Source of the DNA: Amoebophrya sp. A120
Lineage: Eukaryota; Protista; Dinoflagellata
Direction of reading: 5' to 3'
Assembly (NCBI GenBank): GCA_905178155.1
Contig: CAJINV010000009.1
Span: 3,554,275 to 3,618,274, forward strand
DNA: 64,000 nucleotides
Shown: piece after piece, positions 1-64,000 of the stretch
Position numbering within the stretch: the first letter of the stretch is position 1
How the letters are laid out: each line of letters starts with the position of its first letter
The notes under the pieces: generated by a model
The model's input: only the letters and a program-made list of their open reading frames with translations
What the model was told of the DNA's origin: nothing
The model's database searches: none
Program-made: the position numbers and the translations under genes

Positions 1-731
1 TCAACAAGCAGCGCTGCCGATAGGTTTGTTCGACCTGTGGAGGTGTAGCTAAAGCCGTTTGCTGGCATTGTTGGGAAGGAGACCACTAGTACTTGATTCA
101 TACTGCGAGCGGTGCGTACAGTCGAGAGAAGTTGAAGTAGATGTGTACTACTATGTTGTGATCCTCTTCGAGCGACGACGAGAGTGGAAGTATTTGTGGT
201 GATTGGCGGAGATTAAGATCAATAAAAAGCGATCCGTGTTGATGAAAAAGAGGGTTCAAAGTGGATTTGTTTCGATCAACGAGAAAGATAGATGACCAAC
301 ACAAGAACTACGCGGGACATGGATGCAGCGGAGCACCCCTTCGATTCCGCAGTCGAGCCTGTTCCTGATGGCATTTCAGTGAAAACACAAAAAAAGCCTC
401 TCCGGCGCCCGACGTCTTGCCTCCTCCTCCCCTAATGAAGGCACTACCCTCGTCCCCGCACTGAGCTAGTTAACTTCGCGCAGTCTACTTGAGCCAGTCC
501 TTTTGACGTGAAGAGCCTTCATCATTCGCAAGAAACAGACTTACTTGGGCGCCGGCTTTGGCGCTCTACTTTCTTGTAGTTCTACAGGGGCTGCTGAATG
601 AAATATAAGACCCGAGGCTGCTGAAATACAGCTCCTGAAGCTCTGGCCCCACAAACATTTAGAAAAAGGCCTCCGACACAGGTAGACTTTTGCTTCTGGA
701 ATTTACAACTATGAGACACCAGATGATCCGT

Positions 732-1095
732 CATCTAAAATCTCAAGAATACCAACAAGGGGGACCTCCCAAAGGGGGTCCCTAAATCCGTATTCTTGAG
801 ATTTTAGATGAAGGCCAAATCGAGGGTTTCCGCTGCATCTAAAATCTCAAGAATACCAACATTGGGGTCCGCCCAAGACACCTCCCCGGAAGGGGGCTTC
901 CGGGGAAATCGGCGACTCGGGGCCCTTTTCGCACCCCCATCCGATCAGCCAAATCGACCGGCTCAGGTGCATCTAAAATCTCAAGAATACCAGAAAAGGG
1001 GTCGCCAAGTGGCCAACGCCCGGCCCGCCTTTTGGGGCCCCTTGATTTTGGCCAAATCGGCCGACTCAGGTGCATCTAAAATCTCAAGAATACCA
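732..1095. repeat. Dispersed 21-bp repeat CATCTAAAATCTCAAGAATAC, four direct copies plus one inverted
   Basis: Direct copies at 732, 836, 970, 1073; inverted copy 790-810 forms a hairpin with the first. Confidence 0.9.
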
Positions 1096-1635
1096 AAAAG
1101 TGGGCAACCTTGGGGCCCGCGCAAAAGTTCGTCGGACTTGGCACAACTTCCGGGCCCCTGCCAAACGTCCGAGATGAACTCCCTTAGTGTGTGCCGATTA
1201 GGGCTTTACTTTCTGGAGGTTGGTACTTTACTGCGCCCAATGTCCCGTTCGGGCACAGGAAGGCCTCCTCCGCTACAGTGCCATAGCAGGACACTCCTGA
1301 AAGCAGCCCGACCGAATGAGTTGCGCGACGTTTGCTACCCTCCCCCTGTTGGTGCGTGTTTTCCAAAAATGGGATGAGTGGCGTTTGCAAATGAAACAGC
1401 ACGCAGCTACACTGCGAGCTGACCGCGGCGAGTCGCGTGTTGATTTTTTTGTCAGTTTTCTTATTCTTGAACTTTTCCCCTTAGTAAACGAGAAAGATAG
1501 ATGAGCAACACAAGAACTACGCGGGACATGGATACGGTGCATTTCAATGCTTTCTACTGTGGCGAAGGCGAAGTCGGAGATTTGTGAAATTACAATTAGC
1601 AAGCCACCTCCGCCAGCACTGGAACCCGAACAGCT

Positions 1636-4600
1636 ATGACAACCTCGAGGAACTACAGTGACAAGTACAAGAGCCCCCGAAAAAGGGCCCGCCTACGCAG
1701 ACCTGGCCGCTCTTCAGTGAAAAACAACTTGCTCACAAAGCTGCTTGAAGCCGTGAAAGGACGCATCCAGGACCTACAGAGAAGAGTACTAGATCCCTTT
1801 TTCCAAGAATCACGACGTAATGCTAAAGGTGATAGGGACCGTCAAGAACGCAGCTGGTTTGCTTTTCCAGTTTCGGGAGTAGGACCGGCCACTTCGACGT
1901 CCCCGGGCAGGAAAATGCGAAAAAACATCGATGCATGCAGCTCCTGTAAGGCGAGAGCGAGACGGACCGCCACGCATGGGCATCAGCGAGGACGGCGAGA
2001 AACGTCTGATCACATGAGCGGGAGGACTGTGAGCACAAGAACTAGCGATAACTCATCGTGTATTTCTCCCCGATCATTGCAAAATGCCGTAGGCTACAGC
2101 TGCGGTTGCCGAACAAGGTGGAGAAGGAGAACGGCACAGAGAAACGGAGTTGCAGCTGGTGCTACAAGCGGTGCTGCGACAAGGGCAACGACCGGAATAA
2201 TAAATGGGGCACCTGAAGATGTAGGAGCGCGGCGTAGTTGCAAAACGATCTCTTCGACTAGAGTCAGAGACAAGAACCTACCAAGCCCCAGCACCAGCCT
2301 CCACTGCAAGAACCTGATAAACCCCTTTCACCCGAAAGAGCAGTTCCCAATATTCCTATCCCTGTTCCTCTACCTCCAAACCTTCCTCAACTTTACCTTC
2401 GCCGCCTACTTCCACGTCCCGCCAGTCGACTCCACCTGGGTCCGCCCACTCATCCTGCCCTGGGAGCCGGTACGAGGGACGAAGGACGCGATTCTAGTCA
2501 CTTGGACCACCGGCTGGAACCCCAACGCCGCAGTTCTACGCTCGGTGTTGCAACGACGCTACCCCGTCGCGATCGGGTCCATGAACATCGATCTGCGGAA
2601 CAGGAACCAGGAATCCGCTACTTGGTACAACTCCACCGAACAATTCCCAGGATTTTCGCCCTGGGAAACGGTGTACGAGGGTCCGGGAAAGCAGTTCGAG
2701 AACACAAACCTACTCCCCGGCCATCCCTACGAGTTCCGGGTAAAGACGATCGGGCGGAACATTTTGAAATCAGTCCACCTCGGCGAGAACCCAGACACGG
2801 AGTCCGAGTGGTCGGTCCCGCAGATGGCCCACACGAACTACGACCCGATCCGGGAGCGGTTTCCGATCTTACTCCAGGGGATGTCGGCGCACAACCCGGA
2901 CTACGCCATAATCGAAATCGACCGGATCCAGGTTTACAGAAGAAGGGACGAGAAGGGCTTGGTTTTGGCGGTTTTCAGTAGGTGGAACATGCAGCTGATC
3001 TGGTATAAGAATTTTTTTTTTGCTAATTATCCATTGTACTGCGCGGGTGCATGACAGCTGTTGCCTTGCATCGGCGTTACGCGTGACAAATTATCATATT
3101 TTATCAGGTTGAAAACGTACAACACCTTCAACTATCCGGGGGATTCGAACGCGATGGCAAAGGACATTCGAAGATTATGGATTGCAAATATGTCTGGGTC
3201 TGAAAGATTCTAAACTTGTAATGCTGTCTCTGGATTCTACAAGAATTTGTATTGCATGACCAGCAAGAGGACTCCGGTTTGTGCTACGCGGAGAGGGCAT
3301 TTGTCATCCGGTACAGGCATCACAAAGTCCTCTAAAAATATGTGATGCTTGGGCATGCATCACAAACATCATGGGTCATTCAAAATATTATATGCATGAC
3401 AAACTTGGCAATCTTCCAGACCCAGACACTTTTGCAGTTGATAAAGATTAGATCAGTCCCATTTCATCGCGGTTGTCTCCACCGACGCGTGGGAGTGGAA
3501 CGTGACGCCGAGCCTGATAAAAGCCATGGAATTCTGCGGGGCCTTCCACTTCGCCACCTGGAGCCGGAATTACGGCGGGAGCCACATCAAGATGCCCACG
3601 CAGACAGGGTAGAAGAGGATAGGTTTTTTGATTATCTTCTCGATCTCCGAGAAGACTAACTTAGTCTTCTAACTAAACCTTAGTAAGGTTTCTACGCATC
3701 ACAACTGCTGTGTCTGTAGCAGCATCATGCTGCGTGCCAAACTCGCAGCTGGGAAAATGTTTCTGACTTCTTGTGAAAATCAAATATGTAAATCAGTTTT
3801 GACGTCGACCAAACCTCGAGCCAAAAGGGTTTCGGCAACCCCTACGCCTTCTGGGGCATTCCTGGTTCCGGAACCGGGATGGGGTTCGAATCCGTCGCGT
3901 GGCCAACCTCCGCTTACCTGATGCAGAAGCTGGCGCCAAACGCGATCGTGCGGCTGATTCTGTACATGGACTACGTGGTTCGCCACTACTTTGTTTCCCT
4001 CCCGTCGGTCCAAACGGTGTCTACGTCGTTTCACACGAAGGCTTTACCACCGACTCATGAGTCGTTGCACAACCCCTACACGTATGCACAGCGGCAGCTG
4101 GTGTGCGAAGGGCCGAACTGCAACGAGTACCAAGTCGGGGTAAAATCCTACATCCAGGAAGACGACTTTTACAAGGTCTACAACGGGGAACTCCGGGTCC
4201 ACATGGACAGGTTACTAGAAGCGAACCGCACCGTCGACCCGCATTACTACCACTTTTTCCTTTTCACCAACTCTTCCATCTACAAATTCGACCCCAGACC
4301 CGCGGAAACGAGAGTAACGGAACTAGAGCGGGTGTGGGGCGGGCCGTCGGAACGGTTTCACTTCAACGTGTCGGCGCAGGCGTATCAGCTGTCCGTGTTC
4401 CAAGAAGCCTTGCCGAGCTGGTTTCCGGAGAGAACGGGGATCCCTATGCTGTGCAAAAGTATCGTACTCGTAGCAATTGCGTTGATGCATGACAAATCTC
4501 TTTCTCAAGGTAAATCAGCATTACAAATTCGATTCGATTCGTAATGCTGCGCCAATTTGTAATGCAATTTATACTAGTACGATACTTGGTTTTGCAATGC

Positions 4601-5014
4601 ATAATTCCGTATAGGAAGCGATACTGCCCGGACCTGTTCCGGTCGGATCGGTTTGACATCAACCCGATAACATGCAGAAACACCTCCCGCAGGCCGACGA
4701 ATGAATCGACTCTCTCCCCAGACAACTCCTGTTGCGACTACTTGGACTGGAACGTGGGTGGGGACCCGAGCAGGGATTATTTCCTCGGGTTGAGGTGCGG
4801 GGTCGGGGTGGTACCGACGCTGTGTAACGAAACATTGACGAGTTTCTTACCCTCCATCTCGCACAAACCACCCTTCAACCACACGATGGGGCTGGGAACG
4901 CCATTGCCGCCGGTGTTTTCGAAACTTCCCCCCACGCAGTCGGTGATGGCCGCCATGCTGGGCTTCCAAAACCCGTTTCCGAACGGGCATTTTCACCACT
5001 TGGCAACGGTGTGA
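1636..5014 (+). CDS. Fibronectin type III + ILEI/GG-type-like domain protein (spliced; start uncertain)
   Basis: FN3-like segment WETVYEGPGKQFENTNLLPGHPYEFRVKT..SEWS. Spliced continuation GLVLAVFSRWNMQLIWLKTYNTF..AMAKDIRRLDQSHFIAVVSTDAWE..PYAFWGIPG resembles ILEI. GT-AG introns 3003-3107 and 3609-3796; introners 3176-3443 and 4445-4603. Confidence 0.65.
3176..3443. mobile_element. Introner family A (TIR ~TATCAAATGCAAAAATGTCTGGGTCTGGAAG)
   Basis: TSD AAGAT/AAGAT, TA termini; join RRLDQ. Confidence 0.9.
4445..4603. mobile_element. Introner family B (TIR ~TATnnnTGCAAAAGTATCGTACTCGTA)
   Basis: TSD ATCCC/ATTCC; join TGIPYRK. Confidence 0.85.
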
Positions 5015-5044
5015 TGAGGTGGTGGTGAATCGGGAATAAGCAGC

Positions 5045-7160
5045 AGAGGAATTATCGTCACATGGGATTTTTCCCGGAGGTACATTATTGCGCAGCAACT
5101 TGTCGTAGACTAGAGCTGACGCTAGCATGCTCCTGAGATCAATGAGATCATAGAGATAGGCTAGCAGTATGCCGATAGGTAGACGAAGATCTCGACACAT
5201 TGAGGGGCCGCACTAGTAGGATCAGACATCAGTGGATCACTAGGGTGACTAGGATCACATGCACTACACCACCAGGATGGTGAGCACAACACCATGACCA
5301 TGGTAACAATGTAAATGAATACAGTGCCAGAATGGCTTCTGGTCTCCGGGCCAGTAGCTTGACGAAACAAATTGCCCTGAACTCCGTAGCACCTTAGTTA
5401 GGTGCCTAGATAGTAACTCTGTTCTCTATCTCAGGACAGCATGCTAGTGCGCATGCCGGTCCTCGGTGGTTGACAGCACCTCGACAGAGTTATGAGCCCA
5501 AAGAGTTCCCCTATTGGGAGCGGGTAAGTACTACTAGCCACCCCGACCTATCCCTGCATAAGAGTAGGGAATGAGCTCCCCAGCTCGTGGCCGTAGTCGC
5601 CTCCTTGTGTGGCTAGTCCGCACATGGAGAGCCAGCTAAGCGCAAGGCGCTAGAAAGGGCAAGACCCCCCTCGCCACATATCTGTCGATGGCAGTTCTTG
5701 TTGCGAGCGTGGGGCACGTAAGTAAAAGTAAGTAGCAACACAAACATGGTGGCGCAGCAGCGACCTCCAGGGTGTTGCAGTAGAAGGAGAGGAATTATCG
5801 TCACATGGGATTTTTCCCGGAGGTACATCTACAGAAAGGTTTTGGCGGGAAGGTTTTGGCGGGAAGGGCAGTCAACGCACGAAAAAAACTTGGTTTCCCT
5901 GCCAAGCAGCAAAAGGCAAAGCAGAAAAATGAGCAAAGTTTTTCAGGTTCCCGATGCCCGCAAAACAAGCACGAACAAAACCAAAAGGCAAAGAGAAAAA
6001 AAATCCAAAGAAAACTGGCAGGCGCAAACCGCCAGCAGCAGCCCAAAACCTAGAACGCCTGGCCCGGCCGGCGCCTGTCGTGCCAGAACGAGAAGCAGGG
6101 CCCAGCAATCCAGGCAGAAAATGAGCGCGCGCCCTTCAGGTTGTTCTCGTTACATTCTGCCGCGTTAGACGCGCCCCCTAGCCTACCGGCTGGCACCAGA
6201 AATCCGCAGCAGGCGTAGCCACCCTCTCTGTTTTCATTGCAGTCACCCCAGTGTAACTAGGGCAAGGGTGCCGCTGTCGCTCCTCGGGGTGCATGTGTTT
6301 CGGCTAGCTGTAGCTGCGATTTGTGGAGTTAGGGGTCGCCGGTCCCGGTGATCGCTCGGCACATACAAAAAGAAGCAGACACAGCTGCAATCCCGTGAAC
6401 CGCTGCGCACCTCCTGTTGGCGCTAATTGTAAAGCGCGCGGGCGCGCCGCTCCAGTAGCAGAGCTTCGCCACAGCTCTTGCTTCCCAGTAGCAGGCACCC
6501 CTGCAGCAGCGCAATTATTTGGTCCAAGTCCTTTACCTTTTTTTACTGTATGCGAAGCTGATGAATATGAAAGTAGGCGGCCGCCCGACCTGCCTTGCTT
6601 CCCCGCCTGAACGCGACAGGTATTCCGGTGGTTGTCTCTGTGCCCCTCCCAGCCCGCGCGCGGTTGGTCGCTTTTGCGCTTCCGTTTTCGAGACGGTAGC
6701 TAGGCCGGTCGCGCGTGGAAGAACAACTACAAAGACCTGCTTGCAAAGCAGACAAGCCACGTAGTGTTCTTGTTTGAGTAGAAAAAGGCGACTTTTGGGC
6801 TCGAAGCTGTAGACAGTTTTGGGCCAAGACCTGTAGAGGTCGACCTCTAGAGGTTGACCTCTAGAGCTCACCCCTACAGGTTTTGCACCTCTAGAGGTCG
6901 CGGCCCTCCTCGAGCTCCAGGTTTTTCCACAGTAGTATGCGGATTCGAAATAGAAAAGTAGTCAAAAAAAAGGCTACCTCTAGAGCTTTGGCCCTCTTTT
7001 GGCCCAGGTTTGAGCCAGGTCCGCTTCACAGTAGCGTCGTCATTCGAAAAAAACCGGCAATGGCCGTCGTTTGAGCCTTCTTGGTCCCAGGTTTTAGACT
7101 ATTTGCTGCGAGTACTATAGTTCTTTTGGCTATCGTCACATGGGATTTTTCCCGGAGGTA
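5045..7160 (+). repeat. Three direct copies of TATCGTCACATGGGATTTTTCCCGGAGGTA
   Basis: 41-bp identical copies 5045-5085 and 5788-5828; 30-bp core at 7131-7160. Confidence 0.9.
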
Positions 7161-7809
7161 GATGGATACTACTTGACCTACAAGGCGGCCGGGACACGAA
7201 CACTCATTGCAAGGAAACGAAAGCTCATCGCGCTACTATGCGTAGTAGAACCGAGTGAGGATGTGTAGGTGAACGTGGACGAAAGACCCGAACAACTTTA
7301 CTTAAAGTTGTCAGCGTCAGCATTTTCTGGGTTCTTCTCTCCACACACACACACGCAATGTTGCTGGGAGGCAGATGACCGGCATGAAACCAGGTCTGCT
7401 ACTGCGTTGCTGTTTCTTGCAACCAACTACGAGTAGAGCGATCAAGGAAACTACAGCCCGTGAGTGTGAGCGAGGTAGTACTAGGAGGGAGAACCTTGAA
7501 ACTGAAAAATAGTCATATAATTCCCATGCCACGTCTTTATCACCGTACAATTTCGCAGGACCTCCTGTTCAACTTTGATGCGCCACCCATATTTCTATCC
7601 ACTTTCCCCTGCTGCTGCTACAATGTGTCTACCCTTTAGAAAAATGATTATTTCTCTTCCTCGTGTCCCGAAACAATAACAAGCATGCTGCTTTTTGTGT
7701 AGCAAACGAAAACCAGTACAGTAGTCGCTAGACTATCACCTCTACTCAATTTACCCAGGCTATGGCTATTCTAGGAACACAACCCCAAAAACATCTCTAA
7801 ACATCAACA

Positions 7810-10800
7810 ATGGGTCAACTTCTCAGTTGTTGCCCGCGCCGTGGCGCGACTGAGGCTTCCGCGAAGGTCACTCCTGCCAAACCCGGAGTTCTAGACCGGT
7901 CTGATGACCTCTCGAATATTGCGGTCGCCGGACCACCCATAACGGCCACGGCGGTTCTCTCCGAGGTCCCCTCCGATGTGGACAAACAGAAGGACTTGGA
8001 GAGAATTCAGCTCACCACCGCGTCTACGACCGTTTCTGATGTAGAGCTGCCGGACGTCCTATCCAGGAAAAAACACCCAGTTCCATCCAATTTGTTATGC
8101 AGAACATGCATAAGCTTAAGCTGCAGTGTTTGTCATGCAAAAAATGGATGGGTATGGGTGTTTTTTCCTGGATACGTCCCTGTCGAGAAGCAATTCATTC
8201 CGCCCCCAGCCACTTTCCTCGACCTCCCGCCGGAACTCCTCATGACGATCTCCGAGTTCATTTCGAAGAACAAACGATCGCTCTGTGTGATTTCAAAGTC
8301 GTTTTTCAAGAACGCGAATTTCACCGCCTTTCCGAGGAACGAACTGATTTTGGAAGCGTGTCGCCGGGGATACGCGGCGTGGCTAAATTTGGTTCTGGTG
8401 GACGAGGAGAATGTTGCAACAATTGTGGATGAAAACGATAAAACGGCTACATTCCTTCCAGTCATCCCTGAACAACTGTTAGAAAAACTTTCCTCCATCT
8501 ACGACCGCTGTAAGATGACGATTTTTCACCACTCCGTTGAGTCCGGAAACGCGGAGACGGTGAAATTCTGGATCGATTTGTTTTCCAAAACAGCGAACCC
8601 AAATCTGGAATTGTTGGAAAAATTGCTAAACTCCCAAGACGTGTGGAAGTGCGTTCCGATGCACCGGTGCCGAACCGCGGAGATCGCGACATTGCTAACC
8701 ACGGTGAAAGCAACAGATCCACAGAACAAAAGCAAGGAAATCAAGATCAAACCCAAGCTGAACCTCGTGACCCGGGCGGATGTGAAGGACACGCTCATTC
8801 AAGCGGGGGATTCCGTGGGTCATGTTGCAGTCCGGTATGATAAACCAGAAATGCTCCAGGCATTAATCGACCAGATGAAGCAGACCGGCTTGGATTTGAA
8901 CATCAGCAATCGAAACGGGGACTCTCCTTTGGACATCGCGGTCGATCTGAAAATGCCGGCTTGTATCCTGTGCAAAAGTATCGTACTCGTATTGCAGTCA
9001 TGCATTTACAAATCTTTTTCTCAGCGTAAATCTGCATTACAAATTTTATTTCGCATGCTGAGGAAATTTGTCATGCATTTATACGAGTGCGATACTTTTG
9101 CAATGCATAGCTTGCGGATCCTTACTAGTGAAAGCAAACGCAAGCCGTGCGCAATGGTCCGCGCGGAAAATGACCTGGTACCAGGTATGGCCTGCTCAAA
9201 CGTTACAATCTCAAACGTTACAATAGAATCTGAGATTTGTCTTGCATGATGGACATGACAGACTCGCAGACCATTCCACTTTCTGCAATACAAATTTCGC
9301 CAGATTGTAGTGCGCATTGGGACTCCAGAACTTGTCATGCGCAATCCTATGAGAGTTGGCTAGATCATGCACTCTTGCATCACAGATTTCAATATTCTAT
9401 TGTAACGCTTGAGATTGTAACACCTGAGCGGGTTATACCAGGCAGTAGAGACGAAAATGGTGTTTGTAGTGGAGTTATCAAACGTAAAAATGTCTGGGTC
9501 TGGAAGAATGGAACTTGTGCTGCTAAATCTGAATAATCCAAAAATCTGTGTTGCGTAAGTGCCAAAAGCTGTCCGCTTTTGACCAAGTTGGGAGGGAGTT
9601 TCTCGTGCAGGAAAGGCATGACAGAAACCTCAAAGAATCTGTCATGCTGGGTCTCGCATTGCAGACCTCATGGGTCATGGAAAACCTGCATCACAAATCT
9701 TGCATTCTTCCAGACCCAGACATTTTTGCATTTGATAGGAGTACATGAAAACGAAGGGTCTAGCAGCTCCCGGCGGGGTGAACTTCCAGCAAAACAACAG
9801 CACGGGGGCTCCTGGGGGGACGGGATTATCAGGACATCAGGGAACAAACAACAGCGAAACGGGGGAAGCGGCGCTGCATTTGGCGTGTAGCTCGTTTTCT
9901 AGTGAAGACGGTAGTCTCGTCGTCCCACTGGTCGCGGGAACTACAGGGGTGCAGCACACAGCTGTGCACCCGATAAAAGCAATAGACACCGGCGTCCTCG
10001 TCCTAGACCCCGAGATCTGCAAAATCCTGTTGGATTCCAAAGCGGACGCAACTTTACGCGATAAGTCCGGGCAAACGGCGCTGCACAAAGCGTGTGTCTC
10101 AATGCGGAACGTGTTGGGCTGCAAGGATGGTATTAAGCACTGCCACAAAGATCATTCGCAAGAGGCTGCAAATAAAATGCGCGACAACGAGAAGAAGGTC
10201 TTACAAACCTGTGATTTTTTGTTGAAAGCGAATCCGCGGACTGTGGCGTACCAGGACAATGAGAAGTGCTCCGCTTTGATGCTAGCAGCAGGCTCTGGCA
10301 GCTTGGAGCTCTTGAAGTTACTGATCAGCTACTGCAGTGCAACCAATCTAGAGAGGGAAAGTAGCGGTGTCGCGGGAGCAGGAGCAACATCAACATCTAC
10401 ATCATCCACTCCAACAGCGCATCAATCCGATTTATCGCCCTCGAAACTACCGCAAAACAGCAGGTCGCAAGACCCGGAGAAGTTGATTCTCGAGTCCCGG
10501 GACGTGCAGAAAAGGAATTTGCTCCACTACGCCTGCACGTTCGACAATGTGGAAGTGGTGAAATTTCTCATGGAAAACTACATTTTGAACGAAACAGAAC
10601 ATCCTCAAAACACGACGCCCACATCAAGTACAAATTCAATCAAAAACCGAAAATTACTGACCACCGCCGTGGACGAACGAGAGCGGATTCCCTTCATGAC
10701 GGCCATCGTCTCCCGGGCGAGAAATGTTTTACAGTATTTCCTCGAATTAGAAAAGCAGAGACCAACCACATCGCTCATCACAAAACAAGTGGATCAGCAG

Positions 10801-11998
10801 CTTCAGACACCACTGATGCTGGCTTGCGGCGACGCGGAATTGGTGGAAATTTTGCTGAAGGACGAAGAAATTATGAACTCCGAGATGATCGAGGAAGTCG
10901 ACTGGGAGGGCAGAAACGCGTGTCATATTTCTTGCCAGTTGGGAGATGTGGAGTCGTTGCGATTGCTGACGGAGGTCATGGATCGGAAGTACAGTGATGA
11001 GAGCGAAAATGTAGCGGGATCCGAGCTTCTACTGAATAACACAATGGACTGGGGCTGGACCTGCTTGATGCTGGCCTGTGACAAAGGCAGCTTGGAGTGC
11101 ATCGAGTTTCTGTTGCAGACAGGGAAAGAAAAAGATGTTGACATGGCAGCACCAGCATCAGAAACTTCTTCTACGTCAAAGATTTTAAACCAACTCAATG
11201 CCCGGCGGTCCGACGGCTGCACGGCGATGTTGGTTCTCGGGAAAACGGATCAGATTTCTATCAAATGCAAAAATGTCTGGGTCTGGAAACTTGTGATGCT
11301 GCATTGCGCATGATTGAAGCGCTTCCAATGGCAGCCAAGCATGACAAGTTTTTGAGAGGCCTTCTGATGCCTAGCAGGTATTACAAATTGCGTTTTTGCA
11401 TGACAAAGAAAGCCTCTCTTTTGCTGCTCATGCAACACAGATTTTCCAGGAATGCATGACACGCATTACAAGCTCACTTTTCCAGACCCAGACATTTTTA
11501 CATTTGATAATTTCCACCGGAGACCAACTTGTCCAGATCTGGGAAAAGATTTTACTACAGGCAGAGGATAAAAACCAGAAACCAGTTTCGGATTTGATTC
11601 TCTTCCAACTCACCCACGATAAAGAATCTTCCTCCTCCCGAACCTTACTCCATTTTGTCGCGCAGAACCCGCATATAGAAGTGAACAGCTGTCATACCGC
11701 GCTGGACTTTTTGCTCGCAAAAGGTGCGGATGTGAACGCAAAAGACTCCGTGAACTGGACGGCTTTGCATTACTGCTGTCAGAAGGGGGATTTGCTGTCT
11801 GTCGAAGTGTTATTCAAATACAACGCGGTCGATTCGGAAGATGACGTCGGGGTGTCCGCCAGGAGTCTGGCGGAAAAATGCGGGCATCACCATTTACTGA
11901 ACGCGTTTCCCGGCAATGTGAACTACACGCTGAATGCCACGGGGGGCAGCTTGGGCGGAAACAGTTTAGGAAGTGGGAGCTCGCCGATGCGGGCGTGA
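7810..11998 (+). CDS. Ankyrin-repeat protein with F-box-like motif and N-terminal MGxxxSCC acylation-like motif
   Basis: Ankyrin motifs GDSPLDIA, GQTALHKAC, RNLLHYAC, WTALHYCC; FLDLPPELLMTISEFI is F-box-like. Removing five introners gives a continuous frame (e.g. MPACGSLLVKANAS, WYQAVETKMVFVVEYMK). Confidence 0.85.
8060..8174. mobile_element. Introner family G (TIR TATCCAGGAAAAAACACCCA)
   Basis: TSD CGTCC; in frame and stop-free. Confidence 0.9.
8964..9109. mobile_element. Introner family B
   Basis: TSD GCTTG; join MPACGS. Confidence 0.9.
9186..9437. mobile_element. Introner family C (TIR with tandem CTCAAACGTTACA)
   Basis: TSD CCAGG, which also yields GT-AG ends. Confidence 0.9.
9476..9737. 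mobile_element. Introner family A
   Basis: TSD GGAGT. Confidence 0.9.
11259..11509. mobile_element. Introner family A
   Basis: TSD ATTTC; join DQISTG. Confidence 0.9.
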
Positions 11999-12624
11999 TG
12001 CAAGGATTGATTTCATGTTGAACTTGAATGAAAGAATTACGCAGGTACTAGTACAACTGACTGCTGATTACTTGTTTTGGTCGGTGTCGACAGCGAAATC
12101 GATTGCGGTGACATCGTGTTGCCAAACGCCATGGTTCACGGTGTATTTGCAAATGCTTAATGGTGCGGTTTAGTGATGTGCCGGAAGTAGAATTAATTGA
12201 GCTTGTTCTGCACCACATCGCGAGTGCAAGAGCGAAACCCCTGCTCCTGCGAGCGAAATGGATATTGATGGGCTTGGAGTGCTGGCGGGAGGCGCAGGTG
12301 ATTTTGTTGGCGTAGAGCGAGTTGTAGTGCGTCTGCGTAGTTGTGCCTTCAAAAGGGTTCTTCAATGCAAAAGTCATTGTGAGGAGATCATCACTGTCAC
12401 TCTGTGGATCTTAAACCAAAACTGTGATCTTGAGAACCAAATCAACACCAAAGAGGAGCCACCAGCCGCTGGTAGAAGTTGCTGCGGCTTCTGCGAAGAA
12501 GAAGATGGCTACGACTTGACAGTTCGAGCGGCAGGAGCTCGACCTCCAGAGCAGCTCCAGCGGTGAAAAACTCATGCTGCCCAGCGGGGCGACTGCGAGG
12601 GCGACAAGAGCACGACGAGAGAAG

Positions 12625-15600
12625 ATGATGGTGCCGTCGCTTCTCTTCGCCAGCTTGGGCGCAGTAGCGCCGTGGTTTTTCTTCTTCACAAATCTCGTGA
12701 TTATCGGAGTAGATGCTGTCACCGTACAACAGCAACGAGCTTCGGTTGCAGCGGGAACAGGTGCGGGCAGAAGTACGTCTGCAGCTCTGTTGGAGAAGCG
12801 CCGTCGTGGAGCTCGTAGGGGAACGAGTCGAACGACGAAGTTCTCTATGCGGGGAAAATACAATCGCAGAAAGACCACTAGAACGAACTTCATTTCCCAG
12901 AAGGAGGCCCTGCTGCAAGTCCCGCACCACCTGCGACAGGAATTTGCTTTACTGCAGGAACAAGACCAGCATAGCCATGCAGGGACCAACATCAAGACCT
13001 CCCACAAGAGTAGAAAAGCAGCCTCTACTTCTTCTGCTGCGACGGCAGAAATAAGAAACGCGAACAAAATTCTCGAACTGAATAAGCTTTACTCCAAGCA
13101 CTTCGCTCAGCTCGACGAAACCATTCTTTCCTGCAACGAGAAAAAGCTCAACCTCCAATCGAAGTTGAAGGAGGAGAGTGAAAAATTGAAACAAAAACAG
13201 CAGCAATCAACCCAGCAATTGAGAAACAAAGACCTCCTCTACAAGACCGTCCAAGAGTTACAAGATAATATGCGGATTTCCGTGAACGAGATCGAGAAGC
13301 AAAAGCAGCTGTGTGAGAAGCAAGCGAGTAGCAGAAATGGAGAAATATTGGCTTTATCCCAGGACGAGCAGTTGGTCGGGAAGTTTCAACCTGACTACAG
13401 TACTTGCGACAAAACAGTCTCTTCACCGCCGAAACTTTTGGAGTGCACGTTACCCGACGGGTCACTGTTCTTCACTTTCGCGAATGGGACGCTGCATAAT
13501 AGCATGCATTGCAAATATGTCTGGGTCTGGAAGGATGTAACTTGTGATGCTGCATTTGCATGCTACAAAAATCTGTGTTGCATGAATAGCAAAAGAGGTC
13601 CAGTTTTTGCCATGGCGAGAGGGCATTTCTCATGCGGTATAGGCATCAGGAAGCCCTCGCAAAACTAGTGATGCTAGGTCATGCATCACAGACGTCAGGA
13701 ATCATGCAAAATGTGCATGACAAACCTTGCAGCCTTCCAGAGTCAGACATTTTTGCATTTGATAAATAATTTTGTCAGGAAATTCGCATCTAAAACCAGC
13801 AAAGAGCTGCTCTCCTTGAACTTGATGCGGATTCTGTACAGCAGCGAGGGGGCGATGCCGGGGGACTCGGCGCTGTTGCAGATTTCAACATCTGGGCAAA
13901 ATGGAAAGAACTTGATGTTCACGACAAGAGGTGGTCACGATCAACAACATTCTAGTAAGAAGATAAAACCGCACTTCCTCCTCCAAAACACGACGAATTA
14001 CAACGTGTCGGAGATTTTAACAGCAGAGGAGATCAACGACGGCGTGAAGTGTGCGAAGCATGCGAAACAGTTGAAAGGTCAAGACTGCGGGTTATACCAG
14101 GATTTGATCGCCACTTTCGAAGATTCCGTCCGCGACAGTAAGATCACTGCGAAGCAAGAATTGGTGAAAGAAACCGAGAAATATCCACGAAAAAACACCC
14201 ATCCCCATCCAATTTGTTATGCAAAACAAGCATAATTATGATTTGCAGTGTTTCTCATGCAAAAAATGGATGGGGATGGGTTCTTTTCCTGGATAAGAAA
14301 TGCGACAAAGCCACCAAGGATTTCGAAGTTTTGTCCTCTGGAAACAAGGCGAAATTACTGCAGCTGCAAGCGGAATTGCAGGAATCCGTACAGTATTTGC
14401 AGCAGTACGTCTTCGAGGCGGGGAAGCAGAAAACCACGTTTGAGGCAGTGTCAAAAGACATTGCGGCGGAGGTTTTGAGCTGCGAAAATTCCATCAACGC
14501 GGAAAAACAGTCGCTGGAGGGGCTGAAGATGTTGTACAAAACAGCTACCAACTCTGCCGGTGGTGCTGGGTCTTCTAGTACGACCTCAACATCAGGGTCA
14601 ACCTCAACAGCAGCCGCAAACAACAGCACTCCTGTGCAGTTCATGGGAAACTGCGAAGTTTCTCCGTTCGTCGCGGACACCCCCTGCGTTTGCACCGTCG
14701 GGAAGGACGGGGTGGTGAAGGGAAAGCAGACGCTTAGTCGCGAAATTGTGAACGTGGATTTTTCTGTGGCGGGTAACAAGAATTTCAACAAGGCCAGTTC
14801 CTGTCCGCCGCTGAAGTTAGTCGACCGGAGTTGCGATTGCAGCAGCGGGAGTTCAAGTTCTTCAGCAGGACAAGCACCGTCCTCCTCATCTTCCTGCCGC
14901 CCCTCCAAGTGGTCGGAATGGTCAGAGTGCACGCAGCAGTGCGGCACAGGCTTGCAATCGCGAACCCGGACGTTGCCGACAGGTTCGTCCTGTACTAGCG
15001 GTGGATCCGCTTTCCTACAGGACCTGAACACGGTGGAGGAGCAGGAGTGCAACACCCATCCGTGCGACTTGAACTGCGAATTGAGCGAGTGGACCGCCTG
15101 GTCCGGATGCACCAAGCAGTGTCGCACCGGGCACCAAGTGCGCAGACGGGAACACGTTTTGCAGCAGGCCCTCGGTGACAACGGGAAGTGCTGGAAGAAA
15201 AACTCGAAACAACGGCTGGAACTGCAGGTCTGCAACACCAACGCAGATTGCGTTGGCGCTTCTGGGGTGAAGCAGGCCGTGCCGAGTTGTAGTGAAAACA
15301 AACTTTCTGCGTCGAATTTGCTGTTTTTGGTCGACGGATCCGGGTCAATGCAAGTGCAGCAGAAGTCCACTGGTGGTGGATCAGCAGGAGCTACAACATC
15401 CCAAACGACCATCCTTCAAGACGTGCAAACGTTTCTTCTCTCCTTCGCGAAACGCATGAACTTTTTTCCGACCAGTGGTGTCACGAAGAACAAAATCGGG
15501 CTGATCACCTTCGCGGACAGAGCAGAGAAGATCAGCTTGGCGCAGGTAAATGAGCAGCAGGTAGTGCAGGAAGCGGATTTGAAGAGCGCAATCGTGGAGA

Positions 15601-16019
15601 AATTGCCGAAAAGTTTACTGAACGCCGGACACAGCACCAATTTAGCCGCGGCATTGTCTCTGGCGACGAATGAGCTAAGCTGTGGTGCCAGTACAACTTC
15701 TTCGTCATCCTCCTCTGTCGGTGAGTTTTGCCAAAACCGAGAATCGTCAACCTCCACCACTGCTATTCCGACGGTGTTTATCATCACAGACGGTATGCCG
15801 AGGTCCAAGTACTTAGCGACCATGGAGATGCAGAAGCTGGGGAAAATCGCGCGGGTGTTTTTTCTCACGATTGGGAATTCGCTGAATAAAAAGGTTCTGA
15901 AGAATTTTGCGACCTTTCCAAGTTCGGAAAATTTCTACCACGTATTGGAGAGCGCGAAATTGAAAGAGGTGGAAACCGTCACGGATATCATGGCGAATTT
16001 CTGTACGAAGTTTGCATAA
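12625..16019 (+). CDS. Secreted coiled-coil / thrombospondin type-1 repeats / C-terminal von Willebrand A domain protein
   Basis: Hydrophobic N-terminus; TSP1 motifs WSEWSECTQQCGTG..RTR and WTAWSGCTKQC; vWA MIDAS LFLVDGSGSM..TNLAAAL..IITDG. Introners 13503-13764 and 14182-14295. Confidence 0.85.
13503..13764. mobile_element. Introner family A
   Basis: TSD AATAG/AATAA; left terminus CA instead of TA. Confidence 0.85.
14182..14295. mobile_element. Introner family G
   Basis: TSD AGAAA; join TEKCDK. Confidence 0.9.
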
Positions 16020-16752
16020 ACGGTTGTAAGCAGTTCATCGAAGAGCCACTGCTTGGTTTTATTGTTGTTTTCCACTCATAGCTTCCACCAGTCTAGAGGA
16101 ACGAATTTTCTTTTCCACAAATAGCCACGAATTGGATTTGCAGCAACACTTAGTTACAGCACATTGGGCGCCACGCTGCCTTGAAGAAGCAGGTGCTGTG
16201 TCGTACATGCAGCTCACTAAGTGCAACGGTTTTGGTGCACCTGTTCTGTTAGGTAATTTTCGTCGTGGGACCACGAGATTTTCCTGTCGTACGAAAGAGA
16301 GACTCGGAGAACTAATCTCGGTGACAATGGTGCTGCACTGGGACGAAATCGAAACCACACTCAGCCACACGGTAAAATCGCAGACGCATTTTACTCTTCG
16401 AGAGAACAAGTCGTGCCATGCACACGCACCGATCGAATTAGTGATGAAGGTGTTTTGAGAAGAGCTAAGCCCGCCCAAAAAGCTTAGAGTCGTTCGTTCG
16501 CGTTTGTGAATATTTGGTCGAACATTTTATTCCCCGGCGACGCCGCGCCAAGACAGAGGCCCTTGCCTATACTATGGTATGACTTTTTTGATGACATGGA
16601 CCCAAACGGTAGAAAGAATAAAAACAAGACCGAGCAGCGGTGGAGTACGTGCTAACCCTAACGTCTACTTGTCGCAGCGCGACAATCTAAGGTTCTTTGA
16701 CTTACAGTACGTCGCACACAGAAGAACATAACAAGAAATCTAGACGAACAAG

Positions 16753-17503
16753 ATGTTCTGCTGCGTCCGCTACGGGCTCGAGGAGGACAGCAAAACCTTC
16801 TTCAACCTAAATTGCGGCACCGCGGTTTTGCAAGACTTTATCGAGTCCAAAGCTCTGAAGCAGATCAAGCTCGACATCACGAAGCAGAAGGAGATTCACC
16901 GAAAGCAAATCTCCACCCTGGCACGGCAGCTGAACGCACACAGCAAGCATCTCTCTATCCTGCAAAAGAGAAATCCCAACGCAACAGGAGCAACCGTCGC
17001 GGGTGGAGGCGCTCCGGGGGACGAGGAGACAGGCGCTGGGGACAAAAAAGAAGAGGAGCAGGAAGAAGAGGAAGTGGATGAATACGCAGCACAGGATGCA
17101 AAAATCGAGGTTCTGCCGAAGGATAACATGGAGACAGTGACCAGTTGGATCGAGGGGACGGAAGGGGAAATTAGGGACAGGTATCATCGTAGTTCTTCAT
17201 GACGACAATCTAATGGATGCACATGTTCATGACAAGGTCTAGGTGGAAGTAGGCCGGATCTTTTCCTCTCAGTCAGAGTGTCATGCTCGCACCACTTTCA
17301 CTACGGTAGGAAAAAAGAAAAACCTAAACTACCTTCCACATCTACTGTCCATCATACATCAACATTACAGGGAAGCCGCACTGGTAGCATTAGACGAGGC
17401 AGAAATCGCGTTCCAAGATGTCGAAAAAGTGGACCTCGTCGATTCAGCCACGCAAGAAAAAGTCTCCTTCCGCGAACTGTTCCCGGTGCATTTACGCTCT
17501 TGA
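16753..17503 (+). CDS. Small protein, N-terminus resembling CXorf65/C22orf15-type family
   Basis: MFCCVRYG..FFNLNCGTAVLQDFI. GT-AG intron 17181-17370 joins in frame to ..VDLVDS..; the 3' end is uncertain. Confidence 0.45.
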
Positions 17504-19535
17504 GAGGGTAGTTCTATCGGTTGTATGACTTCTGTCTGGAATCGCGGTCCTATGCAGTTAGAGTCACTTCTTGTTTTCCTCATTGTGATGATGTCCCAGC
17601 AAGAACCAACATCAAGCTTGAGCTTCATCGCTGTTTGTCGACAGCACACCGACGCAAGAACCCAAGACAGTTTTTCTTCTGATAGAAGATTTTTTTTCCT
17701 TCGCATACCCGTTGCCCGCAACCGCTTGCCTGCCACTGAGAAGCACGACGGATCTGATAGGTACTGAACATAATTCACGCAAGTAGATCTAATTGCACTT
17801 CAGCGTTTGCGTTCTCAGGTTATTGCAATTTCTTTGACCTTCTTTCATCATCTTTATCTGTGCAGCCGGGGGAACAAGTAGGACAAATTGTCATGCAAAA
17901 GTGGAACATACACGCACTCGCACAGGTCTGCGTGGCGAGGGCGTGGATCCGCTCCCGCTGACGTTCGCGGTGCCAAAAGTCGTGCGGTCGGCCGAGGTCG
18001 AACAAATGCTGCTGGAGGGGGTGTTGGCGGGGAGAAGGTGAGCTGCAGATGAGATGAGACTGCAGATGGATGACACTGCTGCAGCTGGAGGATCATCCTC
18101 ATCCTGGGAACAATTCCTTATTTGCACTGTGGTACTGCTTCGTCTCTGTTGTGCATTCGAAGACCGAAGATGAAGTAGTAAGAAACAAAACTGAAATGAA
18201 TCCACAACTACTAAAGAAGATCAGGAAAAACTACAGGAAGCTGCGCTTATGTTTTGAATGAATTGGCTAGACTATTGCTTTCCTTGTCTACTTGTGTCCT
18301 CGCAACACTGAAAAATAATGTTGGACGATACGCACCATAGCCCTGATAGTGCTTCTTGTGCTGCCTGCCTCTAGTACCGGCGGGTAGAAATAGAGCGTTG
18401 CAAAAAGTTCCTGCGTACTGTTCTGCACAACAAGTCTGTCACTGAGCTTCTGCGGAACGTGTGCTGGGGGTTGTTGTGTCGAAATACCTACTACATTAGC
18501 CACAGTGGATTTCGTGCTAGAGCTAGTTGTTGGAAAAATTGTTTAAAAAAGAAGAGTGGTTGGTAGTTCTCGGGCGAGGACGAGATTGCAAAGAAGCAAA
18601 TCGGAGTAGATGACAGAACCTCAGGAGTAGATCTCTAATATCATTATCACACGCAAGCTGATGTCAAGCCTACTGTCTGCGGTGCATAAATTCTGGTACG
18701 ACTGGAGGTGGTCGTGAAGACCTGCTGCAGGAGCAGGAGTTCTGCAGCAGGAACAATGTAAAAAGTCTTTTTGGGTGAAGAAAGATTCTACGTAGAAACA
18801 TGAAAGTGATTCCCTGCAGCTCGTAGTCGTAGTTGGGACCGTCCGTCTCTGAACTATTACGGTAGACTGTGTCCGTTCGTAGCGGGAACTAGTATTTACA
18901 CTTCGTCTGCGTAGTTTGTTCGCAAGAACAATAGAGCAACCACGAGAATACAAAATATACACGTCGAACGCCAAACATGAGGGAATGCACTGCTGGAGCC
19001 GGTTTCTCGCCCAGATTTTACCTTCAGCCACCAGCCCCACCGCCCTGGCTGTTCGTGACCGGTGGACGATTGCAGGCCGGTGGCTGTGTGTCATCTCTGT
19101 CTGAGCTTGATGCTCTCTCAGCATGATCGAAGACGAACATGGCAGGAGAGGACCACGACAACGACCAGCCACTATCTGACCGAGGTATGTGAAGACGACT
19201 TGGGCAACGAACAAGTGAATACGACGAAAGCTGGTGCGCAGGGGATCGATACTAGGAAAGGGTCCTTCTTCTACTTATCACATCTTCAAACTGCTGCAGT
19301 AGAACGCTAGCCTCATCGTGTCCCCGGGGATTTGCTTTTGCAGCTTGGACGCCTTCTGACGTAGAAGTTCTTGTTTCTGGGTAAGAACAAGTTTACGTAG
19401 TCACGAAGACAAGAACCGCTGTCATCACTACGTAGCTGCGCTGATCAAAAAGAAAGATCTGAACTACTACACGATGAAGTAAATGCGGACTCCACTTCCC
19501 ACCTCGCCTCGACCACACAGAGACTGAAAAACATC

Positions 19536-22500
19536 ATGTCCAGTCCGTCAAATAACCTCCAGCAGCCTACTCCGGCGACGTCGTCCGGAGCTCCAGGAGC
19601 GCCATCAGGTGGACCTCCTCCCACCGGCGCGCTGAACCAATGGGCCCAGATTCCCGCCTCCGGGCAGGTCTATTCCGCGAGAACCGGCCACGTGGTGATC
19701 AGTTTTCAGGACCCCAACCGAACGGACGAGGTCAAGTTCTACGTCTTTGGGGGCACGGACGGCTCCGCGAGGCAAGCAGATGTGCACGAGTTTAACACCA
19801 GAACGAACGATATCGATTGCAAATATTTCTGGGCCTGGAAGGATGCGAACTTGTGACGCGCATTTCATAACACACGCAAACCTCTCATGCACAGGCAGCA
19901 AAAGATGCCCACTTCCTGTCACCAAAATGGGGCATTTGTTATGCGGATGACGCATTGCAAAACCTTAACCTTCACGAAACCTGTGATGCTAGGGCGTTCA
20001 TGCCAGACCTTCTGTGTCATGCGAACCAGCATGACACCTTTCCTTCCAGGCCCAGACATATTGATTTGCATTTGATAAACGAGTGGCACGCGGTCCGCGC
20101 CCACGGCACCCCGCCGGCGGCGCGGTCGGGCGCGCAGGCGGTGTTGTTCGAGGGCAAAGTGTGGGTGTTCGGCGGGTACACGAGAAAGGACGGGGATTAC
20201 TTCAACGATGTGTACGTCTTCCATTTACCCCGGGAAGGCCAGCACGCGAAGTGGGAGTGCATGACTACGCAAATCGCGGGCGAGGCGCCGTCGAAGCGCA
20301 CGGACCATACGACGGTGTTGTTCGGGAGGAGCATGTGGGTGTTCGGTGGCTTTGACGGAAGAGTATGAATTGCAAAAGTATCGTACTCGTATAAATGCAT
20401 GAAAAAAATAAATGCATTACAAATTTTCTCAGCATGAGGCATAAAATTTGTAATGCTGATTTATCTTAAGAAGAAGATTTGTATTGCGTGATTGCAATAA
20501 ACGAGTACCATACTTTTGCACAGGATAAAGAACAAGGTTTAACGATCTGCGGGAATTGCGGCTGGGCGTGTTTTATCAACTGCAAAAATGTCTGGGTCTG
20601 AAGATTGCCAGGTTTGTCATGCATATTTTGAATGACCCATGATGTCTGTGATGCATGCCCTAGCATCGCAGATCTTTAGAGGACTTTGCGATGCCTCTAT
20701 CGCATGAGAAATGACCGCTCCGCGTAGCACAAACTGGAGTCCTCTTCCTGGTCATGCATGACAAATTTTTTTAGAATCCAGAGACAGCATTACAAGTTTA
20801 GAATCTTCCAGACCCAGACACATTTGCATTTGATATGTTTCCGAGTGGGGGTGTCACGGAATCCAGCTCCGTCCCGCAATCCCGGCATCAGTCCGCCTGG
20901 ATACAGATCTCCACCCGGACGCAGCGACCCAGGCCGCGGTTCGGCCATTCCGCGGTCACGTACGAGAACTCCATGTACATCTTTGGTGGTTGGGACGGCC
21001 ACCAAACGCTGCAGGAATTGCAGGAATACAACTTCAACACGAATGCCTGGCAAGCCGTCGGCACGGGCGGGGCGGGCGGCGGCGCCAGCGTCAATCCGGC
21101 GAATTTGGAGCAGGGTGTATGCATTGCAAAAATTCATCACTTGTCGCACTCATAGAAGAAAATTTTTGCAGTGACGCATGGCAAATCCGATTGCTTTGTT
21201 CTAAACATGAATCAGCATATAAAACAATCTTCATTTTTGCTTTTGAAGAAACTTGTCATGCGAGTAGTACACGATAACGTCGATTATACTTTTGCAATGC
21301 ATAAACTGGTAACCCGAACAATGTCCGGAATTCCGCAAGCACGAACGGGCAGCAGAACAACAGCGCCGGTCTATTACAATAAAAAATACCCCCACACCAG
21401 AATTTGCAAAAGTTTCTCATGCAAAGTTTCCAAATAAAAGATTTTTGTCTTGCATGACAGGACTACGAGCCTTTCTGATGCAGAATTTACATTCAGGTGC
21501 GCAAGGCATCTTTTGCATAACAGAACCGGCTACTGTTGGGCCCCTTTGCAAGACAAATTTTTGCTATTCACGATTGGAAGTCTGTGATGCTCATCGATGC
21601 ATGAGGGCGAATGTTTCATTTGGAAAGGTTTGCAATACAAATGCTATCAAGTTCGGGGGTGGGGGAATTTTTCATTGCAATACGGTCCGAGCGCCCGCTA
21701 CCGACACAGCGCGATCGTCTTAGCGAATAGCATATCCACAGTAAATTTCCTGTACACGTACAAATGCGGTCTCTGCATGGCAAACCTAGGCTTCGATCCT
21801 AGTTTAGCATGACAAGTTTCACACTCCAAATTGGGGAAATTTGTGATGCATCTTGTACATGTGCGGGAAATTTGTGTTGCATATAGCATGTACGTGTTTG
21901 GCGGGGTGGATAAAGACCAAAAGCGCTTCAACGACTTGTACCAATTCGATTTCTTCCAGCGCCGGTGGTCCTACGTAGACGTCATTGGCGCGGTGCCCCG
22001 GAATCCATCGGAACCCGAATTGGTTGGCGGGAATGTGCCGACGGCGAGAACCTTTCACCGGGCTGCGGTCAACGAAATTAGCGGCAAGATGTACATCCTG
22101 GGCGGGTTTGACGGCCGGAGACAGAACGACTTGCACGTCATCCAAGTGGTTCCCCACGTGTCGCAGCGCACGCCGTCGGTGGTGGGCCGCGCGCGTGGGG
22201 TCGTAGCAGGAACGGGATCTTCTTCCTCCTCGAGTGCACCACCGCCTCCACCGGCGAACCAGCAGTCGGGCATATTCAGCGGAATCACGAACAATTTAGG
22301 GTTTTTCAACCCAGGCTCACGGACGAACAGCACGGGAAGCAACGCTGCCGGTGGAGGACCGCAGCCTCTCGTGTCGGGGTCCAGCGGGGACTTGCAAGGC
22401 ATGGCATCGGTGGATACGACAGTGGACGGGGGAATAGTGGGCGATGGAAGCGAGGTATAGTGTGTAGCTAGTGCTTCTATTTTTTTTGGTTGTCGTTTCC

Positions 22501-24554
22501 GTTTGTGATGCAAAACACGAAACCCAAGCCCAACAAACATTTACATTATCCTCTACTCCTCCCACAGGCCGCGACCGCTCTGATGCCTGAGGATTTCTGG
22601 AAGTGGCAGGCGATAGAACAGCACGGCAAGATATATACGCCCCGGACAGGGCACGCGGTGGTGGTGTATGGGAACAAATTTTACCTCATGGGCGGGACGG
22701 ACGAGAGCGTATCAAATGCAAAAATGTCTGGGTCTGGAAGAATGCATGTTTGTCATGCTTGTCTGGCATGACTCTTAAATCTGTCATGCACGTTACCCAA
22801 GAGCCCCATTTTTCTGCGATGCAGAAACGCAGTTTGTCATGCAGAATAGGCAACACCTAGAAGCTCAGAAACTTGTCATGCTGAGCCAGCACTTGTGGCC
22901 CGATCATGAGACGCCACCCAGCATCACAAGTTTCCAGACCCAGACATTTTTGCATTTGATAGAGCGCGCGGCAGAACGACATCTACTGCTTCGATTGCGA
23001 AACGAACAACTGGACTATGCTGCAGAATATCAAAGGTATACACGGCGATGTTGACTCACCAGCAGTTTGTGATGCTGATGCGCGGTCTCCTGAGTCGAAG
23101 TACTTTTGATTGTATTGCATGTCAATCAACATGTAATCGTAATTATGTTGCATGAGTGAGACTGTTGTTTCCGCATGCCACCTCACAACTGAACAACAGG
23201 CAACCCGCCCTCCGCCCGGTCCGGCTCCAAAGCCATCGTTTATTCCGACTCAATCTACTTCTTCGGGGGCTACACGAAGAAGGACGGGGAATACTTTCAG
23301 GACCTTTACTCCTTCAACCTGAGAAGTAGCTTCTGGCAAAAAATCAAAGCGGAGAACGAAGAGCTCCGACCCCATCCGAGGACCGATCACACCTGTTGCA
23401 ACTACGGACCGAACATCTTTGTCTTCGGTGGGTTCGATGGCCGCAGCAGATTTGACGATCTGCGCAGGTTTTCTATCGACTACAACCGGTGGGAACACAT
23501 CCCGCAGCAGCAGGCAACACCGATGGCAAGGTACTTATAATTTTGAATCGTGTACTCTGCTTTTGATCATCGGAACGAAGGTTTCTTGCATTCCATGACT
23601 TGATGTATGAGAAGCAGTGTAGCGTTTCGCAGGCCGTACTAAACTTCTACTTTCCACAAACTCAGGTTCGGTCATTCTGCCTGCATGTATGGCAGCTCCA
23701 TGTACGTTTTTGGCGGTTGGAACGGGCACGATACCCTCGACGACCTCTCCGAGTTTTCCACCACCACCGGCACCTGGTACCACATCCCCGGACGGGGCAA
23801 CGTACCCACAAGTCGCTACCGCCACTCCGCCATCGTGTACGGCTGCTGCATGTTTCTGTTCGGCGGGGTGGACAAGCAGCAGAACCGTTACAACGACCTC
23901 TACGAGTTCAACTTCGACTCGAGGAATTGGTCAAGGATTAACACCAGCGGCGAAATCGCGAGACCGACCCCGCGAACGTTTCACAAGGCGTGCATTTACG
24001 GCGGGAGGATGTACATCTTAGGTGGCTTCGACGGACAAAGACGGAACGACATGTACCGGATAGCGATCATCGAGGAGCGGACCGAAGAAGAGAAGAAGCA
24101 ACAACGGGGGCTAGCCCAGCAAATGCGCCGCTTGCGGGAAGACGGGCAGCAAGGGACGTCCGGAGAGCCGAATTTATTTGCTGGGGAGGAGGATGACGAT
24201 GAGGATATGGGGACAAGTTTAAATGGAGGAACTTCCGCGAACGCAAGTTTTCTGGAATCCACCCCCGGCGGCGTAGCCACCTCGGCAGCGAGCAGTGCCG
24301 GACTTGCGTCTCCGACGCACGCCATGCGGTCGGAGCTAGTGAGCTGTAAAAAGCAGATCTTGGAATTGCAGAAGAGATTGGAGCGCGAGGAGGAACGGCA
24401 CATCTGCAAGATCTGCTACGAGCGGGAGATAAACTCGGTGATCCTGGATTGCAACCACTGCACGGCGTGTACAAGATGTGTGGCCCAGCTGGATTCCTGT
24501 CCGATTTGCCGCACCGTGATGCGGAAGGGGTGGAACGAAATTTTTTTTCAGTAA
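19536..24554 (+). CDS. Kelch-repeat protein with C-terminal RING finger (putative E3 ligase)
   Basis: Many kelch blades (RTGH..YVFGG, RFGHSA..YIFGGWDG, RYRHSA..FGG); RING CKICYEREINSVILDCNHCTACTRC..CPICR. Seven introners plus three GT-AG introns (22455-22567, 23036-23199, 23531-23665). Confidence 0.9.
19811..20077. mobile_element. Introner family A
   Basis: TSD AACGA; join RTNEWH. Confidence 0.9.
20364..20527. mobile_element. Introner family B
   Basis: TSD AAGAG/AAGAA; join FDGRxRFNDL. Confidence 0.88.
20574..20835. mobile_element. Introner family A (reverse orientation relative to the 3176 copy)
   Basis: TSD TGTTT. Confidence 0.9.
21118..21303. mobile_element. Decayed introner, B-like
   Basis: TIR TATGCATTGCAAAA; flanks GGGTG/AACTG diverged; removing element plus 5 nt restores frame. 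Confidence 0.7.
21372..21682. mobile_element. Introner family D (TIR with AAAAATTCCCCCACCCC)
   Basis: TSD CGGTC; join AGPSARYRHS. Confidence 0.88.
21733..21883. mobile_element. Introner family I (TATCCACAGTAAATT..)
   Basis: TSD TAGCA; join NSMYVFGG; sister copy at 28790. Confidence 0.88.
22710..22961. mobile_element. Introner family A
   Basis: TSD GAGCG; highly similar to 30331-30582. Confidence 0.9.
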
Positions 24555-24772
24555 AAAGAAAAACGGGGAGGATTAGGATACTAGGAAGGTGGGCGCGGAG
24601 GTCGCACTTGGTCCTCGGCGTAGAGGGTGGAACATTTGGTGTCATGTTCAACCAATTATACTTTTTTTCAACACGTTCACGTTTACAAATACAAACACAA
24701 AGCTTAGGCTTGCAATGCAGGCTGACGCAGCCGAACGAGCGGACGCTCCCCGGCAACCTGCTGGCTACAGCT

Positions 24773-24974
24773 TATCAAAGAAAAAAAGTTCGTCACGATC
24801 ACTCATGCGCATTTTTGCAATACAAAATTGTTTGCCATGCGTGAAAATGCATCACAAACTTCATAAGGGATTTCCCTAGTGTTTCTGCAATACAAGGAAA
24901 GTTTGTGGCGCTGGGAAAATTTGTAATGCAAAGCCTGCAAGTTAGTGACTGTGACAAACTTTTTTCTCTCCATG
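24773..24974. mobile_element. Introner family E copy outside coding sequence
   Basis: TSD CAGCT; right terminus TG; sister copy at 44688. Confidence 0.85.
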
Positions 24975-26193
24975 CAGCTTCTAGAAGTTTCAATACCAAT
25001 CAATTCACAATGACAGCGACAACTGTCTATTAACACAAAGTCCATTTACCGAGAAAATCGAGAAGAAAGTCGAAAATCAAATTGTCAATTGTCAAACGAG
25101 GAAAGCACCACGTCGAGCTGGGATCTGATTCTGATGGAATAAATCACCACGGCGCCTCCAGGTGGTCATGATCCGCAGAGCAGAAGATTCGGTCACGATA
25201 AGTTGTTATCGTGTACCATAGCAGGTATTACCAGGACCAGCAGCGCTGCATATTCGTTGAGAATAAAGCTGAATTTGTCATGAATAAATCGGAATGATGC
25301 ATCATGCTTATCATGAGCCTGTAGCAGTAGCTGAAATTTGAATGTGCTGTAAACTCCAAAATGCACCTATTTTTTTTGTATGAAGATGGACCACGACGCA
25401 AATGAACACAAAAGAAAAAAAAGCGCACGAAAATAACGCGGAACGTCAAACCAAAGCCAAGTCACAGCTCAATGCGATTTGGTCAGCAGAGACTGACGAG
25501 GATGCACTTTCAAGACTTCTCCCACTGTGTGTACCGCTCTACTACTACTGTGTCTTCAAAAACAAAGAGTCTGTGGCTGTCAGGACTTGAGGCTGAGTAT
25601 GGTTTTACAAAAGTCGGTCTTCTTGTGAGCAGCTTTGTAAAAGTACCGGAAAGAACACGTCAAGTCTGTTTGCGAATGAATTCCTCGTCGGAGTAAAACA
25701 AAGAACAACGGTTACTGACGCTCAACACACAAATCTTTCGGTACTGACAAACAACGAAAGCGCAAAACGCTTCTGTCTAGTGTGCTGCTGTTGTATCTGT
25801 GGTGTGGTGAAGTTGCTTTTTTAACGCTACTCGTAGACGCCCGTTATGAACTGGACAGTATATCAAACACACACTTCGCTTGCAGGACCATATTATTCAA
25901 GAGAGTAGTACTTCTAGATCCAGACCACCAGCACCACACTATCAAGTATATTTGAGTTGTGTGCAGTAGATGTTAATTTTGATTGATGTGACTTGGCTGT
26001 CCATCGGAGCCGCAGCCGCTAGAGTTACGAAGCGGCTTTCTCATCTGGCGCAACTGCCGTAGAGTAACGGGTAACACTAACATGGTTCTTCATCCCCGTC
26101 ATCACTTTTCTTGTCCCGGCGACACGACCCACCACCACGGCCTGCAAGGCGGTCTGAAATGAAGTAGAAAACGACTCCCAGCACATCACTAAA

Positions 26194-29100
26194 ATGAAGT
26201 TTGGCGCGCTTCTCCTCCGCTCCCGGGTCCCGGAGTGGACCGACCACTACCTCGATTACAATGCGGGGAAGAACAAATTGAAGCAATGCCTCAAACTGTT
26301 CTTCGCCGAGATAGAGAAACTTCGCCTAGAACAGGAGGAATTACAGAAGGAGCTGCAACCGAGAGGACCCTCCAGCGGGACAACGTCGCAAGTTTCCATG
26401 ATTGGAGGCGAAAGTACAACTACTGTCGGGAAAAAGCCTAGTTCTCCAATTGCCATGGCCGCTGCGTCCGCGAGTATGCTGAACAGCTTGAAGGACAAAG
26501 AGTCCACTTCACAGCATGGCGATCAAGAGAAGAAAAAAGTCACCAACACGGCCATTCCCCTCCACAGCGACACCTCCGACTCCGATGACGACACCTACAC
26601 CAGTGGGAAAAAACAGAAAAAACGGCAAAACACCTCATATCAAAAGGAAAAATTCCCCCACCCCATACTCAGGGATAGATTTGTATAGCATGATTTGCGA
26701 TCACAAATCGCGTTGTCATGCTAGAAGGGAAGAGATGCAGACTTTAGTGCTGGCTGGCGTGGGAAAGCTTTGCGTCTTCAGCATGACAGGAAGCAACTGG
26801 AAACGGGAAACAGCATGACAAATTTCCTGCAAAAGAAGGAGCAGTTGCATCTTTTGGCCTTCTAGCAATACAAGTTGATTTGTGGTCACAAATCAGCATC
26901 ACAAATTTCCTTTTTGATATGGGGAGGGGGGATTTTTCGTTTTGATACCTCCACAGCCTCCGCTTCCGCTACGCTGCGGCGGGCGTTTTCGATTTTGAGC
27001 GGCGGTTTCGGGGGTGGGAAGGATATCCTGAGCAAAAGTATCGTACTCGTACAAATGCTAGTCCTGCATTACAAATTTTTTTCTCAAGGTAAATCAGCAT
27101 TACAAATTCCATTTCTCATGCTGAGAAAATTTGTAATGCATTTATACGAGTACGATACTTTTGCAGTTCATAAAGGATGTGGATCAGCAAAACCAAACTG
27201 GCGCAGGTGGTCCGCATGCGTCGGGTAGTGGTGAAGATTTAGACATTGAGAACAACAACGGTAAGATTTTTCCCAAAGCGGCAAAAACAAAGCGGGAGGA
27301 GATCGAAAGGTTGGTGGAGGAGGACGCGGATAACTTAGAATTGCTTTACGAGTGTTTGGAAGATTTCTACGGCTATCTCGGGGAAGAGATGCAGAAGGTC
27401 GATAAGCATTACATCCGGACCATGTCGGCGTTAGCGAATCGATTGGAGGAAATCAGGAACACTTTCGCGGCCACGAGCTCAGGCGCAGGGAATCAACAAG
27501 GGGATAGCACCCCCGGAACAACCACTTCCGCTGGTGCAGCATCAGGCGTTGCGAAAGTGGACTCTTCGGGGAACATAAAACGGGCAATGTCGAACGAGTC
27601 GCAGAGTTCGGACGTCGGGTTGGATCTGCAGGGGTATGTCAAGCTGATGGACGCAGAAGACGGGGCTAATACTAGCACGGGAGGTCTAGTACATCATCAT
27701 CAACAGCTCGAGCTTCCGGAAAAACTGGAAGTCTTAAACGAGGATCAGCTCCTAGAAGACGAATCTCCCGACATGTTGAAGTCCAGTCTTCGGATGTGGA
27801 CCACGACGACTACACGACAGCCCACAGGAGCATCGAGCACCACCCCGCGATCTGCGAGCGGAGCTAGTGCAACAAGCGCAAGTCGTGTTGGAACATCATC
27901 AATCACCCTCGGAACCAACACCCGGAAGTTTAAGGAAACGCTCCGCGCCACCATCGTGCCGGAGGGCACCGGGAGTCGATCCGGGCTGCTGACGAAGTTG
28001 ATGACGAGTGGAGTCGGCGTAGCTGGAACAACTACGTCCTCCCGGGAGATCGTAGATTCGGGGGAAGAGGAGCAAGATGGCGAGCGGGATACGGAGAGAC
28101 GGAGCGGTTCCGTGGTGGAGAAGAACACAACTAGTGGTGCTCCTGCTGAGGAGACCACAGTTGTCGAAATGAGCAACACGGGAGTAGAAGTACTAGATCA
28201 GCCACGACTTTCCACCCAAGTCAGCCTGGCGAGCACACCATCAAATACAGCGAAAAATAACGAACAGCAGCAGCCCCATAATTCCGCATCCGCAAGTACA
28301 AAAAAAGACCACAAAGGAGCCGCAGAGAAGGAAAAGCAGAGGCAACAGCAGCAGCAGCAGAGACAAGTTTCCCGCCAGCAGGTCGATCTGATTCTCTTCC
28401 GGATCGTGAAGGACATTAAGAAACTCGAAGATTTCTGCCGGCTAAACTATTCCGGGTACAGGAAATTGATGAAGAAACACGACAAGAAAACCTCCCTAAA
28501 CACTCTCGCCACAGTGCTTCCCTTTCTCGCAGAGAACTACATCTTCCCGAACTACCAATCGAGGTTACAGTTACTCCAGGAAGAAGTGGTTCTCCTCGCC
28601 GAGCAGTTCGGGTCTGTTTCCGTTGACGATTACTGGAAATTTGACACGAGTTTTTCCGGTGGGATGGGGATAAATTACGGCAGCACCAATACATTCCGGT
28701 TCGGCACCGGCTACCTCCTCGCTTTCTTCCTGGGTGTGGTGTTCATGGCGTTGCTGGATCTGGGTGTTTTGGTCGATCTACCGGCGACGTATCCACAGTA
28801 AATTCCCCGTACACGTACAGATGCGGTTTCTGCATGACAAAACTTGGCTTCGATCCTAGTTTAGCATGACAAGTTTTACGTTTCATATTGGTGAAATTTG
28901 TGATGCATGTGGTACATGTACGGGAAATTTGTATCGCATACTACGAATCCGAACTTCAACGTGGACCACTTTTTCGACGTGTTCCCGCTGTTCCGGTTCT
29001 GCTTCATGTTCATTCTACTCCTGTGGCTGCTCGGGTGGGTTTTATCTCTGTACGAGGAATACGCGATCAACTACATTTTCCTCCTCGATATCGACCCCAA

Positions 29101-31724
29101 GTGCCAGATCCGGGCGACGGATTTCTTCGGGTACGCGGCAATCCAGACGATTTTGTGGGTGGCGTTTTTCGGCGGGTATGTTTTTTTCTGTAAGTTCAGC
29201 ATGTACGGAGCCGGGGCGGATAGGAGCGAGAAAGTGGTGGATCCGCAGTTTTTCCCGATTTGCTTGATGATCTCGCAGATTCTGTTCCTGTTTTTACCGT
29301 CCGATTCCTTCCGCCGGAAGTACCGGTGGCAGATTTTGGAGCTCATCCGGGACGTGATGTGTGCCCCGTTTGTGTTGGTGACGTTTGGGGCGAACATTGT
29401 CGGGGACATTTTAACCAGCTTCGTGAAACCGTTGTCCGATTTGGAATACACGTATTGCTACTTACTGTACATTGTCTCATTCGACACCGGGGAGGTGGAA
29501 GATTTTGGGGAGGCGAAACTGGAAAGCAGTTCTAGTACAACTCGAGCATCGCAACTCGCTGACACAACTTCTGCGCACGTACGGATAAAACACGACGTGG
29601 AATTGGACCAGGTGGCGCTACACCAAGAACACTGTAAGGAGATTTCTGGACTACTCTTGCCCTTCGTTCTCGCTCTTCCCTACTACTTCCGGTTGATGCA
29701 GTGCGTCGCGCGATTCCGGGCGACACGGGATGCGGAGTGGGAGAAGTTACTCGCGATTCAGGCAGTCGCGGATGCGGAACAAGAAAACGCGGAACTTGCA
29801 AGGAAGGAGGCGGAAGCAGCTGCTGGTGGAAATGACGATGTTGAAAATGCGGACAAAACAACCCCTCTCGTCCACAGCCCCTCGAGGCGTCTCTCCACGA
29901 GTTCGGTCTCGAGTTCCGGTGATTTGAAGCGGTCTGCCTTCGCGAAACGGGGGAAATCTGGGTCGACGCAGACAGCCTCGGCTGCGCACCACGGTACTAG
30001 TACCTCTGCTCACAACCGGCAAACAATAACCGGGTCTTCGGTCGACTTGGCGATCACAACGTCCATCCTAGATCGACCATCCACCACTCCGGGCGTCGGG
30101 CCAAACGTTGCGGATGAGGAGTTACCAGCGACGATAGCGCACGAACAGCACGAACATGGAAGTGGGAAGCAAGTTCAATCATCGAAAACCGCGCCGACTC
30201 TCCCCCCCTTCTACAAATCGCCCCATTTTTGGAACGCGGGAAAATATTGCACCGGGATTCTCGTCGTGTTTCAGCAGTACCTTACCGATGATTGGCGTGT
30301 GTGGTTGGTGATCAGCGCGGTTTCCACTTGTATCAACTGTAAAAATGTCTGGGTCTGGAAGAATGCATGTTTGTCATGCTTGTCTGGCATGGCTCTTAAA
30401 TCTGTCGTGCACGTGACCCAAGAGCGCCACTGTTCTGTGATGCAGAAACGCAGTTTGTCATGCAGAATAGGCAACACCTAGAAGCTCAGAAACTTGTCAT
30501 GCTGAGCCAGCATTTGTGGCCTCATCATGAGACGCCATCCAGCATCACAAGTTTCCAGACCCAGATATTTTTACATTTGATAACTTGCTACATGCTCACG
30601 TGGGACATGTACATGGACTGGAATTTGGTTTGGAATCCGATTTATGCAATGCAAAAGCATCGTACTAGTAGTAATCGCATTACAAATTTGCTCAGCATGA
30701 AAAATGGAATTGCTCATGCTGAAGATTTACCTTGAAAAAGAAACTTGTCATGCATAAATGCAGTTACTGTTACTACGAGTGCGATACTTTTGCACAGCAT
30801 ACGACTCCCTATCTACGCTATCAGTTCTTCAAATTTTTGCACAAAAACTACCAATTATTGAAACCGATTTTGAAGTTTCTGGGGTTGCAGAGCTTGGTTG
30901 CAGGCGGGGGAAATAACAATAAAGCGGGTAATATTGCTGGTGGACTACAGGATTCGTCCACACAAGACAGAAACAGTTCACGCGAAAATATTAACTCCAT
31001 GACGATGAGCAACCGCGCCACCATCGGGATCCACCACGCTTTAGAGTATGAATTGCAAAAGTATCGTACTCGTATAAATGCATTACAAATTTCCGCCTCA
31101 GTGTGAGAGATAAAATTTGTAATGCTGATTCGCCTTAAGAGAAAGATTTGTAATGCATGATTGCAAGAATACGAGTACGATACTTTTGCACAGGATATAG
31201 AGCACGCGAACACGACGTTGCACGAACCGTTACTCGGCGCAAACACCAAGCATCACAAACAGTTCAATAAGGACAAGGTGCTGATTCACGAACGAGCAAG
31301 TGAAATTCACGAGAAGCACCGGTTTGAGCACGTGGCGCCGGACAGGACGAAATTGTACCCGGAGCACTATTATCTCTGGATCCCGGTGCTGAACTTTTTC
31401 CTGCGGTTCACGTGGATTTTAACCATCGTCCCCACCCCGGCGTATTTATTGCAGGCGTACTTCTTCGCGGACAGCAGTGGTGGTGCGAGCAATACAGATT
31501 CGACGAGCCAGCCGGTCGTCGCTTCATTATCCGTTTCAGAAAACTTGATCATCTTCCTCGCAGCCGCCGGAGAAATCTACCGCCGCGCCCAGTGGGCGTT
31601 ACTGAGGCTGGAGAACGAGCACTTGACAAACGCGAGTCACTACCGTGCTTTTTGTTGGGTGCCCCCAGTACACGCGACGCCGAGCGGCGGGAAGCTGTTT
31701 AACAGTGGGAATGTGAAAATTTGA
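26194..31724 (+). CDS. SPX-EXS domain protein, XPR1/SYG1/PHO1-like phosphate exporter
   Basis: SPX start MKFGALL..PEWTDHYLDYNAGK and LNYSGYRKLMKKHDKK; EXS motifs GDILTS, NAGKY, YMLTWDMYMDW, EIYRRAQWALLRLENEH. Six introners. Confidence 0.92.
26638..26947. mobile_element. Introner family D
   Basis: TSD CCTCA/CCTCC. Confidence 0.88.
27024..27172. mobile_element. Introner family B
   Basis: TSD AAGGA; join GKDVDQ. Confidence 0.9.
28790..28940. mobile_element. Introner family I
   Basis: TSD CGACG/CTACG. Confidence 0.88.
30331..30582. mobile_element. Introner family A
   Basis: TSD ACTTG; join STCYMLTWD. Confidence 0.9.
30643..30801. mobile_element. Introner family B
   Basis: TSD CGATT/CGACT. 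Confidence 0.87.
31047..31197. mobile_element. Introner family B
   Basis: TSD TAGAG. Confidence 0.9.
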
Positions 31725-32539
31725 GCAATGAAGTAGAGTGTTCGACGGGGACGGAATAACATGTTTTGAAAACAGTATCACGAAGATCATTTGGGTTTAG
31801 ATTTACAACTTCTTCAAGCAGTTGGTGATGTGTGTACAGTTTCTTTGCAGCACGAGTTTCGATGTCGACCATAATAAATAGCCTTGATTTATTTCGGGCC
31901 CTTCTTGTACGTATCTATACGGGTTTGATTCCGGACAAGAACGAACAAGACATATTTTGCACAGCGCAACCAGAATTTCACGCAGAAATAACGTGCTCCT
32001 CAGAACTATTCATAACGATAACCAACTGCAGGAGTATACGAAGCAGATGGAAAGCTGACCCTGTAGTACTAGCAGCTTTTTGCAGCTGTGCAAACAAGAT
32101 TCTCTCGTGTTCGAGTTGGAGCGCCTGCTCGGCGCTCCAAGTTATCATACCTGCGAGCAGTGAACTCCATGTGGATGCCCCCGCAGTGAAGAATTGCAAA
32201 AAAGACTTCTTTGTTGCTACGCTGATCATTGATTTCAAATCATGAAGTTGAAGATCCGCATCATCTACTTCTTCGATTGAGTAGGTTAAAGATTTGGAAC
32301 ATCAGCGAAGTACTTGTCAGCAAACTTTTAATAACAGATATAATGAGGACCACGATGAAAACCCGACAAGGAAGATGAGGCTTCAGATTTAACTACATTT
32401 GAGGGGCGACAACAAGACCACTAGAGACCGCACCGAGACGATTTGTAATTGACACAACTTTTGTAATTCGTAATCGTAGTGTTTTTTTCCAAGCAAACAA
32501 GAAAAGGAGAAGAGCATTTCTCTGCTGCTTTTCAGAAAG

Positions 32540-35500
32540 ATGGCCAAGAACTACGGCACAAAACCACTGCAATCCGCCTCCGCGGCCAGGCCAGAAAGGA
32601 TGTTGCGCAGTGTCGCGTCCTCTGAAACCCCCGAGGGCGCTGGCGTGACGTCGGACCAGATTCATTTTCCCGTACTGCAACCTAGTTGCGGGTCTGCAGC
32701 TCCTGCACCAGAGAGTGACGATAGGCTCGGACGTGCGTGTGGCGAAGCTACACGTCGAGAAATCCAGCAAACACGCAGCCCCTCAACTACAGTTCAACGA
32801 TTCATGCCACTGAACACACAAGGTTTACAACTTGAGCGTTCAAGAACTTCCTTCCGGCATCCCAGGACGACGAATTCGTCATCGTCAACATCCGGTTCCA
32901 GAAGTACAGAGTCAGGTAGGAAGAACAGCATCAGCTTCATCGCGGATCATTCTGTAGGTAGTCCGGGCGACGTTTTGGTTTTATCGCCAAAGTTGGAGCA
33001 GATAAAAAGAAGACGAATAAAGCATGTCCTCACGCAACAAGCACCACGACCGTTTCCCGCGCAGCGACAGAGAGCCGCTTCACGGAGAGCAGAGCAGGGT
33101 CGTGTATTTACCGGAGCGGGGATGAAGGTTTTTGCAGCCGGAGGGCATCAAGTTCAAGAAGTTTCTACTAGACGAAGATCCAGTGCAAAAAATCATGACG
33201 CCACTGCAACAGGAGCACCACAAGAAGGTCGTGGGTACCTCCCTCTTTCAAATTCCGGTACTATTCCCGCGGCTAGCACTAGCACTTCTTCCCCGTCTTC
33301 TAGCTCATCTTCATCAACGATAACATACAGCAAGAAAAAAACCTCCTCCGCCCGAATTCTCTGCAAACTGAAGACATTTTTCAGATTGTTCCTCTCCCTC
33401 GCTGGAACCGCTATGACGATCCCTGGCGCCCTCGCCCAGTCTTACCCCGGCGGACTAGCGCACACGTCTGCCCCCCATCTAGAACACGGGTGGACCGACA
33501 ACAGTTATGCGAAGATCATCGCGAACTCCGAAAAAATCTTGAAGTCCAACGTGTACATCCACAGGCTGTTGGCCGAAGACCAGATCCAAGCGAACTACGG
33601 ACGGGCACATTACAACAGTATTCATTGGAAATTCAAATTTTTGCTGTCTGATTGTCTGATCGACGTATTACCTGATTGTCATGCAGGAGCATATCTATGA
33701 CCTTCACCCTCGCAAGTGGACACCTTTTGCTTACTGGAAACAAAACAAAATATAACAGAGAAGTACCCCTTCACATTAGCCTGGCACCTCCAGCGACAGT
33801 CGGGGCGGTGGGTCTGTTCATTGCCGGAAAAGGCAAATGATGAGTCGTTGAAATCGGAAGAAACGCTGTTATCCGTTTTGAACACGTTGTTTAGCCGGTT
33901 TATGCACGACAAACTCCTGGAGTATCACGATCTGGAGCCCGCGAAATACGTTTCATCGAGGGTATAAATAGAAGATGCTGCTACTTTTTTTACAAACAAG
34001 ATAAAATCGCCGAGGACCACTTTGTCATGCGTTTTTGCCCGCAGGGCACCCGGCTCGTCTTGCTGGAGGACTTCAATGAAGATGCGCATCATGCTGAAAA
34101 AAACCTCTATCAGGTTGAAATCGACCTAGCAACGAAGATCCCGCACATGGACCTTGCGGATAGCCAACTGCTGCGATGGATGGTCAACTTGGTAGTGGAT
34201 CTGCACTACCCGTTTAACCTGGGCTTCCCCGACGCACCCGAGGACACGCTGGATACAATGTATAATTTCATTGCAAGAGCTTCATGTTGCATAGAAAACT
34301 TCTATGCATGACAAACTAGCTCTCTGACGGATCTTTGTGCAATACAAATTTCTTTTCTCAGGTACAACCTCGACCAGCAGCCGCTCGCGAAGCTCTGGAC
34401 CTCGATGCAGGACAAAATCATCCTTGCCATCGATTCCAACGCCGACCTCGACGAAACGAAAAACATCGACATCTCCGACCAGCACCCGTTTGAGCTCTTC
34501 TTCCAGTGGGCGAGCGAGACCACGAAGATCGTATCCAAGAAAAAAAGCGCGTAAGTGTAACTTTGTAGGACGCATAGCATGACAGATTCGCTTTGCGTAT
34601 ACATAAAAAACCTGTTATGCGCAGCTAGTTGCTAGTAAGTGAAAACTAACACATATGAAGCGAGCTTATGACGCACACCCAGCATGACAAGCGTAGCTGT
34701 CTTGCGGTCTCTGCATGACAGACTTACACATCATACGCACTTTTTTTGTCGCATAGATCGCGTGCGACATCTACCGGGATGTATCTTCCAATTCGGACGA
34801 ATTTCCCAAGCAGTACATGGTCTCCGCGCAAGTTTTATGCACTGCAAACGTATCGTATTCGTAGTAATCGCAGTCATGCATTACAAATCTAGTAATCAAG
34901 GTCATTCCGCATTACAAATTACCTTTGTAATGCTGAGCCAATTTGTAATGCCATTTTATACTAGTACCTACGATAGTTTTGCAGTTCACAAGTTTACGCA
35001 AAGTGGGAGAAAATCTTGCAGAAAAGGATGGAGGAGGCGGCGAAACACGTCGTGATTTTTCTCAAGTATAGCACTTATCGAGATCATGATCTACATCTAT
35101 GACTATGTTATAGGAGTTTGCGAAGTGGAAGTTGTACACACTAAATCTGTCAGCTTCTACCTTACAGATTGCAAAAATTCAATGCAAATCAAGATCTAAT
35201 AAATTGTCAATAAATTATGTAAAGGAACATCGCCCTCCACAAGGCCCACCGAAAAGCTGTGGCCCAGGGCAAAGGCCGACACCACCCACGAAAGCACTGG
35301 AAACGGGATTTTTTTCGAAACCTCTGCGTCGCGGCGGTTCTCATCCCCGCATTTCTATGAGAGTGCACAACTCCCCCTTCCCCTCATTTGTATAGCATGA
35401 ACTGCAATACAAGCATCAGCAAGTGTGCCGCTCTTGCATGACAACTTTGCACTGCATTGTAGTGCTATATGGACTACCCCCAGAACTTGTCATGCAAACA

Positions 35501-35731
35501 GTGCCAAGAGGCAAAGGGTGGATTGGGTATTTTGTATGGCAAACGAGGGGGAGGGGGAGTTGTGCACTGTCATAGCCTCTCTGGCTGATGCAGAAATTTG
35601 AGAAGCAGCAGAACATCTTCAAGATTCTCTTCAACAATAGCAAGTACGCGGAAGGGTGGGGCAGCGCGATCGGCGGGACACACAACGTGTTCGGTGGCGC
35701 AACGTCGAGCAAGGAGCTGAGGAAACTGTAG
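32540..35731 (+). CDS. Divergent S1/P1 nuclease-like protein with C-terminal membrane anchor (start uncertain)
   Basis: WMVNLVVDLHYPFNLGF, KLWTSM, spliced WASETTKIACDIY, KRMEEAAKHVVIFL; hydrophobic tail LCVAAVLIPAFLWLM. Confidence 0.6.
34532..34755. mobile_element. Introner family J (TATCCAAGAAAAAAA..GTGTAA)
   Basis: TSD GATCG; join TKIACD. Confidence 0.88.
34836..34990. mobile_element. Introner family B
   Basis: TSD AGTTT; right terminus CA. Confidence 0.85.
35356..35574. mobile_element. Introner family H (TIR TATGAGAGTGCACAACTCCCC)
   Basis: Clear TIR; flanks ATTTC/GCCTC diverged. Confidence 0.85.
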
Positions 35732-36554
35732 TGGGTGTGAGTTATCGACGGCTACTGAAATCAATCCAAGATTTTTTTCAACCAGAACCAAAATCCTCAA
35801 AGCAAAACCTAAATTTCGAATAATCAATAGAAGAGAACAAGCGCAGCGCGCGCATGATAACAAACATCTCAATAAAGTTAAGTAACATATTCACCAGCGA
35901 GTTTTTTCACATTGGTTTTTTATTCGATTTCCCGGGCAGAATAGAAATTCTGTCGAGAACTGCAGTTGAAGGAAAAGCGACAACGTCAGTGGAGACACCA
36001 CGGATACCTGAAAATGAAAGCGACACTCGACGTGTACAGTGTTGGCCAACACATCGAGATGACAAGCGCGACGTGCGCCTGTGATCCTGGGTGGTCAACG
36101 AAAGTGAAGCAACTGCCTATCCTGTAGGATAGAAGTTCTTGCGTCAACAGTATCAGTTACGTTATAATTGTCTTTCTTCATCGAGCTGGCTGCAGTTTCC
36201 AACCGACGTTGGAACTTTGTGATTAGACCTTGTGAAGAAAAAGAGGGTACTAGTTGTAGGAGCAGTTATGTCTACTTCACTGTGTCGCTCGCCTACCGCC
36301 TACGCAAGGGAGCGCAGCACTAGCGACGCGCCGCGCCGCTACGCCGAGCGTAAGATAGAATAACCACGACCGGAGAGCTGCAGGTGCGCTATGTCGAGAA
36401 TGAGAAGTAGTAGAGTGTGGTTTCTCTTTCTTGAGTAGACTGGTGGTTGTTCAAGAAGAAGGCTAGTACTTGTATCTACACAGCGTCGGCCTAGTTCTAG
36501 TTCATCACGTTCTTCGTACCATAATAAAGCAAAAAGCACAGCGCACCAAAAAGG

Positions 36555-39500
36555 ATGAATCTCATTTCGACCGGCCGCGACAGCGGCCTGATGCTGCGCC
36601 GCCGGTCTTCCTCCCAGATGGCCGAGCAGGCGAGCATGGGAGTGACGCCAAAGCACATTTTCGACCAACTCGCTTCCGGTGCCGGAAACTCCGGGAGCTT
36701 CTTGTTGGACAACATGAATTTGAAGCGGAAAATCCACGTTCTGCTCGAGAATCGATGTACTTTTACCATGCTCTAGTACACGTGCAGCATGACGTCTCTC
36801 TTGGTCTCACGGCTCCATATCACATGCAGGACAAACCCAGCATCTTATGCATAATGTGCAATATCAATTTTAAATGGGAAAACGAAAATCAAAATCATAA
36901 CAGCCGTTACCCACTTCATTCACCTGTCCATCTGTCTTTCCATTCTCTGCGTCATCTTCGAGACCCTATCCAGGAAAAAACACCCATCCCCATCCATTTT
37001 TTGCATGACAAATAGTGGATTTTATGCATGTTTTGCATGACAAATTGGATGGGGATGGGTGTTTTTTCCTGGATAGACCCATTGGCGCTCCTACGAGGAA
37101 TTTTGGAACGTGATGGAGATCTATTTCACGACGATTTTCACGATCGAATTTGGTCTCCGATGGTACGCCTACATCCCCATCGAGAAAATGATGGTCAACG
37201 CCCGCTGGAGCTGCAGAACTCCTACTTCGGACGATGAAAACGCGTACCTTTCTCCGTATTACAGGAGAGCCGGGCGGTTTGACTTCCTGACGAGGTCCTG
37301 GCTGAATCTGCTGGATTTCTTCAGCATTTTACCGCTGTATCTGTCGGCGGTGTTTTCCCTGCTGGACCTGGTTTTGTCGGACGAAAACAACAGTGACGAT
37401 AATTCCTCGACCACTTCAAATTCCTCATCTTCCAACGAGCAGCACGCGATGGACGTTATCAATGCTCTCCGGGTGTTGCGGATCTTTCGGTTGATGAAGA
37501 TTTTGCGGAATTTGAACCCCTCCGGGTTTTACCTAATGTACCAAACCTTGAAGCGGAGCTACACCGGGATCTCGATCTTGGCGTTTTTCCTCTCGGTGTT
37601 TCTGTGTCTCTTCTCCTCTGTCATGTACTACGCGGAGATGCAGGAGTGTCCGAGTAAGGGGCTGCTTTTGAAGGATTTCCGGTACGAGTTTGAAGGGACC
37701 ACAACAGCAAGTGCTATTGCCGGCGGTGCGACAATATTAAGCAGCACGTCAACCGAACAAGAGATCCTGGCCGAATACCGCGAAGCGTGCGCAGCCTCTA
37801 CTTCCGGATTTACGAAGAATCTGCCCTTCCTCTACCCGGGGCGAAATCCACTGATGTTCCAAACAACATCTGCCCAAGCTGTCACTACTATCGTGCCTGT
37901 AGGTGCTGGTGGTACTGTAGTACAGCATCAAATCAGCGCAGCTTCCTCGGGTAGTACGGGTTCCATCAACGCCTTCGAGCACGACATGAGCAAGGCCTAC
38001 CTCTGTTGCGATTTGCAGCAGGGGCACGAGGCGTCGGAGAATTTTCCCTCGGTTCTCGCCGCAGCGTGGTGGGCGGTGTATCAAATGCAAAGATGTCTGG
38101 GTCTGGAAGGTTGCAAGACTTGTCATGCAGATCTTCCATGACCCATAACGCCAGCAATGCATGACGTAGCATCACAGACTTTCAGACGGCTTCCTGATGC
38201 CTACTCCGCATGAGAAATGGCCTGTTCCCATGGCGCAGACTGGACTTCTCTTGCTGGTCATGCAATACAGATTTGCTTAGAGTCCAGAGATTGCATGACA
38301 AGTTGCAAAATTCCAGACCCAGACATATTTGCAATGCATACGGTGGTCACGATGACGACGGTCGGGTACGGGGATTACGTCCCTGTGACTTTTTTCGGCA
38401 AGGTGGTCGGGATGATCACCATGTTGAGCTACGCAATGGAAAACTATCGCACTTTGGTAGAAAAAATAGCATCACAAATAATTATTTTGGCAAGAACAAA
38501 AGTGGAATTTGTAATGCGGTTTTCCGTTTGGAAAGAGATTTGTCATGCGTGAATGCAATTTGTACGAGTGCGATGCTTTTGCAATGCATATGAGCGGAAT
38601 TTTGGTGATTTCCATGCCGGCGGCCATCATCGGCTCAAAATTCCAGGAAGTTTTGGAAGAGTACGAGTTGCGGAGGTACAAGACGTTGAAAAATAATACT
38701 AGCGGGAGTTCCAATTCAGGAGTAGAACATCAAGGTACAGGTGTAGCACAGAATAGAGACAAGACCGCAGAACATGAACAGCAAGACTCCAATCAACAAG
38801 CCATCGGAGCTGCACCCGCAATAGGCACGACCCGGCGGCCGTCTAGCCTGAAGAAATTTGTGCCGGACGATCTGCAAAGGATAGCGGAGGGGAAGGAGGA
38901 AGAAGACAGTGGGGCGAAGACGAATAGCGGAAAACTGGATGAAGCAACCGAGAGAATTGGAAGTGCAGCAGACAAAGAGTTGTCTTTTCGCCTGCAACCG
39001 ACCAGGCTGTTCACCACGGGAGAGGAGGAAGACGAGAAACACAACCTGAATCGCATCAGCGAGGGGACAGCTGTAACTTCAACATCCCAGACAGAACAGG
39101 TAATATTTTCCACCGCCAAGGGTGAACAACACGCACTTCCCCCGCCCAGAATATGAGAGTGCACAACTCCCCCTCCCCCTCATTTGTAATGAAAAATACC
39201 AAATTCACACCTTGCTCGTAGGCACTGTTAGCATGACAAATTTTGGATCCTCAAATAGTACTACAATCCGCATGCAGATTTGTCATGCGAAAGCCCCTTT
39301 TCTGCTGTCGCTTGTGTTGCTGTTCATGCAATACAAATGAGGGGGAGGGGGAGTTGTGCACTCTCATACATCAGAAGTGTCGGTTTTCATTCGGAGGAAG
39401 AAGAAGACGAGGAGGATTCCACCAGCGTCGACGCAAGCAGTTTGCACTATGGGACTCTCAAATGTTACATTCTCAACTGTTACACGATTTGTAATGCAAA

Positions 39501-42500
39501 ATTGGCTTCATAATCGACACCATCAAGCTGCTTCGCATGACAAATTCTCAGAGGGCCAAACAGGCTGACGCTCTGTTCCAAATCTGTCATACGAGACACG
39601 CTAGGTCAACACCCCGTTCACTTTTACCATTCTTGCATTACAAATGCATGTAACAGTTGAGAATGTAACAGTTGAGAGCACCATATGAACCTGTTATCGG
39701 ATGAGGACAATGGCGAAACAATGTTGGACAGTGACGACCCGAGGACGAGCGATGGTCATGGCCGTGGTCAAAATAGAAGAAAAAATGTCAACAGCGACAC
39801 CTCTTCCTCTGACGAATTCGATGCGAATTTGGACCAGTTTTCGGACGAATTCGATGATGAGGATGAAGAGGATATCAATCCTGACAATGACAACGATTCT
39901 CTGATTTCCTGCTCCACACTGCAAGTAGGAACTACGAATGGTCGCGATGATGACACCAGCGAGTATGGGACTCTCAAACGTTACATTCTCAACTGTTGTA
40001 TGAATTTCTCATGCAAAAGTACCTTAAGCCAGCAGATGATCGAGCGGCTTCGCATGACAAATGTCGGAAGGGCTAAACAGCATCTAAATCTGCGCCAAAC
40101 TTGTAATGCAGAAGGCGCAATCTTCCTCCTTTCACTTTTGCCAGTCTTGCATTACAAATTCATGTATACAGTTGAGAATGTAACATTTGAGAACTCCATA
40201 GCGAGGATGAAATAAGACACCCCTACTACAACGTGGAAAACCCGTATCCTGAGAAAAAAGTGATACAGTTACACATTGTGTTGCAGGCCAAGCAAGACAG
40301 ACAAGCTCTGTCATGCCGGATATGCATAGTAGCCTCCTTTCATAGGTGCTTTCCCGTAGGATTTCTGCATTGCAAGTTTTCTCTCTCATGCAGAGAAATT
40401 TGTGTTGCTGAATTGACATACAAATGTGTAACTGTAACACTTTTTTCGTAGGATAACCCGCGGTTGCAGCGGTTTGTCAAGTGGATTGATCGATGTAAAG
40501 GAGCAGCTTCAACATCAACAGCACCAGCACGACCCTCTAGCAGCAAAACCAAACTCTCGAAAAAGCAACGCCAGGAACTGGAGTTGAAGAAGAAGCTCGC
40601 GTTCGCCAGTCAGAAACAACTAAGGAAGATGCTAAAGCGGGATTTCTTCGAGGAATCCTATACGACAGTGAAAACAAGCGAGGATCAGGTGATCGTGCAG
40701 CCCAGTCCGCCGGTGGTCCAGCGGGTTAGCAGTAAGAGGAAAAGCAGCTTGAAAAAATCACCGTCGAAGGAGAAGGTTGCAATGGCGAAAGTTGTGGAAG
40801 GAAATGAAGGAGGGGCTGGCGCGGCAGCATCGTCATCATCCGGAGCCGGAATTCCTCTGCAAACGGACAGCACAAGCGCCGCTGGGGCCGCACATCAAAC
40901 TGGTGCAGACGACACTTCTAATCAAGCCCGCACGTCTGCAGTTTCCGCCGCTACCAGCAGTCAAATGCACTTCAACGAAAACCGCACTTCTGCGATATCC
41001 CACACGTCCTCTACGTCGACCCACAGAATGAGCGAGAGTTTCGTGTTTCACAGCTTGGACGGGGCGATAAACACGAGGTCCAATTCGAATTTGGATGGTA
41101 ACACGACGACGAACATCGTCAATCTTGTTGCGCAGGAACAATCTACCGCTCCCGCCGCTGCATCAGCACCCGCACCTCCCGGAACAATACCTGCAGCACT
41201 TTCCTCGCAGACGGACGCTGAAACGAGCGAGAATGAGGGAACAACGAAGGCTCACCTGCAAGAAGGAACGCACGAGAAGATGATTCCCACCCGCAGGAAA
41301 AGGAAAAAAAACGAAAAGGTGATGAAACCCTCGCCCGAACAGGAGACGATAGAAACCAGGTGGAATTACGGCGCGGAGAAGCTATATGGAAGTGTCAGAA
41401 TCGAAATTGACAAAATCGAAAAAGTTGTGATGCATGAAATCGATACCAGTTGGAGCCTCAGTTTCCAAGTGGCGCATGACAAATTTCGGGAGCACCCAAA
41501 TCCAGTCTGTCATGCTGTTTGGACAAAGAAGACTGCTCCTGTCATGCTAACTACTCTGGCAGCACATTGCATACCCCTAAACAGGCTTGCAATCGGTCTC
41601 ATTTGCCTGCTCCCCAATACAGGCCTTCAGTGCCCTACATTTTTTGCATCACAAGTGTTTCGATTTTGTCGATTTCGATCCTGACACACCCATAAGCTAA
41701 CGGAGAATTTGGATTCTAGCAATTTAGCGAATCTCGGGTTGATTCTAGCGGACAAGCAAACGAAAGCGGGGAAGAAGTACGGGGCGGAGGAGACTAGGAA
41801 GAAATTGCTGGAGGAAAAAAGGCGGTTTTTGCTGGAGCAGGAGAGGCTCGCGAACCAAGAAGAAGACGACGGGAGCTACGATTGGATCTGTAGCAGTCAG
41901 AAGTGGCTGAGCGGGAACGACAGCATTTTGGATTTGCCAGCGGGCGTCGAGTCCTTGCACCACTTGGATGACAAGATCCTGCAGCGCAGGATGCTGAGTA
42001 AGGGGAAGAGGAAGAGTAGCAAGGACAGCGGGAAGATGAAAATCGGAGCGGGAGCAGGAAAAACAAGTACAACAACGATCGGGGGAAACAAGCAAGAGGA
42101 CAGTGCGAATAAAGTGGACGTCGAAGAGGACGAGTACATAGAAGACGTGGAATACGCAAGGAACAAGCCGAAGCCGTTTCCGCCACCACACCTAGTTCCG
42201 ATTTTACTGAAGCATTTGAGCAATCAAATGCACGCAGATGCGGACAATTTGAATATCAACAGTAATTCTGGTTTATTACCGGCTACAATTGCCACAACGA
42301 CTTCGAGCATTCGCGTCGCCGGCAGTGGTCCTCTGTCGCCTTCGGCGGGAGGTGCTGGCACTATGGGTCTTTTAGCCGGGAACAATGTACCAGCATCTGA
42401 CGTAGTACTAGATCAACATCAACAGCAAAAGTCCGCGCTGTTGGAGCAGCAGAGCTACACCTTGATCACAAAATTGTACCTCGAGGAACGGTATGCAATG

Positions 42501-43398
42501 CAAAAGTATCGTAGTAGTATAAATTGCATTTTTACAAATTTGCTCAGCATTACAAATGGAATTTGTAATGCGTATTTGCCTTAAGAAAAAAATTCAAATT
42601 TGTGATGCATAAAAGCAATTAGTACGAGTACGATTCTTTTGCACAGGATAAACGGAATCTTGTCGGGATGTTTAAGCAGAAGCAGAAGGAGGCCCGGCTC
42701 GCCCTGAAACAGGTCCGGCAGGTATCACAGGAAAAAGTGTTAACGGTAACGAAATTTGTGATGCAGTACAGCATTACAAAAGCAAAACGTGCCCAAATTT
42801 GTTATGTATAACATGCGTGCTGGGCAAAATTTGTCATGCTTATTTGCAATCCATGAAAACCGTTAAGGTTATACACTTTTTTGCTTGATAGCAGGTGGAG
42901 AAAAGGATTTTGAAACTCCGGGTGAAGGAGGCGAGGAGACAGAAGATATCAAATGTAAAAATGTCTGGGTCTGGAACAAAGCAACTTGTCATGCTAAATC
43001 TGAATCATGTAAAAATCTGTGTTGCATGATTACCAAAAGCTGTCCACTTTTGACCTAATCGCGAGGCAGTTTCTCATGCAGGATAGGCATGATAGAACTC
43101 TCACAGAATCTGTCATGCTATGTCCTTCATACCAAACCTCATGGATCATGGAAAACCTGCATGGCAAGTCTGGCATTCTTCCAGACCCAGACCTTTTTGC
43201 AGTTGATAGAAGAAAATCGTGAACAAATTGAGCGAGTATTACAACAGCTGCAGGGAAAAGAATCTTCACTCGGGTGGTGCAGCTAGCGGTGGAGAAGAGG
43301 ATGCTGGTGCAGCTGCGAAGAGTTCTTCCAATGATCTGGCTGCCGACACGGGAATCAACGTGGACACGGATGAACAGACCGCTGTTGCTGGGATATAG
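36555..43398 (+). CDS. Voltage-gated potassium channel (Kv-type) with long low-complexity C-terminus
   Basis: S4 ALRVLRIFRLMKILR; spliced pore WWAVVTMTTVGYGD; S6 MLSGILVISMPAAIIGSKF. Frame is continuous through 11 introners to TAG at 43396-43398. Confidence 0.92.
36967..37075. mobile_element. Introner family G
   Basis: TSD GACCC. Confidence 0.9.
38079..38340. mobile_element. Introner family A inside the K+ pore helix
   Basis: TSD CGGTG; join WWAVVTMTTVGYGD. Confidence 0.93.
38430..38590. mobile_element. Introner family B (diverged)
   Basis: TSD TGAGC; join MLSGIL. Confidence 0.87.
39152..39368. mobile_element. Introner family H
   Basis: Near-perfect TIR; flanks CAGAA/CATCA. Confidence 0.87.
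39448..39685. mobile_element. Introner family C
   Basis: TSD TGCAC/TGAAC. Confidence 0.87.
39964..40200. mobile_element. Introner family C
   Basis: TSD GCGAG. Confidence 0.9.
40245..40455. mobile_element. Introner, J-related
   Basis: TSD ACCCG; TIR TATCCT..GAAAAAAGTG.TACAGTTACA. Confidence 0.88.
41385..41694. mobile_element. Introner family F (TIR with TCAG.ATCGAAAT.GACAAA)
   Basis: TSD AGCTA. Confidence 0.88.
42492..42650. mobile_element. Introner family B
   Basis: TSD AACGG. Confidence 0.9.
42723..42890. mobile_element. Introner, J-related
   Basis: TSD GCAGG, which yields GT-AG ends. Confidence 0.87.
42947..43208. mobile_element. Introner family A
   Basis: TSD GAAGA. Confidence 0.9.
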
Positions 43399-44096
43399 CA
43401 GGGGAACAGCAACTCCGCGGCATAGCGAAGAAGAAAATCACAGGCTTCAGCCTCTAGTGTAAAAGCCACGGCGGAGGTACGAAGTGTGGCTGTCACGGGC
43501 GCAGGCGGACCGTGACAGTTGTAGCGGTCTCCAGGTCGACCTCCGGGTCCGCGTCCTCCGGTGCTTTCATTCTGGAGTAGGGGCCGCGACTGTGTCGATG
43601 AAGATGATGCCTTTGTCAAGTTAGATCCACGCGAGAAGATAGCAGTGGTGGTTCATAGGTCATCTTCCGTGGAACAAAACTAAACAACACAAGCATGAAT
43701 TAGCGCTGACATACTTCTTGGTCGGAAACAACTCGAATGGCATTTTTGAAATTATAATTATTTCTGCAATCGCAAAACTTGTTCTTGTTACCACAAGTTG
43801 ATGTTTATTTCATGTTTTTCCATGTGGAATCTTGTTCCTATTTTTGGCAGCGAAGTTGTAGAAGATCAGCATCAGAGTCAGCCAGTTCAAGAGTTTGATT
43901 CTTCGCTGGATGGATCCGTCGTGGAAGCAGCCTGTTGGTATGGATCGTTTTCTCACGCCAGCAACTACCGTTTTGTTCACACTTGCGTGTGCCTTAGATG
44001 AAATTAATTAGCGTGTAGTGTTATTCCACATCCACCTAGTACTTCTACTTGCTCCGTTCAACTTCGATGTAGCCGCGTCTACCAGAACGAACCAAA

Positions 44097-45781
44097 ATGA
44101 CCTCCGAAATCGCCCATCTTCTGGCGGATGATACAACCTTCCAGTTTTCCCGATACATCGTCCCCAGCGAGACCAACTATTGTGAGGAAAATTATCCCCT
44201 CCCCATACCTAAAAGGCACGTTTCCGAAAATTTGTGTTGCTGATTTGAGACCACAAATCGCGTCTGTCTTGCAAGAAGACAAGTGCGGAGGCTTCCCCGC
44301 CATTATGGAAGCGATTTGGCATGCAGCTGTTGCGCCTAGGGGGCAGCCGTTTCATGCAATGCTGAGCGACTAGTAGACCCAACGCCCCTACTTAGGCCGA
44401 GGATCTGGCTGCGATGCCTTGCTGCAAGACAAATCGGATTTGTGTACGCAAATCCAGCACCAGAAGTTTCGTTTTGATATGGGGAGGGGGAGTATTTCCT
44501 TTTGATACCAACCCGGATCAAGTTTTACGAATCTTCGCCTACGGGACGATAACTGATGCATTCGCACAAAATTTCCTGCCCCAGCTTCCGCCAAACGCGG
44601 TGAAGAAACTCCGGCTATTAACCCTCGTCAACATCGCGAGTAGACAGACCGAAGTCCCGATTGCAAAACTGGCGCAACAATTGTTTCTATCAAACAAAAA
44701 AAGTTCGTCACGATCACTCATGCGCATTTTTGCAATACAAAACTGTCTGTCATGCGTAAAAATGCATCACAGCCAAACTTCATAAGGGATTTCCCTAGTG
44801 TTTCTGCAATACAAGAAAAACCTGTGATGCTGGAAAAATTTCTCATGCAAAACCTGCACGTTAGTAACTGTGACAAACTTTCTTCTTTCCATAGTTTCCC
44901 GAAGTGGATTGCAGGCAGGAGCTCCAACAGCAGCAGACGCCGGTATTTTTACACGGCGTTTCTCCGGCTTTGGATGAACAAGAGCGAGCGGAGCAAATGA
45001 TGGACGCCGTTGAGGAGCTGATCCGGGAAGCGATCCAGAAAGGGTTTCTCACTGGCAAGATTTCGCATATCAAATGCAAAAATGTCTGGGTCTGGAAGAT
45101 GGATAGGTTTGTCATGCAGGTTTTCCATGACCCACGCGGTCTGCCATGCACGGCCTAGCATGACAGGTTCTGTGAGATCTCTATCATGCCGTTCCTGCAT
45201 GAGAAACTGCCTCTAAACTTGTTCAAAGCATGGACCTCTTTTGGTAATCATGCAACACAAATTTTTCCACGATCCAGATGTAGCATGACAAGTTACACTC
45301 TTGCAGACCCAGACATATTTGCATTTGGTATCGCACACAAGAAACGCACTACTCGTGTCCGCGGTGCATCTCGCGTATGAAAGCCTCAGAATGGAAATCC
45401 TCAAAGTGGAAATGATTTGTGATGCATGAAATGCGACGCAAAAAAGACTGTATTGCAGGGACCCAATGGAGGCCGACAACTGTCCTGCTAGGGGTGAAGA
45501 GTTGGAGTGCTGCTTAGCACGAGAGAAGGGCACCCCTTTGACTCAAACTGCATGACAGACATGCTTTAAGTGCCCGTTAAATTTCTCATGCGCCGGGTAC
45601 AAATGCCACTTCAACTGAAGTCGTTTTTTTGCATTACAAATTATTTCCACTTTGAGGATTTCGATTCTGAGTCTTTCATATCGCGAGGGACGTGGAAAAG
45701 CGCGAGATTGCGAATCTCATTCGCGTTTTGAGCAAATGGCGGGAGAGGTGCGACGAAACGGTGGGAGGGCTGACGGATTGA
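44097..45781 (+). CDS. PCI-domain protein, COP9 signalosome subunit 7-like
   Basis: Spliced VLRIFAYGT..LPQLPPNAVKKLRLLTLV..VEELIREAIQKGFLTGKISH..ARDV..LSKWRERC; four introners. Confidence 0.75.
44178..44507. mobile_element. Introner family D
   Basis: TSD CCAAC. Confidence 0.87.
44688..44893. mobile_element. Introner family E
   Basis: TSD GTTTC. Confidence 0.88.
45068..45330. mobile_element. Introner family A
   Basis: TSD TCGCA. Confidence 0.9.
45376..45680. mobile_element. Introner family F
   Basis: TSD TCGCG; TIR TATGAAAG.CTCAGAAT.GAAATCCTCAAAGTGGAAAT. Confidence 0.9.
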
Positions 45782-46857
45782 TAGAACAAGATCTTCATCC
45801 TCTTGGGGCTCCTGGTTGATGATCCCTAAATGCAAATCCTAAACCCTTCATCGCAATGAAACTCTCTAGTACCAACGACATGCTCTGCTTCTTGTGCTTG
45901 ACGACACTCACAGATTTGAAGCTTGTATTGGAGTTCTCCACGCATTTTTTATCGCACAAACATCAACAGCAACTCGTGAACTCCTAAGGAAGCACAAAAG
46001 CAGCATGAGTTTTGCTGACGCTCTTGCACTGCTGTCTTCACCGAAGATGGTCGTGATCGTGAAAAAGTGTTCGCTCGAAAGCCATGAATTTGAAACAGTT
46101 TCAAAACAACATGAGTACAACCAGCCTCAACCTGAATCGGTCCAGAGGGTCGTGAAAAGAAAGCACAACTACATTGTATGCCAAGATTGGTACTACATCA
46201 AGCTGGTTTTTAGTGTTTGAAGTGAATGAATTTTCACAGTCCTAGGGAAAAAGGTCGTGGTCGTTTAGACGAAGATGGTTTGAGTACTATTCTTCTACTT
46301 CCTCATCTAGCGCTGCCACAGTGATCGTGTATACTTCATGCATCGTTTTTGGCAGGGCGTTGGCCTCATCAAACAGGAACTGCACTTCGTCAAGGTCGTC
46401 GTAAAAACTACTTCTGATCGTTATCAATCGCCAATCTTCGCACTGCGTCGCAGGACCACATTTTCTGTTTTCCTCGTAGAGCACCCTTCATCGGAGGCTC
46501 TATGCCTCTAAGGGTACGTCGATCCGTATAATTCGATGGTAGCTTGTGCATGTAGGAGCATAGGGTTAGGGATAGGCATAGCAATCTTTCCATATCTACC
46601 TATCCAAGTCCATTGATTGTTTTGTGCCACTGGCACTGGTATCTTCAAAAAACAAGTAGAAAAGCAAAAGGTGGAATTCATTGGTTCTGGTCGCTTCTTC
46701 TACCAAGGAGCTTATGCCTACGGTAGAAATACTATGGACCGGCATTTTTACTCCGGCGCGAACTCGCTCTGGAGGAGCGCCAGTTGTACAAAATAAACCC
46801 TTCACCTTCTATTAGCTTCATAAGCTTACCGCTCATTATCCTCAAGTCCAGACAATC

Positions 46858-49800
46858 ATGCCCGGTCTCGACGACGACGATGGTCCGAGCCCTGCTGCGC
46901 GTCCCACCCGCGGCGGCGGCGGCGGTATCATCCAGAAGTCGAAGACCTTCGCGTTAAAACTCGGGAAATCACGCACCTTCGCGTTGGGCGGCGCCGATGG
47001 CGAGGTGGACCCTTATGACAAGAAGCTCCAGCAACTCCAATCCGAGTACCGCGGGCCGAGTCGGGCGGCCCGGTTAGCAACCCGGTTTAAGAGGGAAAGG
47101 GAGAAGGCGGAGGCGGCGTTTCAAGCGCGGCGGATTCGGGCGCTGCGGATTTTGGATCACCCCTTGTTCGAAGGTGTGGTTTTCCTCGCAATCATCGTGA
47201 ATGCGGTGTGGATGGGCTTCGACACCGCGAGGCTGGAGGAGACCGAGGGAGATGAGGAGGCCAGCAGACCATTTTACTTCATGATCATCGACACGCTGTT
47301 TATCCTAGTGTTCGGGGCGGAATTGGTGATCCGGATCCAGACCTACAAGAAGATGTTTCGGGACTTCTGGGATTGCCCCGTGATGAAATGGTGGAACCGT
47401 TTGGAGTCGATTCTGCTCCTGCTCTACATGGTCGACTCCTTCGCTCCCGCGGGGAGTTTAGACGGAGTTAAAGGGTTGTCGGTGCTGCGGTTGGGTCGGG
47501 TGACGAGGCTCGGAAAACTGTTGCGCGTCATCCCCGGGTTTGACATCATTCTTGGCACTTTCATGGAGGGGCTGTCGCACATGATTGCGGCCTTAATGAT
47601 TTTGATACTGTTCATCTACGCCGGGGCGATGCTGTTGACGATTTGGTACTACCAAGTGATGAGTTCAAATTTGCGGGACGACTTCGAGCCGATATGCGGG
47701 GCCCTGTCGACTTCGATGTTCACCACGTTCAAAATGCTCACACTGAATGATGAAGGTATAGGGATGAAATAAACTTGCCGTGATGTTGCGCATCCTCCGC
47801 ACCAGGAACACAGAATTGTTTTGCTTTTGACGAGCAAGAAGAGGTGCAACACAAAGAACGCAGCGCATTGTACTAGTCATGGACAACTCTGGCTTCTAGT
47901 ACACCCTGCTGATGATGTTTTTCCGTCGTCTTCAACATCACAAATATAAATCTGTCCAGGTATTACCGCCTTGCAGCGTATTCTCACCCACCGCGAAGTT
48001 TCCTCCCTAGAGTCCACCGTCATGCTGTTAATTCTCGGGTCCTACATGGCAACGGGCGGGCTGACCATTCTGAACATTCTAGTCGGGATCTATGTCGACG
48101 TTGTGGACCAGGTCCGGCAGAGGGAGTACGACTTAGACACCATGGAGAAACTGATCGACATTTTTCACCTGATCGACGTGAAAGGCACCGGCACGATCAC
48201 CCGCGAGGGCTTTCGGGAGCTGAAGCGGTACGTCGATAAAGGGATGCAGGTGGACTTGGATCTCGAGCTGCTGGAGTTAGGATTTGACCTCCTGGAATTA
48301 GAACGGGAAGAATTTCTCAAACACCGCATATGCACTGCAAAAGTATCGTCCTAGTATGAATTGCATCACAAATTGACTTAGCATTGCAGATTTAATTTGT
48401 AATGGATGCGGATTTGCCTTAGAGAAAAGATTTGTAACGCGTCATTCTCATTGCAATTGGTACAACGACGAGACAAATCCGATACTTTTGCAATGCATAC
48501 CGGAACCGTTTAGGCAATGTCGACGCGGAGCACCGAGCGGCGGAGCGCGCGGAGCACGGAGGACAGCCGAGCAGCCCGGGTGGGTCGCAGGGGAATAAAA
48601 ACGGGTCATCTTCAAACGATATTCACAAGGAATACTACCAGACCAGTACGTCGCTGCACGAAATGAACTTGCCGCAGTTTCTGAAGATTGGGTTCAAATT
48701 ACTGCACCCGATAGAATCGCAGGAGGTGCTGTCGATTCACAAGAATGTCTGCTCTTTGCTGAAGCTCCTGGACGCTTTGCACTACGACATGCTGAATAAG
48801 ACCCCGATGCTGAATTACGCGGCCGGCGAGTCGCTGAAGAAGTACAAAATGGACATCATGAAGGGAAAAGTGAAGGAAAACCCAAGTTGGACGGAAAAAG
48901 AGAAGGAAATGAACTTCCGGAAACTCGCACAGTACCCGATCCTCTACCCCGCCGGGTCGATCCAGCACGCGGTGCAGCATCCGCTCAACGAGTTATCCTG
49001 TGCAAAAGCATCGTATTCGTATTGCAATCATGCATTACAAATCTTTTTCTTCGGGTAAATTCGCATTACAAATTTTATTTCTCATGCTGAGGAACTTTGT
49101 CATGCATTTATACGAATACGATACTTTTGCAGTTCATACGAGTGCGCACGGTACAAGGAAAACATCCAGTTGAGACGCCACAAGCAGGAGATGATGCAGG
49201 CAAGCGAGAAGCGGGATGCGGAATTGCTGTTTATGGACTGCTATGAATTGCAAAAGTATCGTACTCGTACAGATTGCAGTCTGGCATGACAAATCTAACT
49301 TTCTACCTCCTTCAGCATGGCAAACTGCGTTTTTGTTTTTGCGAAATGAATTTGTCATGCGATTTATACTAGTATACGATGCTTTTGCAATGCATAACTG
49401 CTTGGAATCGCGCGATCCGGATTTGTTTGTGAAATCGCGAGAAGATATGAAAGTGCACAACAACTCCCATTCCCCCTGTCATTTGTATTGCATGGACAGC
49501 AATACAAACATCAGCACACATGGAGCCTGTGCATGACAAATTCATACGCCTAGTGTAGTACTGTTTGGGATTCCGGATCCGGAAATTGTCATGCAAACAG
49601 TGCCACAGGGAAGCGCTTGGATTTGGGGTTTTGCATGACAAATGAGGTGGAGCGGGAGTAGTTGTGCACTCTCATAGAAGACTACAACCCCGACGATGTG
49701 ATCAACAATCCGTTCACTTATGAAATGCAAAAGCATCGTACTAGTATAAATCGCATGACAAATTTCCTGAGCATGAGAAATAAAATTTGTATTGCGGATT

Positions 49801-51810
49801 TAGCTTTAGAAAAAAATTTGCATGAAAGAATGCGATTTTTAGTACGAGTACGATACCTTTGCACATGATATCACCTCCCCCGTCGCGACAAGCCGGTGCG
49901 AGCCTTTGGCGGATCAGCTGGTAGCCGCGAAAGAGGGGAGGGTGGTAGACTTCAAGAAAACCGGGAAAGCCTCGATAAGTTCGGCGAAGGGCGCACCGCT
50001 GGGACTGCGGGTGGTTGGCTCAGTCGCCGCTCTGGCGACTGGGATGAAATCGGCGAAGATGAATAAAAAGAAAAAGGAAGAGGACCAAGAGGACGACGAG
50101 GCCGACGTGCCAGACTATGAGAGTGCACAAGTACTCCCCCTCCCCGTCGTTTGTCTTGCAAAGTACCAAACTCACACCTTGCTCGTAAGCACTGCTTGCA
50201 TGACAAATTTTGGAGGCTGAAATGGTACCACAGTCCGCACGCAGATTTGGTGTTTGTCATGCGGAAGCCCCTTTTCTGCTGTTGCTTGTGTTGCTGCTCA
50301 TGCCCTTCAAATGAGGAGGAGGGGGAGTTGTGCACACTGATACAGACATTTTCAAAACCAAAAAATCCTCGGACGGAGCAGATGGCGGGAAGAAGGGCAG
50401 TCCGCTCGGCGGAGGGAAAAAAAAGAAAACCGGGTTGGAGAACTTGGCGATGCTGAAAAAACAGGAAGAGGAAGCGAACGCGATCACCGGTGTTGTCACG
50501 TTTGAGGGCCTAGACGCTGTTCGGAAGAACATCGGTGGAGGAGGAGCAGATGATCCGGCAACTACGGGACAAGAAAACAATACCCAGCCGGACCAGATCA
50601 CGACCGAAAATCTTTTCGGCAGTCCAAACAAACCGGAGTTTGTCATACCCGATCGAGTATCAAATGCAAAAATGTCTGGGTCTGGAAGAGGAGAAGTTTG
50701 TCATGCACATTTTCCATGATCCATGATGTCTCTGTTGTATGCAATAGCATCACAGATTTTTTGAGCGCCTATCGGTATCGATGCGCGTCCTGCATGACAA
50801 ATGCCTTCTCCGCGTAGCCAAATTTGACTCCTCTTCTTGCTGCTCATGCAATACAGATTTTTTGAGCATCCAAATGCAGCATCACAAGTTTGGCTCTTCC
50901 AGACCCAGACATATTTGCAATCCATATCGAGACAGTCGCGGCGCGGAAGCGCTGCCGGCCCAGTTGACTTCGGCGAGCCTGAAGCAAATCCCCCTGAAAA
51001 AATCCAGTTTGGAAGCGAGCTTGCCGGCGGCGATAAAACTACCCGCACAGGAACAAGAGGGACCTATAGAGCACATCCCCTTCGCGGGGCTGACCGGCGG
51101 CGACGCTGCTCCACTGTCCCCCACTGCTGCGCCGTCAATGTCGACGTCAAAACCGCTACAGGGGATGAGTAAAGAGGCGGACAACGCCCAAGCGAAGAAA
51201 CCCGTATTCGGGAACAAGAAAGTGCCCCCGGTGCCGCTGAGTGTGCAAACTAACGGGGAACAAGCGAACTCGTCCGCGAGCTATCCAAGAAAAAAAATGC
51301 GTTAGTGTAACTTTCTTGGAGGAACAGCATCACAGATTTGTTTTGCATGACAGAGAGAGCCTGTCATGCGCGGCTAGTACGTGAAAATACGTACGAAAAG
51401 AGCCTCCGATGCATGTCCAGCATGACAGGTGTAACTGTTTTGCATTTTCTGCATCACAGACTTACACAGTTTTTTTTCTTGCATACGAGCCCAGAGGAGA
51501 TCAATCTCTCCTACAATTCCCCCGACGTGAACGGCGCCTATGCTGTGCAAAAGTATCGCAGTCGTATTGATCGCATTCATGCATTACAAATTTCTTTCTC
51601 AAGTTGAATCCGCATTACAAATTCTATTTCTCATGCTAAGGAGATTTGTCATGCGATTTATAATACTAGTGCGATATTACTTTTGCAGTTCATAGCGCCA
51701 ACGCAGCAGCCCGATCGCCGGGCACAAGTGCCTCTTCGCCCGAAGAGCGAGGGGCCAGTCCGTTTGGGAGGCTGGGAAAGCAGAACCCGCTGGAACGGTT
51801 GGGAAAATAG
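46858..51810 (+). CDS. Single-domain 6TM voltage-gated cation channel (Cav/Nav-like fold) with EF-hand
   Basis: S1 FEGVVFLAIIVNAVWMG; S4 VLRLGRVTRLGKLLR; S6 ILNILVGIYVD; EF-hand IDVKGTGTITREGF. GT-AG intron 47756-47959 plus nine introners. Confidence 0.85.
48329..48499. mobile_element. Introner family B
   Basis: TSD CCGCA/CCGGA. Confidence 0.85.
48994..49138. mobile_element. Introner family B
   Basis: TSD CGAGT. Confidence 0.9.
49242..49396. mobile_element. Introner family B
   Basis: TSD ACTGC. Confidence 0.9.
49446..49676. mobile_element. Introner family H
   Basis: TSD GAAGA. Confidence 0.88.
49719..49870. mobile_element. Introner family B
   Basis: TSD TCACT/TCACC. Confidence 0.87.
50116..50342. 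mobile_element. Introner family H
   Basis: TSD CAGAC. Confidence 0.88.
50658..50926. mobile_element. Introner family A
   Basis: TSD TCGAG. Confidence 0.9.
51282..51485. mobile_element. Introner family J
   Basis: TSD CGAGC. Confidence 0.88.
51539..51694. mobile_element. Introner family B
   Basis: TSD GCGCC. Confidence 0.88.
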
Positions 51811-53312
51811 TATGGAGGACGGTGCTGGAGTAGGTGGAGTTGTACTAAGTAGTAATGCTAATGTCATTCTGCTGAAGATGTAATAATTGTAAGCTAAAAC
51901 CTTTGCTAACAAGCCAAAAACCAGTTGAACAAACAAGGGAAAGCTTTCCTGATGTAAAATTGATTCAACATGATTGACCATTACTACAATAAAGTTGGTA
52001 TGTCTGCTGGATTTTTTGCAATAAATCAACAGTATGAACGCGTCGAGATGAAATTAAACCAGATAACGCGTCGAGATGCAATAAAGGCCCAGATGAACGC
52101 ACCAAACCAATGCGATGCTGTACCTCTTGCTTGCGTTTTCTGCAAATAAATTGGAACGAAAATATGTATAGCTATTCATAGTAGCACTAGCCCTCTCTGC
52201 AGGTCGTGGGGGCTTCTCTTCGTGCACGGTGTCAGGGGCCGCTGTTCTAACTCCATCCACTTGCTTGTAGCCTGATCCTCATAGCAGGTAAAGGTAATAT
52301 TAGGTAGTATGCGTATTGAGAAGTAATAACGTTAGTTGTGCGTTTACGTTTTACGCAGCTTTTTAAATGAGAGTGTGTCGGTTCAGATTCAGAATGCGAA
52401 TCATGTGGTCGCGCGACGCGCTTCGTCAGAGTGGATGTTGTCCAAAATGCTAGGGTGCTGGACATGATAGATTAGAAGGAAATGATAATGGGGTTCGTTG
52501 TATCTCACATCGAAAAAAAACTTCGGTCGGAGTTGTTACTAGACATCAAGAATCGGGGTTGTGAAACGAATAGCGAACGTCGGTGGGTGCGAGTAGATAT
52601 TACACCATTGTCGTCGGTTGATTTCTTCACATGAATGGACATATTTCATATTTGATTCTAGTCGGTATAGCCCTATACCGTATAGGGCGCATCTGCTTTT
52701 TGGTCCTCGTCAATGCAGCCGGGTCGGTGTCGTTAGATGGATTTCTGTCATGCGAAGAAAGAGAAAGATAAGTAGCGGGGCCATGATCATGTCCGTTCTC
52801 TGGGATGAAATAGGGATGAACTTCGTGGTAGTTTGTAGTTTTCGGTATCGGTCTGTTTATACCAACCTGCGTGTGTTTACTGATTCTGAACAACATGAGT
52901 ATTGGCTGTGCTATTCATACTGCAAATAAATCTTTTCCGACAAAAAATCTTACGCAGCCTCATTCATGACCCTCTTTCAATATATCATCCCCTGATAAAT
53001 TCGTTTTCATGTGCCAGCTTTCGAAGCAACCATAGTTGTAGTCTACCTATGAAAATAAAAAATTTAAAAAACTTGTAGGCGAATCGATTTTTTTAATAAA
53101 AGAGACGGAGCGATAAGCATTAAACCATAGGACGGCTTCTACCACGTCAATGGAGGAACCTCATTTCACCTGCAGGTTCTTGCTAGTCACGACTATGGCA
53201 CCATCCGAAAATTATTGAGCCTGCTCTCAAATAAAGTAAAACGAGAACATTACGACCGTGGCAACCGCAACATTGAAGAAGCAAGAGCGCGCATAAGAAT
53301 AATAAAACAAGA

Positions 53313-56300
53313 ATGTTGGCAGCGCAGGTGGCAGCGGCCGGTGGGGTCGCAGCCCAGCAGCGCATGAGCGGCTCGATGGGGGCACCCCCGCAGATGCCCC
53401 AGCAAGCCCACCCGGGTAGCAAGATGATGCACGACCAAGCGAGCTACGGGTATCCTAAGCAAAAACGTCCCCACGACCCCATAGTCAAGCTGGTAAATCT
53501 GCAAGACAATTCTCCACGCTTTGGGAGGTGTGCATGACAAGTTCCCATCTGCAGTGTAGTGCTGGTCAGCAAGGGCAGACGCATGAGAAAGCCAGTTTAT
53601 CATCGTGTTTACAGCATTCTTGCAAATTCCTAAACACAATTGGAAATGCCTCTCATCATTATGGAGATGCGCATTACAAATGTTCCTGTCATTGCGCAGT
53701 TGCATGACAGCTATGGAGTAGGGACGTTTTTACATAGGATAACAGGGCACCCACCTCCCTCATTCCGCAGACACGGTTCCGGGGCAGGAGGGGCGCTACG
53801 TTCTACGAGTTATCAAATGCAAATATGTCATCTGGGTCTGGAAGATTGCGAGATTTGTCATGCTAGTCTGGCATGACTCTGCACTGCACTCTGTATTGTG
53901 TGCTGGCCACCAAGAGGCTCTCTTGCCTGTCATGCAAAAGCGCACTTTCTCGTGCGAAATACGCATCACACAAGCACGAAAAAACTTGTCATGCTTGGCG
54001 GCGCATGATTACAGAGCACTTATTGGTCACGGACTTGCATCACAAGTTTCCAGACCCAGATGACATTTTTGCATTTGATACGAGTTGAGAAAAGACAACT
54101 GCTTCACGGACATCGCCATGGCGTCCTGGTTATGCATTGCAAAAGTATCGTACTCGTAGTAATCCCATTCATGCATTACAAATTTCTTTCTCAAGTTAAA
54201 TCCGCATTACAAATTTGATTTCTCATGCTGAGGAAATTTGTATTCGCAATTCATACTAGTACGGTACTTTTGCAGTGCATACTGGTTCGAGAATTTCGCG
54301 CTCCTCGTTATCGTCCTGAACGCACTGTGGATCGGGGTGGAGGTTGACATAAACGACGGCACCAAAGACGCACCGCCAGAGGAGCTTTTTGTCGTGGTGG
54401 AAAACGTGTTTTGCGTTCTGTTCACGGCCGAAATCTTCGTCCGCCTCATGAGTTACAAGAAGGCGCTTTTCTTCTGCACCGACAAGGAGCTGCGATTTTG
54501 GAACATCTTCGACTTGCTTTTGGTACCACGCTAGTACAACGTAGTTTGGAGGTTGTCACGCAAATTTCCTGTATGTAGAAATTGTGAAGTTCTTGTAATA
54601 ATCCACCTCATGATCCTGGTGCTCTATCGCGCACAGTATAATAATTGCTATTCAAAGGGACTACTTCTACTACACACCGCGTTGAATTGATTCTTGTAGC
54701 TCGAAGTGCTGTTGAAGACACCCATCATGAAAAACCTACCTCAGGTGCTGTTGATGGTAATAGAAAACTGGATTCTCTCCTGGGCAATGGGCGACTATGG
54801 ATTGCAAAAATGTCTGGGTCTGGAAGATTGCCGTGTTTGTCATGCATATTTGGTATGGCCAAGGATGTCTGTAATGCATGACCTAGCATCACAGATTTTT
54901 ACAAGGCTTCCTGATGCCTATTCCGCATGACAAATTCCGTCCCCGCGTAGCACAAACTGGACTCCTCTTGCTGGTCATGCAATACAAATTTTTTTCGACT
55001 CCCAAGCTAGCATCACAAGTCCCAACTTTCCAGACCCAGACATATTTGCAATGCATAGCGACGAGGAAGGTGCCATGAGCTCGCTGTCCGCGTTGCGTCT
55101 GCTCTATGAATCTGTCAGGATTGAAATCGTCAAAGTTGAAATGGTTTGTCATGCATAAAATGCAAGGCATGAAGTGCCTGTCTTGCCGGGGTGGCAAGTG
55201 AGGCAGATTGTGGGCCTATTTAGGGTTTGGGATAGAACTGCTAAAGGAGCATGACAAAAGCACTGCTCTGTGCCCAAACAGCATGACAAATTGGATTTCG
55301 GTGCTCCGGAAATTTGTCATGCGCCGCTTGAAAATTGGTCTCCCAAGTGGTATCCATTCATGACACATTATTTCAACTTTGTCGATTTCAAACCTGACGC
55401 GTCCATATGCTCAGGTTGCTGCGTATCTCCCGAATCTTTCGAATGGTCCCCGAGCTCGGAATGATGGTCAAATCGATGGCGGCGGCTGCAAGGTACATCG
55501 GCTCATTGTTGAATCAGCTCCTCACATACTTTGGACAAAAACAATGTCAAGAACCAGTGGATGAACTCGAATTTGTTGTGCTGAAGATGCAGAATGTTGT
55601 GACGTGAAGATGTGATAACCCACCTTTGTCATATACGATGTCATCTTCATTCATTTTTGTAAATTTAGCATGACAATAAAAAGAAAAACTACCACCTCTC
55701 CTAGGTCCGTGTCTTCAACGATGGTGCTGGCAGTCGGGCTCATGTACGTCTTCGCCGTTTTATTCACGCAGTGGGGCTATGCATCGCAAATATGTTCTTC
55801 GGGTTTGGAAGATTTGTCATGCGAAACGACTTCGTATTTGAATTTCTTCTACTTTCACGAAAAGAAGTCACATGATCTGGGCTTCTATGTTTGTGATGCG
55901 TCGAGAGTGCGGTTTCTCCCCAGCTTTTTTTGTTTTTTGAAGTGCTGAATGAATAATCTTCATCCTCACAATGCAGCTTGTAAAAATCTAGAGCAGCCCG
56001 AGGACAACATGTTTGCAATGAATATCGGCAAAGAAAAGGAAGACTTCAATGGAAAATGCCGAGACTTGCCAACGCCGTGCGAAGACGATACAAACTACTT
56101 TGGCTCCCTCGGCTGGAGCTTTATGAGCTTGATGCAGATATTGGTACCATCTTGATTTTTTACGATCTCTTGATGCTTCATCGTTTTGGGCAGATGAAGT
56201 AGCGTAGAAATAACTGGAGCTCTGTCATGTGAAAGGAAATTCGTGCCTTTTATTCTTCCCAAGAAATCCGTCCCTGCTTCTTGACACGCGACGAGTATGT

Positions 56301-59300
56301 TTACGTATACATGAAAAAAGTAAAAGTACAGATTATACACGGAACGAAAGCGATGATGAAGCCATCCAAAATAAAGTTGCAACTGATCTTTTCCCCCAAA
56401 TAAGGTATACGACGACACTTTCGCGCTTATCCGCAAGACTTTCCTGGCCAACGCACTCATGGGTCTGCTGCTGATCATCTTCATCCTCGTTGGTGCCTTC
56501 ACGGTGCTCAACATGCTAATTGGTGTCTATGGCGTTCTCGAACGTTACATTCTGAGCTGTTACATGAATTTGTGATGCAAGAACCGCAACAGTGAACGGG
56601 GCAAGCTTGCAGCTTTCGCATCACAAATCCGGCACAGATTTAGGCGCTGTTTAGCCCTTCGGGGATTTGTCATGCGAAGTGGCTTGATTGTCTGGTGGTT
56701 CATGATGTTTTTCGCGGTTCTGACCCTAGATCTCCTGCGTCCGAAGCTGCTTGCGGCGACGGTGCAAAGGTTTTTGAAGTGGCGCAGTCGGGTATGCATG
56801 ACAAATCATGTGACATCAGTTGAGAATGTAACGTTTGAGAATCCCATAGTGTCATCTGCGAGATTGTGTCGACCACAAAAAAGGAAGATATGAACACGAA
56901 GCTTTTCACCTCCGCACAACAAGAATCGGAACTACTACACGTGCCAATCTTGCATGAGAAGTACAACTAGCAGCCTGTCAAGTGTTGTAAGTACCTTTTG
57001 CTTTTTCAGCAACAGAAATAACCTTCGTCTCGGTTTTAGCAAGAACTTGCTGTTTTTTATCCAGGTCCACCTCCACCCGAAATTTGTGATGCGCGATGTG
57101 CTTTGGTGAAACAGGTTTGTGTTGCATAGGAGAGGAAGAGAAGCTACTCATGAACAAGGTCGAGGATCTTTTCGCGCAAATGGACGCCGACGAATCTGGC
57201 ACCATCTCCCGGGAAGAATTCGAAGCCAAGACCGCACTCCTAGAGAAGCTGGGCCTGGACCAGTCCACAATAAGACTAGCCTTCGAACTCATTGATGACG
57301 ACCGCAGTGGAAGCTTGGAAATGCAGGAATTCATACACATGGTATGAAATTTCATGCGATTGTTGTAGTTGTTGCAATACAAATATTAATTAGCATCTTC
57401 CACCGGCGCAGGCATGATGTTATTTTTGATTGTAGCGTTGTTGTGAGATCACTGTACGAACAAATATGACACGTGAGCATGATCACAACCACAAGAAGCC
57501 TCAGAAGCCTCGTTCGCTTGATGTTGATGAAGTGCGGGTAAATAAAAATATGGTTTTGCGGATCATCATGATAGAACCCGAACAGCAAAAGCGGAGCAAC
57601 ACGAAAATCTACACGTGAACTTCTAGCAATATGAAAACGAAAACGCATTCACAAAAACTACACTTAGGTTTTCCGGCTGTTGCACCCCCCGACGTCACAG
57701 GACCTTTTGGTGATAAAACGAAATTTAGCGAAGCTGTGCGACTCCCTCGGTTGCGACGTGTTCGATGCGCCCCCACCCATGAAGGCCAGCAAGAAGAGCG
57801 GACGCGCGACCTCGGGCGGCGGAGGCAATGGCCCCTCGGACGGGGGCTCCGGAAAGGGGGAGGGGGAGAAGGAAGAGAAGGTGGCGAGCGGGTTTGTCAA
57901 GAAGTCAAAGACTATGGCGTTCTCAACTGTTACATCTTCAACTGTTACATGGATTTGTGATGCAAGAATGAAAAAAGAGCAAGGAGGAAGATTGCGCCTT
58001 TTGCATTACAAGTTTGGTGCAGATTATAATGCTATCTAGTGCGTCAAGAACTTGTCATGCGAAGCAGCTTGATCCTGTAGATGTGTATTGTAGTTTTGCA
58101 TTACAAATCCATGTAACAGTTGAGAATGTAACATTTGAGAACGCCATAAAGACCTTCTCGGGGATGGAAACCAGTGTGGCGCAATACAGCATCGATATGC
58201 ATTGCAAAAGTATCGTACTCGTACTAATTGCAACTTCTACGCATGACAAATCTCGTCCTTAAGGTAAAACAGCATGACAAAAAAATCCAGTTCTCATGCT
58301 GGGAAAATTTGTAATGCATTTTTTATACGAGTGCGATACTGTTGCTGTGCATAATCGAGCATGTGGAGCAACAAATCAAAAACGCAGTGGCCCTGGCGGT
58401 CAAGCAGGAGGTGGTGTTATGGAACAAAAGCCTCCAAAGTGTGTCACTGTCGTGTCTGAAAAAATTATTCTTTTTCTTTCTCAGTGTCACCCCGGACGAC
58501 TACACCGGATGTTGACACTACGACAACCTCTACTGCTAGTAGCCGCGCAACAGAAACATAGAAAGTGGTCGAATTATATTCAATGTTTCAGATTGCTACA
58601 CAAGCACACTTTTTTTTGTTCTTGCATAAGCGCCGAGACTAGGGGCAGGAGGAGGAGCGGGCGGCTACGGTGGCTACGATGCCGGCGCGGTATTTTTTTA
58701 CTATGTGGACATGGGATCTACATCTCGATCTAGGTGTGCATGACAGAATTTTTTACAAACGAAAATCGCCTCCGTGTCCGTGTGACTTGTCAACGTGTGT
58801 GAATTGACGAGATAAGTAAACAAAAGTGATTTGCCATGCACAAATGTGAAACAAACACAGATGTCAAACTACGGTGGTGGGGCTTCGAACGAAAATTTGG
58901 AGAGCATCAAGCGCGAAGTCCGGGGCTTGCAGGATTCCGTCCAGCGGGTGGATATGAATTGCAAGAGCATCGTGCTAGTAGTACTTAATCGCATTACAAA
59001 CTTGCTCAGCATGACAAATGGAATTTGTGATGCTGTTTTACCTTAGTAAGGAGACGAGACTCGAATAGCTTCGCCCGCTCGGTGTGACATCGCAAACTTG
59101 CGCTAGAAGGAGCATTTTTCACAAAGTTCACCTCCCGCCGCGGGACGCGCACGCTTTGCGTATCACCTGGGAACAACGTTGCTGCGTCTCGCGCTGCATC
59201 CCCCCGCGGCCTAGTGGATGCGTTTTCAAAGCATGTCGAGCCGGAAACGCGGCTAGAGACGCCTTCGCAGTGCGTTTCTGGTTGGAAATCTAGCAAGCGA

Positions 59301-61837
59301 CGCCGTCGCAGTGCATTTCTAGCTGGAAACCCACCTAGCGACGCCGTCTCAGGGCGTTTCTAGCTAGAAAGCCAGCTAGCGACGCCGCCCCGGTGTGTGT
59401 CCAGCAGGGAATCCAGCTAGCAATGCCGTCCCAGCGCCTTTCTAGCTGAAAGGAAATACGGCCGGAAAGGCAGCGGCAGCGTGTTTCCGGCTAGAGATCC
59501 AGGCGGAAAGGCATCGCCAGCGCGTTCCCAGAACGAAATCCAGCGGGAGAGGCATCGCCAAAGCGCCCCCGGCTGGAAGAAATTCAGCCGGCCGCGTCTT
59601 TGCAGAGTATTGCTAGCGTGAAATGGAGCCGGGGGCGCCTTTTCTTTCAGAGCATTCCTAGCGGGAAACCCAGACGGAGGCGCGTTTTTTTCTAGCCGGG
59701 AGGAAATCCAGCAGGGAGGCAGTGCATTACTTAAAGAGGCATCCGCAAGCAACGCGCCTCCAGCTGGAAATCCATCGAGGGCGCCTCTTCGATGAGTATC
59801 CAGCTGGAGACGCCGTGGCAATGGAAATCCAGCTTGCTGGAAACGCCTTTTCGAGGGAAATCCAGATGGAAACGCATCGAGAAGGCTTTTCCAGCGCTTT
59901 CCCGCCCGACCTTTTCAAAGTGTTGGAAGCTGGATTTCTAGTAGAAGACGGCTTTCGATTTCTAGCTTGGAATCCAGGCGCGGGGAACAGTTTGAAAAGG
60001 CATCCGCGGCGCATTGTTAGCTGGGATTCCAGGTCAAGGCGCCTCAAGGTGTTGCCAGGTGGATAGATTTGCGGGCGGAGATGCCTCGGGGCATTTCCAG
60101 CTGTCAAGAATCGCAAGGCAGCTGATTTCTCTTCGGTTTCCCGGGGTTTCTTCCCGCGTTAGCAAAACTCTTCTGGCTACCCGGGGAAAGGCTTGCCTAG
60201 AAGGATATTGGGTAGGTAATGGGAAGCTATCGGGAAGGGGTGGCAGAGCTGGAGCTCTTCTCGGGTTGTTGTGCTTAGCGCGGCTCTTCAGGCTACCCGG
60301 GGCAAGGATCTTCTAGTAGGGTAGCGGGAGGGTGTTCATTGGGATAGTGGAAATGTGTTGGGAATTTGTTTTTTTTTTCCCGAGTTGCTGCGTTTAGCAC
60401 AGTTATTCTGGCTACCCGGGGCATGGGTTTTCTAGTAGAATGCCTGGAAGGTATTGATGGAGGCATCCATCTGCGCCATCGTTGCACGCCTTCCAGGTGC
60501 AGCGTCCGTGGCTGCGGTTGCCGCCTTCCGTCTCCGTCGGCTGCTCGCGATGTCTCCGTGCCCGCGATCAGCTGAAGCTTTTTTTCCTTAGGGATTTCAT
60601 TAAGAAAGTGACACGCGAGCGCGCGGATCCGATTGACCCCCTACGTCACTCCCCCCCGCCCCTTCGAGATGATGACACTGGGCCCCAATCTGTATGAGTA
60701 GTTTTTATTTTTGGGATGAAGACTTACATGCGGGGGGCCCTCGCCCCCCCCCGCGCCCCCCCCCGCCCTTTCGATATGATGACACTGCGCCCCAATCCGT
60801 ATGAATAGTTTTTATTTTTGGGATGAAGACTTACATGCGGGGGGCCCCCGCCCCCCCCCGCGCCCCCCCCGCCCTTTCGATATGATGATATTGCGCCCCA
60901 ATCTGTATGAAAAGTTTTAGATCTAAGATTATAGCTTTAAGATCTAAGATCATGACTTTTGACATTGCGCCCCGATCTGTAGGGATGCTTTTAAGATCTA
61001 AGACGATAAGAGCCAAGATTATGGCTTTTGAGATGAAGACTCACATGCGGGGGGCCCTCGCCCCCCCCCGCGCCCCCCCCCGCCCCTTCGACGTGATGTT
61101 ATTGGGCCCCAATCTGTATGAGTAGTTTTTATTTTTGAGATGAAGAACTACATGCGGGGGGCCCTCGCCCCCCCCCGCGCCCCCCCCGCCCTTTCGAGAT
61201 GATGACACTGCGCCCCAATCTGTATGAAAAGTCTTTAGTTCTAAGATTATAACTTTAAGATCTAAGATCATGACTTTTGAGACGCTTGGTCATAGCTTTA
61301 AGATCTAAGATTCATTATGAGATGCTTTAAGATTCAGATTAGATGACTTTGAGACGCTTTTTAGAATCTAAGATGATGACTTTTGAAATGAAGACTCCAG
61401 AATTCTGCGATAGGTTTAAGATTTCGTAAGATTTGAGATTGAGATAAGATTTGATAATAAGATTGGCGATTCGAATAAGATTTGAGACTGAGCTAAGATT
61501 TAAGATTCAGATTGAGACTGAGACTTGAGATTGAGACTTGGTGTGAAATTGAATTACTCAATTTGAATTATTCATGAAGTTGAATTATTCAATTTGAATT
61601 ATTCACGAAATTGAATTATTCAATTTGAATTATTCAGAAAATTGAATTATTCGTGAGTCTTGCGATGAAATTGTAGATATGACTATCAATTTGTCATGAT
61701 GCATAACAGCAATTGGTACGAGTGCGATACTCTTGCACTGCATAGTGGAAGTGGTGCTGCAAAATCTACGGGACAAACTGCAGGTTAAGCGACGGTCAAG
61801 CTCGCAGCAACAACAGGGAAACAACTCGTCACAGTAG
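53313..61837 (+). CDS. Second single-domain 6TM voltage-gated cation channel with two EF-hands; last exon lies beyond a 2.8-kb intron
   Basis: WFENFALLVIVLNALWIG; spliced S4 LSALRLLRLLRISRIFR; S6 TVLNMLIGVICEIV; EF-hands DADESGTISREEF and DDDRSGSLEMQEF; terminal join VQRV|EVVLQNLRDKL..stop at 61835-61837. Confidence 0.85.
53451..53741. mobile_element. Introner family K (TATCCT..G.AAAAACGTCCC)
   Basis: TSD ACGGG/ACAGG, which yields GT-AG ends. Confidence 0.87.
53811..54080. mobile_element. Introner family A
   Basis: TSD CGAGT; 3-nt insertion present in both TIR arms. Confidence 0.9.
54131..54281. mobile_element. Introner family B
   Basis: TSD CTGGT; join ASWFEN. Confidence 0.9.
54796..55057. 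mobile_element. Introner family A
   Basis: TSD GCGAC. Confidence 0.9.
55105..55407. mobile_element. Introner family F inside S4
   Basis: TSD TGCTC; join LRLLRLLR. Confidence 0.9.
55778..56024. mobile_element. Diverged A-like introner
   Basis: Flanks GGGGC/TCGGC; join TQWGKEK. Confidence 0.75.
56528..56848. mobile_element. Introner family C
   Basis: TSD GTGTC; join LIGVICE. Confidence 0.9.
56889..57128. mobile_element. Diverged introner (singleton)
   Basis: TSD GAAGA/GGAGA; imperfect TIR TATG(C)AACAC..TTTCACC. Confidence 0.75.
57913..58148. mobile_element. Introner family C
   Basis: TSD AAGAC. Confidence 0.9.
58196..58353. mobile_element. Introner family B
   Basis: TSD ATCGA. Confidence 0.9.
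58418..58628. mobile_element. Strongly decayed introner
   Basis: TATG..GAACAAAA termini; flanks diverged; removing element plus 5 nt restores frame. Confidence 0.55.
60645..61270. repeat. ~107-bp GC-run minisatellite with an AT-rich variant unit
   Basis: CATGCGGGGGGCCC..CCCCCCCGCGCCCCCCCC recurs at 60727, 60834, 61043, 61151. Confidence 0.9.
61545..61652. repeat. 31-bp tandem repeat built from the palindrome TTGAATTATTCAA
   Basis: About 3.5 units of GAAATTGAATTATTCAATTTGAATTATTCAC. Confidence 0.9.
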
Positions 61838-63321
61838 GGGGACGACGCGCGGATGATGTTCTTGGTGTCGTGATTTCGTCAAGTTTATTTCTCAGATGTT
61901 ACATACTCCTTGACAAGAACTACTCCCGGTGCTGTGAAAAAGTAAAAGACACGACATCGACAGTGATATATGGAAAAGCGAAAGAACTCGAAAATGCTAT
62001 GTACAAATGTCTATACCTACGATAGATTTGTTGTCCCTACAACTAAGGAGGTGGAGCGAGAAGATAGTTTTACCTCTGTGCATCAAGAAAGCAATACACT
62101 TCTGGGCTTCATCTTGAGGAGATCATTTTTTTACCCGACGAGGACAACTCCACCTAGTAGAAGATCAGCTTTTCTCCTTTTTCAGGCACAGCAGCATGAA
62201 AAGTGCTAGACCCCCAGCGAGATAGTGGTGTCCTAGTCTTCAAGGAGAACCAAAAATAGTAGTGCCGCAGTGGCTGTGGTGCTGCTTCTGCACAAAATGT
62301 TGACTCGGATAGCATCTATTTCGTCGGAGGTAGTTGTACCGTAGTACTACTAAGGTGTTATTGGTCATTTGATTTTCCACAACGAACAGAGCCGTATGAT
62401 CTAGACCCTGCTGTTGATTGGGTAGTTGCTTGTCGTCGTTCCACCCCCGGCGTCCCCGGCCACAAAAAAACACAGTACAGAGTTGTCGCAGTCATGCTTT
62501 TACTTCATTTCTACCTCCTTGCAGTACTATCCTAATATCTCCTCCTTAAATATAGTCTGTCAATGAAATATTGTGTTTAATTTATCATGAAAGTACGAAA
62601 ATGTATTGCAGCGAGCACGCGGCCGTCGCGTGCTTTGTTTATTATGTTTCCGAAATGAAATCACAATCACAAGCAGAAAGCACGAGCAGAACCTAACCTT
62701 TCGTAGGAGGGATTATATTCACGTAATAAAAAAAAATGCTCGCACAAAAAAATCATCCACTGTATAATTCTGTTGTGAATCTAGACCGCAGCCTGTAGTT
62801 GAAGCTTGTACATAAATTCGACTGAAGAGAACAACTTCTATAAGCGTGAGTATCAACTTGTTATGGTGCTGTACAGAGAAATAGAAGAAAAGCTTAAGCT
62901 AGTGCTTGACGAAGACGACGGAGCCGCCCAGGCGTCGTATCGGCTTGTAAGCACGCCGACGCCACGACGAAGCAGTGCTGGCTTTGTTGCGTTGGCCGTG
63001 TTCTGGAGGAGCAACCAGATGGAAAATCGTTGCAAGACCTACTTTCGGTTGCAGTGCCGCATCGGCATCCTCTCTGCGATGTCCTTGCAGAAGAAGTTAC
63101 TGCTTCATAAAAGGCGTATAATTTTTCATCGGTTTCGTCCTCACACCTTGGCTCCTCGTCCTCCTGCTGCTGTCATCAGGCGACAGGCGATTTTTACTCG
63201 TACACACAGCAGAGGTTCAGAAACTACTGCTAGTACCTCAATACCTCGGTTTTCGTCCTACTTCCCGTGCCCCAGAACAAAGACTCGTCGTACTCCCCTC
63301 GTCTCTGTGAACTTGTCGTTT

Positions 63322-63480
63322 TATGAGGCTCATGCTGTTTGTAATGACGGCTCATGGACAGAGTTTTCTCTGTCGTCGTCATGGACCCCAAAGCCTCTGT
63401 ATGAGGCTCATGCTGTTTATGCAAGACAAATTTCAGATTCTATTGTAACGTTTGGGATTGCAACATCTGAGCAAGCCATA
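63322..63480. mobile_element. Broken family-C introner (one TIR only) at the Top2 truncation
   Basis: 63420-63480 matches the reverse complement of the 9186 left end; internal duplication TATGAGGCTCATGCTGTTT at 63322 and 63400. Confidence 0.7.
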
Positions 63481-63954
63481 TCGTGCATTTGCACCGGGAC
63501 CCCGGACCCGTTATTCTCGACGGAGATTCTCCCGGTATTCGTGTCCATCTCAACTCTGATTTCGTCGCAGGTGCTGTCGCGCTGCATGTGGTCCGCGGCG
63601 TTTACCAGGATCTCGTCGAAGATTTTGTACAGGGCGGGACAGTACCTGATAGCAAAAGTATAGAGCTTCATCGTCTTCATGCATTACACGCCTTTGCCTC
63701 AGGCCGCGAGTTTTGCATCACAAATAATTGTTCTCGCCATGCAGTACAACAACTTCCTTATACCTGAGAACCCTCTCCTCAAATTTCTCCCCCGCTGCGT
63801 TCAGCACGAACATCTTCTCTTTCCTCTCCTGCCGGGTCCCCACGTACGTATCTGGCCGGGCTAGAATGTGCTCGTGGTGCGTCATTTTGGAATATTGCTG
63901 TTCCTCCTTATTTGATGCACCAGCACCACCGCTCTCTTTGGAGCTGCCGGTGGC
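63481..63954 (-). pseudogene. TOP2: Type IIA DNA topoisomerase (Top2) N-terminal fragment, apparently truncated at an introner
   Basis: Spliced QYSKMTHHEHILARPDTYVG..RVLRYCPALYKIFDEILVNAADH..ISVENNGSGVPVQMH; intron 63646-63763. No Top2-like continuation is visible downstream, and the 5' end lies outside the window. Confidence 0.7.
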
Positions 63955-64000
63955 TATCCTGAGTAAAAACGTCCCCGCCCTAGCTTTGTGATGCAGATTT
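63955..64000. mobile_element. Family-K introner end, cut by the window edge
   Basis: TATCCTGAGTAAAAACGTCCCC matches the 53451 terminus. Confidence 0.75.

What the first reader, a model, noticed from the sequence alone, without database searches (positions are those of the whole stretch)
3176..63480. About 60 MITE-like introns from 10+ families share one grammar: 5-bp TSD + TA...TA + TIR, mostly without GT-AG
Seen: most gene interruptions read NNNNN-TA[TIR]...[TIR]TA-NNNNN and are 109-330 nt long. Deleting the element plus one 5-mer rebuilds conserved motifs exactly (WWAVVTMTTVGYGD, LRLLRLLR, STCYMLTWD, NSMYVFGG), so they must be removed precisely if the genes are live. TSD sequences are arbitrary, so most ends are non-canonical in any register. 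Established: Amoebophrya genomes are reported to have abundant non-canonical introns, including introner elements with inverted and direct repeats, so the class itself is not new. Inference: the fixed 5-bp + TA signature across dissimilar families points to one mobilising enzyme and one removal machinery. It differs from Tc1/mariner (TA is itself the TSD) and Transib (5-bp TSD but CAC termini).
Basis: partly seen in the sequence, partly recalled or inferred. Interest (0 to 1): 0.9.

Follow-up and report, generated by a model that had tools for sequence, protein, structure and literature searches.

The report
Jumping introns cut at fixed offset
These are the already published transposon-like introns of the parasitic alga Amoebophrya; the new point is that they appear to be cut at one fixed offset without the usual GT-AG signals, likely by a relaxed spliceosome, which makes their unexplained removal testable.

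Summary
Confirmed. The window is Amoebophrya A120. It holds 60 elements of 109-330 nt (45 perfect 5-bp TSDs, 55 TAT...ATA ends, 20 clusters), one 2.8-kb element and one half element. An RNA-like contig lacks element plus one TSD at two sites; a DNA-like run keeps them. The class, the TAT-N7-AAA ends and 5-bp repeats are published (Farhat 2021), and '5-bp TSD, TA/TA' is noted for one family (Gozashti 2025).

Not found in my searches: (1) seven elements with mismatched TSDs (six read from database gene models) allow only one cut position: four TSD letters stay upstream, so the intron reads N-TAT...ATA-NNNN. The cut follows transcription, not element orientation. (2) The U at intron +2 is conserved only on the donor side (1 vs 11 changes in 304 related elements), and canonical donors here are mostly GTAY. 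(3) All 60 carry an 11-bp internal motif, spaced 31-32 bp in 15 of 17 families.

Best reading: a spliceosome reading UAU and measuring the 3' site from the hairpin; mobilised by an integrase-type transposase, which I did not find.

The parts
3176..3443 (+). element, family 1, perfect TSD
4445..4603 (+). element, family 2, TSD mismatch at letter 3
8060..8174 (+). element, family 11, ankyrin-like gene
8964..9109 (+). element, family 2
9186..9437 (+). element, family 13; GT-AG at register 4
9476..9737 (+). element, family 1
11259..11509 (+). element, family 1
13503..13764 (+). element, family 1, TSD mismatch at letter 5; model keeps right letter (register <=4); donor reads GC
14182..14295 (+). 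element, family 11, TSP1/vWA gene
19811..20077 (+). element, family 1, kelch-RING gene
20364..20527 (+). element, family 2, mismatch at letter 5; model and an orthologue keep right letter (register <=4)
20574..20835 (+). element, family 1
21118..21303 (+). element, singleton, mismatches at letters 1-3; model keeps left letters (register >=3)
21372..21682 (+). element, family 10
21733..21883 (+). element, family 16
22710..22961 (+). element, family 1; RNA contig length fits removal of element + 5 nt, not the available GT-AG cut that would add a codon
24773..24974 (+). element, family 12, in the 3' UTR; RNA contig joins 24767 to 24975; no GT-AG in any register
26638..26947 (+). element, family 14, silent mismatch at letter 5, SPX-EXS gene
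27024..27172 (+). element, family 2
28790..28940 (+). element, family 16, silent mismatch at letter 2
30331..30582 (+). element, family 1
30643..30801 (+). element, family 2, mismatch at letter 4; model keeps left letter, orthologues agree (register >=4)
31047..31197 (+). element, family 2
34532..34755 (+). element, family 3; spanned whole by a DNA-like contig
34836..34990 (+). element, family 2, right end ACA
35356..35574 (+). element, family 8, mismatches at letters 1-3; RNA contig resumes at 35578 (register >=3)
36967..37075 (+). element, family 11, K+ channel gene
38079..38340 (+). element, family 1, in the pore-helix region
38430..38590 (+). element, family 2, left end TAC
39152..39368 (+). 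element, family 8, mismatches at letters 3-4; model keeps left letters (register >=4)
39448..39685 (+). element, family 7, mismatch at letter 3; model keeps left letter (register >=3)
39964..40200 (+). element, family 7
40245..40455 (+). element, family 9
41385..41694 (+). element, family 6
42492..42650 (+). element, family 2
42723..42890 (+). element, family 15; GT-AG at register 4
42947..43208 (+). element, family 1
44178..44507 (+). element, family 5
44688..44893 (+). element, family 12
45068..45330 (+). element, family 1, right end GTA
45376..45680 (+). element, family 6
48329..48499 (+). element, family 2, silent mismatch at letter 4 (untested)
48994..49138 (+). element, family 2
49242..49396 (+). 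element, family 2
49446..49676 (+). element, family 8
49719..49870 (+). element, family 2, silent mismatch at letter 5 (untested)
50116..50342 (+). element, family 8
50658..50926 (+). element, family 1
51282..51485 (+). element, family 3
51539..51694 (+). element, family 2
53451..53741 (+). element, family 4, mismatch at letter 3 giving GT-AG at register 4 (untested)
53811..54080 (+). element, family 1
54131..54281 (+). element, family 2
54796..55057 (+). element, family 1
55105..55407 (+). element, family 6
55778..56024 (+). element, singleton, mismatches at letters 1-2 (untested)
56528..56848 (+). element, singleton
56889..57128 (+). element, singleton, mismatch at letter 2 (untested)
57913..58148 (+). 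element, family 7
58196..58353 (+). element, family 2
58953..61744 (+). 2.8-kb element: family-2-like halves, perfect TSD, 2.6-kb repeat-rich insert; removal continues the ORF; not checked on RNA
63419..63480 (-). half element (family 13 arm) where a topoisomerase-II-like fragment breaks off; no partner end in the window

Best explanation
These are transposon-derived introns of Amoebophrya A120 that are missing from an RNA-like contig together with one copy of their 5-bp target duplication, are likely all cut at one fixed offset, and are likely removed by the parasite's own spliceosome. Steps: (1) Shown: each element has TAT-N7-AAA inverted ends, a 5-bp TSD, inserts in either orientation, and carries an 11-bp motif (consensus TTTGTVATGC) near both ends. 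(2) Shown at two sites on RNA and at 26 in gene models: element + 5 nt is removed. (3) Strongly inferred: the cut leaves four TSD letters on the upstream exon and one on the downstream exon, so the intron is N-TAT...ATA-NNNN. (4) Inferred: the spliceosome reads U+2, A+3, U+4 as it reads the GTAY of canonical donors, ignores +1 and the AG, and places the 3' cut four letters past the hairpin formed by the inverted ends. Because the ends are symmetric this works in either orientation and at any target, so insertions are silent. (5) Inferred: one integrase-type DDE transposase (IS3EU/GingerRoot/IS481EU-like), encoded elsewhere or lost, moved all families by binding the shared motif.
For: Removal: X5 record 9 joins 24767 to 24975, and its 211-nt gap equals two canonical introns plus element 22710 + 5 nt. 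X1 contigs keep element ends and span 34532-34755 whole. Only 2 of 60 elements could be read through in frame. Register: <=4 at 20364 and 13503; >=4 at 30643 and 39152; >=3 at 21118, 39448 and 35356. 20364 and 30643 share family and orientation; 35356 and 39152 share a family in opposite orientations. Related proteins agree at 20364 (T in P0002) and 30643 (I, V). Selection follows transcription: terminal T changed in 1 of 304 on the donor side, its mirror A in 11 of 304 (Fisher p=0.006), in both orientations. AG is enriched at TSD letters 3-4 (33 of 279, p=0.002); G at letter 5 is not (89 of 279). Canonical donors: GTAY in 15 of 17. All 9 commonest A120 non-canonical motifs in Farhat Table S4 have T at +2. 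Farhat found most spliceosome proteins but not U1 snRNA or snRNP27; SNRNP27K loss goes with +4U in yeasts. Predicted end pairing: positions 9-14 in 58 of 60, positions 1-3 in 47 of 60. Mobiliser: TA..TA ends mark IS3EU/GingerRoot; A120 family 38 has 5-bp TSD, TA/TA ends and integrase-like homology; 31-32 bp motif spacing in 15 of 17 multi-member clusters.
Against: Direct RNA evidence is thin: one contig set whose RNA status is the tool's guess, two removals and one register limit; no junction table was obtained. Six of seven register limits rest on database gene models, and the upper limit on two sites. Table S4 and the models may share an aligner's convention. The AT/GC direction of 88 TSD mismatches gave no signal for any register. 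Positions +3 and +4 show no donor/acceptor asymmetry (4 vs 4, 8 vs 4 of 364). No branch point was identified. Pairing U+2 to U+4 in the hairpin would have to be undone for a spliceosome to read them. No lariat data. No transposase in 64 kb + 502 kb; Farhat report none in A120. IS3EU TSDs are usually 6 bp. Families may share the spacing by descent. Eight TSD-mismatched elements gave no limit (silent change, or no gene model fetched).
Confidence: 0.6

Rival explanations
1. Same elements and register, but removal is by a non-spliceosomal hairpin endonuclease and ligase, as suspected for euglenid nonconventional introns.
For: No G+1 or AG needed (register-4 starts GT 115, AT 99, CT 77, TT 71 of 364). 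Strong predicted hairpins (median z -6.5). U1 not detected. Euglenid introns pair near their ends and leave as circles.
Against: The donor matches the canonical GTAY from +2 on. U+2 is conserved while its pairing partner is not, as expected for a spliceosomal donor (recalled knowledge). AG is enriched at the acceptor position. Tunicates splice such introns with the spliceosome.
Confidence: 0.22
2. The cut position is not fixed or not real: any point in the TSD is used, or reverse transcriptase jumps between the direct repeats across the hairpin.
For: Direct repeats around a hairpin are the classic setting for template switching (recalled). All RNA data here are cDNA-derived. Most register limits come from gene models.
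Against: 58 of 60 elements would break their gene if kept. Seven limits meet at one value, at sites with up to three TSD mismatches. Selection on U+2 follows transcription.
Confidence: 0.08
3. Elements are excised from DNA in some life stage, like ciliate IESs, and the RNA copies the excised DNA.
For: TA-bounded, transposon-like. Only one DNA-like run was laid, and 763 joints were not shown.
Against: DNA-like contigs keep the elements at flat depth near 30. Register and U+2 conservation follow transcription rather than element orientation.
Confidence: 0.04
4. For mobilisation only: the mover is a hAT5-type transposase or several enzymes, and the internal motif is a host splicing or chromatin signal rather than a transposase site.
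For: hAT5 makes 5-bp TSDs. The motif is enriched in canonical introns: 14 of 18 in the window (20 hits, 4 expected) and 15 of 78 predicted ones in related loci (3.9 expected). Its core G changes less (1.3%) than the donor-mirror A (3.3%).
Against: Most predicted canonical introns in related loci lack it (63 of 78). It works in both orientations with a three-turn spacing, which suits DNA binding. Its mean core change rate (3.4%) equals the post-insertion estimate. Hits in canonical introns may be relics of old elements.
Confidence: 0.3

Closest known systems
Amoebophrya A120/A25 introner elements (Farhat 2021, PMC7789003)
   Same: Same organism. Inverted ends TAT-N7-AAA, direct repeats of 3-5 nt with a 5-bp example, non-canonical ends, RNA-seq support.
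   Different: In the text I saw, the border is called unknown or variable, repeats are called variable, transposase mobilisation is ruled out, and no internal motif is mentioned. Here: uniform 5 bp, fixed register 4, shared motif. Figures were not visible to me.
A120 introner family 38 (Gozashti 2025, PMC12130899)
   Same: Noted as '5-bp TSD, TA/TA Termini', TIR DNA, with integrase-like homology.
   Different: One family of 5 copies of about 810 bp. In the 42 of 58 A120 rows I saw, automated TSD lengths are 2-6 or missing and splice mechanisms differ by family. The main text says it lacks Ginger termini and TSDs.
IS3EU/GingerRoot and IS481EU transposons (PMC10045372, PMC12730594)
   Same: TA..TA or TNT..AYA ends, terminal inverted repeats, integrase-type DDE enzyme.
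   Different: TSD usually 6 bp (IS3EU) or about 4/15/25 bp (IS481EU); no enzyme found here.
hAT5
   Same: 5-bp TSD; TA/TA ends occur in a hAT introner.
   Different: No hAT transposase seen; hAT5 termini not checked.
Euglenid nonconventional introns
   Same: End-pairing hairpin, TSD-like repeats, no GT-AG.
   Different: There +4..+6 pair with -8..-6 and junctions are pyrimidine|purine; here +2..+4 face -5..-7 and junction letters are free.
Fritillaria borealis MITE-derived introns
   Same: TIR + TSD, non-canonical ends, spliceosomal removal proposed.
   Different: Those keep fixed AG-A(N) ends; here only +2 to +4 are fixed.

Membership tests
Amoebophrya introner elements | Inverted repeat at both ends, A120 motif TAT-N7-AAA | tested here: met
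   55 of 60 TAT..ATA; AAA at 11-13
Amoebophrya introner elements | 3-5 nt direct repeat over the exon/intron border | tested here: met
   5 nt; 45 of 60 perfect; 313 of 403 in related loci found without using the TSD
Amoebophrya introner elements | Repeated copies in families | tested here: met
   28 clusters among 364 elements
Amoebophrya introner elements | Absent from transcripts | tested here: met
   2 sites by RNA-like contig, 26 of 26 in gene models
U2-type spliceosomal intron | GT/GC donor and AG acceptor | tested here: not met
   GT-AG in 3 of 60 and 15 of 364
U2-type spliceosomal intron | Donor consensus from +2 like the host's canonical introns | tested here: met
   N-TAT against GTAY 15 of 17; U+2 asymmetry
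U2-type spliceosomal intron | Branch point and lariat; dependence on U2/U5/U6 | not testable with these tools
   needs lariat sequencing or knock-down
IS3EU/GingerRoot | TA..TA termini | tested here: met
   383 of 403; definition
IS3EU/GingerRoot | 6-bp TSD | tested here: not met
   flank identity 0.93 at 5, 0.26 at 6
IS3EU/GingerRoot | Integrase-type DDE transposase in an autonomous copy | tested here: inconclusive
   none in the window or 502 kb of loci; whole genome not held
hAT5 | 5-bp TSD | tested here: met
hAT5 | hAT transposase and hAT terminal motif | not tested
   no candidate protein; termini not compared
Tc1/mariner | TA is itself the TSD | tested here: not met
   a 5-mer outside TA is duplicated
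Ciliate-type IES | Excised from DNA | tested here: not met
   one DNA-like run keeps them; other life stages not examined
Euglenid nonconventional intron | End-pairing RNA hairpin | tested here: met
   predicted only
Euglenid nonconventional intron | Released as full-length circles | not testable with these tools
   needs RNA ends

The most novel reading that the evidence does not exclude
Amoebophrya A120 has a spliceosome that has dropped both G+1 and the AG acceptor. It reads UAU at +2 to +4 and uses the transposon's own hairpin as a ruler to cut four letters downstream. One undescribed integrase-type transposase with 5-bp TSDs, recognising an 11-bp motif spaced three helical turns apart, can therefore insert anywhere in a gene in either direction at no cost. 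The same motif may have been taken over as a general intron mark.
Probability: 0.4. Interest if true: 0.85.

Novelty: already known. Interest (0 to 1): 0.58.

Why it matters
Over 60% of introns in this parasite lack GT-AG. The paper that described them left the splice position unknown and the mechanism open. A fixed register turns 'no splice signal' into a rule (N-UAU donor, 3' site four letters past a hairpin) that existing RNA-seq can test at the roughly one in five elements with mismatched TSDs. If it holds, a spliceosome can work without its two most conserved intron signals, and scarless insertion would explain how tens of thousands of introns spread. The shared motif gives a handle for finding the missing transposase.

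Tried and rejected
No genome was held, so no genome-wide transposase search was possible. No listed holder is on record as RNA. Raw RNA runs X9 and X10 did not cover the genes (87 reads on element ends, and 0) and test nothing. In one search the DNA-like run filled the joint table, so only contig pieces were usable. The second read lay gave no data, so the silent mismatches at 48329 and 49719 and the site at 53451 stay untested. No spliced transcript contigs could be fetched. A length check of X5 record 12 could not be closed because canonical intron ends there are uncertain; it is not used beyond its start point. The mutation-direction test on TSD mismatches was uninformative. Private-change rates cannot separate selection for transposition from selection for splicing, because nearest copies are 11-22% apart. 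My gene finder was exact for 9 of 17 window introns among 31 predicted; of 195 predicted in the loci I kept 78 (no introner homology, GTA donor, <=300 nt). Rejected: the motif as branch point (both orientations, no fixed distance to the acceptor). Rejected: a GT...TAG cut adding one codon (possible at 5 of 60; absent from the models at the 3 sites covered and from the RNA length at 22710). Rejected: my first reading of 58953 as a half element ending at AG. Seven perfect-TSD pairs over 400 bp turned up in the loci; the six examined are ordinary elements with foreign inserts, their ORFs judged by eye only. Twelve window ORFs gave no transposase family. Earlier scan notes: nothing.


Full report
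Source. An exon of the kelch-RING gene is 100% identical to a protein that the sources name Amoebophrya sp. A120; three more window genes have identical database proteins.

Observation. A scan for 5-mer-TA...TA-5-mer gave 139 pairs, 43 of them with inverted ends outside the repeat-rich tail. TSD-free scans added 17. The 60 elements are 109-330 nt; 45 have perfect TSDs and 55 end TAT...ATA. Shuffles gave 0-1 against 40, and the duplication is exactly 5 nt. All lie on + strand genes, one in a 3' UTR. GT-AG is possible in 3 of 60. A long-range scan found a 61st, 58953-61744, with a 2.6-kb insert.

Related DNA. One pattern scan of metagenome contigs returned 161 loci, 502 kb after merging, with the same families (70-96% best identity) and no exons orthologous to the window. 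Homology search, blind to the TSD, found 403 full-length elements: 313 perfect TSDs, 61 with one mismatch, 18 with two, 11 with more. A coding model oriented 304 of the 403; on the window it was right in 34 of 34 calls at that margin, with 10 below the margin.

Removal. In one search, run X5 (RNA by the tool's guess; it lacks canonical introns and its depth varies by gene) joins 24767 to 24975, i.e. element + one TSD. A 211-nt gap in the same contig equals two canonical introns plus element 22710 + 5 nt. Run X1 has flat depth near 30, keeps element ends and spans 34532-34755. Four database models match element + 5 removal at 26 of 26 sites. Only 2 of 60 elements could be read through.

Register. 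Where the two TSD copies differ, the mRNA shows which was kept. Fifteen window elements differ; seven give a limit. Right letter 5 is kept at 20364 and 13503; left letter 4 at 30643 and 39152; left letters to 3 at 21118, 39448 and, on RNA, 35356. Only register 4 fits all. 20364 and 30643 are one family in one orientation; 35356 and 39152 are one family in opposite orientations, so the register follows transcription. Related proteins carry T at the first site (P0002) and I or V at 30643. Caveat: six limits come from gene models. Independent of the models, the terminal T (intron +2) changed in 1 of 304 elements and its mirror at the 3' end in 11 of 304 (p=0.006; 2 vs 12 of 364, p=0.012), and AG is enriched at letters 3-4 while G at +1 is not. 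Canonical donors in the window are GTAT 10, GTAC 5, other 2 (4 of these 17 introns from models, 13 inferred by me). Against: no asymmetry at +3 or +4, and no signal from mutation direction.

Internal motif. A matrix trained on elements only (consensus TTTGTVATGC) hits 319 times in 13,021 nt of elements (39 expected), 20 in 3,302 nt of canonical introns (4 expected; 14 of 18 introns, 12 at the strict cut), 21 in 28,864 nt of exons (26 expected) and 16 in 18,489 nt between genes (14 expected). All 60 elements have at least two. Hits cluster 35-49 and 71-85 nt from the ends, in both orientations; same-direction pairs 31-32 nt apart occur in 15 of 17 multi-member clusters and 20 of 28 in all. In related loci only 15 of 78 predicted canonical introns have a strict hit (3.9 in shuffles), so it is not required for splicing in general. 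I read it as a likely transposase site; a host role is open.

Mechanism. See Best explanation. Shown: anatomy, precise removal. Strongly inferred: register 4. Inferred: spliceosomal removal with a hairpin ruler; integrase-type mobiliser. My odds: introner 0.97, RNA-level removal 0.92, register 0.85, spliceosome 0.65, integrase-type enzyme 0.5.

Literature seen. PMC7789003: abstract, sections 10, 11, 12 and 16 whole, passages, supplement passages and Table S4 rows. Its figures (3, 4, S17, S19-S25) were not visible and may show the register or logos. It gives TAT-N7-AAA, a 5-bp repeat example, an unknown border, missing U1 and snRNP27, and no transposase in A120. PMC12130899: passages and 42 of 58 A120 rows of one dataset; two supplement files not searched. 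PMC11282704: passages and section 6. PMC10045372, PMC12730594, PMC11453091, PMC13326754, PMC10581693: passages only. The Roy et al. preprint 10.1101/2020.10.14.339549: search listing only. I found no statement of the fixed register or the internal motif in searches or in the word search of Farhat; the library lacks most subscription journals. Recalled, not from a call: the role of U+2 in the spliceosome core, template-switch artefacts, 10.5 bp per helical turn, and the topoisomerase II and ankyrin labels.

Verdict. Real, and a published class in a published genome. The fixed register, donor-side selection and shared motif are additions that make the open mechanism testable. Interest 0.58.

Noticed in passing
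window 58953-61744: Element with a perfect TSD split by a 2.6-kb repeat-rich insert; removal continues the reading frame, so it may be a 2.8-kb non-canonical intron. Part of the insert resembles L028 (67%).
   Followed up: partly
window 63419-63990 (minus strand): N-terminal part of a topoisomerase-II-like gene (label recalled) that breaks off at a half element; no continuation seen downstream in the window.
   Followed up: partly
window 33618-33630, 3003-3107, 34260-34361: Some canonical introns look like old elements: one donor reads G plus an element-like end, and two carry motif pairs 32-33 nt apart at about 46 and 78 nt from the donor.
   Followed up: partly
all elements, end positions 4-7: The two arms pair poorly at positions 4-7 (40-68%) but well at 1-3 and 11-13 (94-98%); the end itself resembles the internal motif.
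   Followed up: partly
L022:505-1608, L033 (merged contig 632-1465), L066:3862-4492, L065:571-1051, L035 (6314-6770), L018 (1455-1886): Elements of 432-1104 bp that keep both ends and the TSD around foreign inserts; two inserts end in a short ATC/ATG triplet repeat.
   Followed up: partly
L014, L023 (predicted introns): Element-like introns with GT at register 4 and AG one letter past the right end; possible conversion of old elements to GT-AG. Prediction only.
   Followed up: no
window 720-1100: Several copies of a 25-30 nt motif in direct and inverted orientation, between genes.
   Followed up: no
window 5039-5085, 5782-5828, 7131-7163: Three near-identical 33-47 nt repeats around a 2-kb region without Pfam hits.
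   Followed up: partly
window 1-58500: All genes in this stretch lie on the + strand, as in the published unidirectional clusters.
   Followed up: no

Follow-up and report, generated by a model that had tools for sequence, protein, structure and literature searches.

How can one and the same element be removed seamlessly from genes on a single strand when it is inserted in either orientation? The question is raised by a 64-kb stretch of DNA (hereafter the window) from Amoebophrya sp. A120, a marine parasite. A preliminary description took the sequence at 20574..20835 (Family A, minus orientation) to be essentially the reverse complement of that at 3176..3443 (Family A, plus orientation), and the two indeed align as reverse complements with 237 of 268 columns identical. 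The forward alignment of the pair (178/284 identical) is at the level of 3176 aligned with its own reverse complement (180/292), so the element is asymmetric inside and truly has an orientation. Both host genes lie on the plus strand, as had been stated. The element at 3176 falls within a protein of 882 amino acids (P0001; 1636..5011, +) that maps to plus-strand frames, and 20574 falls within a Kelch-repeat RING gene (host frames 19401..24554, +; seven elements and three GT-AG introns in its coding part) whose Pfam matches and GT..AG introns are on the plus strand. Neither exon flanking 3176 matches a Pfam family, P0004, a homologue of the host protein, carries PF15711, and the proteins 100% identical to both exon queries are labelled Amoebophrya sp. 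A120. The peptide MLGHASQTSWVIQN is seen on the plus strand in 3342..3659 and on the minus strand in 20466..20666. It was rejected as a coding peptide, as its ORFs begin within elements and not in host frames. Family B shows the ends ascribed to it, with 8964 beginning TATCCTGTGC and 20364, 31047 and 42492 finishing GCACAGGATA.

We curated 60 TAT...ATA elements in the window, 109–330 bp in length and flanked by a 5-bp target-site duplication (TSD). They match the published introners of Amoebophrya A120 (Farhat et al. 2021, PMC7789003), which are described as having inverted repeats of TAT, seven looser bases and AAA, direct repeats of 3–5 nt (5 bp in the legend of Fig. S19), a hairpin, and non-GT-AG ends with RNA-seq support, their splice sites being called variable or unknown. 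The repeat TAT-N7-AAA, the direct repeat at the boundary, the repeated families, removal from RNA and mostly non-GT-AG ends are all found here. In strain A25 the repeats instead begin with TTA. The TSD is perfect in 45 of the 60 elements and in 0–1 when shifted by 1–3 bases, although the TSD match was among the selection criteria and the count is therefore partly built in; outside the window it is perfect in 196 of 241 loci. TAT occupies element positions 1–3 in 132–134 of 134 elements (window and outside) and A occupies positions 11–13 in 113–126, mirrored at the 3' end. In transcript orientation the two ends are statistical mirror images (n = 134), TAT-N7-AAA leading in and TTT-N7-ATA leading out, which supports strand-symmetric signals. 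The elements have the features of MITEs: terminal inverted repeats (TIRs), a TSD of fixed length, many copies and no transposase. TA was rejected as the duplicated target, contrary to the preliminary description, the duplication being the 5 bp outside the TAT...ATA ends. A degenerate element at 17493..17707 (TAC...ATA), whose flanks differ at three of five TSD positions, lies outside the curated set. Rfam gave no matches across the window.

A tally of orientation by family, which had been suggested, shows Families A and B to be unbiased in the window (A 8:6, p 0.79; B 9:7, p 0.80) and outside it (A1 10:14; B 7:8). The outside counts come from the 74 of 240 elements with a confident host strand, the other 166 having been dropped. 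Among the matches listed, the outside loci share only repeats with the masked window. A subfamily resembling the element at 22710 looks biased to one orientation (12:2, p 0.013 uncorrected, with some weak assignments).

Comparison of junctions in sense and antisense copies, also suggested beforehand, shows that both orientations of both families lose exactly the element plus five nucleotides. Between 19700 and 31300, for which 15 of 18 joints in RNA contigs are listed, 14 of 14 elements skip their length plus five in cDNA-type contigs (13 joints and one pair of pieces). The joint at 20574 (TSD TGTTT; putative intron 20573..20839 on the plus transcript) is 20568>20836 and skips 267 = 262+5 in four of four runs. 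In the same Kelch gene, 19811..20077 skips 272 = 267+5; its plus-orientation Family A assignment depends on a weak link (score 0.21). In Family B, 27024..27172 (+, SPX-EXS gene) skips 154 = 149+5 in three of four runs, and the minus copies include 20364..20527 (169 skipped, slide 4; TSD differing at position 5), 30643..30801 (joint 30641>30806, slide 1; TSD differing at position 4) and 31047..31197 (156 = 151+5). The element at 24773..24974, which ends in ATG and lies in the 3' UTR downstream of the Kelch-RING stop codon, also loses element plus five, the neighbouring pieces ending at 24767 and starting at 24975. Five further elements fit this removal by contig arithmetic. A contig gap of 104 is the value expected if 8964..9109 (Family B, +), 9186 and 9476..9737 (Family A, +, ankyrin gene) each lose element plus five, and at 13503..13764 (Family A, +; starting CAT, TSD differing at position 5) a piece ends at 13497 and the gap of 412 is as expected. 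At 3176, which has the TSD AAGAT on both sides (3171–3175 and 3444–3448; putative intron 3175..3447), the annotated protein P0001 joins across with element plus five gone and its homologues P0003 and P0004 are colinear; this joint is taken from the annotated protein and is not among the 15 listed of 635 RNA and DNA joints, a set dominated by repeat-to-repeat joints of the DNA run. P0005 joins across the minus copy of Family B at 42492..42650 in a potassium-channel-like gene, and the minus copy of Family A at 38079..38340 lies inside a conserved WWAVVTMTTVGYGD stretch of this protein.

The four RNA runs represent at most two samples from one study, their RNA label is a guess, though GT..AG introns are skipped in them, and contigs drop minor isoforms. 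In two raw RNA runs, the reads matching the window number 2 and 0. Reading frames offer a check from the genome alone: removal of element plus five leaves 50 of 60 junctions within stop-free plus-strand frames of at least 150 amino acids, whereas removal lengths that shift the frame leave 22–32, and +2 and +8 leave 46.

Where within the duplication the cuts fall can be determined from copies whose two TSDs differ. We define the register k as the number of left-TSD bases kept in the exon. Perfect TSDs carry no register information, and neither did the AT-bias of diverged TSD copies. An upper bound of four is set by 13503, where the register is taken from the end of the contig piece, by 20364 and by the singleton 26638..26947 (TSD differing at position 5). 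A lower bound of four depends on two RNA contig joints, at 30643 and 17493 (17491>17712; register 4–6), and on one annotation, that of 39152..39368, where the TSD differs at positions 3–4 and the annotated protein, not reads, fits registers 4–5 only. The cut is at least 3 at the singleton 21118..21303 (differing at positions 1–3) and at 39448..39685 (position 3; annotated protein fitting registers 3–5), and at least 2 at 28790..28940 (position 2). The only value fitting all nine copies (seven from RNA, two from annotation) is k = 4; the set omits the diverged TSDs at 4445 (synonymous), 48329, 49719, 35356, 53451, 55778 and 56889. As bracketed by these nine copies, the first four TSD bases kept in the exon come from the left copy and the fifth from the right, and the intron has the form N-TAT...ATA-NNNN. 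The proposal of symmetric removal thus holds insofar as both orientations are precisely removed and the ends are mirrored. However, removal is not non-polar, for the 5' cut lies 1 nt and the 3' cut 4 nt beyond the element, alike in plus copies of Family A and minus copies of Family B.

At k = 4, intron positions +2, +3 and +4 are T, A and T in 59, 60 and 59 of the 60 elements. The 15 canonical introns of the window have T in 15, A in 15, and T or C in 14 at these positions, and this extended donor is matched at register 4 only. T is the second base of all nine predominant non-canonical intron classes that Table S4 of PMC7789003 lists for A120, and a T there arises in our elements at k = 4 only. 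The published NT-NN classes may reflect an annotation convention. The remaining terminal bases appear to be free. The GT donor of U2-type introns is mostly absent, with G at +1 in 18 of the 60 window elements, and no G bias was found over all elements (37/134, exon G being 28%). AG at -2/-1, the canonical acceptor, occurs in 11 of 60 elements in the window and 4 of 74 outside (15/134 overall). An acceptor-like enrichment of AG in the TSD was suggestive in the window, absent in the 74 outside elements, and rejected. A GT..AG reading is possible in three of 60 elements, all at k = 4, and a GH donor with an AG acceptor supplied by the element end or the TSD was not found as a rule. There is no covariation between +1 and -1 (p 0.51) and no pyrimidine|purine preference, base counts being flat at both junctions. 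The canonical introns lack ATA at -7..-5, so the two kinds of intron do not share a 3' rule. The preliminary description had held that conventional signals proper to each orientation would speak against symmetry; half of these are present, a donor-like TAT without a conventional acceptor. A120 has 83 of 89 spliceosome proteins and U2, U4, U5 and U6, while U1 was not found in the data reported in PMC7789003.

The reading we favour, and consider reasonably probable, is that inverted-repeat elements inserted into exons in either orientation are removed as element plus five, likely in a fixed register and likely by a relaxed form of the major spliceosome, whose involvement we infer. Their spread would be that of non-autonomous DNA transposons. 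As the two ends are reverse complements of each other, TAT stands at +2..+4 whichever way the element lies, and it would serve as a GTA(T/C) donor whose +1 base is disregarded. On the 3' side, the cut would fall at a set distance, four bases beyond the closing ATA and with AG unread; the point of reference may be the end-joining stem or else a branch adenosine within or close to the 3' arm. The direction of transcription would supply the polarity and the inverted repeats the symmetry. A spliceosome ignoring +1 and both bases at -2/-1 would be unusual.

It had also been suggested that the elements are excised from DNA. Transcripts would then be made from emptied genes, as with the internal eliminated sequences of ciliates. 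The TA at both ends, the inverted repeats and the strand symmetry recall such elements, but DNA contigs continue unbranched from 24–26 nt of flank into 3176 at single-copy depth (23–25), and the contig 20817–21426 contains element 21118 whole. These contigs come from one DNA run, perhaps the source of the window itself, in which no flank-to-flank (empty-site) joint occurs among the 15 of 635 joints listed. In ciliate elimination one TA is kept and the element is absent from expressed DNA, whereas here the cut is asymmetric relative to transcription, both TAs are removed together with five bases, and the elements are present in DNA contigs. Excision from DNA is therefore scarcely credible. It is very unlikely, if less so, that the cut slides freely within the duplication and that register 4 arose by chance in a small sample. 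The 45 perfect TSDs would be compatible with such sliding, but a single value accommodates all nine informative copies; a lower register at 17493, 30643 or 39152, or register 5 at 13503, 20364 or 26638, would change an observed mRNA base.

The internal GCATNACAAA boxes, which run in both directions, could instead serve the spliceosome as a polar branch point or a binding site for each orientation. The box contains TNAC, which resembles the branch-point core yUnAy, and allowing one mismatch it occurs 17.6 times per kb in elements and 4.9 times in canonical introns, compared with 0.19 in exons; the canonical introns hold 13 boxes, where 200 shuffles give 1.5 (maximum 5). The last forward box is often 40–52 nt from the 3' cut. 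However, this distance ranges from 34 to 243 nt, five of 60 elements lack a forward box, canonical introns carry the box both ways (8 forward, 5 reverse), and inward-facing subterminal boxes also resemble a transposase-binding site. We consider this role for the boxes rather improbable. A non-spliceosomal endonuclease and ligase might alternatively recognize an RNA stem joining the ends and cut 1 nt before and 4 nt after it, much in the spirit of a proposal for the nonconventional introns of euglenids; this we judge unlikely but worth serious attention. End pairing is predicted in nearly all elements (positions 8–13 at P>0.5 in 57/60; median z -8 against 12 shuffles each), including 3176 and 20574 (z -5.8 and -6.6), whereas the 15 canonical introns are predicted to be mostly unstructured. 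The freedom of the +1 and -2/-1 bases, the U1 not found in A120 (PMC7789003) and the exit of euglenid introns as full-length circles (PMC11282704) would also suit such a pathway. Yet such folding is to be expected of any element with TIRs, whether the fold has a role or not, and a test for selection on RNA pairing was blank: on the transcribed strand, G.U pairs in the arms are not in excess of A.C mismatches (127 vs 123). Positions 4–7 pair in 143 of 240 cells, positions 1–3 are predicted to be unpaired in 11 of 60 copies, among them the spliced 20364, 27024 and 24773, and the register places TAT on the donor consensus. The earlier idea of structure-guided splicing is consequently possible, end-to-end stems being predicted, yet unproven, because the arms lack a G.U excess and neither +1 nor the two final bases are constrained.

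Returning to removal in a fixed register, a broader rule for A120 can be put forward tentatively, as a real possibility somewhat short of probable. The terminal G and the AG would go unread, and with any 5-bp target either orientation of a TAT-ended element would be removed seamlessly, with its cuts set 1 nt upstream and 4 nt downstream of the inverted repeat, by a U1-less spliceosome branching no more than about five bases from the 3' end or by a new RNA cut-and-join pathway. How tens of thousands of A120 introns are removed without GT-AG is posed as an open question in PMC7789003. A fixed register, if true, turns borders called variable and unknown into one rule (NT-NN), can be recovered from existing RNA-seq through copies whose two TSDs differ, roughly one in four here, and shows where a branch point or circle junction should be sought. 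If the process is spliceosomal, catalysis would proceed without the +1 G and the -2/-1 AG that structures treat as essential. The rule would account for the ability of the elements to enter exons wherever they insert and whichever way they face, and coding sequence would suffer no harm from the transposon at any landing site.

Compared with the searchable text of PMC7789003, what the present analysis adds is the fixed register, the correspondence of that register with the donor, and the occurrence of the GCATNACAAA box in canonical introns, although Figures 3 and S19–S25 of that paper may already show the 4+1 split. Orientation is mentioned four times in its main text and three times in its supplement, and the listed passages concern gene order and not the orientation of elements. 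No statement of orientation symmetry or a fixed register for Amoebophrya was found in the searchable full texts, which include PMC7789003, PMC12130899, PMC11282704, PMC9860276, PMC11453091, PMC13326754 and two preprints; subscription papers, theses and figures lie outside this set. A TIR family with integrase-like ORFs has been described in A120 (PMC12130899).

Introns derived from MITEs, with TIRs and TSDs, are known from Fritillaria borealis, and its non-canonical introns are reported to be removed by the U2-type spliceosome despite non-GT-AG ends (PMC11282704, PMC13326754, bioRxiv 10.1101/2025.08.15.670264). There the preferred ends are AG-AC and AG-AT and U1 is kept, whereas in A120 the ends are free except at +2..+4 and U1 was not found. 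In the nonconventional introns of euglenids a stem joins the ends, pairing +4..+6 with -8..-6 asymmetrically to the cuts; these introns have TSD-like repeats and a probable MITE origin (PMC11282704). The A120 elements have such repeats as well, and their predicted end-joining stem would be asymmetrically offset from the cuts; the euglenid introns, however, show a pyrimidine|purine junction preference and circular products, and A120 has no junction preference. The closest likeness in orientation is to Polarella glacialis and Aureococcus anophagefferens, where introner-like elements with TIRs and TSDs also form introns both ways, with splice sites partly recruited from the TSD (bioRxiv 10.1101/2020.10.14.339549). 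Introners working in either orientation were thus already known, but with near-canonical splice sites: the donors are GT, GC or GA and the acceptors AG, such that only some targets work, and classes 6, 8 and 10 are biased to one orientation. In A120, by contrast, any TSD works, neither the G nor the AG is needed, and A1 and B are unbiased.

We identified 60 curated elements of 109–330 bp, covering approximately 13 kb of the window, by self-comparison and an end scan. With few exceptions, these introners start with TAT and end with ATA. They are flanked by a 5-bp direct repeat that is perfect in 45 of 60, a match of this target-site duplication (TSD) having been one aid in choosing them. TA itself was rejected as the duplicated target: since the 5-bp repeat flanks TAT...ATA, the TA belongs to the element. 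Aligned in the direction of transcription, 134 elements (60 from the window, 74 from metagenome loci) have mirror-image ends: over 16 positions, reverse-complementing the 3' end profile yields the 5' end profile. As the preliminary description proposed, 20574–20835 is the reverse complement of 3176–3443 (237 of 268 alignment columns match), and a forward alignment is no better than that of an element with its own reverse complement. The peptide common to the two copies also matches the description, as do the termini of family B; the shared-peptide ORFs start within the elements and are incidental. Truncated element fragments occur outside the reconstructed frames (58952–59054, 61688–61745, 63419–63480). 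Local repeats at 728–1104 and 60651–61282 (a unit of ~21 bp repeated in both direct and inverted form; a tandem array spaced ~107 bp) are unrelated to the elements.

The host genes of both copies were placed on the forward strand, and this is confirmed. Deleting each element plus five bases (element+5) restores forward frames of 1454, 1384, 1048, 1037, 701 and 562 aa, and 50 of 60 junctions fall within stop-free frames of at least 150 aa, versus 22–32 at frame-shifting lengths. Pfam domains on this strand include Kelch, RING, SPX, EXS, ion-transport, ankyrin, TSP1/vWA and EF-hand (16 of 23 pieces matched). Two exon queries are 100% identical to database proteins labelled Amoebophrya sp. A120. 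The annotated protein P0001 spans joined exons at 3176 and 4445, P0005 (potassium-channel-like) does so at 11 elements, and homologues are colinear at 3176, 38079 and 38430. The gene at 12520–16016 encodes a pair of TSP1 domains with a vWA domain downstream, a combination known from apicomplexan adhesins. All reconstructed genes (1636–58512) are on the forward strand, in agreement with co-oriented blocks reported for the genus.

Families A (14 copies, 8:6) and B (16 copies, 9:7) are nearly balanced in orientation within the window, and each of four smaller families includes both orientations. A metagenome scan of related contigs gave at least 130 loci; those listed contain 240 distinct elements, and for 74 of them ORF length allowed the host strand to be called confidently. 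Among these, subfamily A1 stands at 10:14, B at 7:8 and the 22710-like subfamily at 9:1, or 15:19, 16:15 and 12:2 when pooled with the window. The 22710-like subfamily (22710, 30331, 53811, 11259; loci such as L002, L013, L014, L016) leans one way, unlike A1 and B; some assignments behind its 12:2 are weak, and reverse copies appear under looser calling.

Both orientations are removed from RNA. In runs X3–X6, which skip GT..AG introns and are assumed to be RNA (at most two samples, one study), contigs across 19700–31300 lack every element (14 of 14), and 13 contig joints each skip element length plus five. The skipped copies include both orientations of A in one gene and both orientations of B in another. 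Removal of five more elements is consistent with contig-gap arithmetic (104 and 412, expected and seen alike), while the join at 3176 is based on P0001. An element in a 3' UTR (24773–24974), with the mutated end ATG, is likewise removed as element+5, as judged from adjacent contig pieces, so coding pressure is unnecessary there. Two raw RNA runs gave 2 and 0 reads on the window, too few to use. Excision from DNA, which had also been suggested, is unlikely: contigs of the DNA-type run X1 keep GT..AG introns, pass unbranched from the flanks into 3176 at a depth of 23–25 and cover 21118 whole, X1 being one sample and possibly the source of the window sequence.

Where TSD copies have diverged, the mRNA base reveals which copy supplied each position, and hence the number k of left-TSD bases kept. 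Contig data give k≤4 at 20364 and 26638, k≥4 at 30643 and the degenerate copy 17493, k≥3 at 21118 and k≥2 at 28790. The end of a contig piece gives k≤4 at 13503, and P0005 requires k≥4 for 39152 and k≥3 for 39448. Only k=4 is compatible with all nine cases, which bracket the register and give an intron of the form N-TAT...ATA-NNNN, with T at +2 in 59/60, A at +3 in 60/60 and T at +4 in 59/60. The nine predominant A120 non-canonical intron classes all have T second (Table S4, PMC7789003). As T is second at k=4 only, they agree with this register alone, although annotation convention could contribute. In strain A25, where TT-NN describes every one of the nine predominant classes and repeats start with TTA (same table), +2 would again be T and +3 would be A.

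At the intron ends, +1 is G in 37/134 elements and AG occupies -2/-1 in 15/134 (11/60 in the window, 4/74 among the metagenome loci listed), with no dependence between the +1 and -1 bases. Elements 9186, 42723 and 53451 read GT..AG at register 4, 53451 with AG in the right TSD copy only. The 15 canonical introns in the window (four RNA joints, one bounded by contig pieces, two from P0001, eight predicted by eye) all start with GTA (mostly GTAT or GTAC), and 14 of them carry T or C at +4; G follows 14 of the 15, and they show no conserved pyrimidine tract. The GCATNACAAA box is found in the elements 113 times forward and 116 times reverse (at most one mismatch), in canonical introns 13 times over both directions versus 1.5 in shuffles, and almost never in exons. 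Canonical introns carrying it include 3003–3107, 22455–22567, 33962–34044 and 55493–55704. The box could mark introns in general; alternatively, these GT-AG introns could be decayed elements.

The preliminary description ascribed removal to symmetric features and structure-guided splicing. The mirror-image ends and the removal of both orientations support symmetry, but the cut itself is polar, and common to A+ and B- copies. The main rival is a non-spliceosomal pathway reading the stem. Elements, including 3176 and 20574, are predicted to form folds that bring their ends together, with a median z of -8; however, arm mismatches on the transcribed strand show no G.U excess (127 G.U versus 123 A.C), and arm positions 4–7 are frequently unpaired. 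Most likely, inverted-repeat symmetry is combined with a relaxed major spliceosome, where we infer both the enzyme and the 3' rule. Through its inverted repeats, an element would offer an identical donor-like TAT and an identical 3' arm whichever way it faces, and the spliceosome would cut 1 nt upstream of TAT and 4 nt downstream of ATA.

The window elements are the A120 introners of PMC7789003. Nowhere does the text retrieved by our literature search describe Amoebophrya introners as orientation-blind or as cut in a fixed register; figures of PMC7789003 may bear on the point. The fixed-register rule makes the mechanism of A120 introner removal testable from existing data. One introner survey looked for opposite-orientation pairs (PMC9860276). 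Introners of Polarella and Aureococcus also occur in either orientation and use GH and AG splice sites (bioRxiv 10.1101/2020.10.14.339549), whereas the A120 elements show no need for G at +1 or a terminal AG.

Follow-up and report, generated by a model that had tools for sequence, protein, structure and literature searches.

A short sequence box shared by introner families and GT-AG introns in Amoebophrya sp. A120

Introner elements in the window

The window, the whole 64,000-nucleotide stretch of Amoebophrya sp. A120 DNA that was analyzed, contains 62 introner elements in 19 groups. The elements start with TAT, end with ATA, and are bordered by 5-bp target duplications. In the terminal inverted repeats (TIRs), T, A, and T occupy positions 1-3 at 122, 123, and 122 of 124 ends, and most ends have an A-tract at positions 11-14 (A at 11-13 in 99, 107, and 109 of 124). 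The duplications have 24 mismatches in 310 positions and are perfect, with intact ends, in 44 of the 62 elements. These are the same elements, from the same organism, as those of Farhat et al. (2021, PMC7789003). The available portion of that paper describes A120 introners with TAT-starting inverted repeats, seven variable bases and then As, short direct repeats, and removal from mRNA without GT-AG; TIRs, direct repeats, and removal from mRNA are all found here.

Family A (14 copies of ~262 bp, represented by 9476..9737) also occurs at 3176, 11259, 13503, 19811, 20574, 22710, 30331, 38079, 42947, 45068, 50658, 53811, and 54796. Family B (17 copies of ~150 bp, represented by 27024..27172) also occurs at 4445, 8964, 20364, 30643, 31047, 34836, 38430, 42492, 48329, 48994, 49242, 49719, 51539, 54131, 58196, and 58953. 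Families insert in both orientations, family A with 8 copies one way and 6 the other in + strand genes and family B with 9 versus 8. The smaller families are C (39448..39685, also 39964, 56528, and 57913, with a related element at 9186-9437), D (39152..39368, also 35356, 49446, and 50116), F (36967..37075, ~110 bp, also 8060 and 14182), G (41385..41694, ~305 bp, also 45376 and 55105), H (28790..28940, also 21733), I (24773..24974, 3′ of a stop codon, also 44688), J (26638..26947, also 44178), and K (34532..34755, also 51282). Single-copy groups lie at 21372..21682, 21118-21303, 40245-40455, 42723-42890, 53451-53741, 55778-56024, and 56889-57128. A decayed introner forms a non-canonical intron at 58418..58628 (+ strand), and the family B introner at 58953..61744 is split by a 2.6-kb insert (about 59047-61688), the two ORFs of which have no Pfam match.

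Removal from transcripts

In RNA-like contigs (runs X1 and X2, which we presume to be RNA), elements are skipped together with 5 nt, one target copy, and the lengths are as predicted. The representative family H copy is spliced out in this way (join 28786 to 28943), the representative family I copy is still removed even though it lies downstream of the stop codon (join 24767 to 24975), and the representative family B copy is missing from these contigs. Direct read support for splicing is confined to 19400-39300; RNA run X8 gave 92 reads, all of them partial matches to a single element end. Twelve gene models are open once the elements are removed, and two agree with deposited proteins (594/595 and 990/991). 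The deposited protein model also excises the decayed element at 58418-58628. The stretch 58411-58860 is thus not one GT-AG intron of 450 nt but this element followed by a short exon and then an intron of 171 nt, in agreement with the deposited protein.

A box shared among the families

The sequence GCAT(G/T/C)ACAA (GCATBACAA) matches the window 146 times (79 forward and 67 reverse), and a shuffled window gives a mean of 2.35 and a maximum of 6, which rules out chance or base composition as its source. The fuller consensus is GCA(T/A)(G/T/C)(A/G)(C/G)A(A/G)(A/G)T. TIR elements hold 136 matches (10.1/kb, one of them in an element truncated by the edge of the window) and the 19 GT-AG introns hold 9 (2.75/kb; shuffle mean 0.22, maximum 2 in 1000). 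The 28.5 kb of exon holds a single match, at position 31250, and the 15.7 kb of intergenic DNA in the window holds none. The enrichment in introns over exons and intergenic DNA anticipated by an earlier note on this DNA, made from the letters alone, is thus borne out. Its statement that the box recurs in all families is nearly right: a strict box is present in 54 of the 62 elements and 16 of the 19 groups, a weight-matrix match is found in 61 of the 62, and every single-copy group listed above has matrix-level boxes, whereas the decayed element has none, even allowing one mismatch.

Elements carry four to five boxes at fixed spacing. The outermost box centre lies 35-57 nt from the element end at 103 of 122 ends, so that a short motif is repeated inside both ends at a set distance. 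Pairs facing the same direction are separated by 31-33 bp, close to three turns of the helix, in 10 of the 19 group representatives (null mean 1.7, maximum 8 in 5000). In family A, the outermost boxes are ~45 nt from each end and face outward, with a second box 31-32 bp inward. Outermost boxes also face outward in families C and G and face inward in B, D, and H; it is not obvious how a rigid end complex could accommodate such differing polarity. We considered whether all box pairs fit a regular 16-bp lattice and rejected this, as opposed pairs are at 15-17, 33-34, and 45-50 with no single period. Long inserts within elements are free of boxes (the 2.6-kb insert has none), so the box is subterminal and not intron-wide, and a chromatin mark spread along the intron length found no support.

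Constraint, ageing, and strand

Between copies, the fixed box positions are 93-99% identical, more than the 74-83% expected under neutrality, and the spacers 55-69%. Identity at the central base is just 46%, but A occurs there at only 9 of 493 sites, and tolerance within the box is position-specific. The earlier note had described the TIRs of the families as unrelated; the TAT start, A-tract, and 5-bp duplication are common to them, and it is the interiors that do not align between families when the boxes are masked. Those common features, and three single-copy groups that relate to larger families, would fit a descent of all families from one element, with the box an old repeat of no function. 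This account is extremely improbable, and as the sole explanation it is contradicted: the spacers have diverged past alignment while the box sequence and its spacing persist, and shared ancestry does not explain the position-specific tolerance. A lack of enrichment beyond common descent, the first of two outcomes that the note had named as fatal to its idea, is thus not what is seen. The purifying constraint, fixed end distance, and fixed pair spacing argue for the trans-acting factor that it had supposed to recognize the box.

As copies go from intact to damaged, mismatches become more frequent at the fixed box positions (2.8, 5.8, then 8.5%) and at TIR positions (5.7, 9.8, then 10.7%), with small differences in a sample of 27 non-focal damaged copies. 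Because the box decays about as fast as the TIR in ageing elements, this points to selection during transposition, at copying. Decay at a neutral rate in old introns, the second such outcome, therefore does occur in aged full-length elements, but in GT-AG introns the box exceeds neutral retention (below).

The boxes show no sense-strand bias in elements (92 versus 76, p=0.25), and lone boxes in GT-AG introns are 5 forward and 6 reverse. Because these lone boxes face either way, the box reads like a double-stranded DNA site, and the guide RNA or single-strand splice signal entertained in the earlier note gains no support. Nor is the box at a set distance in every intron, as a spliceosomal cis-signal would be; its centres in GT-AG introns are 36-180 nt from the donor, and 3 of the 81 window introns have no box at one mismatch or at matrix level.

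A signal read on the pre-mRNA would involve an RNA-binding protein, a small guide RNA, or pairing of opposed boxes that lengthens the TIR hairpin by which the splice sites are brought together. Close to the two ends, boxes of opposed direction complement each other, and predicted folds pair 76 of the 168 element boxes box to box. GCAUG in the forward form, which we take to be an RBFOX-type motif, also counts for such a signal. We consider it very unlikely. The lone GT-AG intron boxes are partnerless (0 of 11 paired box to box) besides facing both ways, and three letters at the central base would exceed wobble pairing to one guide. A stem requires only complementarity, whereas the sequence itself is conserved across families, and no Rfam family was matched in the window. 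The non-canonical introns are probably excised chiefly through pairing of their TIRs in the RNA, a route already proposed in print, and not through the box.

The box in GT-AG introns

The GT-AG introns without TIRs are 19 of the 81 window introns (23%). An exact box is found in 11, one each (null 0.3), and a box with at most one mismatch in 17 (null 5.1). On the + strand, exact boxes in forward orientation are at 3049 (intron 3003..3107, with a one-mismatch box 32 bp downstream), 3696 (3609..3796), 34306 (34260..34361, with a further box 33 bp downstream), 55668 (55493..55704), and 58738 (58690..58860). Reversed boxes are at 17888 (17761..17925, a probable intron in an uncertain gene model), 22503 and 23067 (22455..22567 and 23036..23199, both in a kelch-RING gene), 33676 (33618..33758), and 34022 (33962..34113, where the acceptor could also be the in-frame one at 34044). 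The intron at 63646..63763, on the - strand, has a box at 63715. Boxes with one mismatch are the only ones in introns 17181..17370 (+), 36757-36903, 47756-47959, 54523-54744, 56144-56404, and 57342-57667. The box is not strictly required: at up to one mismatch it is absent from the + strand GT-AG introns 23531..23665 and 35066..35224 and from one non-canonical intron, the decayed element above.

Five of these sites had been named in the earlier note as relics in introns without TIRs. All five read as given there and lie within GT-AG introns, and the introns that hold them show no significant terminal inverted repeat. The word relic suits few of the class, since only 2-4 of the 19 GT-AG introns have element homology beyond the box and most have none; in most, then, the box is kept without its element. 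With boxes masked, the GT-AG introns resemble neither each other nor the sampled families.

If the box were a transposase site only, those in GT-AG introns would be left over, without selection, from truncated elements or from families not sampled here. Box geometry and the ageing pattern fit this account, as does the presence of converted introns. Conversion of a family B introner gave the intron at 63646-63763, which has a perfect 5-bp duplication (TCAGG) and a decayed TIR at its 3′ end, and probably also the one at 34260-34361, which has weak family B homology. Twelve of the 19 GT-AG introns open with GTAT, the element start preceded by a G, and GTAT…AG can already be read in 3 of the 62 elements. 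Still, we regard it as quite unlikely that this is the whole explanation, because neutral simulations fall short of the observed retention. A strict box with an HMM score under 17 bits occurs in at most 3.3% of neutral decay simulations, and 9 of 19 introns are in this state; short-fragment simulations give at most 10.7%, compared with 7 of 19 (p=0.0025). This argument for retention by the host covers 19 introns, with simulations drawn from 16 sampled families against about 1,954 reported for A120. The two converted introns score like copies about 35% diverged, a state in which a strict box survives in ~5% of simulations, yet both keep one. The lack of a TIR, and of any resemblance after masking, also counts against leftovers. 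Conservation along lineages with no selection after insertion describes the boxes of full elements but not those of GT-AG introns.

The box could instead be a host intron mark only, a site at which a host DNA-binding protein reads all introns and recruits or licenses splicing; only insertions that bear it would be spliced and tolerated, hence its presence in the families. Its frequency in GT-AG introns mostly lacking element homology and its absence from intergenic DNA agree with this. The 23% of introns without TIRs is close to the 19.4% reported to be position-conserved with A25, so many may predate the elements. The available text of PMC7789003 reports no transposase in A120 and no detection of U1 snRNA in A25 or A120, both of which would suit a host mark. 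We nevertheless judge a host mark alone to be unlikely. Four to five spaced boxes are kept along lineages and decay at the TIR rate once aged, which a filter at copying fits better, and the account also has to accommodate a boxless non-canonical intron that is excised in the deposited model and a 2.6-kb insert with no box.

A proposed DNA site for copying, probably kept by the host

Our best explanation, held tentatively and at somewhat less than an even chance, is that the box GCAT(G/T/C)ACA(A/G) is a double-stranded DNA site for one sequence-specific protein, needed for element copying and also kept by the host in ordinary introns. We envisage a protein that binds element ends as a component of the transposition machinery: an integrase-like transposase of the TA…TA/5-bp class, or else a partner supplied by the host. 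Every round of copying would then select boxes that are intact and properly spaced, and in this way a single protein could act on families whose TIRs are not alike. In introns, binding may benefit the host by marking them on the DNA during transcription; because one site would be enough for this, surplus sites in old elements would decay and the lone sites in GT-AG introns would persist. We hold it rather improbable that the host has adopted a protein that first bound transposon ends and that this protein, docked at the box in introners and ordinary introns alike, shows the splicing machinery the position of introns in a cell from which U1 snRNA has seemingly been lost. The window has no transposase, and no box-binding protein was identified.

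A candidate class for the mobilizing enzyme is A120 introner family 38 (Gozashti et al. 2025, PMC12130899), which has integrase-like ORFs and is described as "5-bp TSD, TA/TA Termini"; it is about 808 bp with 5 copies. IS3EU/GingerRoot DNA transposons (PMC10045372, PMC12730594), in the text available, have TA..TA (TAY..RTA) termini, TIRs over 30 bp, and an integrase-like DDE enzyme. The window elements share the TA..TA termini but have duplications of 5 bp where those are usually 6 bp, and hence are not classed as members; that text notes no subterminal motif, and no transposase was found in the window elements.

Subterminal motifs bound by transposases are known from the hAT element Herves (PMC3143072), the Emigrant MITE/Lemi1 (PMC1636448), and the P element (PMC7776569), and are precedents for a transposase site. 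As in these, the A120 box is a short repeated motif inside both ends, apart from the TIR and at a set distance. In those systems the motif is tied to the TIR of one family and binding is demonstrated, whereas the A120 box, a candidate binding site, occurs across numerous families that differ in TIR and in polarity and persists in host GT-AG introns. The non-canonical introns of Fritillaria and euglenids (PMC13326754, PMC11282704) are likewise transposon-derived and without GT-AG, with TIR pairing proposed to align their ends. The portions available explain them by altered RNA-level factors or structure and, unlike the case of the A120 box, describe no strand-indifferent internal DNA motif.

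The available text of PMC7789003 mentions terminal repeats only and is silent on any motif shared internally, on spacing rules, and on motifs of GT-AG introns. The elements are already published, and in the accessible literature on A120 introners we did not find the box itself reported; the supplements of PMC12130899 contain none of the box strings that we looked for. The spread of about 30,000 introners in A120 without a recognized transposase, and splicing without GT-AG ends or detected U1 snRNA, are both stated as open questions in the text seen of PMC7789003. A motif of strict layout common to nearly all families could serve as bait with which to recover the missing protein and as a marker for locating autonomous elements. 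Should the host retain the box in ordinary introns as well, a transposon signal would have been turned into an intron signal, possibly with intron definition at the DNA level.

The box in a sister lineage and in other DNA

A metagenome scan gave at least 130 loci, and the 38 long loci with element homology were analyzed; short (about 640-bp) loci and those without element homology were left out. None of the 8 matches to the box-pair pattern in viral contigs shows homology to the elements, and these contigs gave no relative of the kelch gene. A sister lineage with 95% protein identity has the same box pattern as the window. Among the matches listed, 118 of its 120 elements have the box, which lies 35-54 nt from the end at 183 of 233 ends. 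In 89 unselected elements from this lineage, 55 same-direction spacings are 31-33 bp.

Introners and GT-AG introns in the window

The window comes from Amoebophrya sp. A120, a parasitic dinoflagellate; two of its exons are 100% identical to parts of deposited A120 proteins. It contains 62 curated elements, each with TAT…ATA inverted repeats at its ends and a target duplication of 5 bp, as well as 19 curated GT-AG introns without TAT…ATA repeats. Farhat et al. 2021 (PMC7789003) described these elements as introners. When every element is removed with one target copy, and the GT-AG introns are taken out too, 12 reading frames free of internal stops remain, and two of these 12 gene models match deposited proteins (594/595 and 990/991 residues). 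Between 19400 and 39300, contigs from sequencing runs X1 and X2, which we guess to be RNA, skip introns at the lengths computed from the curated coordinates: they run from 22452 to 23664 with 542 nt of exon sequence between, from 26631 to 27173 with 72 nt of exon sequence between, and from 30325 to 31198 with 295 nt of exon sequence between, and join directly across 28786-28943 and 24767-24975. Every one of the 62 elements is in transcribed DNA: 61 are within coding sequence and one is past a stop codon; the 15.7 kb of intergenic sequence has none.

With boxes masked, 61 elements form 17 clusters with no alignment between clusters (threshold 60; null maximum 40). We used 19 element groups as the working unit; three single-copy groups are related to larger families, so independent families number somewhat fewer than 19. 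The groups probably belong to one superfamily because TAT ends, an A-tract and 5-bp duplications are common to all. We did not assign the elements to IS3EU/GingerRoot: the termini fit, but the 5-bp target duplication does not match the available portions of PMC10045372 and PMC12730594. Within an element, the left and right inverted repeats match at 97-98% at positions 1-3 and 11-12 but often differ from each other over positions 4-8 (at position 7 they match in 40%; 62 elements), which would leave an internal loop beside the splice junction.

A box shared by the elements

The box GCATBACAA occurs 146 times in the window, versus 2.35 expected. There are 136 copies in elements, nine in GT-AG introns, one in 28.5 kb of exon and none in intergenic sequence; long inserts inside elements have no box. 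An earlier note placed the box in all families, which comes close: the strict box is found in 54 of the 62 elements and a matrix match in 61. The five relic sites it listed are all real and lie inside GT-AG introns.

The elements were already known; the box is real and apparently unreported. Full-text literature searches returned no description of an internal box; Figures S24-S25 in Farhat et al. and the Curr Biol paper by Roy et al. (2023) could bear on this. Nor was a description found in the supplement text of PMC7789003, the supplements of PMC12130899 or the accessible parts of PMC11282704, PMC11453091, PMC12005148 and PMC13326754. With the box, two open questions can be approached directly: how A120 spreads its introners and how it splices them (PMC7789003).

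Copies of five families are 93-99% identical to one another at box positions 0, 1, 2 and 7, and 55-69% identical in spacers; the neutral expectation for sites picked in the same way is 74-83%. The box is under constraint. Its central base, G, C or T, is 46% identical between copies, and a central A occurs in only 9 of 493 box sites. The commonest element end also reads GCATA, and a central-A box inside an element might conceivably mimic a terminus. Fifteen of the element termini score as boxes too. At 103 of 122 ends the centre of the outermost box is 35-57 nt away, and box pairs in the same direction are 31-33 bp apart in 10 of 19 group representatives (null mean 1.7, maximum 8 in 5000).

Ageing copies and retention in GT-AG introns

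Two lines of evidence point different ways on whose signal the box is. We compared mismatch to family consensus in 202 copies of eight families, with non-intact copies matching the scan pattern tallied separately. At fixed box positions mismatch is 2.8% (55/1953) in intact copies and rises to 5.8% and 8.5% (35/414) in those whose ends or duplications are damaged. From intact to damaged, well-conserved inverted-repeat positions have 5.7, 9.8 and 10.7% and spacer positions 10.3, 13.2 and 14.5%. The box is not spared in an ageing copy, and this rise fits selection during copying, as with the subterminal transposase sites described in the available text on Herves (PMC3143072), Emigrant/Lemi1 (PMC1636448) and the P element (PMC7776569). 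It counts against a box that is a host mark only, which we consider unlikely.

The second line is retention in GT-AG introns. Exactly one exact GCATBACAR is present in 11 of the 19 (null 0.3), and 17 have a box with at most one mismatch (null 5.1). Profile searches with box-preserving shuffles detect element homology only in 63646-63763 and 34260-34361 (family B) and, more weakly, in the introns at 36757 and 22455. The intron at 63646-63763 is a converted introner, with family B homology and a perfect 5-bp duplication. Three of the 62 elements (9186-9437, 42723-42890 and 53451-53741) sit in a target ending AGG and so read as GTAT…AG introns, an easy path by which an introner can become a canonical intron.

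Converted copies of this kind might suggest a transposase site whose copies in GT-AG introns are neutral relics. We find this quite improbable: in simulations built on 16 sampled families, with lost families outside their coverage, the combination of a strict box and an HMM score below 17 bits arises by neutral decay at most 3.3% of the time versus 9/19 observed, and short fragments reach at most 10.7% versus 7/19 (p=0.0025). Non-TIR GT-AG introns make up 23% of introns in the window, near the 19.4% of A120 introns that are position-conserved genome-wide according to the available portions of PMC7789003; many may therefore be older than the elements, by this indirect comparison.

We favor, at somewhat less than even chances, one DNA-binding protein with two roles. 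The candidate protein would recognize element ends for copying, across families with different inverted repeats, and its binding in introns, where one site would be enough, would confer a host-level benefit. The accessible parts of two papers report no transposase for A120 (Farhat et al., PMC7789003) and list at least one family in A120 that combines integrase-like ORFs with 5-bp duplications and TA/TA ends (Gozashti et al. 2025, PMC12130899).

The box is not strictly needed as a stand-in for splice sites, because the deposited model excises the decayed element 58418-58628, which has no box at up to one mismatch, and the GT-AG introns at 23531 and 35066 likewise have none at up to one mismatch.

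DNA or RNA signal

Insertions in plus-strand genes occur in both orientations (family A, 8 and 6; family B, 9 and 8), and boxes in elements have no sense-strand bias (92 vs 76, p=0.25). Of the lone exact boxes in GT-AG introns, 5 face forward and 6 backward, and predicted folds pair none of them with another box. Two specificities would be needed for a single-strand RNA signal, and we infer that the box is a double-stranded DNA site. In predicted RNA folds 76 of 168 element boxes do pair box-to-box, and these may have an extra stem role in RNA; with the lone boxes facing either way and unpaired, an RNA-level signal is very doubtful. That the box is a DNA-level intron mark we regard as rather unlikely. 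U1 was not found in A25 and is present in Kv (PMC12005148).

The box in a sister lineage

A metagenome pattern scan recovered loci of a sister lineage with 95% identity to A120 in one protein. In 38 long loci with element homology among the matches listed, all picked by the box-pair pattern, the box is present in 118 of 120 elements, including seven without a match to window families, and lies 35-54 nt from the end at 183 of 233 ends. When elements with the selection pattern are dropped, the main spacing is still 31-33 bp (89 elements among the matches listed). The loci among these matches have 453 boxes in 41.8 kb of element sequence versus 19 in the other 95.9 kb, and several of the 19 fit within candidate GTA…AG introns. 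In four sister-lineage elements (L013:3992-4200, L017:1067-1288, L046:1178-1348 and L066:2971-3179) boxes lie 36-50 nt from an end; these have no BLAST match to window families.

Other features

A 2.6-kb insertion (59047-61688) inside a family B introner consists of tandem repeats of 41, 107, 21 and 31 bp. It carries no box, and neither of two ORFs tested in it has a Pfam match. The deposited model excises the entire 2.8-kb intron that holds it. At 63300-63480 a one-ended element with an internal tandem duplication, related to 9186-9437, interrupts a minus-strand gene. This gene encodes an ATPase domain (Pfam HATPase_c) that resembles topoisomerase II; its next exon was not found.

Raw RNA reads of run X8 at 22710-22741 match the family A end only and continue into another locus, which has a box directly after the inverted repeat; these reads do not cover the window's exons. 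Two intergenic repeats are unrelated to introners: a unit of about 23 bp at 730-1100, in five copies with one inverted, and a unit of about 35 bp in three copies at 5050, 5790 and 7135.

Follow-up and report, generated by a model that had tools for sequence, protein, structure and literature searches.

Mismatched TSD copies point to a single cut register for introner elements in Amoebophrya sp. A120

About 60% of the introns of the parasite Amoebophrya sp. A120 are cut without GT-AG, by a mechanism that is open in the literature and at borders that Farhat et al. left undefined. Where does the cut fall, and do introner elements turn into ordinary introns? Both questions are raised by a window of 64,000 nt (contig CAJINV010000009.1, positions 3,554,275 to 3,618,274). 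The first-pass annotation had proposed a cut between TSD bases 4 and 5 and a life cycle in which TIRs decay once an element has acquired GT-AG ends. Positions are those of the window, and features lie on its forward strand unless noted.

We called 59 hairpin elements between positions 3176 and 58353, with TAT..ATA ends and a 5-bp TSD. The TSD copies were identical in 45, differed by one base in 10 (so that 55 of the 59 have one mismatch or none) and by two or three bases in 4, in keeping with the 3-5 nt border repeats of A120 introners. The end profile of 45 elements followed the pattern of TAT, about seven variable bases and at least three As. Among 239 elements, 11 families had three or more members. 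Open reading frames of up to 1,454 codons were regained once an element and 5 nt were taken out. Short, bounded by TIRs and a TSD of constant length, and too small for a transposase, the elements have the features of MITEs or non-autonomous DNA transposons; the single long copy (58953-61744) contained no ORF above 165 aa between stops. In the two large families, the two orientations relative to the gene stood at 62:73 and 14:15. Judged by these features, the window elements appear to match the published introner elements of A120 and would be already known. A diverged introner overlooked when the elements were first called is predicted as an intron at 56888-57132 (TSD GAAGA/GGAGA; AT..AG if cut after base 4), where removal regained the frame. 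The stretch 47301-47607, considered as an element, is coding sequence of an ion-channel gene. A preference for NNAGG targets at insertion was likewise rejected: the 172 perfect TSDs were flat, with AGG in 3 and its mirror CCT in 2, and AG fell at positions 3-4 in 16, versus 14, 18 and 12 at other positions.

The cut register k was defined as the number of left-copy TSD bases kept before the cut, and mismatched TSD copies mark the source of each base. Junctions came from transcript contigs of two samples (X3 and X6) of one study, in which minor forms are dropped, and the mismatched bases were taken from the assembly, not from DNA reads. We inspected 15 of the 56 joints in spliced contigs, 12 of them at TIR elements. 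All 12 remove the element plus 5 nt, and this sequence is missing from the dominant contigs. Two raw-read runs, X9 and X10, contributed 15 and 4 aligned reads, all of them partial.

Six junctions carried mismatched TSD copies. For element 20364-20527 (intron 20363-20531; TSD AAGAG/AAGAA; joint 20358>20528 in X3 and X6, with 4 slidable bases), the right copy supplies base 5, which permits k = 0 to 4 and gives GT..GA ends at k=4. Base 5 is also that of the right copy for element 26638-26947 (intron 26637-26951; CCTCA/CCTCC; joint 26631>26947, X3 only), permitting k = -1 to 4 (AT..TC). Element 28790-28940 (intron 28789-28944; CGACG/CTACG; joint 28786>28943) retains base 2 of the left copy (k = 2 to 5; GT..AC), and element 30643-30801 (intron 30642-30805; CGATT/CGACT; joint 30641>30806 in X3 and X6) keeps the left copy's base 4 (k = 4 or 5; TT..AC). 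Element 21118-21303 (intron 21117-21307; joint 21115>21307), with a TSD matching at 2 of 5 bases (GGGTG/AACTG), permits k = 3 to 5 (GT..CT). The sixth is a TIR-decayed, non-canonical intron at 17492-17711 (TT..CG; flanks GCATT/CCCGT; joint 17491>17712 in X3 and X6; k = 4 to 6). Only its TACGC/GCATA ends are left: its TIR score is 0 and its end duplex of -8.3 kcal/mol compares with a null median of -8.4, so there is no hairpin above background, yet it is removed.

The only register common to all six junctions is k=4; k = 0-3 or 5 is excluded as a fixed register. The lower bound is set only by 30643 and 17493, the latter weakened as its element ends were inferred from motifs, and the upper bound only by 20364 and 26638. 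GT-AG is impossible at all five marked TIR joints, and removal with non-canonical ends is the behaviour of A120 introners. A length checksum at element 22710-22961 (predicted intron 22709-22965; TSD GAGCG; GT..GC) agrees: the contig lacks 1599 nt, the sum obtained with a 257-nt intron, versus 1596 with the in-frame GT..AG alternative 22709-22962, the three neighbouring intron lengths being inferred. This indicates that the GT..AG alternative is unused. TSDs of the form GNNNG, which would offer such an in-frame GT..ATAG site, make up 17 of 217. The transcript test that the first-pass annotation had suggested for its cut between TSD bases 4 and 5 supports that cut. The data fit and support a cut after TSD base 4 regardless of the bases there, a register that is probably unpublished. 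Since there is one cut point whatever the bases, removal is likely independent of the usual GT-AG signals.

The ends of 217 elements were nearly invariant within this frame (+2 T 100%, +3 A 100%, +4 T 98%; -7 A 99%, -6 T 99%, -5 A 98%) and flat at +1 and -4 to -1, with the TA ends partly built into the element caller. Donors among 218 elements were AT (63), CT (61), GT (60), TT (33) and GC (1), and a U2-type GT/GC donor with an AG acceptor occurred in 4 of 217 at k=4. A pairing rule between +1 and -1 gave no signal (p=0.64).

Our main reading, to which we give a probability of roughly 0.55, is that A120-type introners are excised with a single register, the cut falling after base 4 of both TSD copies, likely by the spliceosome reading the element's own ends and not GT-AG. 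The resulting intron would be N-UAU(C/G)...(G/C)AUA-NNNN, with +1 and -4 to -1 holding whatever the target site held. Because these bases come from the target, any 5-bp site, in either orientation, would yield a clean mRNA. The donor may be read through UAU at +2 to +4, a feature also seen in the canonical introns here (GUAU/GUAC) and one that would agree with the +4U preference reported in species without SNRNP27K (undetected in A25/A120). The acceptor would be placed four bases beyond the terminal AUA. About 2% of insertions would be GT-AG by chance, and these copies would not need their ends any more. Some probably decayed to ordinary-looking introns, with no measurable drive toward GT-AG. 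In an extended version, which we hold only tentatively, a U1-less spliceosome reads an N/N-UAU donor and cuts four bases downstream of the terminal AUA, with the invariant A at -7 or -5 as a possible branch point. Insertions at any 5-bp site, whichever way they point, would then form perfect introns, and a substantial fraction of the GT-AG introns here would be the decayed chance-canonical subset.

What, then, of introners turning canonical? The sites cited for this are all present. Three have GT..AG at k=4: element 9186-9437 (predicted intron 9185-9441; CCAGG/CCAGG; hairpin intact, duplex -30.0 kcal/mol), element 42723-42890 (42722-42894; GCAGG/GCAGG; duplex -17.3) and element 53451-53741 (53450-53745; ACGGG/ACAGG; hairpin intact, duplex -25.9). 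Two more, 20364 and the element at 13503 (predicted intron 13502-13768; AATAG/AATAA), give GT..GA and GC..TA. The acknowledged counter-examples are equally real, at 26638 and at 49719 (predicted intron 49718-49874; TCACT/TCACC; TT..AC). While the conversion examples exist in the sequence, they are a favourable subset of the 14 mismatched window elements. One further example fell away. The predicted 105-nt GT..AG intron at 3003-3107 gives an 894-codon ORF on removal, but its flanks TCTGG/TCAGG enclose neither a TIR (score -4.0, null mean -5.6) nor a match to any family (top score 3.1 bits, against 2.7 and 5.4 bits at the 95th and 99th percentiles of shuffles), and it does not show decay from an introner.

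A few canonical introns, judging from their interiors, resemble decayed introners and may be such. The predicted GT..AG intron 63646-63763 (reverse strand; flanks TCAGG/TCAGG) lacks a TIR and has an interior resembling a family of ~155-nt introners (nhmmer 17.2 bits, E=5.4e-6); its gene encodes a HATPase_c domain (Pfam) and is presumably Top2-like. A weaker introner-like interior occurs in the GT..AG intron 34260-34361 (12.3 bits, E=1.8e-4). Both outscored all 510 shuffles (maximum 7.2 bits), although such scores are not family-specific, since 17.2 bits is also attained by 22 of 210 elements from other families. Ten of 16 canonical introns contained the introner internal motif, with 12 hits in total versus 0.44 expected (intergenic 0.18/kb). 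These hits fell 6:6 by orientation, which disfavours the motif, GCA(T)NACAA, as a branch point. A TIR-less GT..AG intron at 17181-17370 (joint 17176>17367) has a perfect ACAGG repeat and a TATCA start. The claim that TIR-less canonical introns start GTA held for all 17 located (10 GTAT, 6 GTAC, 1 GTAG), which were picked by eye and of which only 5 have RNA support. Their flanking repeat lies mainly at positions 3-5 (11, 14 and 14 of 17), the ordinary AG/G consensus; the two flanks agreed at position 1 in 8 of 17 (p=0.06) and at position 2 in 4 of 17 (p=0.71). Farhat et al. found IR/DR in 15% of A120 canonical introns as well (PMC7789003).

The motif enrichment and the two interior matches favour a full life cycle, in which selection turns TSD bases into GT-AG, TIRs then decay and most canonical introns are old introners. 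So do the TA at +2/+3 common to elements and canonical introns, and GT-AG in 17 of 18 TIR-less introns located versus 3 of 61 TIR-bearing ones. We nonetheless consider it unlikely. At k=4, GT-AG ends occur in 3 of the 59 elements of the window; across all 217 oriented elements there are 4, versus 5.0 expected from separate donor and acceptor frequencies. Mismatches ran toward GT-AG in 12 of 20 pooled cases, not a significant drift (p=0.25): position 5 had G on the left in 7 versus the right in 2 (p=0.09) and position 3 had A on the right in 4 versus the left in 1, while position 4 ran the opposite way (right G 1 versus left G 5). AG acceptors were found in 2 of 46 mismatched versus 16 of 172 perfect TSDs. 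In the largest family, elements with GT donors had the same TIR score as those with other donors (23.5 versus 23.7, p=0.66). In the window, GT-AG elements scored lower (14.7 versus 19.4, n=3, p=0.09), in line with the life cycle, but they keep hairpins between -17 and -30 kcal/mol. We disregarded a pooled TIR-score test (p=0.04), as the locus elements had been found via a consensus end. GT-donor elements were slightly more diverged within families (rank 0.43 versus 0.53, p=0.04 in one test among roughly ten), and nearest-copy identity of the four GT-AG elements was lower (median 77.5 versus 86.8). Both hint at the life cycle. HMM rank within families did not differ between elements with mismatched and with perfect TSDs (p=0.87), making it a poor age proxy. 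The intron 17492-17711 decayed without GT-AG, and of the 35% of A120 introns that are canonical, more than half (about 19% of all introns) lie at positions that A25 shares (PMC7789003). The case for introners turning canonical is weak, and a life cycle ending in GT-AG introns is unproven and only hinted at.

The single register could also be read by another machine. A non-spliceosomal nuclease-ligase that recognises the end duplex with its overhangs of 1 nt (5') and 4 nt (3'), a scheme proposed for euglenid nonconventional introns, would suit the unconstrained +1, -1 and -2, the median end duplex of -27.1 kcal/mol, the ignored GT..AG alternative at 22710 and the failure to find U1 in A120. It is no more credible than the full life cycle, given that the invariant U+2/A+3/U+4 equals the canonical donors of the same genes, that 17492-17711 is removed without a hairpin above background, and that 83 of 89 spliceosomal proteins and U2, U4, U5 and U6 are found in A120 (Farhat et al., PMC7789003). 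Somewhat less credible again is a cut that slides within the TSD or varies between introns, the six cases agreeing by chance. Each junction alone permits 2-6 registers, contigs hide minor forms, and the Fig. 3 legend of Farhat et al. has splice sites variable relative to the hairpin (PMC7789003); against this, the chance of joint agreement is 0.026 if k is uniform per intron. We regard it as very improbable that the joints are reverse-transcriptase template switches or DNA excision. A hairpin with a direct repeat is a known substrate of the template-switch artefact, and the RNA nature of X3 and X6 is presumed. But GT-AG introns are likewise absent from the same contigs, ORFs of 1,037-1,454 codons require removal, the joint at 30643 lies at a 1-nt match, passing over a 3-nt CGA match, and the repeats at 17492 and 21118 match at only 2 of 5 bases.

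A single register would make tens of thousands of ambiguous junctions one consensus, account for insertion sites needing no sequence, provide a rule for gene finders and show where to seek branch points and U6 pairing. The life cycle, if true, would matter more for intron origins.

The A120 introners of Farhat et al. (2021, PMC7789003) share the inverted repeats of the window elements (TAT, about seven variable bases, then As), their direct repeats (3-5 nt; 5 bp in the Fig. S19 legend), many families (~240 nt) and NT-NN splice pairs; the nine commonest non-canonical pairs in their Table S4 all have NT donors, as placed by the aligner and not independently. Their border is 'unknown' and 'variable' (Fig. 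3 legend), whereas the marked junctions of the window fit one register, which may be anticipated by what they write about the position of the DR and by the legend of Fig. S23, where IRs lie 1-5 nt from the splice sites (PMC7789003). Introners of Micromonas, Aureococcus, Polarella and Symbiodinium are likewise non-autonomous TIR elements with TSDs, recruiting splice sites from the TSD, and those of Symbiodinium show GA-to-GC boundary conversion with age (PMC11282704; bioRxiv 10.1101/2020.10.14.339549; PMC9860276). Their splicing depends on a G(T/C/A) and an AG supplied by the element or the TSD, a demand that limits their sites; the window elements have flat TSDs and need neither G+1 nor AG. 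Fungal introner-like elements are canonical from birth. Like the introners considered here, they are repeated introns that reportedly decay until indistinguishable from ordinary ones (PMC3609843, PMC4457414), but they have no TIR or TSD (PMC9860276). MITE-derived introns of Fritillaria borealis, as summarised in PMC11282704, likewise bear TIRs and TSDs, are non-GT-AG and are removed by a modified spliceosome; their preferred AG-AC/AG-AT ends and TAC target have no counterpart in the window. Euglenid nonconventional and 'intermediate' introns also pair their ends at a set distance from the cut and have slidable direct repeats, resolved there via non-slidable introns, and their possible conversion to the conventional type has been discussed (PMC4770533; PMC12501133). 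The euglenid offset is +4..6/-8..-6 with CAG/CTG and a purine rule, that of the window +2/-5 with TAT/ATA, and the lineages are unrelated (PMC4770533; PMC12501133).

An end-profile search of the window (49% GC, with densely packed genes) called 59 elements, 109-330 nt long, whose inverted ends (TIRs) read TAT(C/G)..AAA and which are flanked by 5-bp repeats (TSDs). The TSDs were perfect in 45, carried one mismatch in 10, and two or three in 4. Excision of the element plus five bases per site regained long plus-strand frames (e.g. 1,048, 1,454, and 1,384 codons) encoding ankyrin, Kelch-RING, EXS, ion-channel, and TSP1-vWA proteins. All 59 lie inside genes and none in about 12.6 kb of approximately delimited intergenic DNA within 1-59100 (p about 1e-8 if uniform); one, 24773-24974, sits in a 3' UTR, and contig pieces stop at its TSD as if spliced. 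Terminal 8-mers were drawn from a small common set (including TATCAAAT, TATGCATT, TATCCTGT, and TATGAATT), mixed across families. As just 10 of the 59 elements have identical left and right ends, TIR identity makes a poor clock. In these respects the elements match the A120 introners described in the accessible parts of Farhat et al. 2021 (PMC7789003), where the elements themselves are already known.

An additional element at 56889-57128 was found after the first pass. Another, at 58953-61744, belongs to the ~155-nt introner family, has a perfect GTGGA TSD and is interrupted by a 2.6-kb insert with degenerate and tandem repeats; no ORF above 165 aa between stops was found in this interval. The stretch 63403-63480 is one terminus of a ~237-nt-family element and adjoins a Top2 exon; the partner end was not found, and an element beginning at 63955 is truncated by the window end. 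Repeats of a different type, direct and inverted TCTAAAATCTCAAGAATAC units, lie upstream of the first gene (710-1100), and a ~30-nt motif (core TCACATGGGATTTTTCCCGGAGGTA) occurs three times in an intergenic stretch (5040-5085, 5790-5830, and 7130-7160).

The first-pass annotation suggested a splice cut between TSD bases 4 and 5. Its cited sites were all present as described; most positions mark element starts, except 3003-3107 and the Top2 intron (63646..63763, minus strand), which are given as introns. We compared region 13300-33299 with two raw-read runs, X9 and X10, which scarcely mapped to it, and two contig sets, X3 and X6, from two samples of one study whose RNA nature was guessed. The contigs are spliced, because GT-AG introns are also absent from them. 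Among the 15 of 56 joints listed (12 at TIR elements, two canonical, and one TIR-less non-canonical), element plus 5 nt was removed at all 12 TIR-element joints. With k as the number of TSD bases retained from the left copy, six marked junctions allowed k 0-4 (20364, ends GT-GA), -1 to 4 (26638, X3 only, AT-TC), 2-5 (28790, GT-AC), 4-5 (30643, TT-AC), 3-5 (21118, GT-CT), and 4-6 (17493, TT-CG). Only k=4 is compatible with all six, as annotated; were k uniform per intron, six junctions would share a register with a chance of 0.026, though contigs hide minor forms. In the Kelch gene, X3 and X6 alike lack 1,599 nt between 20528 and 23663, a sum (three canonical intron lengths in it being deduced) that requires 22710 to contribute 257 nt (GT..GC) rather than 254 (in-frame GT..AG). 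At 42890-42895, the k=4 acceptor would be a tandem ATAG-CAG|G, whose upstream member, three bases away, is an in-frame alternative.

A TIR pattern scan yielded 128 loci of another assembly, JACKZZ01, which is filed under metagenome contigs and carries the same introner families; no match to window exons appeared among the 40 longest BLAST rows. Of 186 element calls, we excluded 6 in which four or five TSD bases were mismatched, and then 21 of the remaining 180 whose strand was weakly called; this codon-based strand assignment was correct for 59/59 window elements (leave-one-gene-out). TSD mismatch rates were alike (32/159 vs 14/59 in the window), and orientation within genes was mixed (62:73 and 14:15 in the two big families). 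At k=4, donors of the 218 oriented elements were AT (63), CT (61), GT (60), TT (33), and GC (1), and acceptors represented all 16 dinucleotides; positions +1 and -4 to -1 are flat. At TSD position-4 mismatches in the window and loci, the right (intron -1) base was C in 8 of 11 (left C in 2; left G to right C four times), which are small numbers.

The annotation further proposed that introners become GT-AG introns and their TIRs then decay. Canonical status indeed tracks TIR absence, with GT-AG in 17/18 TIR-less introns located vs 3/61 TIR-bearing ones, but within the main family TIR scores were equal for GT and other donors. The same correlation would also arise if canonical introns were ancestral and non-canonical introns depended on their ends, and figures in the accessible parts of Farhat et al. 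(PMC7789003) imply that over half of the canonical introns in A120 occupy positions shared with A25. Repeats flanking canonical introns are mostly AG|G consensus. An internal introner motif had 12 matches in 10/16 canonical introns (4.5/kb; shuffles 0.44, p=0.0005), with densities of 0.18/kb in intergenic DNA and 12.6/kb in elements. The Top2 intron (17.2 bits) and the 34260 intron (12.3 bits) exceeded all 510 shuffles (max 7.2). As the same model gives at least 17.2 bits for 22/210 elements of other families, these remnants are introner-like rather than family-assigned.

For direction, position-5 mismatches favoured left G 7 to 2 (p=0.09), and GT-donor elements diverged slightly more within families (p=0.04, uncorrected). 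Pooled mismatches pointed toward GT-AG in just 12/20 (p=0.25), position 4 was reversed (1 vs 5), and AG acceptors occurred in 2/46 mismatched vs 16/172 perfect TSDs. GT-AG was not enriched among oriented elements (4/217 vs 5.0 expected, one of the 218 being left out for a short flank). Hairpins are kept in all three GT-AG window elements, and 17492-17711, with a hairpin not above background, is still removed as TT..CG. The proposed conversion snapshot at 3003-3107 is not supported, with neither TIR nor family match found. Decay of some copies that were canonical by chance is plausible, whereas directed conversion to GT-AG is not supported.

We infer that the spliceosome removes introners. Canonical donors located, chosen by eye with 5 RNA-supported, were GTA in 17/17 and GTAY in 16; their +2 to +4 bases are the same as the TIR start. 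The 3' cut would likely be measured from the terminal (G/C)AUA, an A residue of which is a candidate branch point. Donors with +4U are linked to loss of METTL16/SNRNP27K in the available text of Parker et al. 2023 (PMC10581693), and snRNP27 is among six undetected proteins in the Farhat list (PMC7789003).

The fixed 4+1 register, itself likely (probability about 0.8), is probably a new, testable detail. The openly licensed literature yielded no statement of it; Fig. 3 and S19-S23 of Farhat et al. may show it. In the accessible text, Euglena studies already resolve intron borders via non-slidable introns (PMC4770533, PMC12501133), and Symbiodinium introner ends are reported to convert with age (PMC11282704, bioRxiv 2020.10.14.339549, PMC9860276), so the ideas of border resolution and end conversion are not new in kind.

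Follow-up and report, generated by a model that had tools for sequence, protein, structure and literature searches.

The stretch of Amoebophrya sp. A120 DNA analysed here (64 kb in all, hereafter the window, to which all coordinates refer) carries, just before the last exon of an ion-channel gene, a 2797-nt intron that is spliced out exactly and has non-canonical ends. The underlying element, 58953-61744, is an introner of a type already known in A120, with a foreign element nested inside it. We think it probable that a 157-nt introner with hairpin-forming ends was invaded later by a 2.6-kb repeat moving on its own, possibly by a Helitron-like route, and that the resulting 2.8 kb are cut exactly with the ends likely being read alone. 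A first-pass annotation, made from the letters of the window, had already described a giant family-B introner split by cargo and hiding the last exon of the gene; the arms of the element, a spliced joint in a transcript contig and the 157-nt element recovered on rejoining its halves all bear this out.

The host gene encodes a single-domain ion-channel protein of 596 aa and is made of 18 coding exons and 17 introns, 12 of the inverted-repeat type and 5 of the GT-AG type, the latter all starting with GTA. Its 18 exons correspond exactly, over 53313-61834, to P0001 (CAD7960633.1), an annotated Amoebophrya sp. A120 protein, with 100% identity in the EF-hand exon (57090-57344). The parts of the gene that matter here are the following:

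53313..61837, + strand: coding sequence of the host gene, with an Ion_trans domain, EF-hands and a C-terminal coiled-coil-like tail; RNA joints cover the last 10 introns
58860..58947, + strand: penultimate exon, with joints 58688>58860 and 58947>61745; its 3' edge may slide by up to 5 nt within the duplication
61745..62752, + strand: last exon, about 29 codons including a conserved motif, stop codon at 61835-61837, then 3' untranslated region to at least 62752

Two neighbours flank this gene. Directly upstream, from 46816 to about 52000 (+ strand), there is another, divergent channel-like gene that also contains many introners. The other neighbour, an exon with a HATPase_c domain (63417-63683, - strand), faces the host gene from the opposite strand in convergent orientation and resembles what we take to be the start of a type II topoisomerase.

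Excision of the giant intron was followed in seven of 14 sequencing runs, X1, X2, X3, X6 (cargo only), X11, X12 and X13. X3 was classed as RNA-type because its contigs lack every one of the ten introns from 55774 to 61745, and X1 as DNA-type because its contigs pass unspliced through the neighbouring introns. A 1708-nt X3 contig runs unbroken from 57131 to 62752 over seven introns, the giant one included, and supplies the transcript joining the two exons over the insert that the first-pass annotation presupposed: its joint 58947>61745 skips 2797 nt, that is, the element and one copy of its 5-nt duplication. The joint is known from this one contig of one run and is found in none of the contigs of the DNA-type run X1; the raw-read RNA runs X12 and X13 (same species label) give only 5 and 9 partial reads at the locus and do not speak for or against the joint. 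Contigs drop rare forms, so that they do not bear on the efficiency of splicing. The low cover of the cargo in RNA-type contigs was not taken as a level. The spliced translation is identical to P0001 across the last 378 residues compared, and the continuous, coiled-coil-like frame to the stop that had been read from the DNA is thus found both in the annotated protein and in the X3 contig. The public gene model already contains the giant intron and may rest on the same data as X3.

The intron cannot have been removed by a GT-AG cut. A GT and an AG do occur at its boundaries, one nucleotide out of register, so that their use would remove 2798 nt and shift the frame, whereas the product shows a loss of 2797 nt; none of the six possible cut registers has GT-AG ends. 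Retention of the intron would lead to a stop within the left half of the introner. Conservation gives independent support for the splice: the motif that spans the junction and continues after it is kept in four of six homologues (P0002, P0003, P0004 and P0006, strain A25 included), while it differs in P0005, and P0007 is truncated. An orthologue on the metagenome contig L018 (325-2058) is uninterrupted at the site of the giant intron; this orthologue, on a contig of 50.6 kb, has no intron at all. The last exon adds about 29 residues followed by some 0.9 kb of 3' untranslated tail, and the exact removal of the swollen intron with retention of this conserved exon supports the earlier suggestion that such introns can be a safe haven for large inserts.

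The introner itself is delimited by four features, the inner two of which are separated by the cargo:

58948..58952, + strand: left GTGGA copy of the 5-nt target duplication
58953..59054, unstranded: left half of the family-B introner, 102 nt, with the left arm at 58953-58980
61690..61744, unstranded: right half of the family-B introner, 55 nt, with the right arm at 61717-61744
61745..61749, + strand: right GTGGA copy of the duplication

The two arms are complementary at 22 of 28 positions (79%) and both begin with TAT. The flanking direct repeat is perfect (GTGGA, 5/5, 58948-58952 being the same as 61745-61749), as the first reading of the locus had it. When real family-B arms were combined into 226 non-cognate pairs, no pair had a 5/5 duplication (four had 4/5), and none of 20 block-shuffled windows yielded an element combining an arm match of at least 17/22 with a 5/5 duplication. 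When 59055-61689 is cut out, the rejoined 157-nt element aligns end to end with the 16 intact B copies of the window at 69-83% identity, the intact copies being on average 78% identical to each other. The break lies at an A|T step inside a conserved motif of the family, with an ambiguity of 1 nt and without duplication, and an X1 contig with the joint 59052>61699 represents a close family-B relative free of cargo. The two halves had thus been rightly recognised, but their inner ends, first placed at 59046 and 61688, are at 59054 and 61690 (+/-1), leaving a cargo of 2635 nt. According to the available text of Farhat et al. (2021; PMC7789003), the A120 introner motif consists of TAT, seven variable letters and then at least three As. 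After TAT and seven letters, the giant element reads AAG on both arms, A being found there in 23 of 26 family-B arms, so that the family conforms to the motif and this copy departs from it. The variant shared by both arms (AAGAG/CTCTT) had been singled out before; it is real, but it does not exceed chance, as 13 B elements with 208 arm sites showed 2 matched double changes where 0.9 would be expected (p=0.23), and an argument from compensatory change was rejected on this ground.

In the whole 64-kb window, about 50 TAT...ATA elements of 109-330 nt are present, which belong to many families and nearly all have 5-nt duplications; 58953-61744 is the sole well-supported TAT...ATA element longer than 1 kb. 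Elsewhere in the window, two inverted blocks of about 95 nt (35356-35574 and 39152-39368), 82% alike and 3.6-3.8 kb apart, probably represent a single family, with one copy in each orientation.

The cargo consists of tandem arrays, from its left terminus to a palindromic array at its right end (all features unstranded):

59055..61689: nested non-coding repeat element (the cargo), 2635 nt, without duplication at its ends, located at an A|T step (ambiguous by 1 nt)
59052..59108: left end of the cargo, with two small hairpins; further elements have this end in common and part from it after about 55 nt
59239..59560: 41-nt tandem array, with degenerate copies on to about 60030
60159..60456: three copies of a unit at a spacing of 116-119 nt
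60651..61227: 107-nt tandem arrays with C-runs, broken by 21-nt repeats
61233..61540: AT-rich arrays with units of 21/22 nt and of 6 nt
61544..61652: AT-rich palindromes repeated in a 31-nt array by the right end of the cargo

The tandem periods are therefore 41, about 117, 107, 21, 6 and 31. The termini read CG...TCAA on the + strand and TT...CTCG on the - strand; TTT flanks the cargo on the right, and the left flank ends in GAGA. The segment 59088-59098 is an imperfect inverted copy of 61656-61667 (8 exact nucleotides and 3 more after a gap), located 33 and 22 nt inward from the respective cargo ends (p=0.034 against shuffled sequence). Both ends can form weak hairpins of -3 to -7 kcal/mol, values given without a shuffle control. 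Pfam searches with six longer ORFs of the cargo detected no transposase or other family at E<0.001 (two weak matches had E-values of 0.007 and 0.07), in agreement with the earlier remark that no transposase-like ORF was visible. Rfam gave no match to the cargo at E<=1, and ARAGORN found no tRNA gene in it. Self-BLAST of the cargo against the remainder of the window gave no hit, and BLASTN no match between the element and 69 related loci (L018-L086). An exact 20-mer of the left end was absent from the metagenome contigs, as was a 24-mer of the right end from the viral contigs; an 18-mer of the left end hit 17 loci in viral contigs, in two contexts and with no likeness past the word itself, and these hits were put down to chance. 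No support was found for the cargo being an rDNA spacer, a tRNA-derived SINE, an LTR element or viral DNA.

A DNA transposon with terminal inverted repeats and an LTR element were rejected, since the cargo has neither terminal inverted repeats nor TG...CA ends with a target duplication. The 3-4-nt repeats near its ends are at chance level and, if taken as its limits, would leave a B element of 164-169 nt containing foreign sequence. With Helitrons of type 1 the cargo shares the absence of target duplication and insertion at an A|T step, as judged from one site, but its termini are not 5'-TC and CTRR-3'. With Helentrons and HINEs it shares central tandem repeats, a lack of coding capacity and dispersed copies; it is not inserted in TT with at least two Ts on each side, nor does it have subterminal inverted repeats of 11-15 bp, the 5' one 2-4 nt from the end. 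Because these terminal motifs fail, the cargo is filed in neither group, and we put forward a Helitron-like nature only tentatively.

Read depth and flanks suggest that the cargo is independent of the introner. In X1, its interior has a depth of mostly 430-1650 (62 in one finer bin) versus 42-45 in the unique flanks, and about 3-6% of the letters in the deep cargo contigs are unlike those of the window; although read depth is not itself a copy number, this points to roughly 10-15 copies of the cargo in the genome. An X1 contig covering 58311-59024 (left exon and arm) has a depth of 42. Another, 61663-63310, which contains the cargo end, the right arm and the last exon, is unbranched, has a depth of 45 and shows no difference from the window; no other copy thus combines the cargo end with this B arm. 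Five X2 contigs exit the left end of the cargo at 59052 into mutually unlike flanks (agreement 0.53), and one more contig with another flank was found in X6. Several contigs diverge after 59108, so that the cargo terminus of about 55 nt is common to further families, and it may be that the other five left flanks come from families with only this terminus in common. Loose right ends of other cargo copies were not seen among the rows listed. The cargo ends (59052-59108 and 61528-61682) are deeper than the interior in the DNA runs, and versions with other letters occur in the RNA-type contigs of X3 and X6; further elements share the cargo ends, perhaps including a transcribed partner. The X11 depth at 60834-60923 is noise from C-runs. 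Taken together, this makes it most likely that the cargo came into the intron as a separate element, of a non-autonomous kind.

The first-pass annotation had also entertained the view that such introns are carriers, in which case the B arms would have captured the cargo and would move it as one composite transposon of 2.8 kb. Both arms and the 5-nt duplication are indeed intact, inverted-repeat introner families of 0.8-1.2 kb are listed for A120 (PMC12130899, in the accessible part of supplement 8), and a single jump of a composite into the host-gene site is conceivable. We nevertheless regard this view as very improbable, and the carrier role is not supported: against it speak the junction of cargo and right arm, single-copy at a depth of 45 next to a multi-copy interior some 10-15 times deeper, the five unlike flanks at other copies of the left end and the finding that only two contigs per DNA run pass from the cargo ends into B flanks. 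Nor do we give much more than a token chance to an assembly artefact, by which an ordinary B intron would have been wrongly given a repeat. It is true that the contigs listed include none that extends 31 nt to both sides of the left junction and none over the whole insert, that X1 and X2 may be the source of the assembly, and that at many cargo positions the sole X1/X2 contigs show other letters than the window. On the other hand, cargo end, right arm and exon follow one another in the contig 61663-63310 at single-copy depth without any difference, X1 contigs over 60570-60713 match the window with 0 differences, and X11 contigs, from another study, match it with 1 difference in 195 nt and 2 in 226 nt (about 99%). 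Moreover, the joints listed include no DNA joint 59054>61690 with the letters of the window.

The position of the cuts appears to obey a simple rule. All 12 inverted-repeat introns of the host gene, whose lengths range from 156 to 2797 nt, lose the element plus 5 nt. At four of them (55778-56024, 56889-57128, 58418-58628 and 53451-53741) the two 5-nt flanks differ, yet the element plus 5 nt is still lost, and the letters retained allow only a cut of 2 nt before TAT and 3 after ATA, or of 1 and 4. Three of these introns are documented by the RNA contig and one by the public protein, the narrowest limit coming from a single intron, 58418, whose duplication is almost wholly decayed. This suggests a fixed-offset cut that is independent of the duplication; applied to the giant intron, it would give the ends GA..TG or AT..GG. 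Proteins do not separate the 2+3 from the 1+4 solution, since at 30643 and 48329, the sites that could tell them apart, the alternatives are synonymous. No paper describing such a fixed offset was found in the openly accessible text searched.

How the ends find each other was approached by folding. The earlier suggestion that end pairing may define the intron over kilobases is consistent with the arms of the giant intron being each other's best partner within it (about -28 kcal/mol vs -22 and -24 for the next best); it is weakened by the predicted probability of the stem, which is 0.95 for the rejoined element but 0.26 for the full-length intron, and by a stronger arm outside. Since the terminal stem is also part of the minimum-energy fold in two of six controls with shuffled cargo, and given the full-length value of 0.26, the folds are no proof of pairing and call for no special property of the sequence. 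The left arm of the upstream B intron (58196-58225), which sits 760 nt from the giant intron, is predicted to pair with the right arm 61715-61744 at -41.5 kcal/mol, more strongly than the latter's own left arm, and nevertheless the joins in the RNA contig are correct and unskipped. Pairing energy alone does not explain the choice of partner; because the upstream B arm is the better one, the order of transcription or proteins must also matter. Pairing of the ends across kilobases is plausible in these models, and it is likely that nothing but the ends is needed for these unusual introns to be recognised, probably by way of the stem, nearer introns closing first during transcription.

The main rival to this reading is protein recognition of each arm: proteins would bind the TAT-N7-AAA sequences of the two arms separately and then bridge them, RNA-RNA pairing of the arms being incidental and the history of the locus the same. 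The low stem probability at full length and the stronger wrong partner 760 nt upstream would be readily understood in such a scheme. So would the fact that matched arm changes are not above chance in families A and B, that arm positions 4-8 are often unpaired and that the TAT-N7-AAA frame is common to many unrelated families. Past position 13, however, the arms are wholly family-specific and still complementary within each element, which transposition alone could explain, and the giant element is spliced although it lacks the third A on both arms; on balance we consider separate binding unlikely, while taking it more seriously than any other alternative. A two-step route is possible but unsupported, and we rate it as highly improbable: as in a twintron, the ordinary spliceosome would first remove an inner GT-AG intron, 59046-61676, and the 161-nt B-like remainder would be removed afterwards in the usual way. 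The sequence does offer GTA as a donor at 59046 and TAG as an acceptor at 61676, GTA is the start of all five GT-AG introns of the gene, and the 161-nt remainder is predicted to fold with a stem probability of about 0.98. Such a pair of sites is nevertheless to be expected among the 24 GTA and 92 YAG sites of the element, the joints listed include no such inner joint, and the donor-like site apparently also exists in the cargo-free B relative.

Recognition of the ends, probably through the stem, remains our preferred reading, and the following history may be proposed. To judge from the anatomy of the locus, a family-B MITE would have landed in coding sequence, duplicating 5 nt of it. Another element, non-autonomous, of uncertain class and with about 10-15 copies, would then have entered the middle of the B element at an A|T step, without duplication. 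The mRNA lacks the element plus 5 nt, and the original frame is restored. In the nascent RNA, the arms would pair and the cuts would be made at a fixed distance from the stem (2+3 or 1+4). Nearer and shorter introns would likely be the first to close, and the gene's 12 introns of this type would thereby be kept from pairing wrongly with one another; the interior of the intron would accordingly be free to accept insertions. Transposons nested in introns are common. The locus is of interest as a natural deletion-insertion test, in which the interior of an intron was split and lengthened 18-fold with the product unchanged, which indicates that the signal lies in the ends. Together with the fixed-offset rule, it yields a sharp and cheap prediction that can be examined genome-wide and makes the open question of splicing testable; it also indicates that introners can shelter other mobile DNA inside the coding genes of a compact genome. 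One might go further and imagine a U1-independent machinery that measures the stem and cuts at a fixed offset whatever the sequence or length, some 30,000 introners serving as neutral landing pads, and here an undescribed rolling-circle-like, satellite-bearing family, but this broader picture is speculative and, in our view, rather doubtful.

Several elements of this picture are already known, namely the intron type, the giant intron in the public gene model and long end-paired introns in euglenids. In the available text of Farhat et al. (2021; PMC7789003), introners are described in A120, a hairpin is proposed and U1 is reported as undetected; more than 60% of Amoebophrya introns lack GT-AG ends, their splicing mechanism being left open, apparently with no U1. 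Introners of this kind have inverted repeats of 8-20 nt or more at the two intron ends and a direct repeat of 3-5 nt where exon and intron meet. The giant intron resembles these introners in its inverted arms starting with TAT, its boundary direct repeat, its non-canonical splice sites and its membership of a repeated family, in the same strain. It differs in its length, 2797 nt as against a mean of 240 nt for the non-canonical introns, in an analysis limited to 40-1000 bp; the longest A120 intron given is 35,152 bp. That text describes no nested insertions in A120 introners, and it calls the splice position relative to the hairpin variable, whereas the four informative introns examined here fit one fixed offset. 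More generally, no paper on nested insertions in Amoebophrya introners was found in the openly accessible text searched.

With regard to the cargo, the accessible descriptions of HINE, DINE-1 and Cg_HINE (PMC4067079, PMC7492417) provide the closest likeness: these elements are non-coding and dispersed, lack target duplication and contain several inner tandem arrays, and non-autonomous Helentrons and Helitrons have conserved termini common to families and small terminal hairpins (PMC4067079, PMC7492417). The A|T target is that of Helitron1 (termini as given in the part of PMC13085455 available). Unlike Helitrons and Helentrons, the cargo has no 5'-TC/CTRR-3' ends, is not flanked by TT on both sides, and carries a subterminal inverted repeat of only 8 exact nucleotides that is not close to either terminus. 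None of the 50 of 58 A120 families checked in supplement 8 of PMC12130899 is classed as Helitron, and the cargo ends, the B motif and the gene identifier are absent from the 14 supplements of that paper as far as their cells of up to 400 characters go (no sequence files among them).

Nonconventional introns of euglenids, as presented in the accessible text of PMC11282704, are likewise MITE-like, have inverted repeats that join their ends, range from dozens to several thousand nucleotides and are removed by an unknown mechanism. They belong to an unrelated lineage, however, and have a CAG/CTG stem, and an independent origin is inferred (PMC11282704). Closer at hand, the accessible parts of Gozashti et al. 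(2025; PMC12130899) report A120 families with long terminal inverted repeats: fam38, of 808 bp, with a 5-bp TSD and TA/TA termini, as well as fam103 and fam200, of about 1.19 kb and about 2.5 kb in the alignment. The giant intron shares with these families the 5-bp duplication, the TA ends, the non-canonical sites and a length near or above 1 kb, so that tolerance of length was already implicit in their existence. Similarity arising from secondary insertions was filtered out in that study, in which short A120 families also have alignments of several kb; these may hide other nested cases, small gaps also being able to swell large alignments. The families of PMC12130899 are, as presented there, whole long elements, whereas in the giant intron foreign DNA has come to divide a short element in two.
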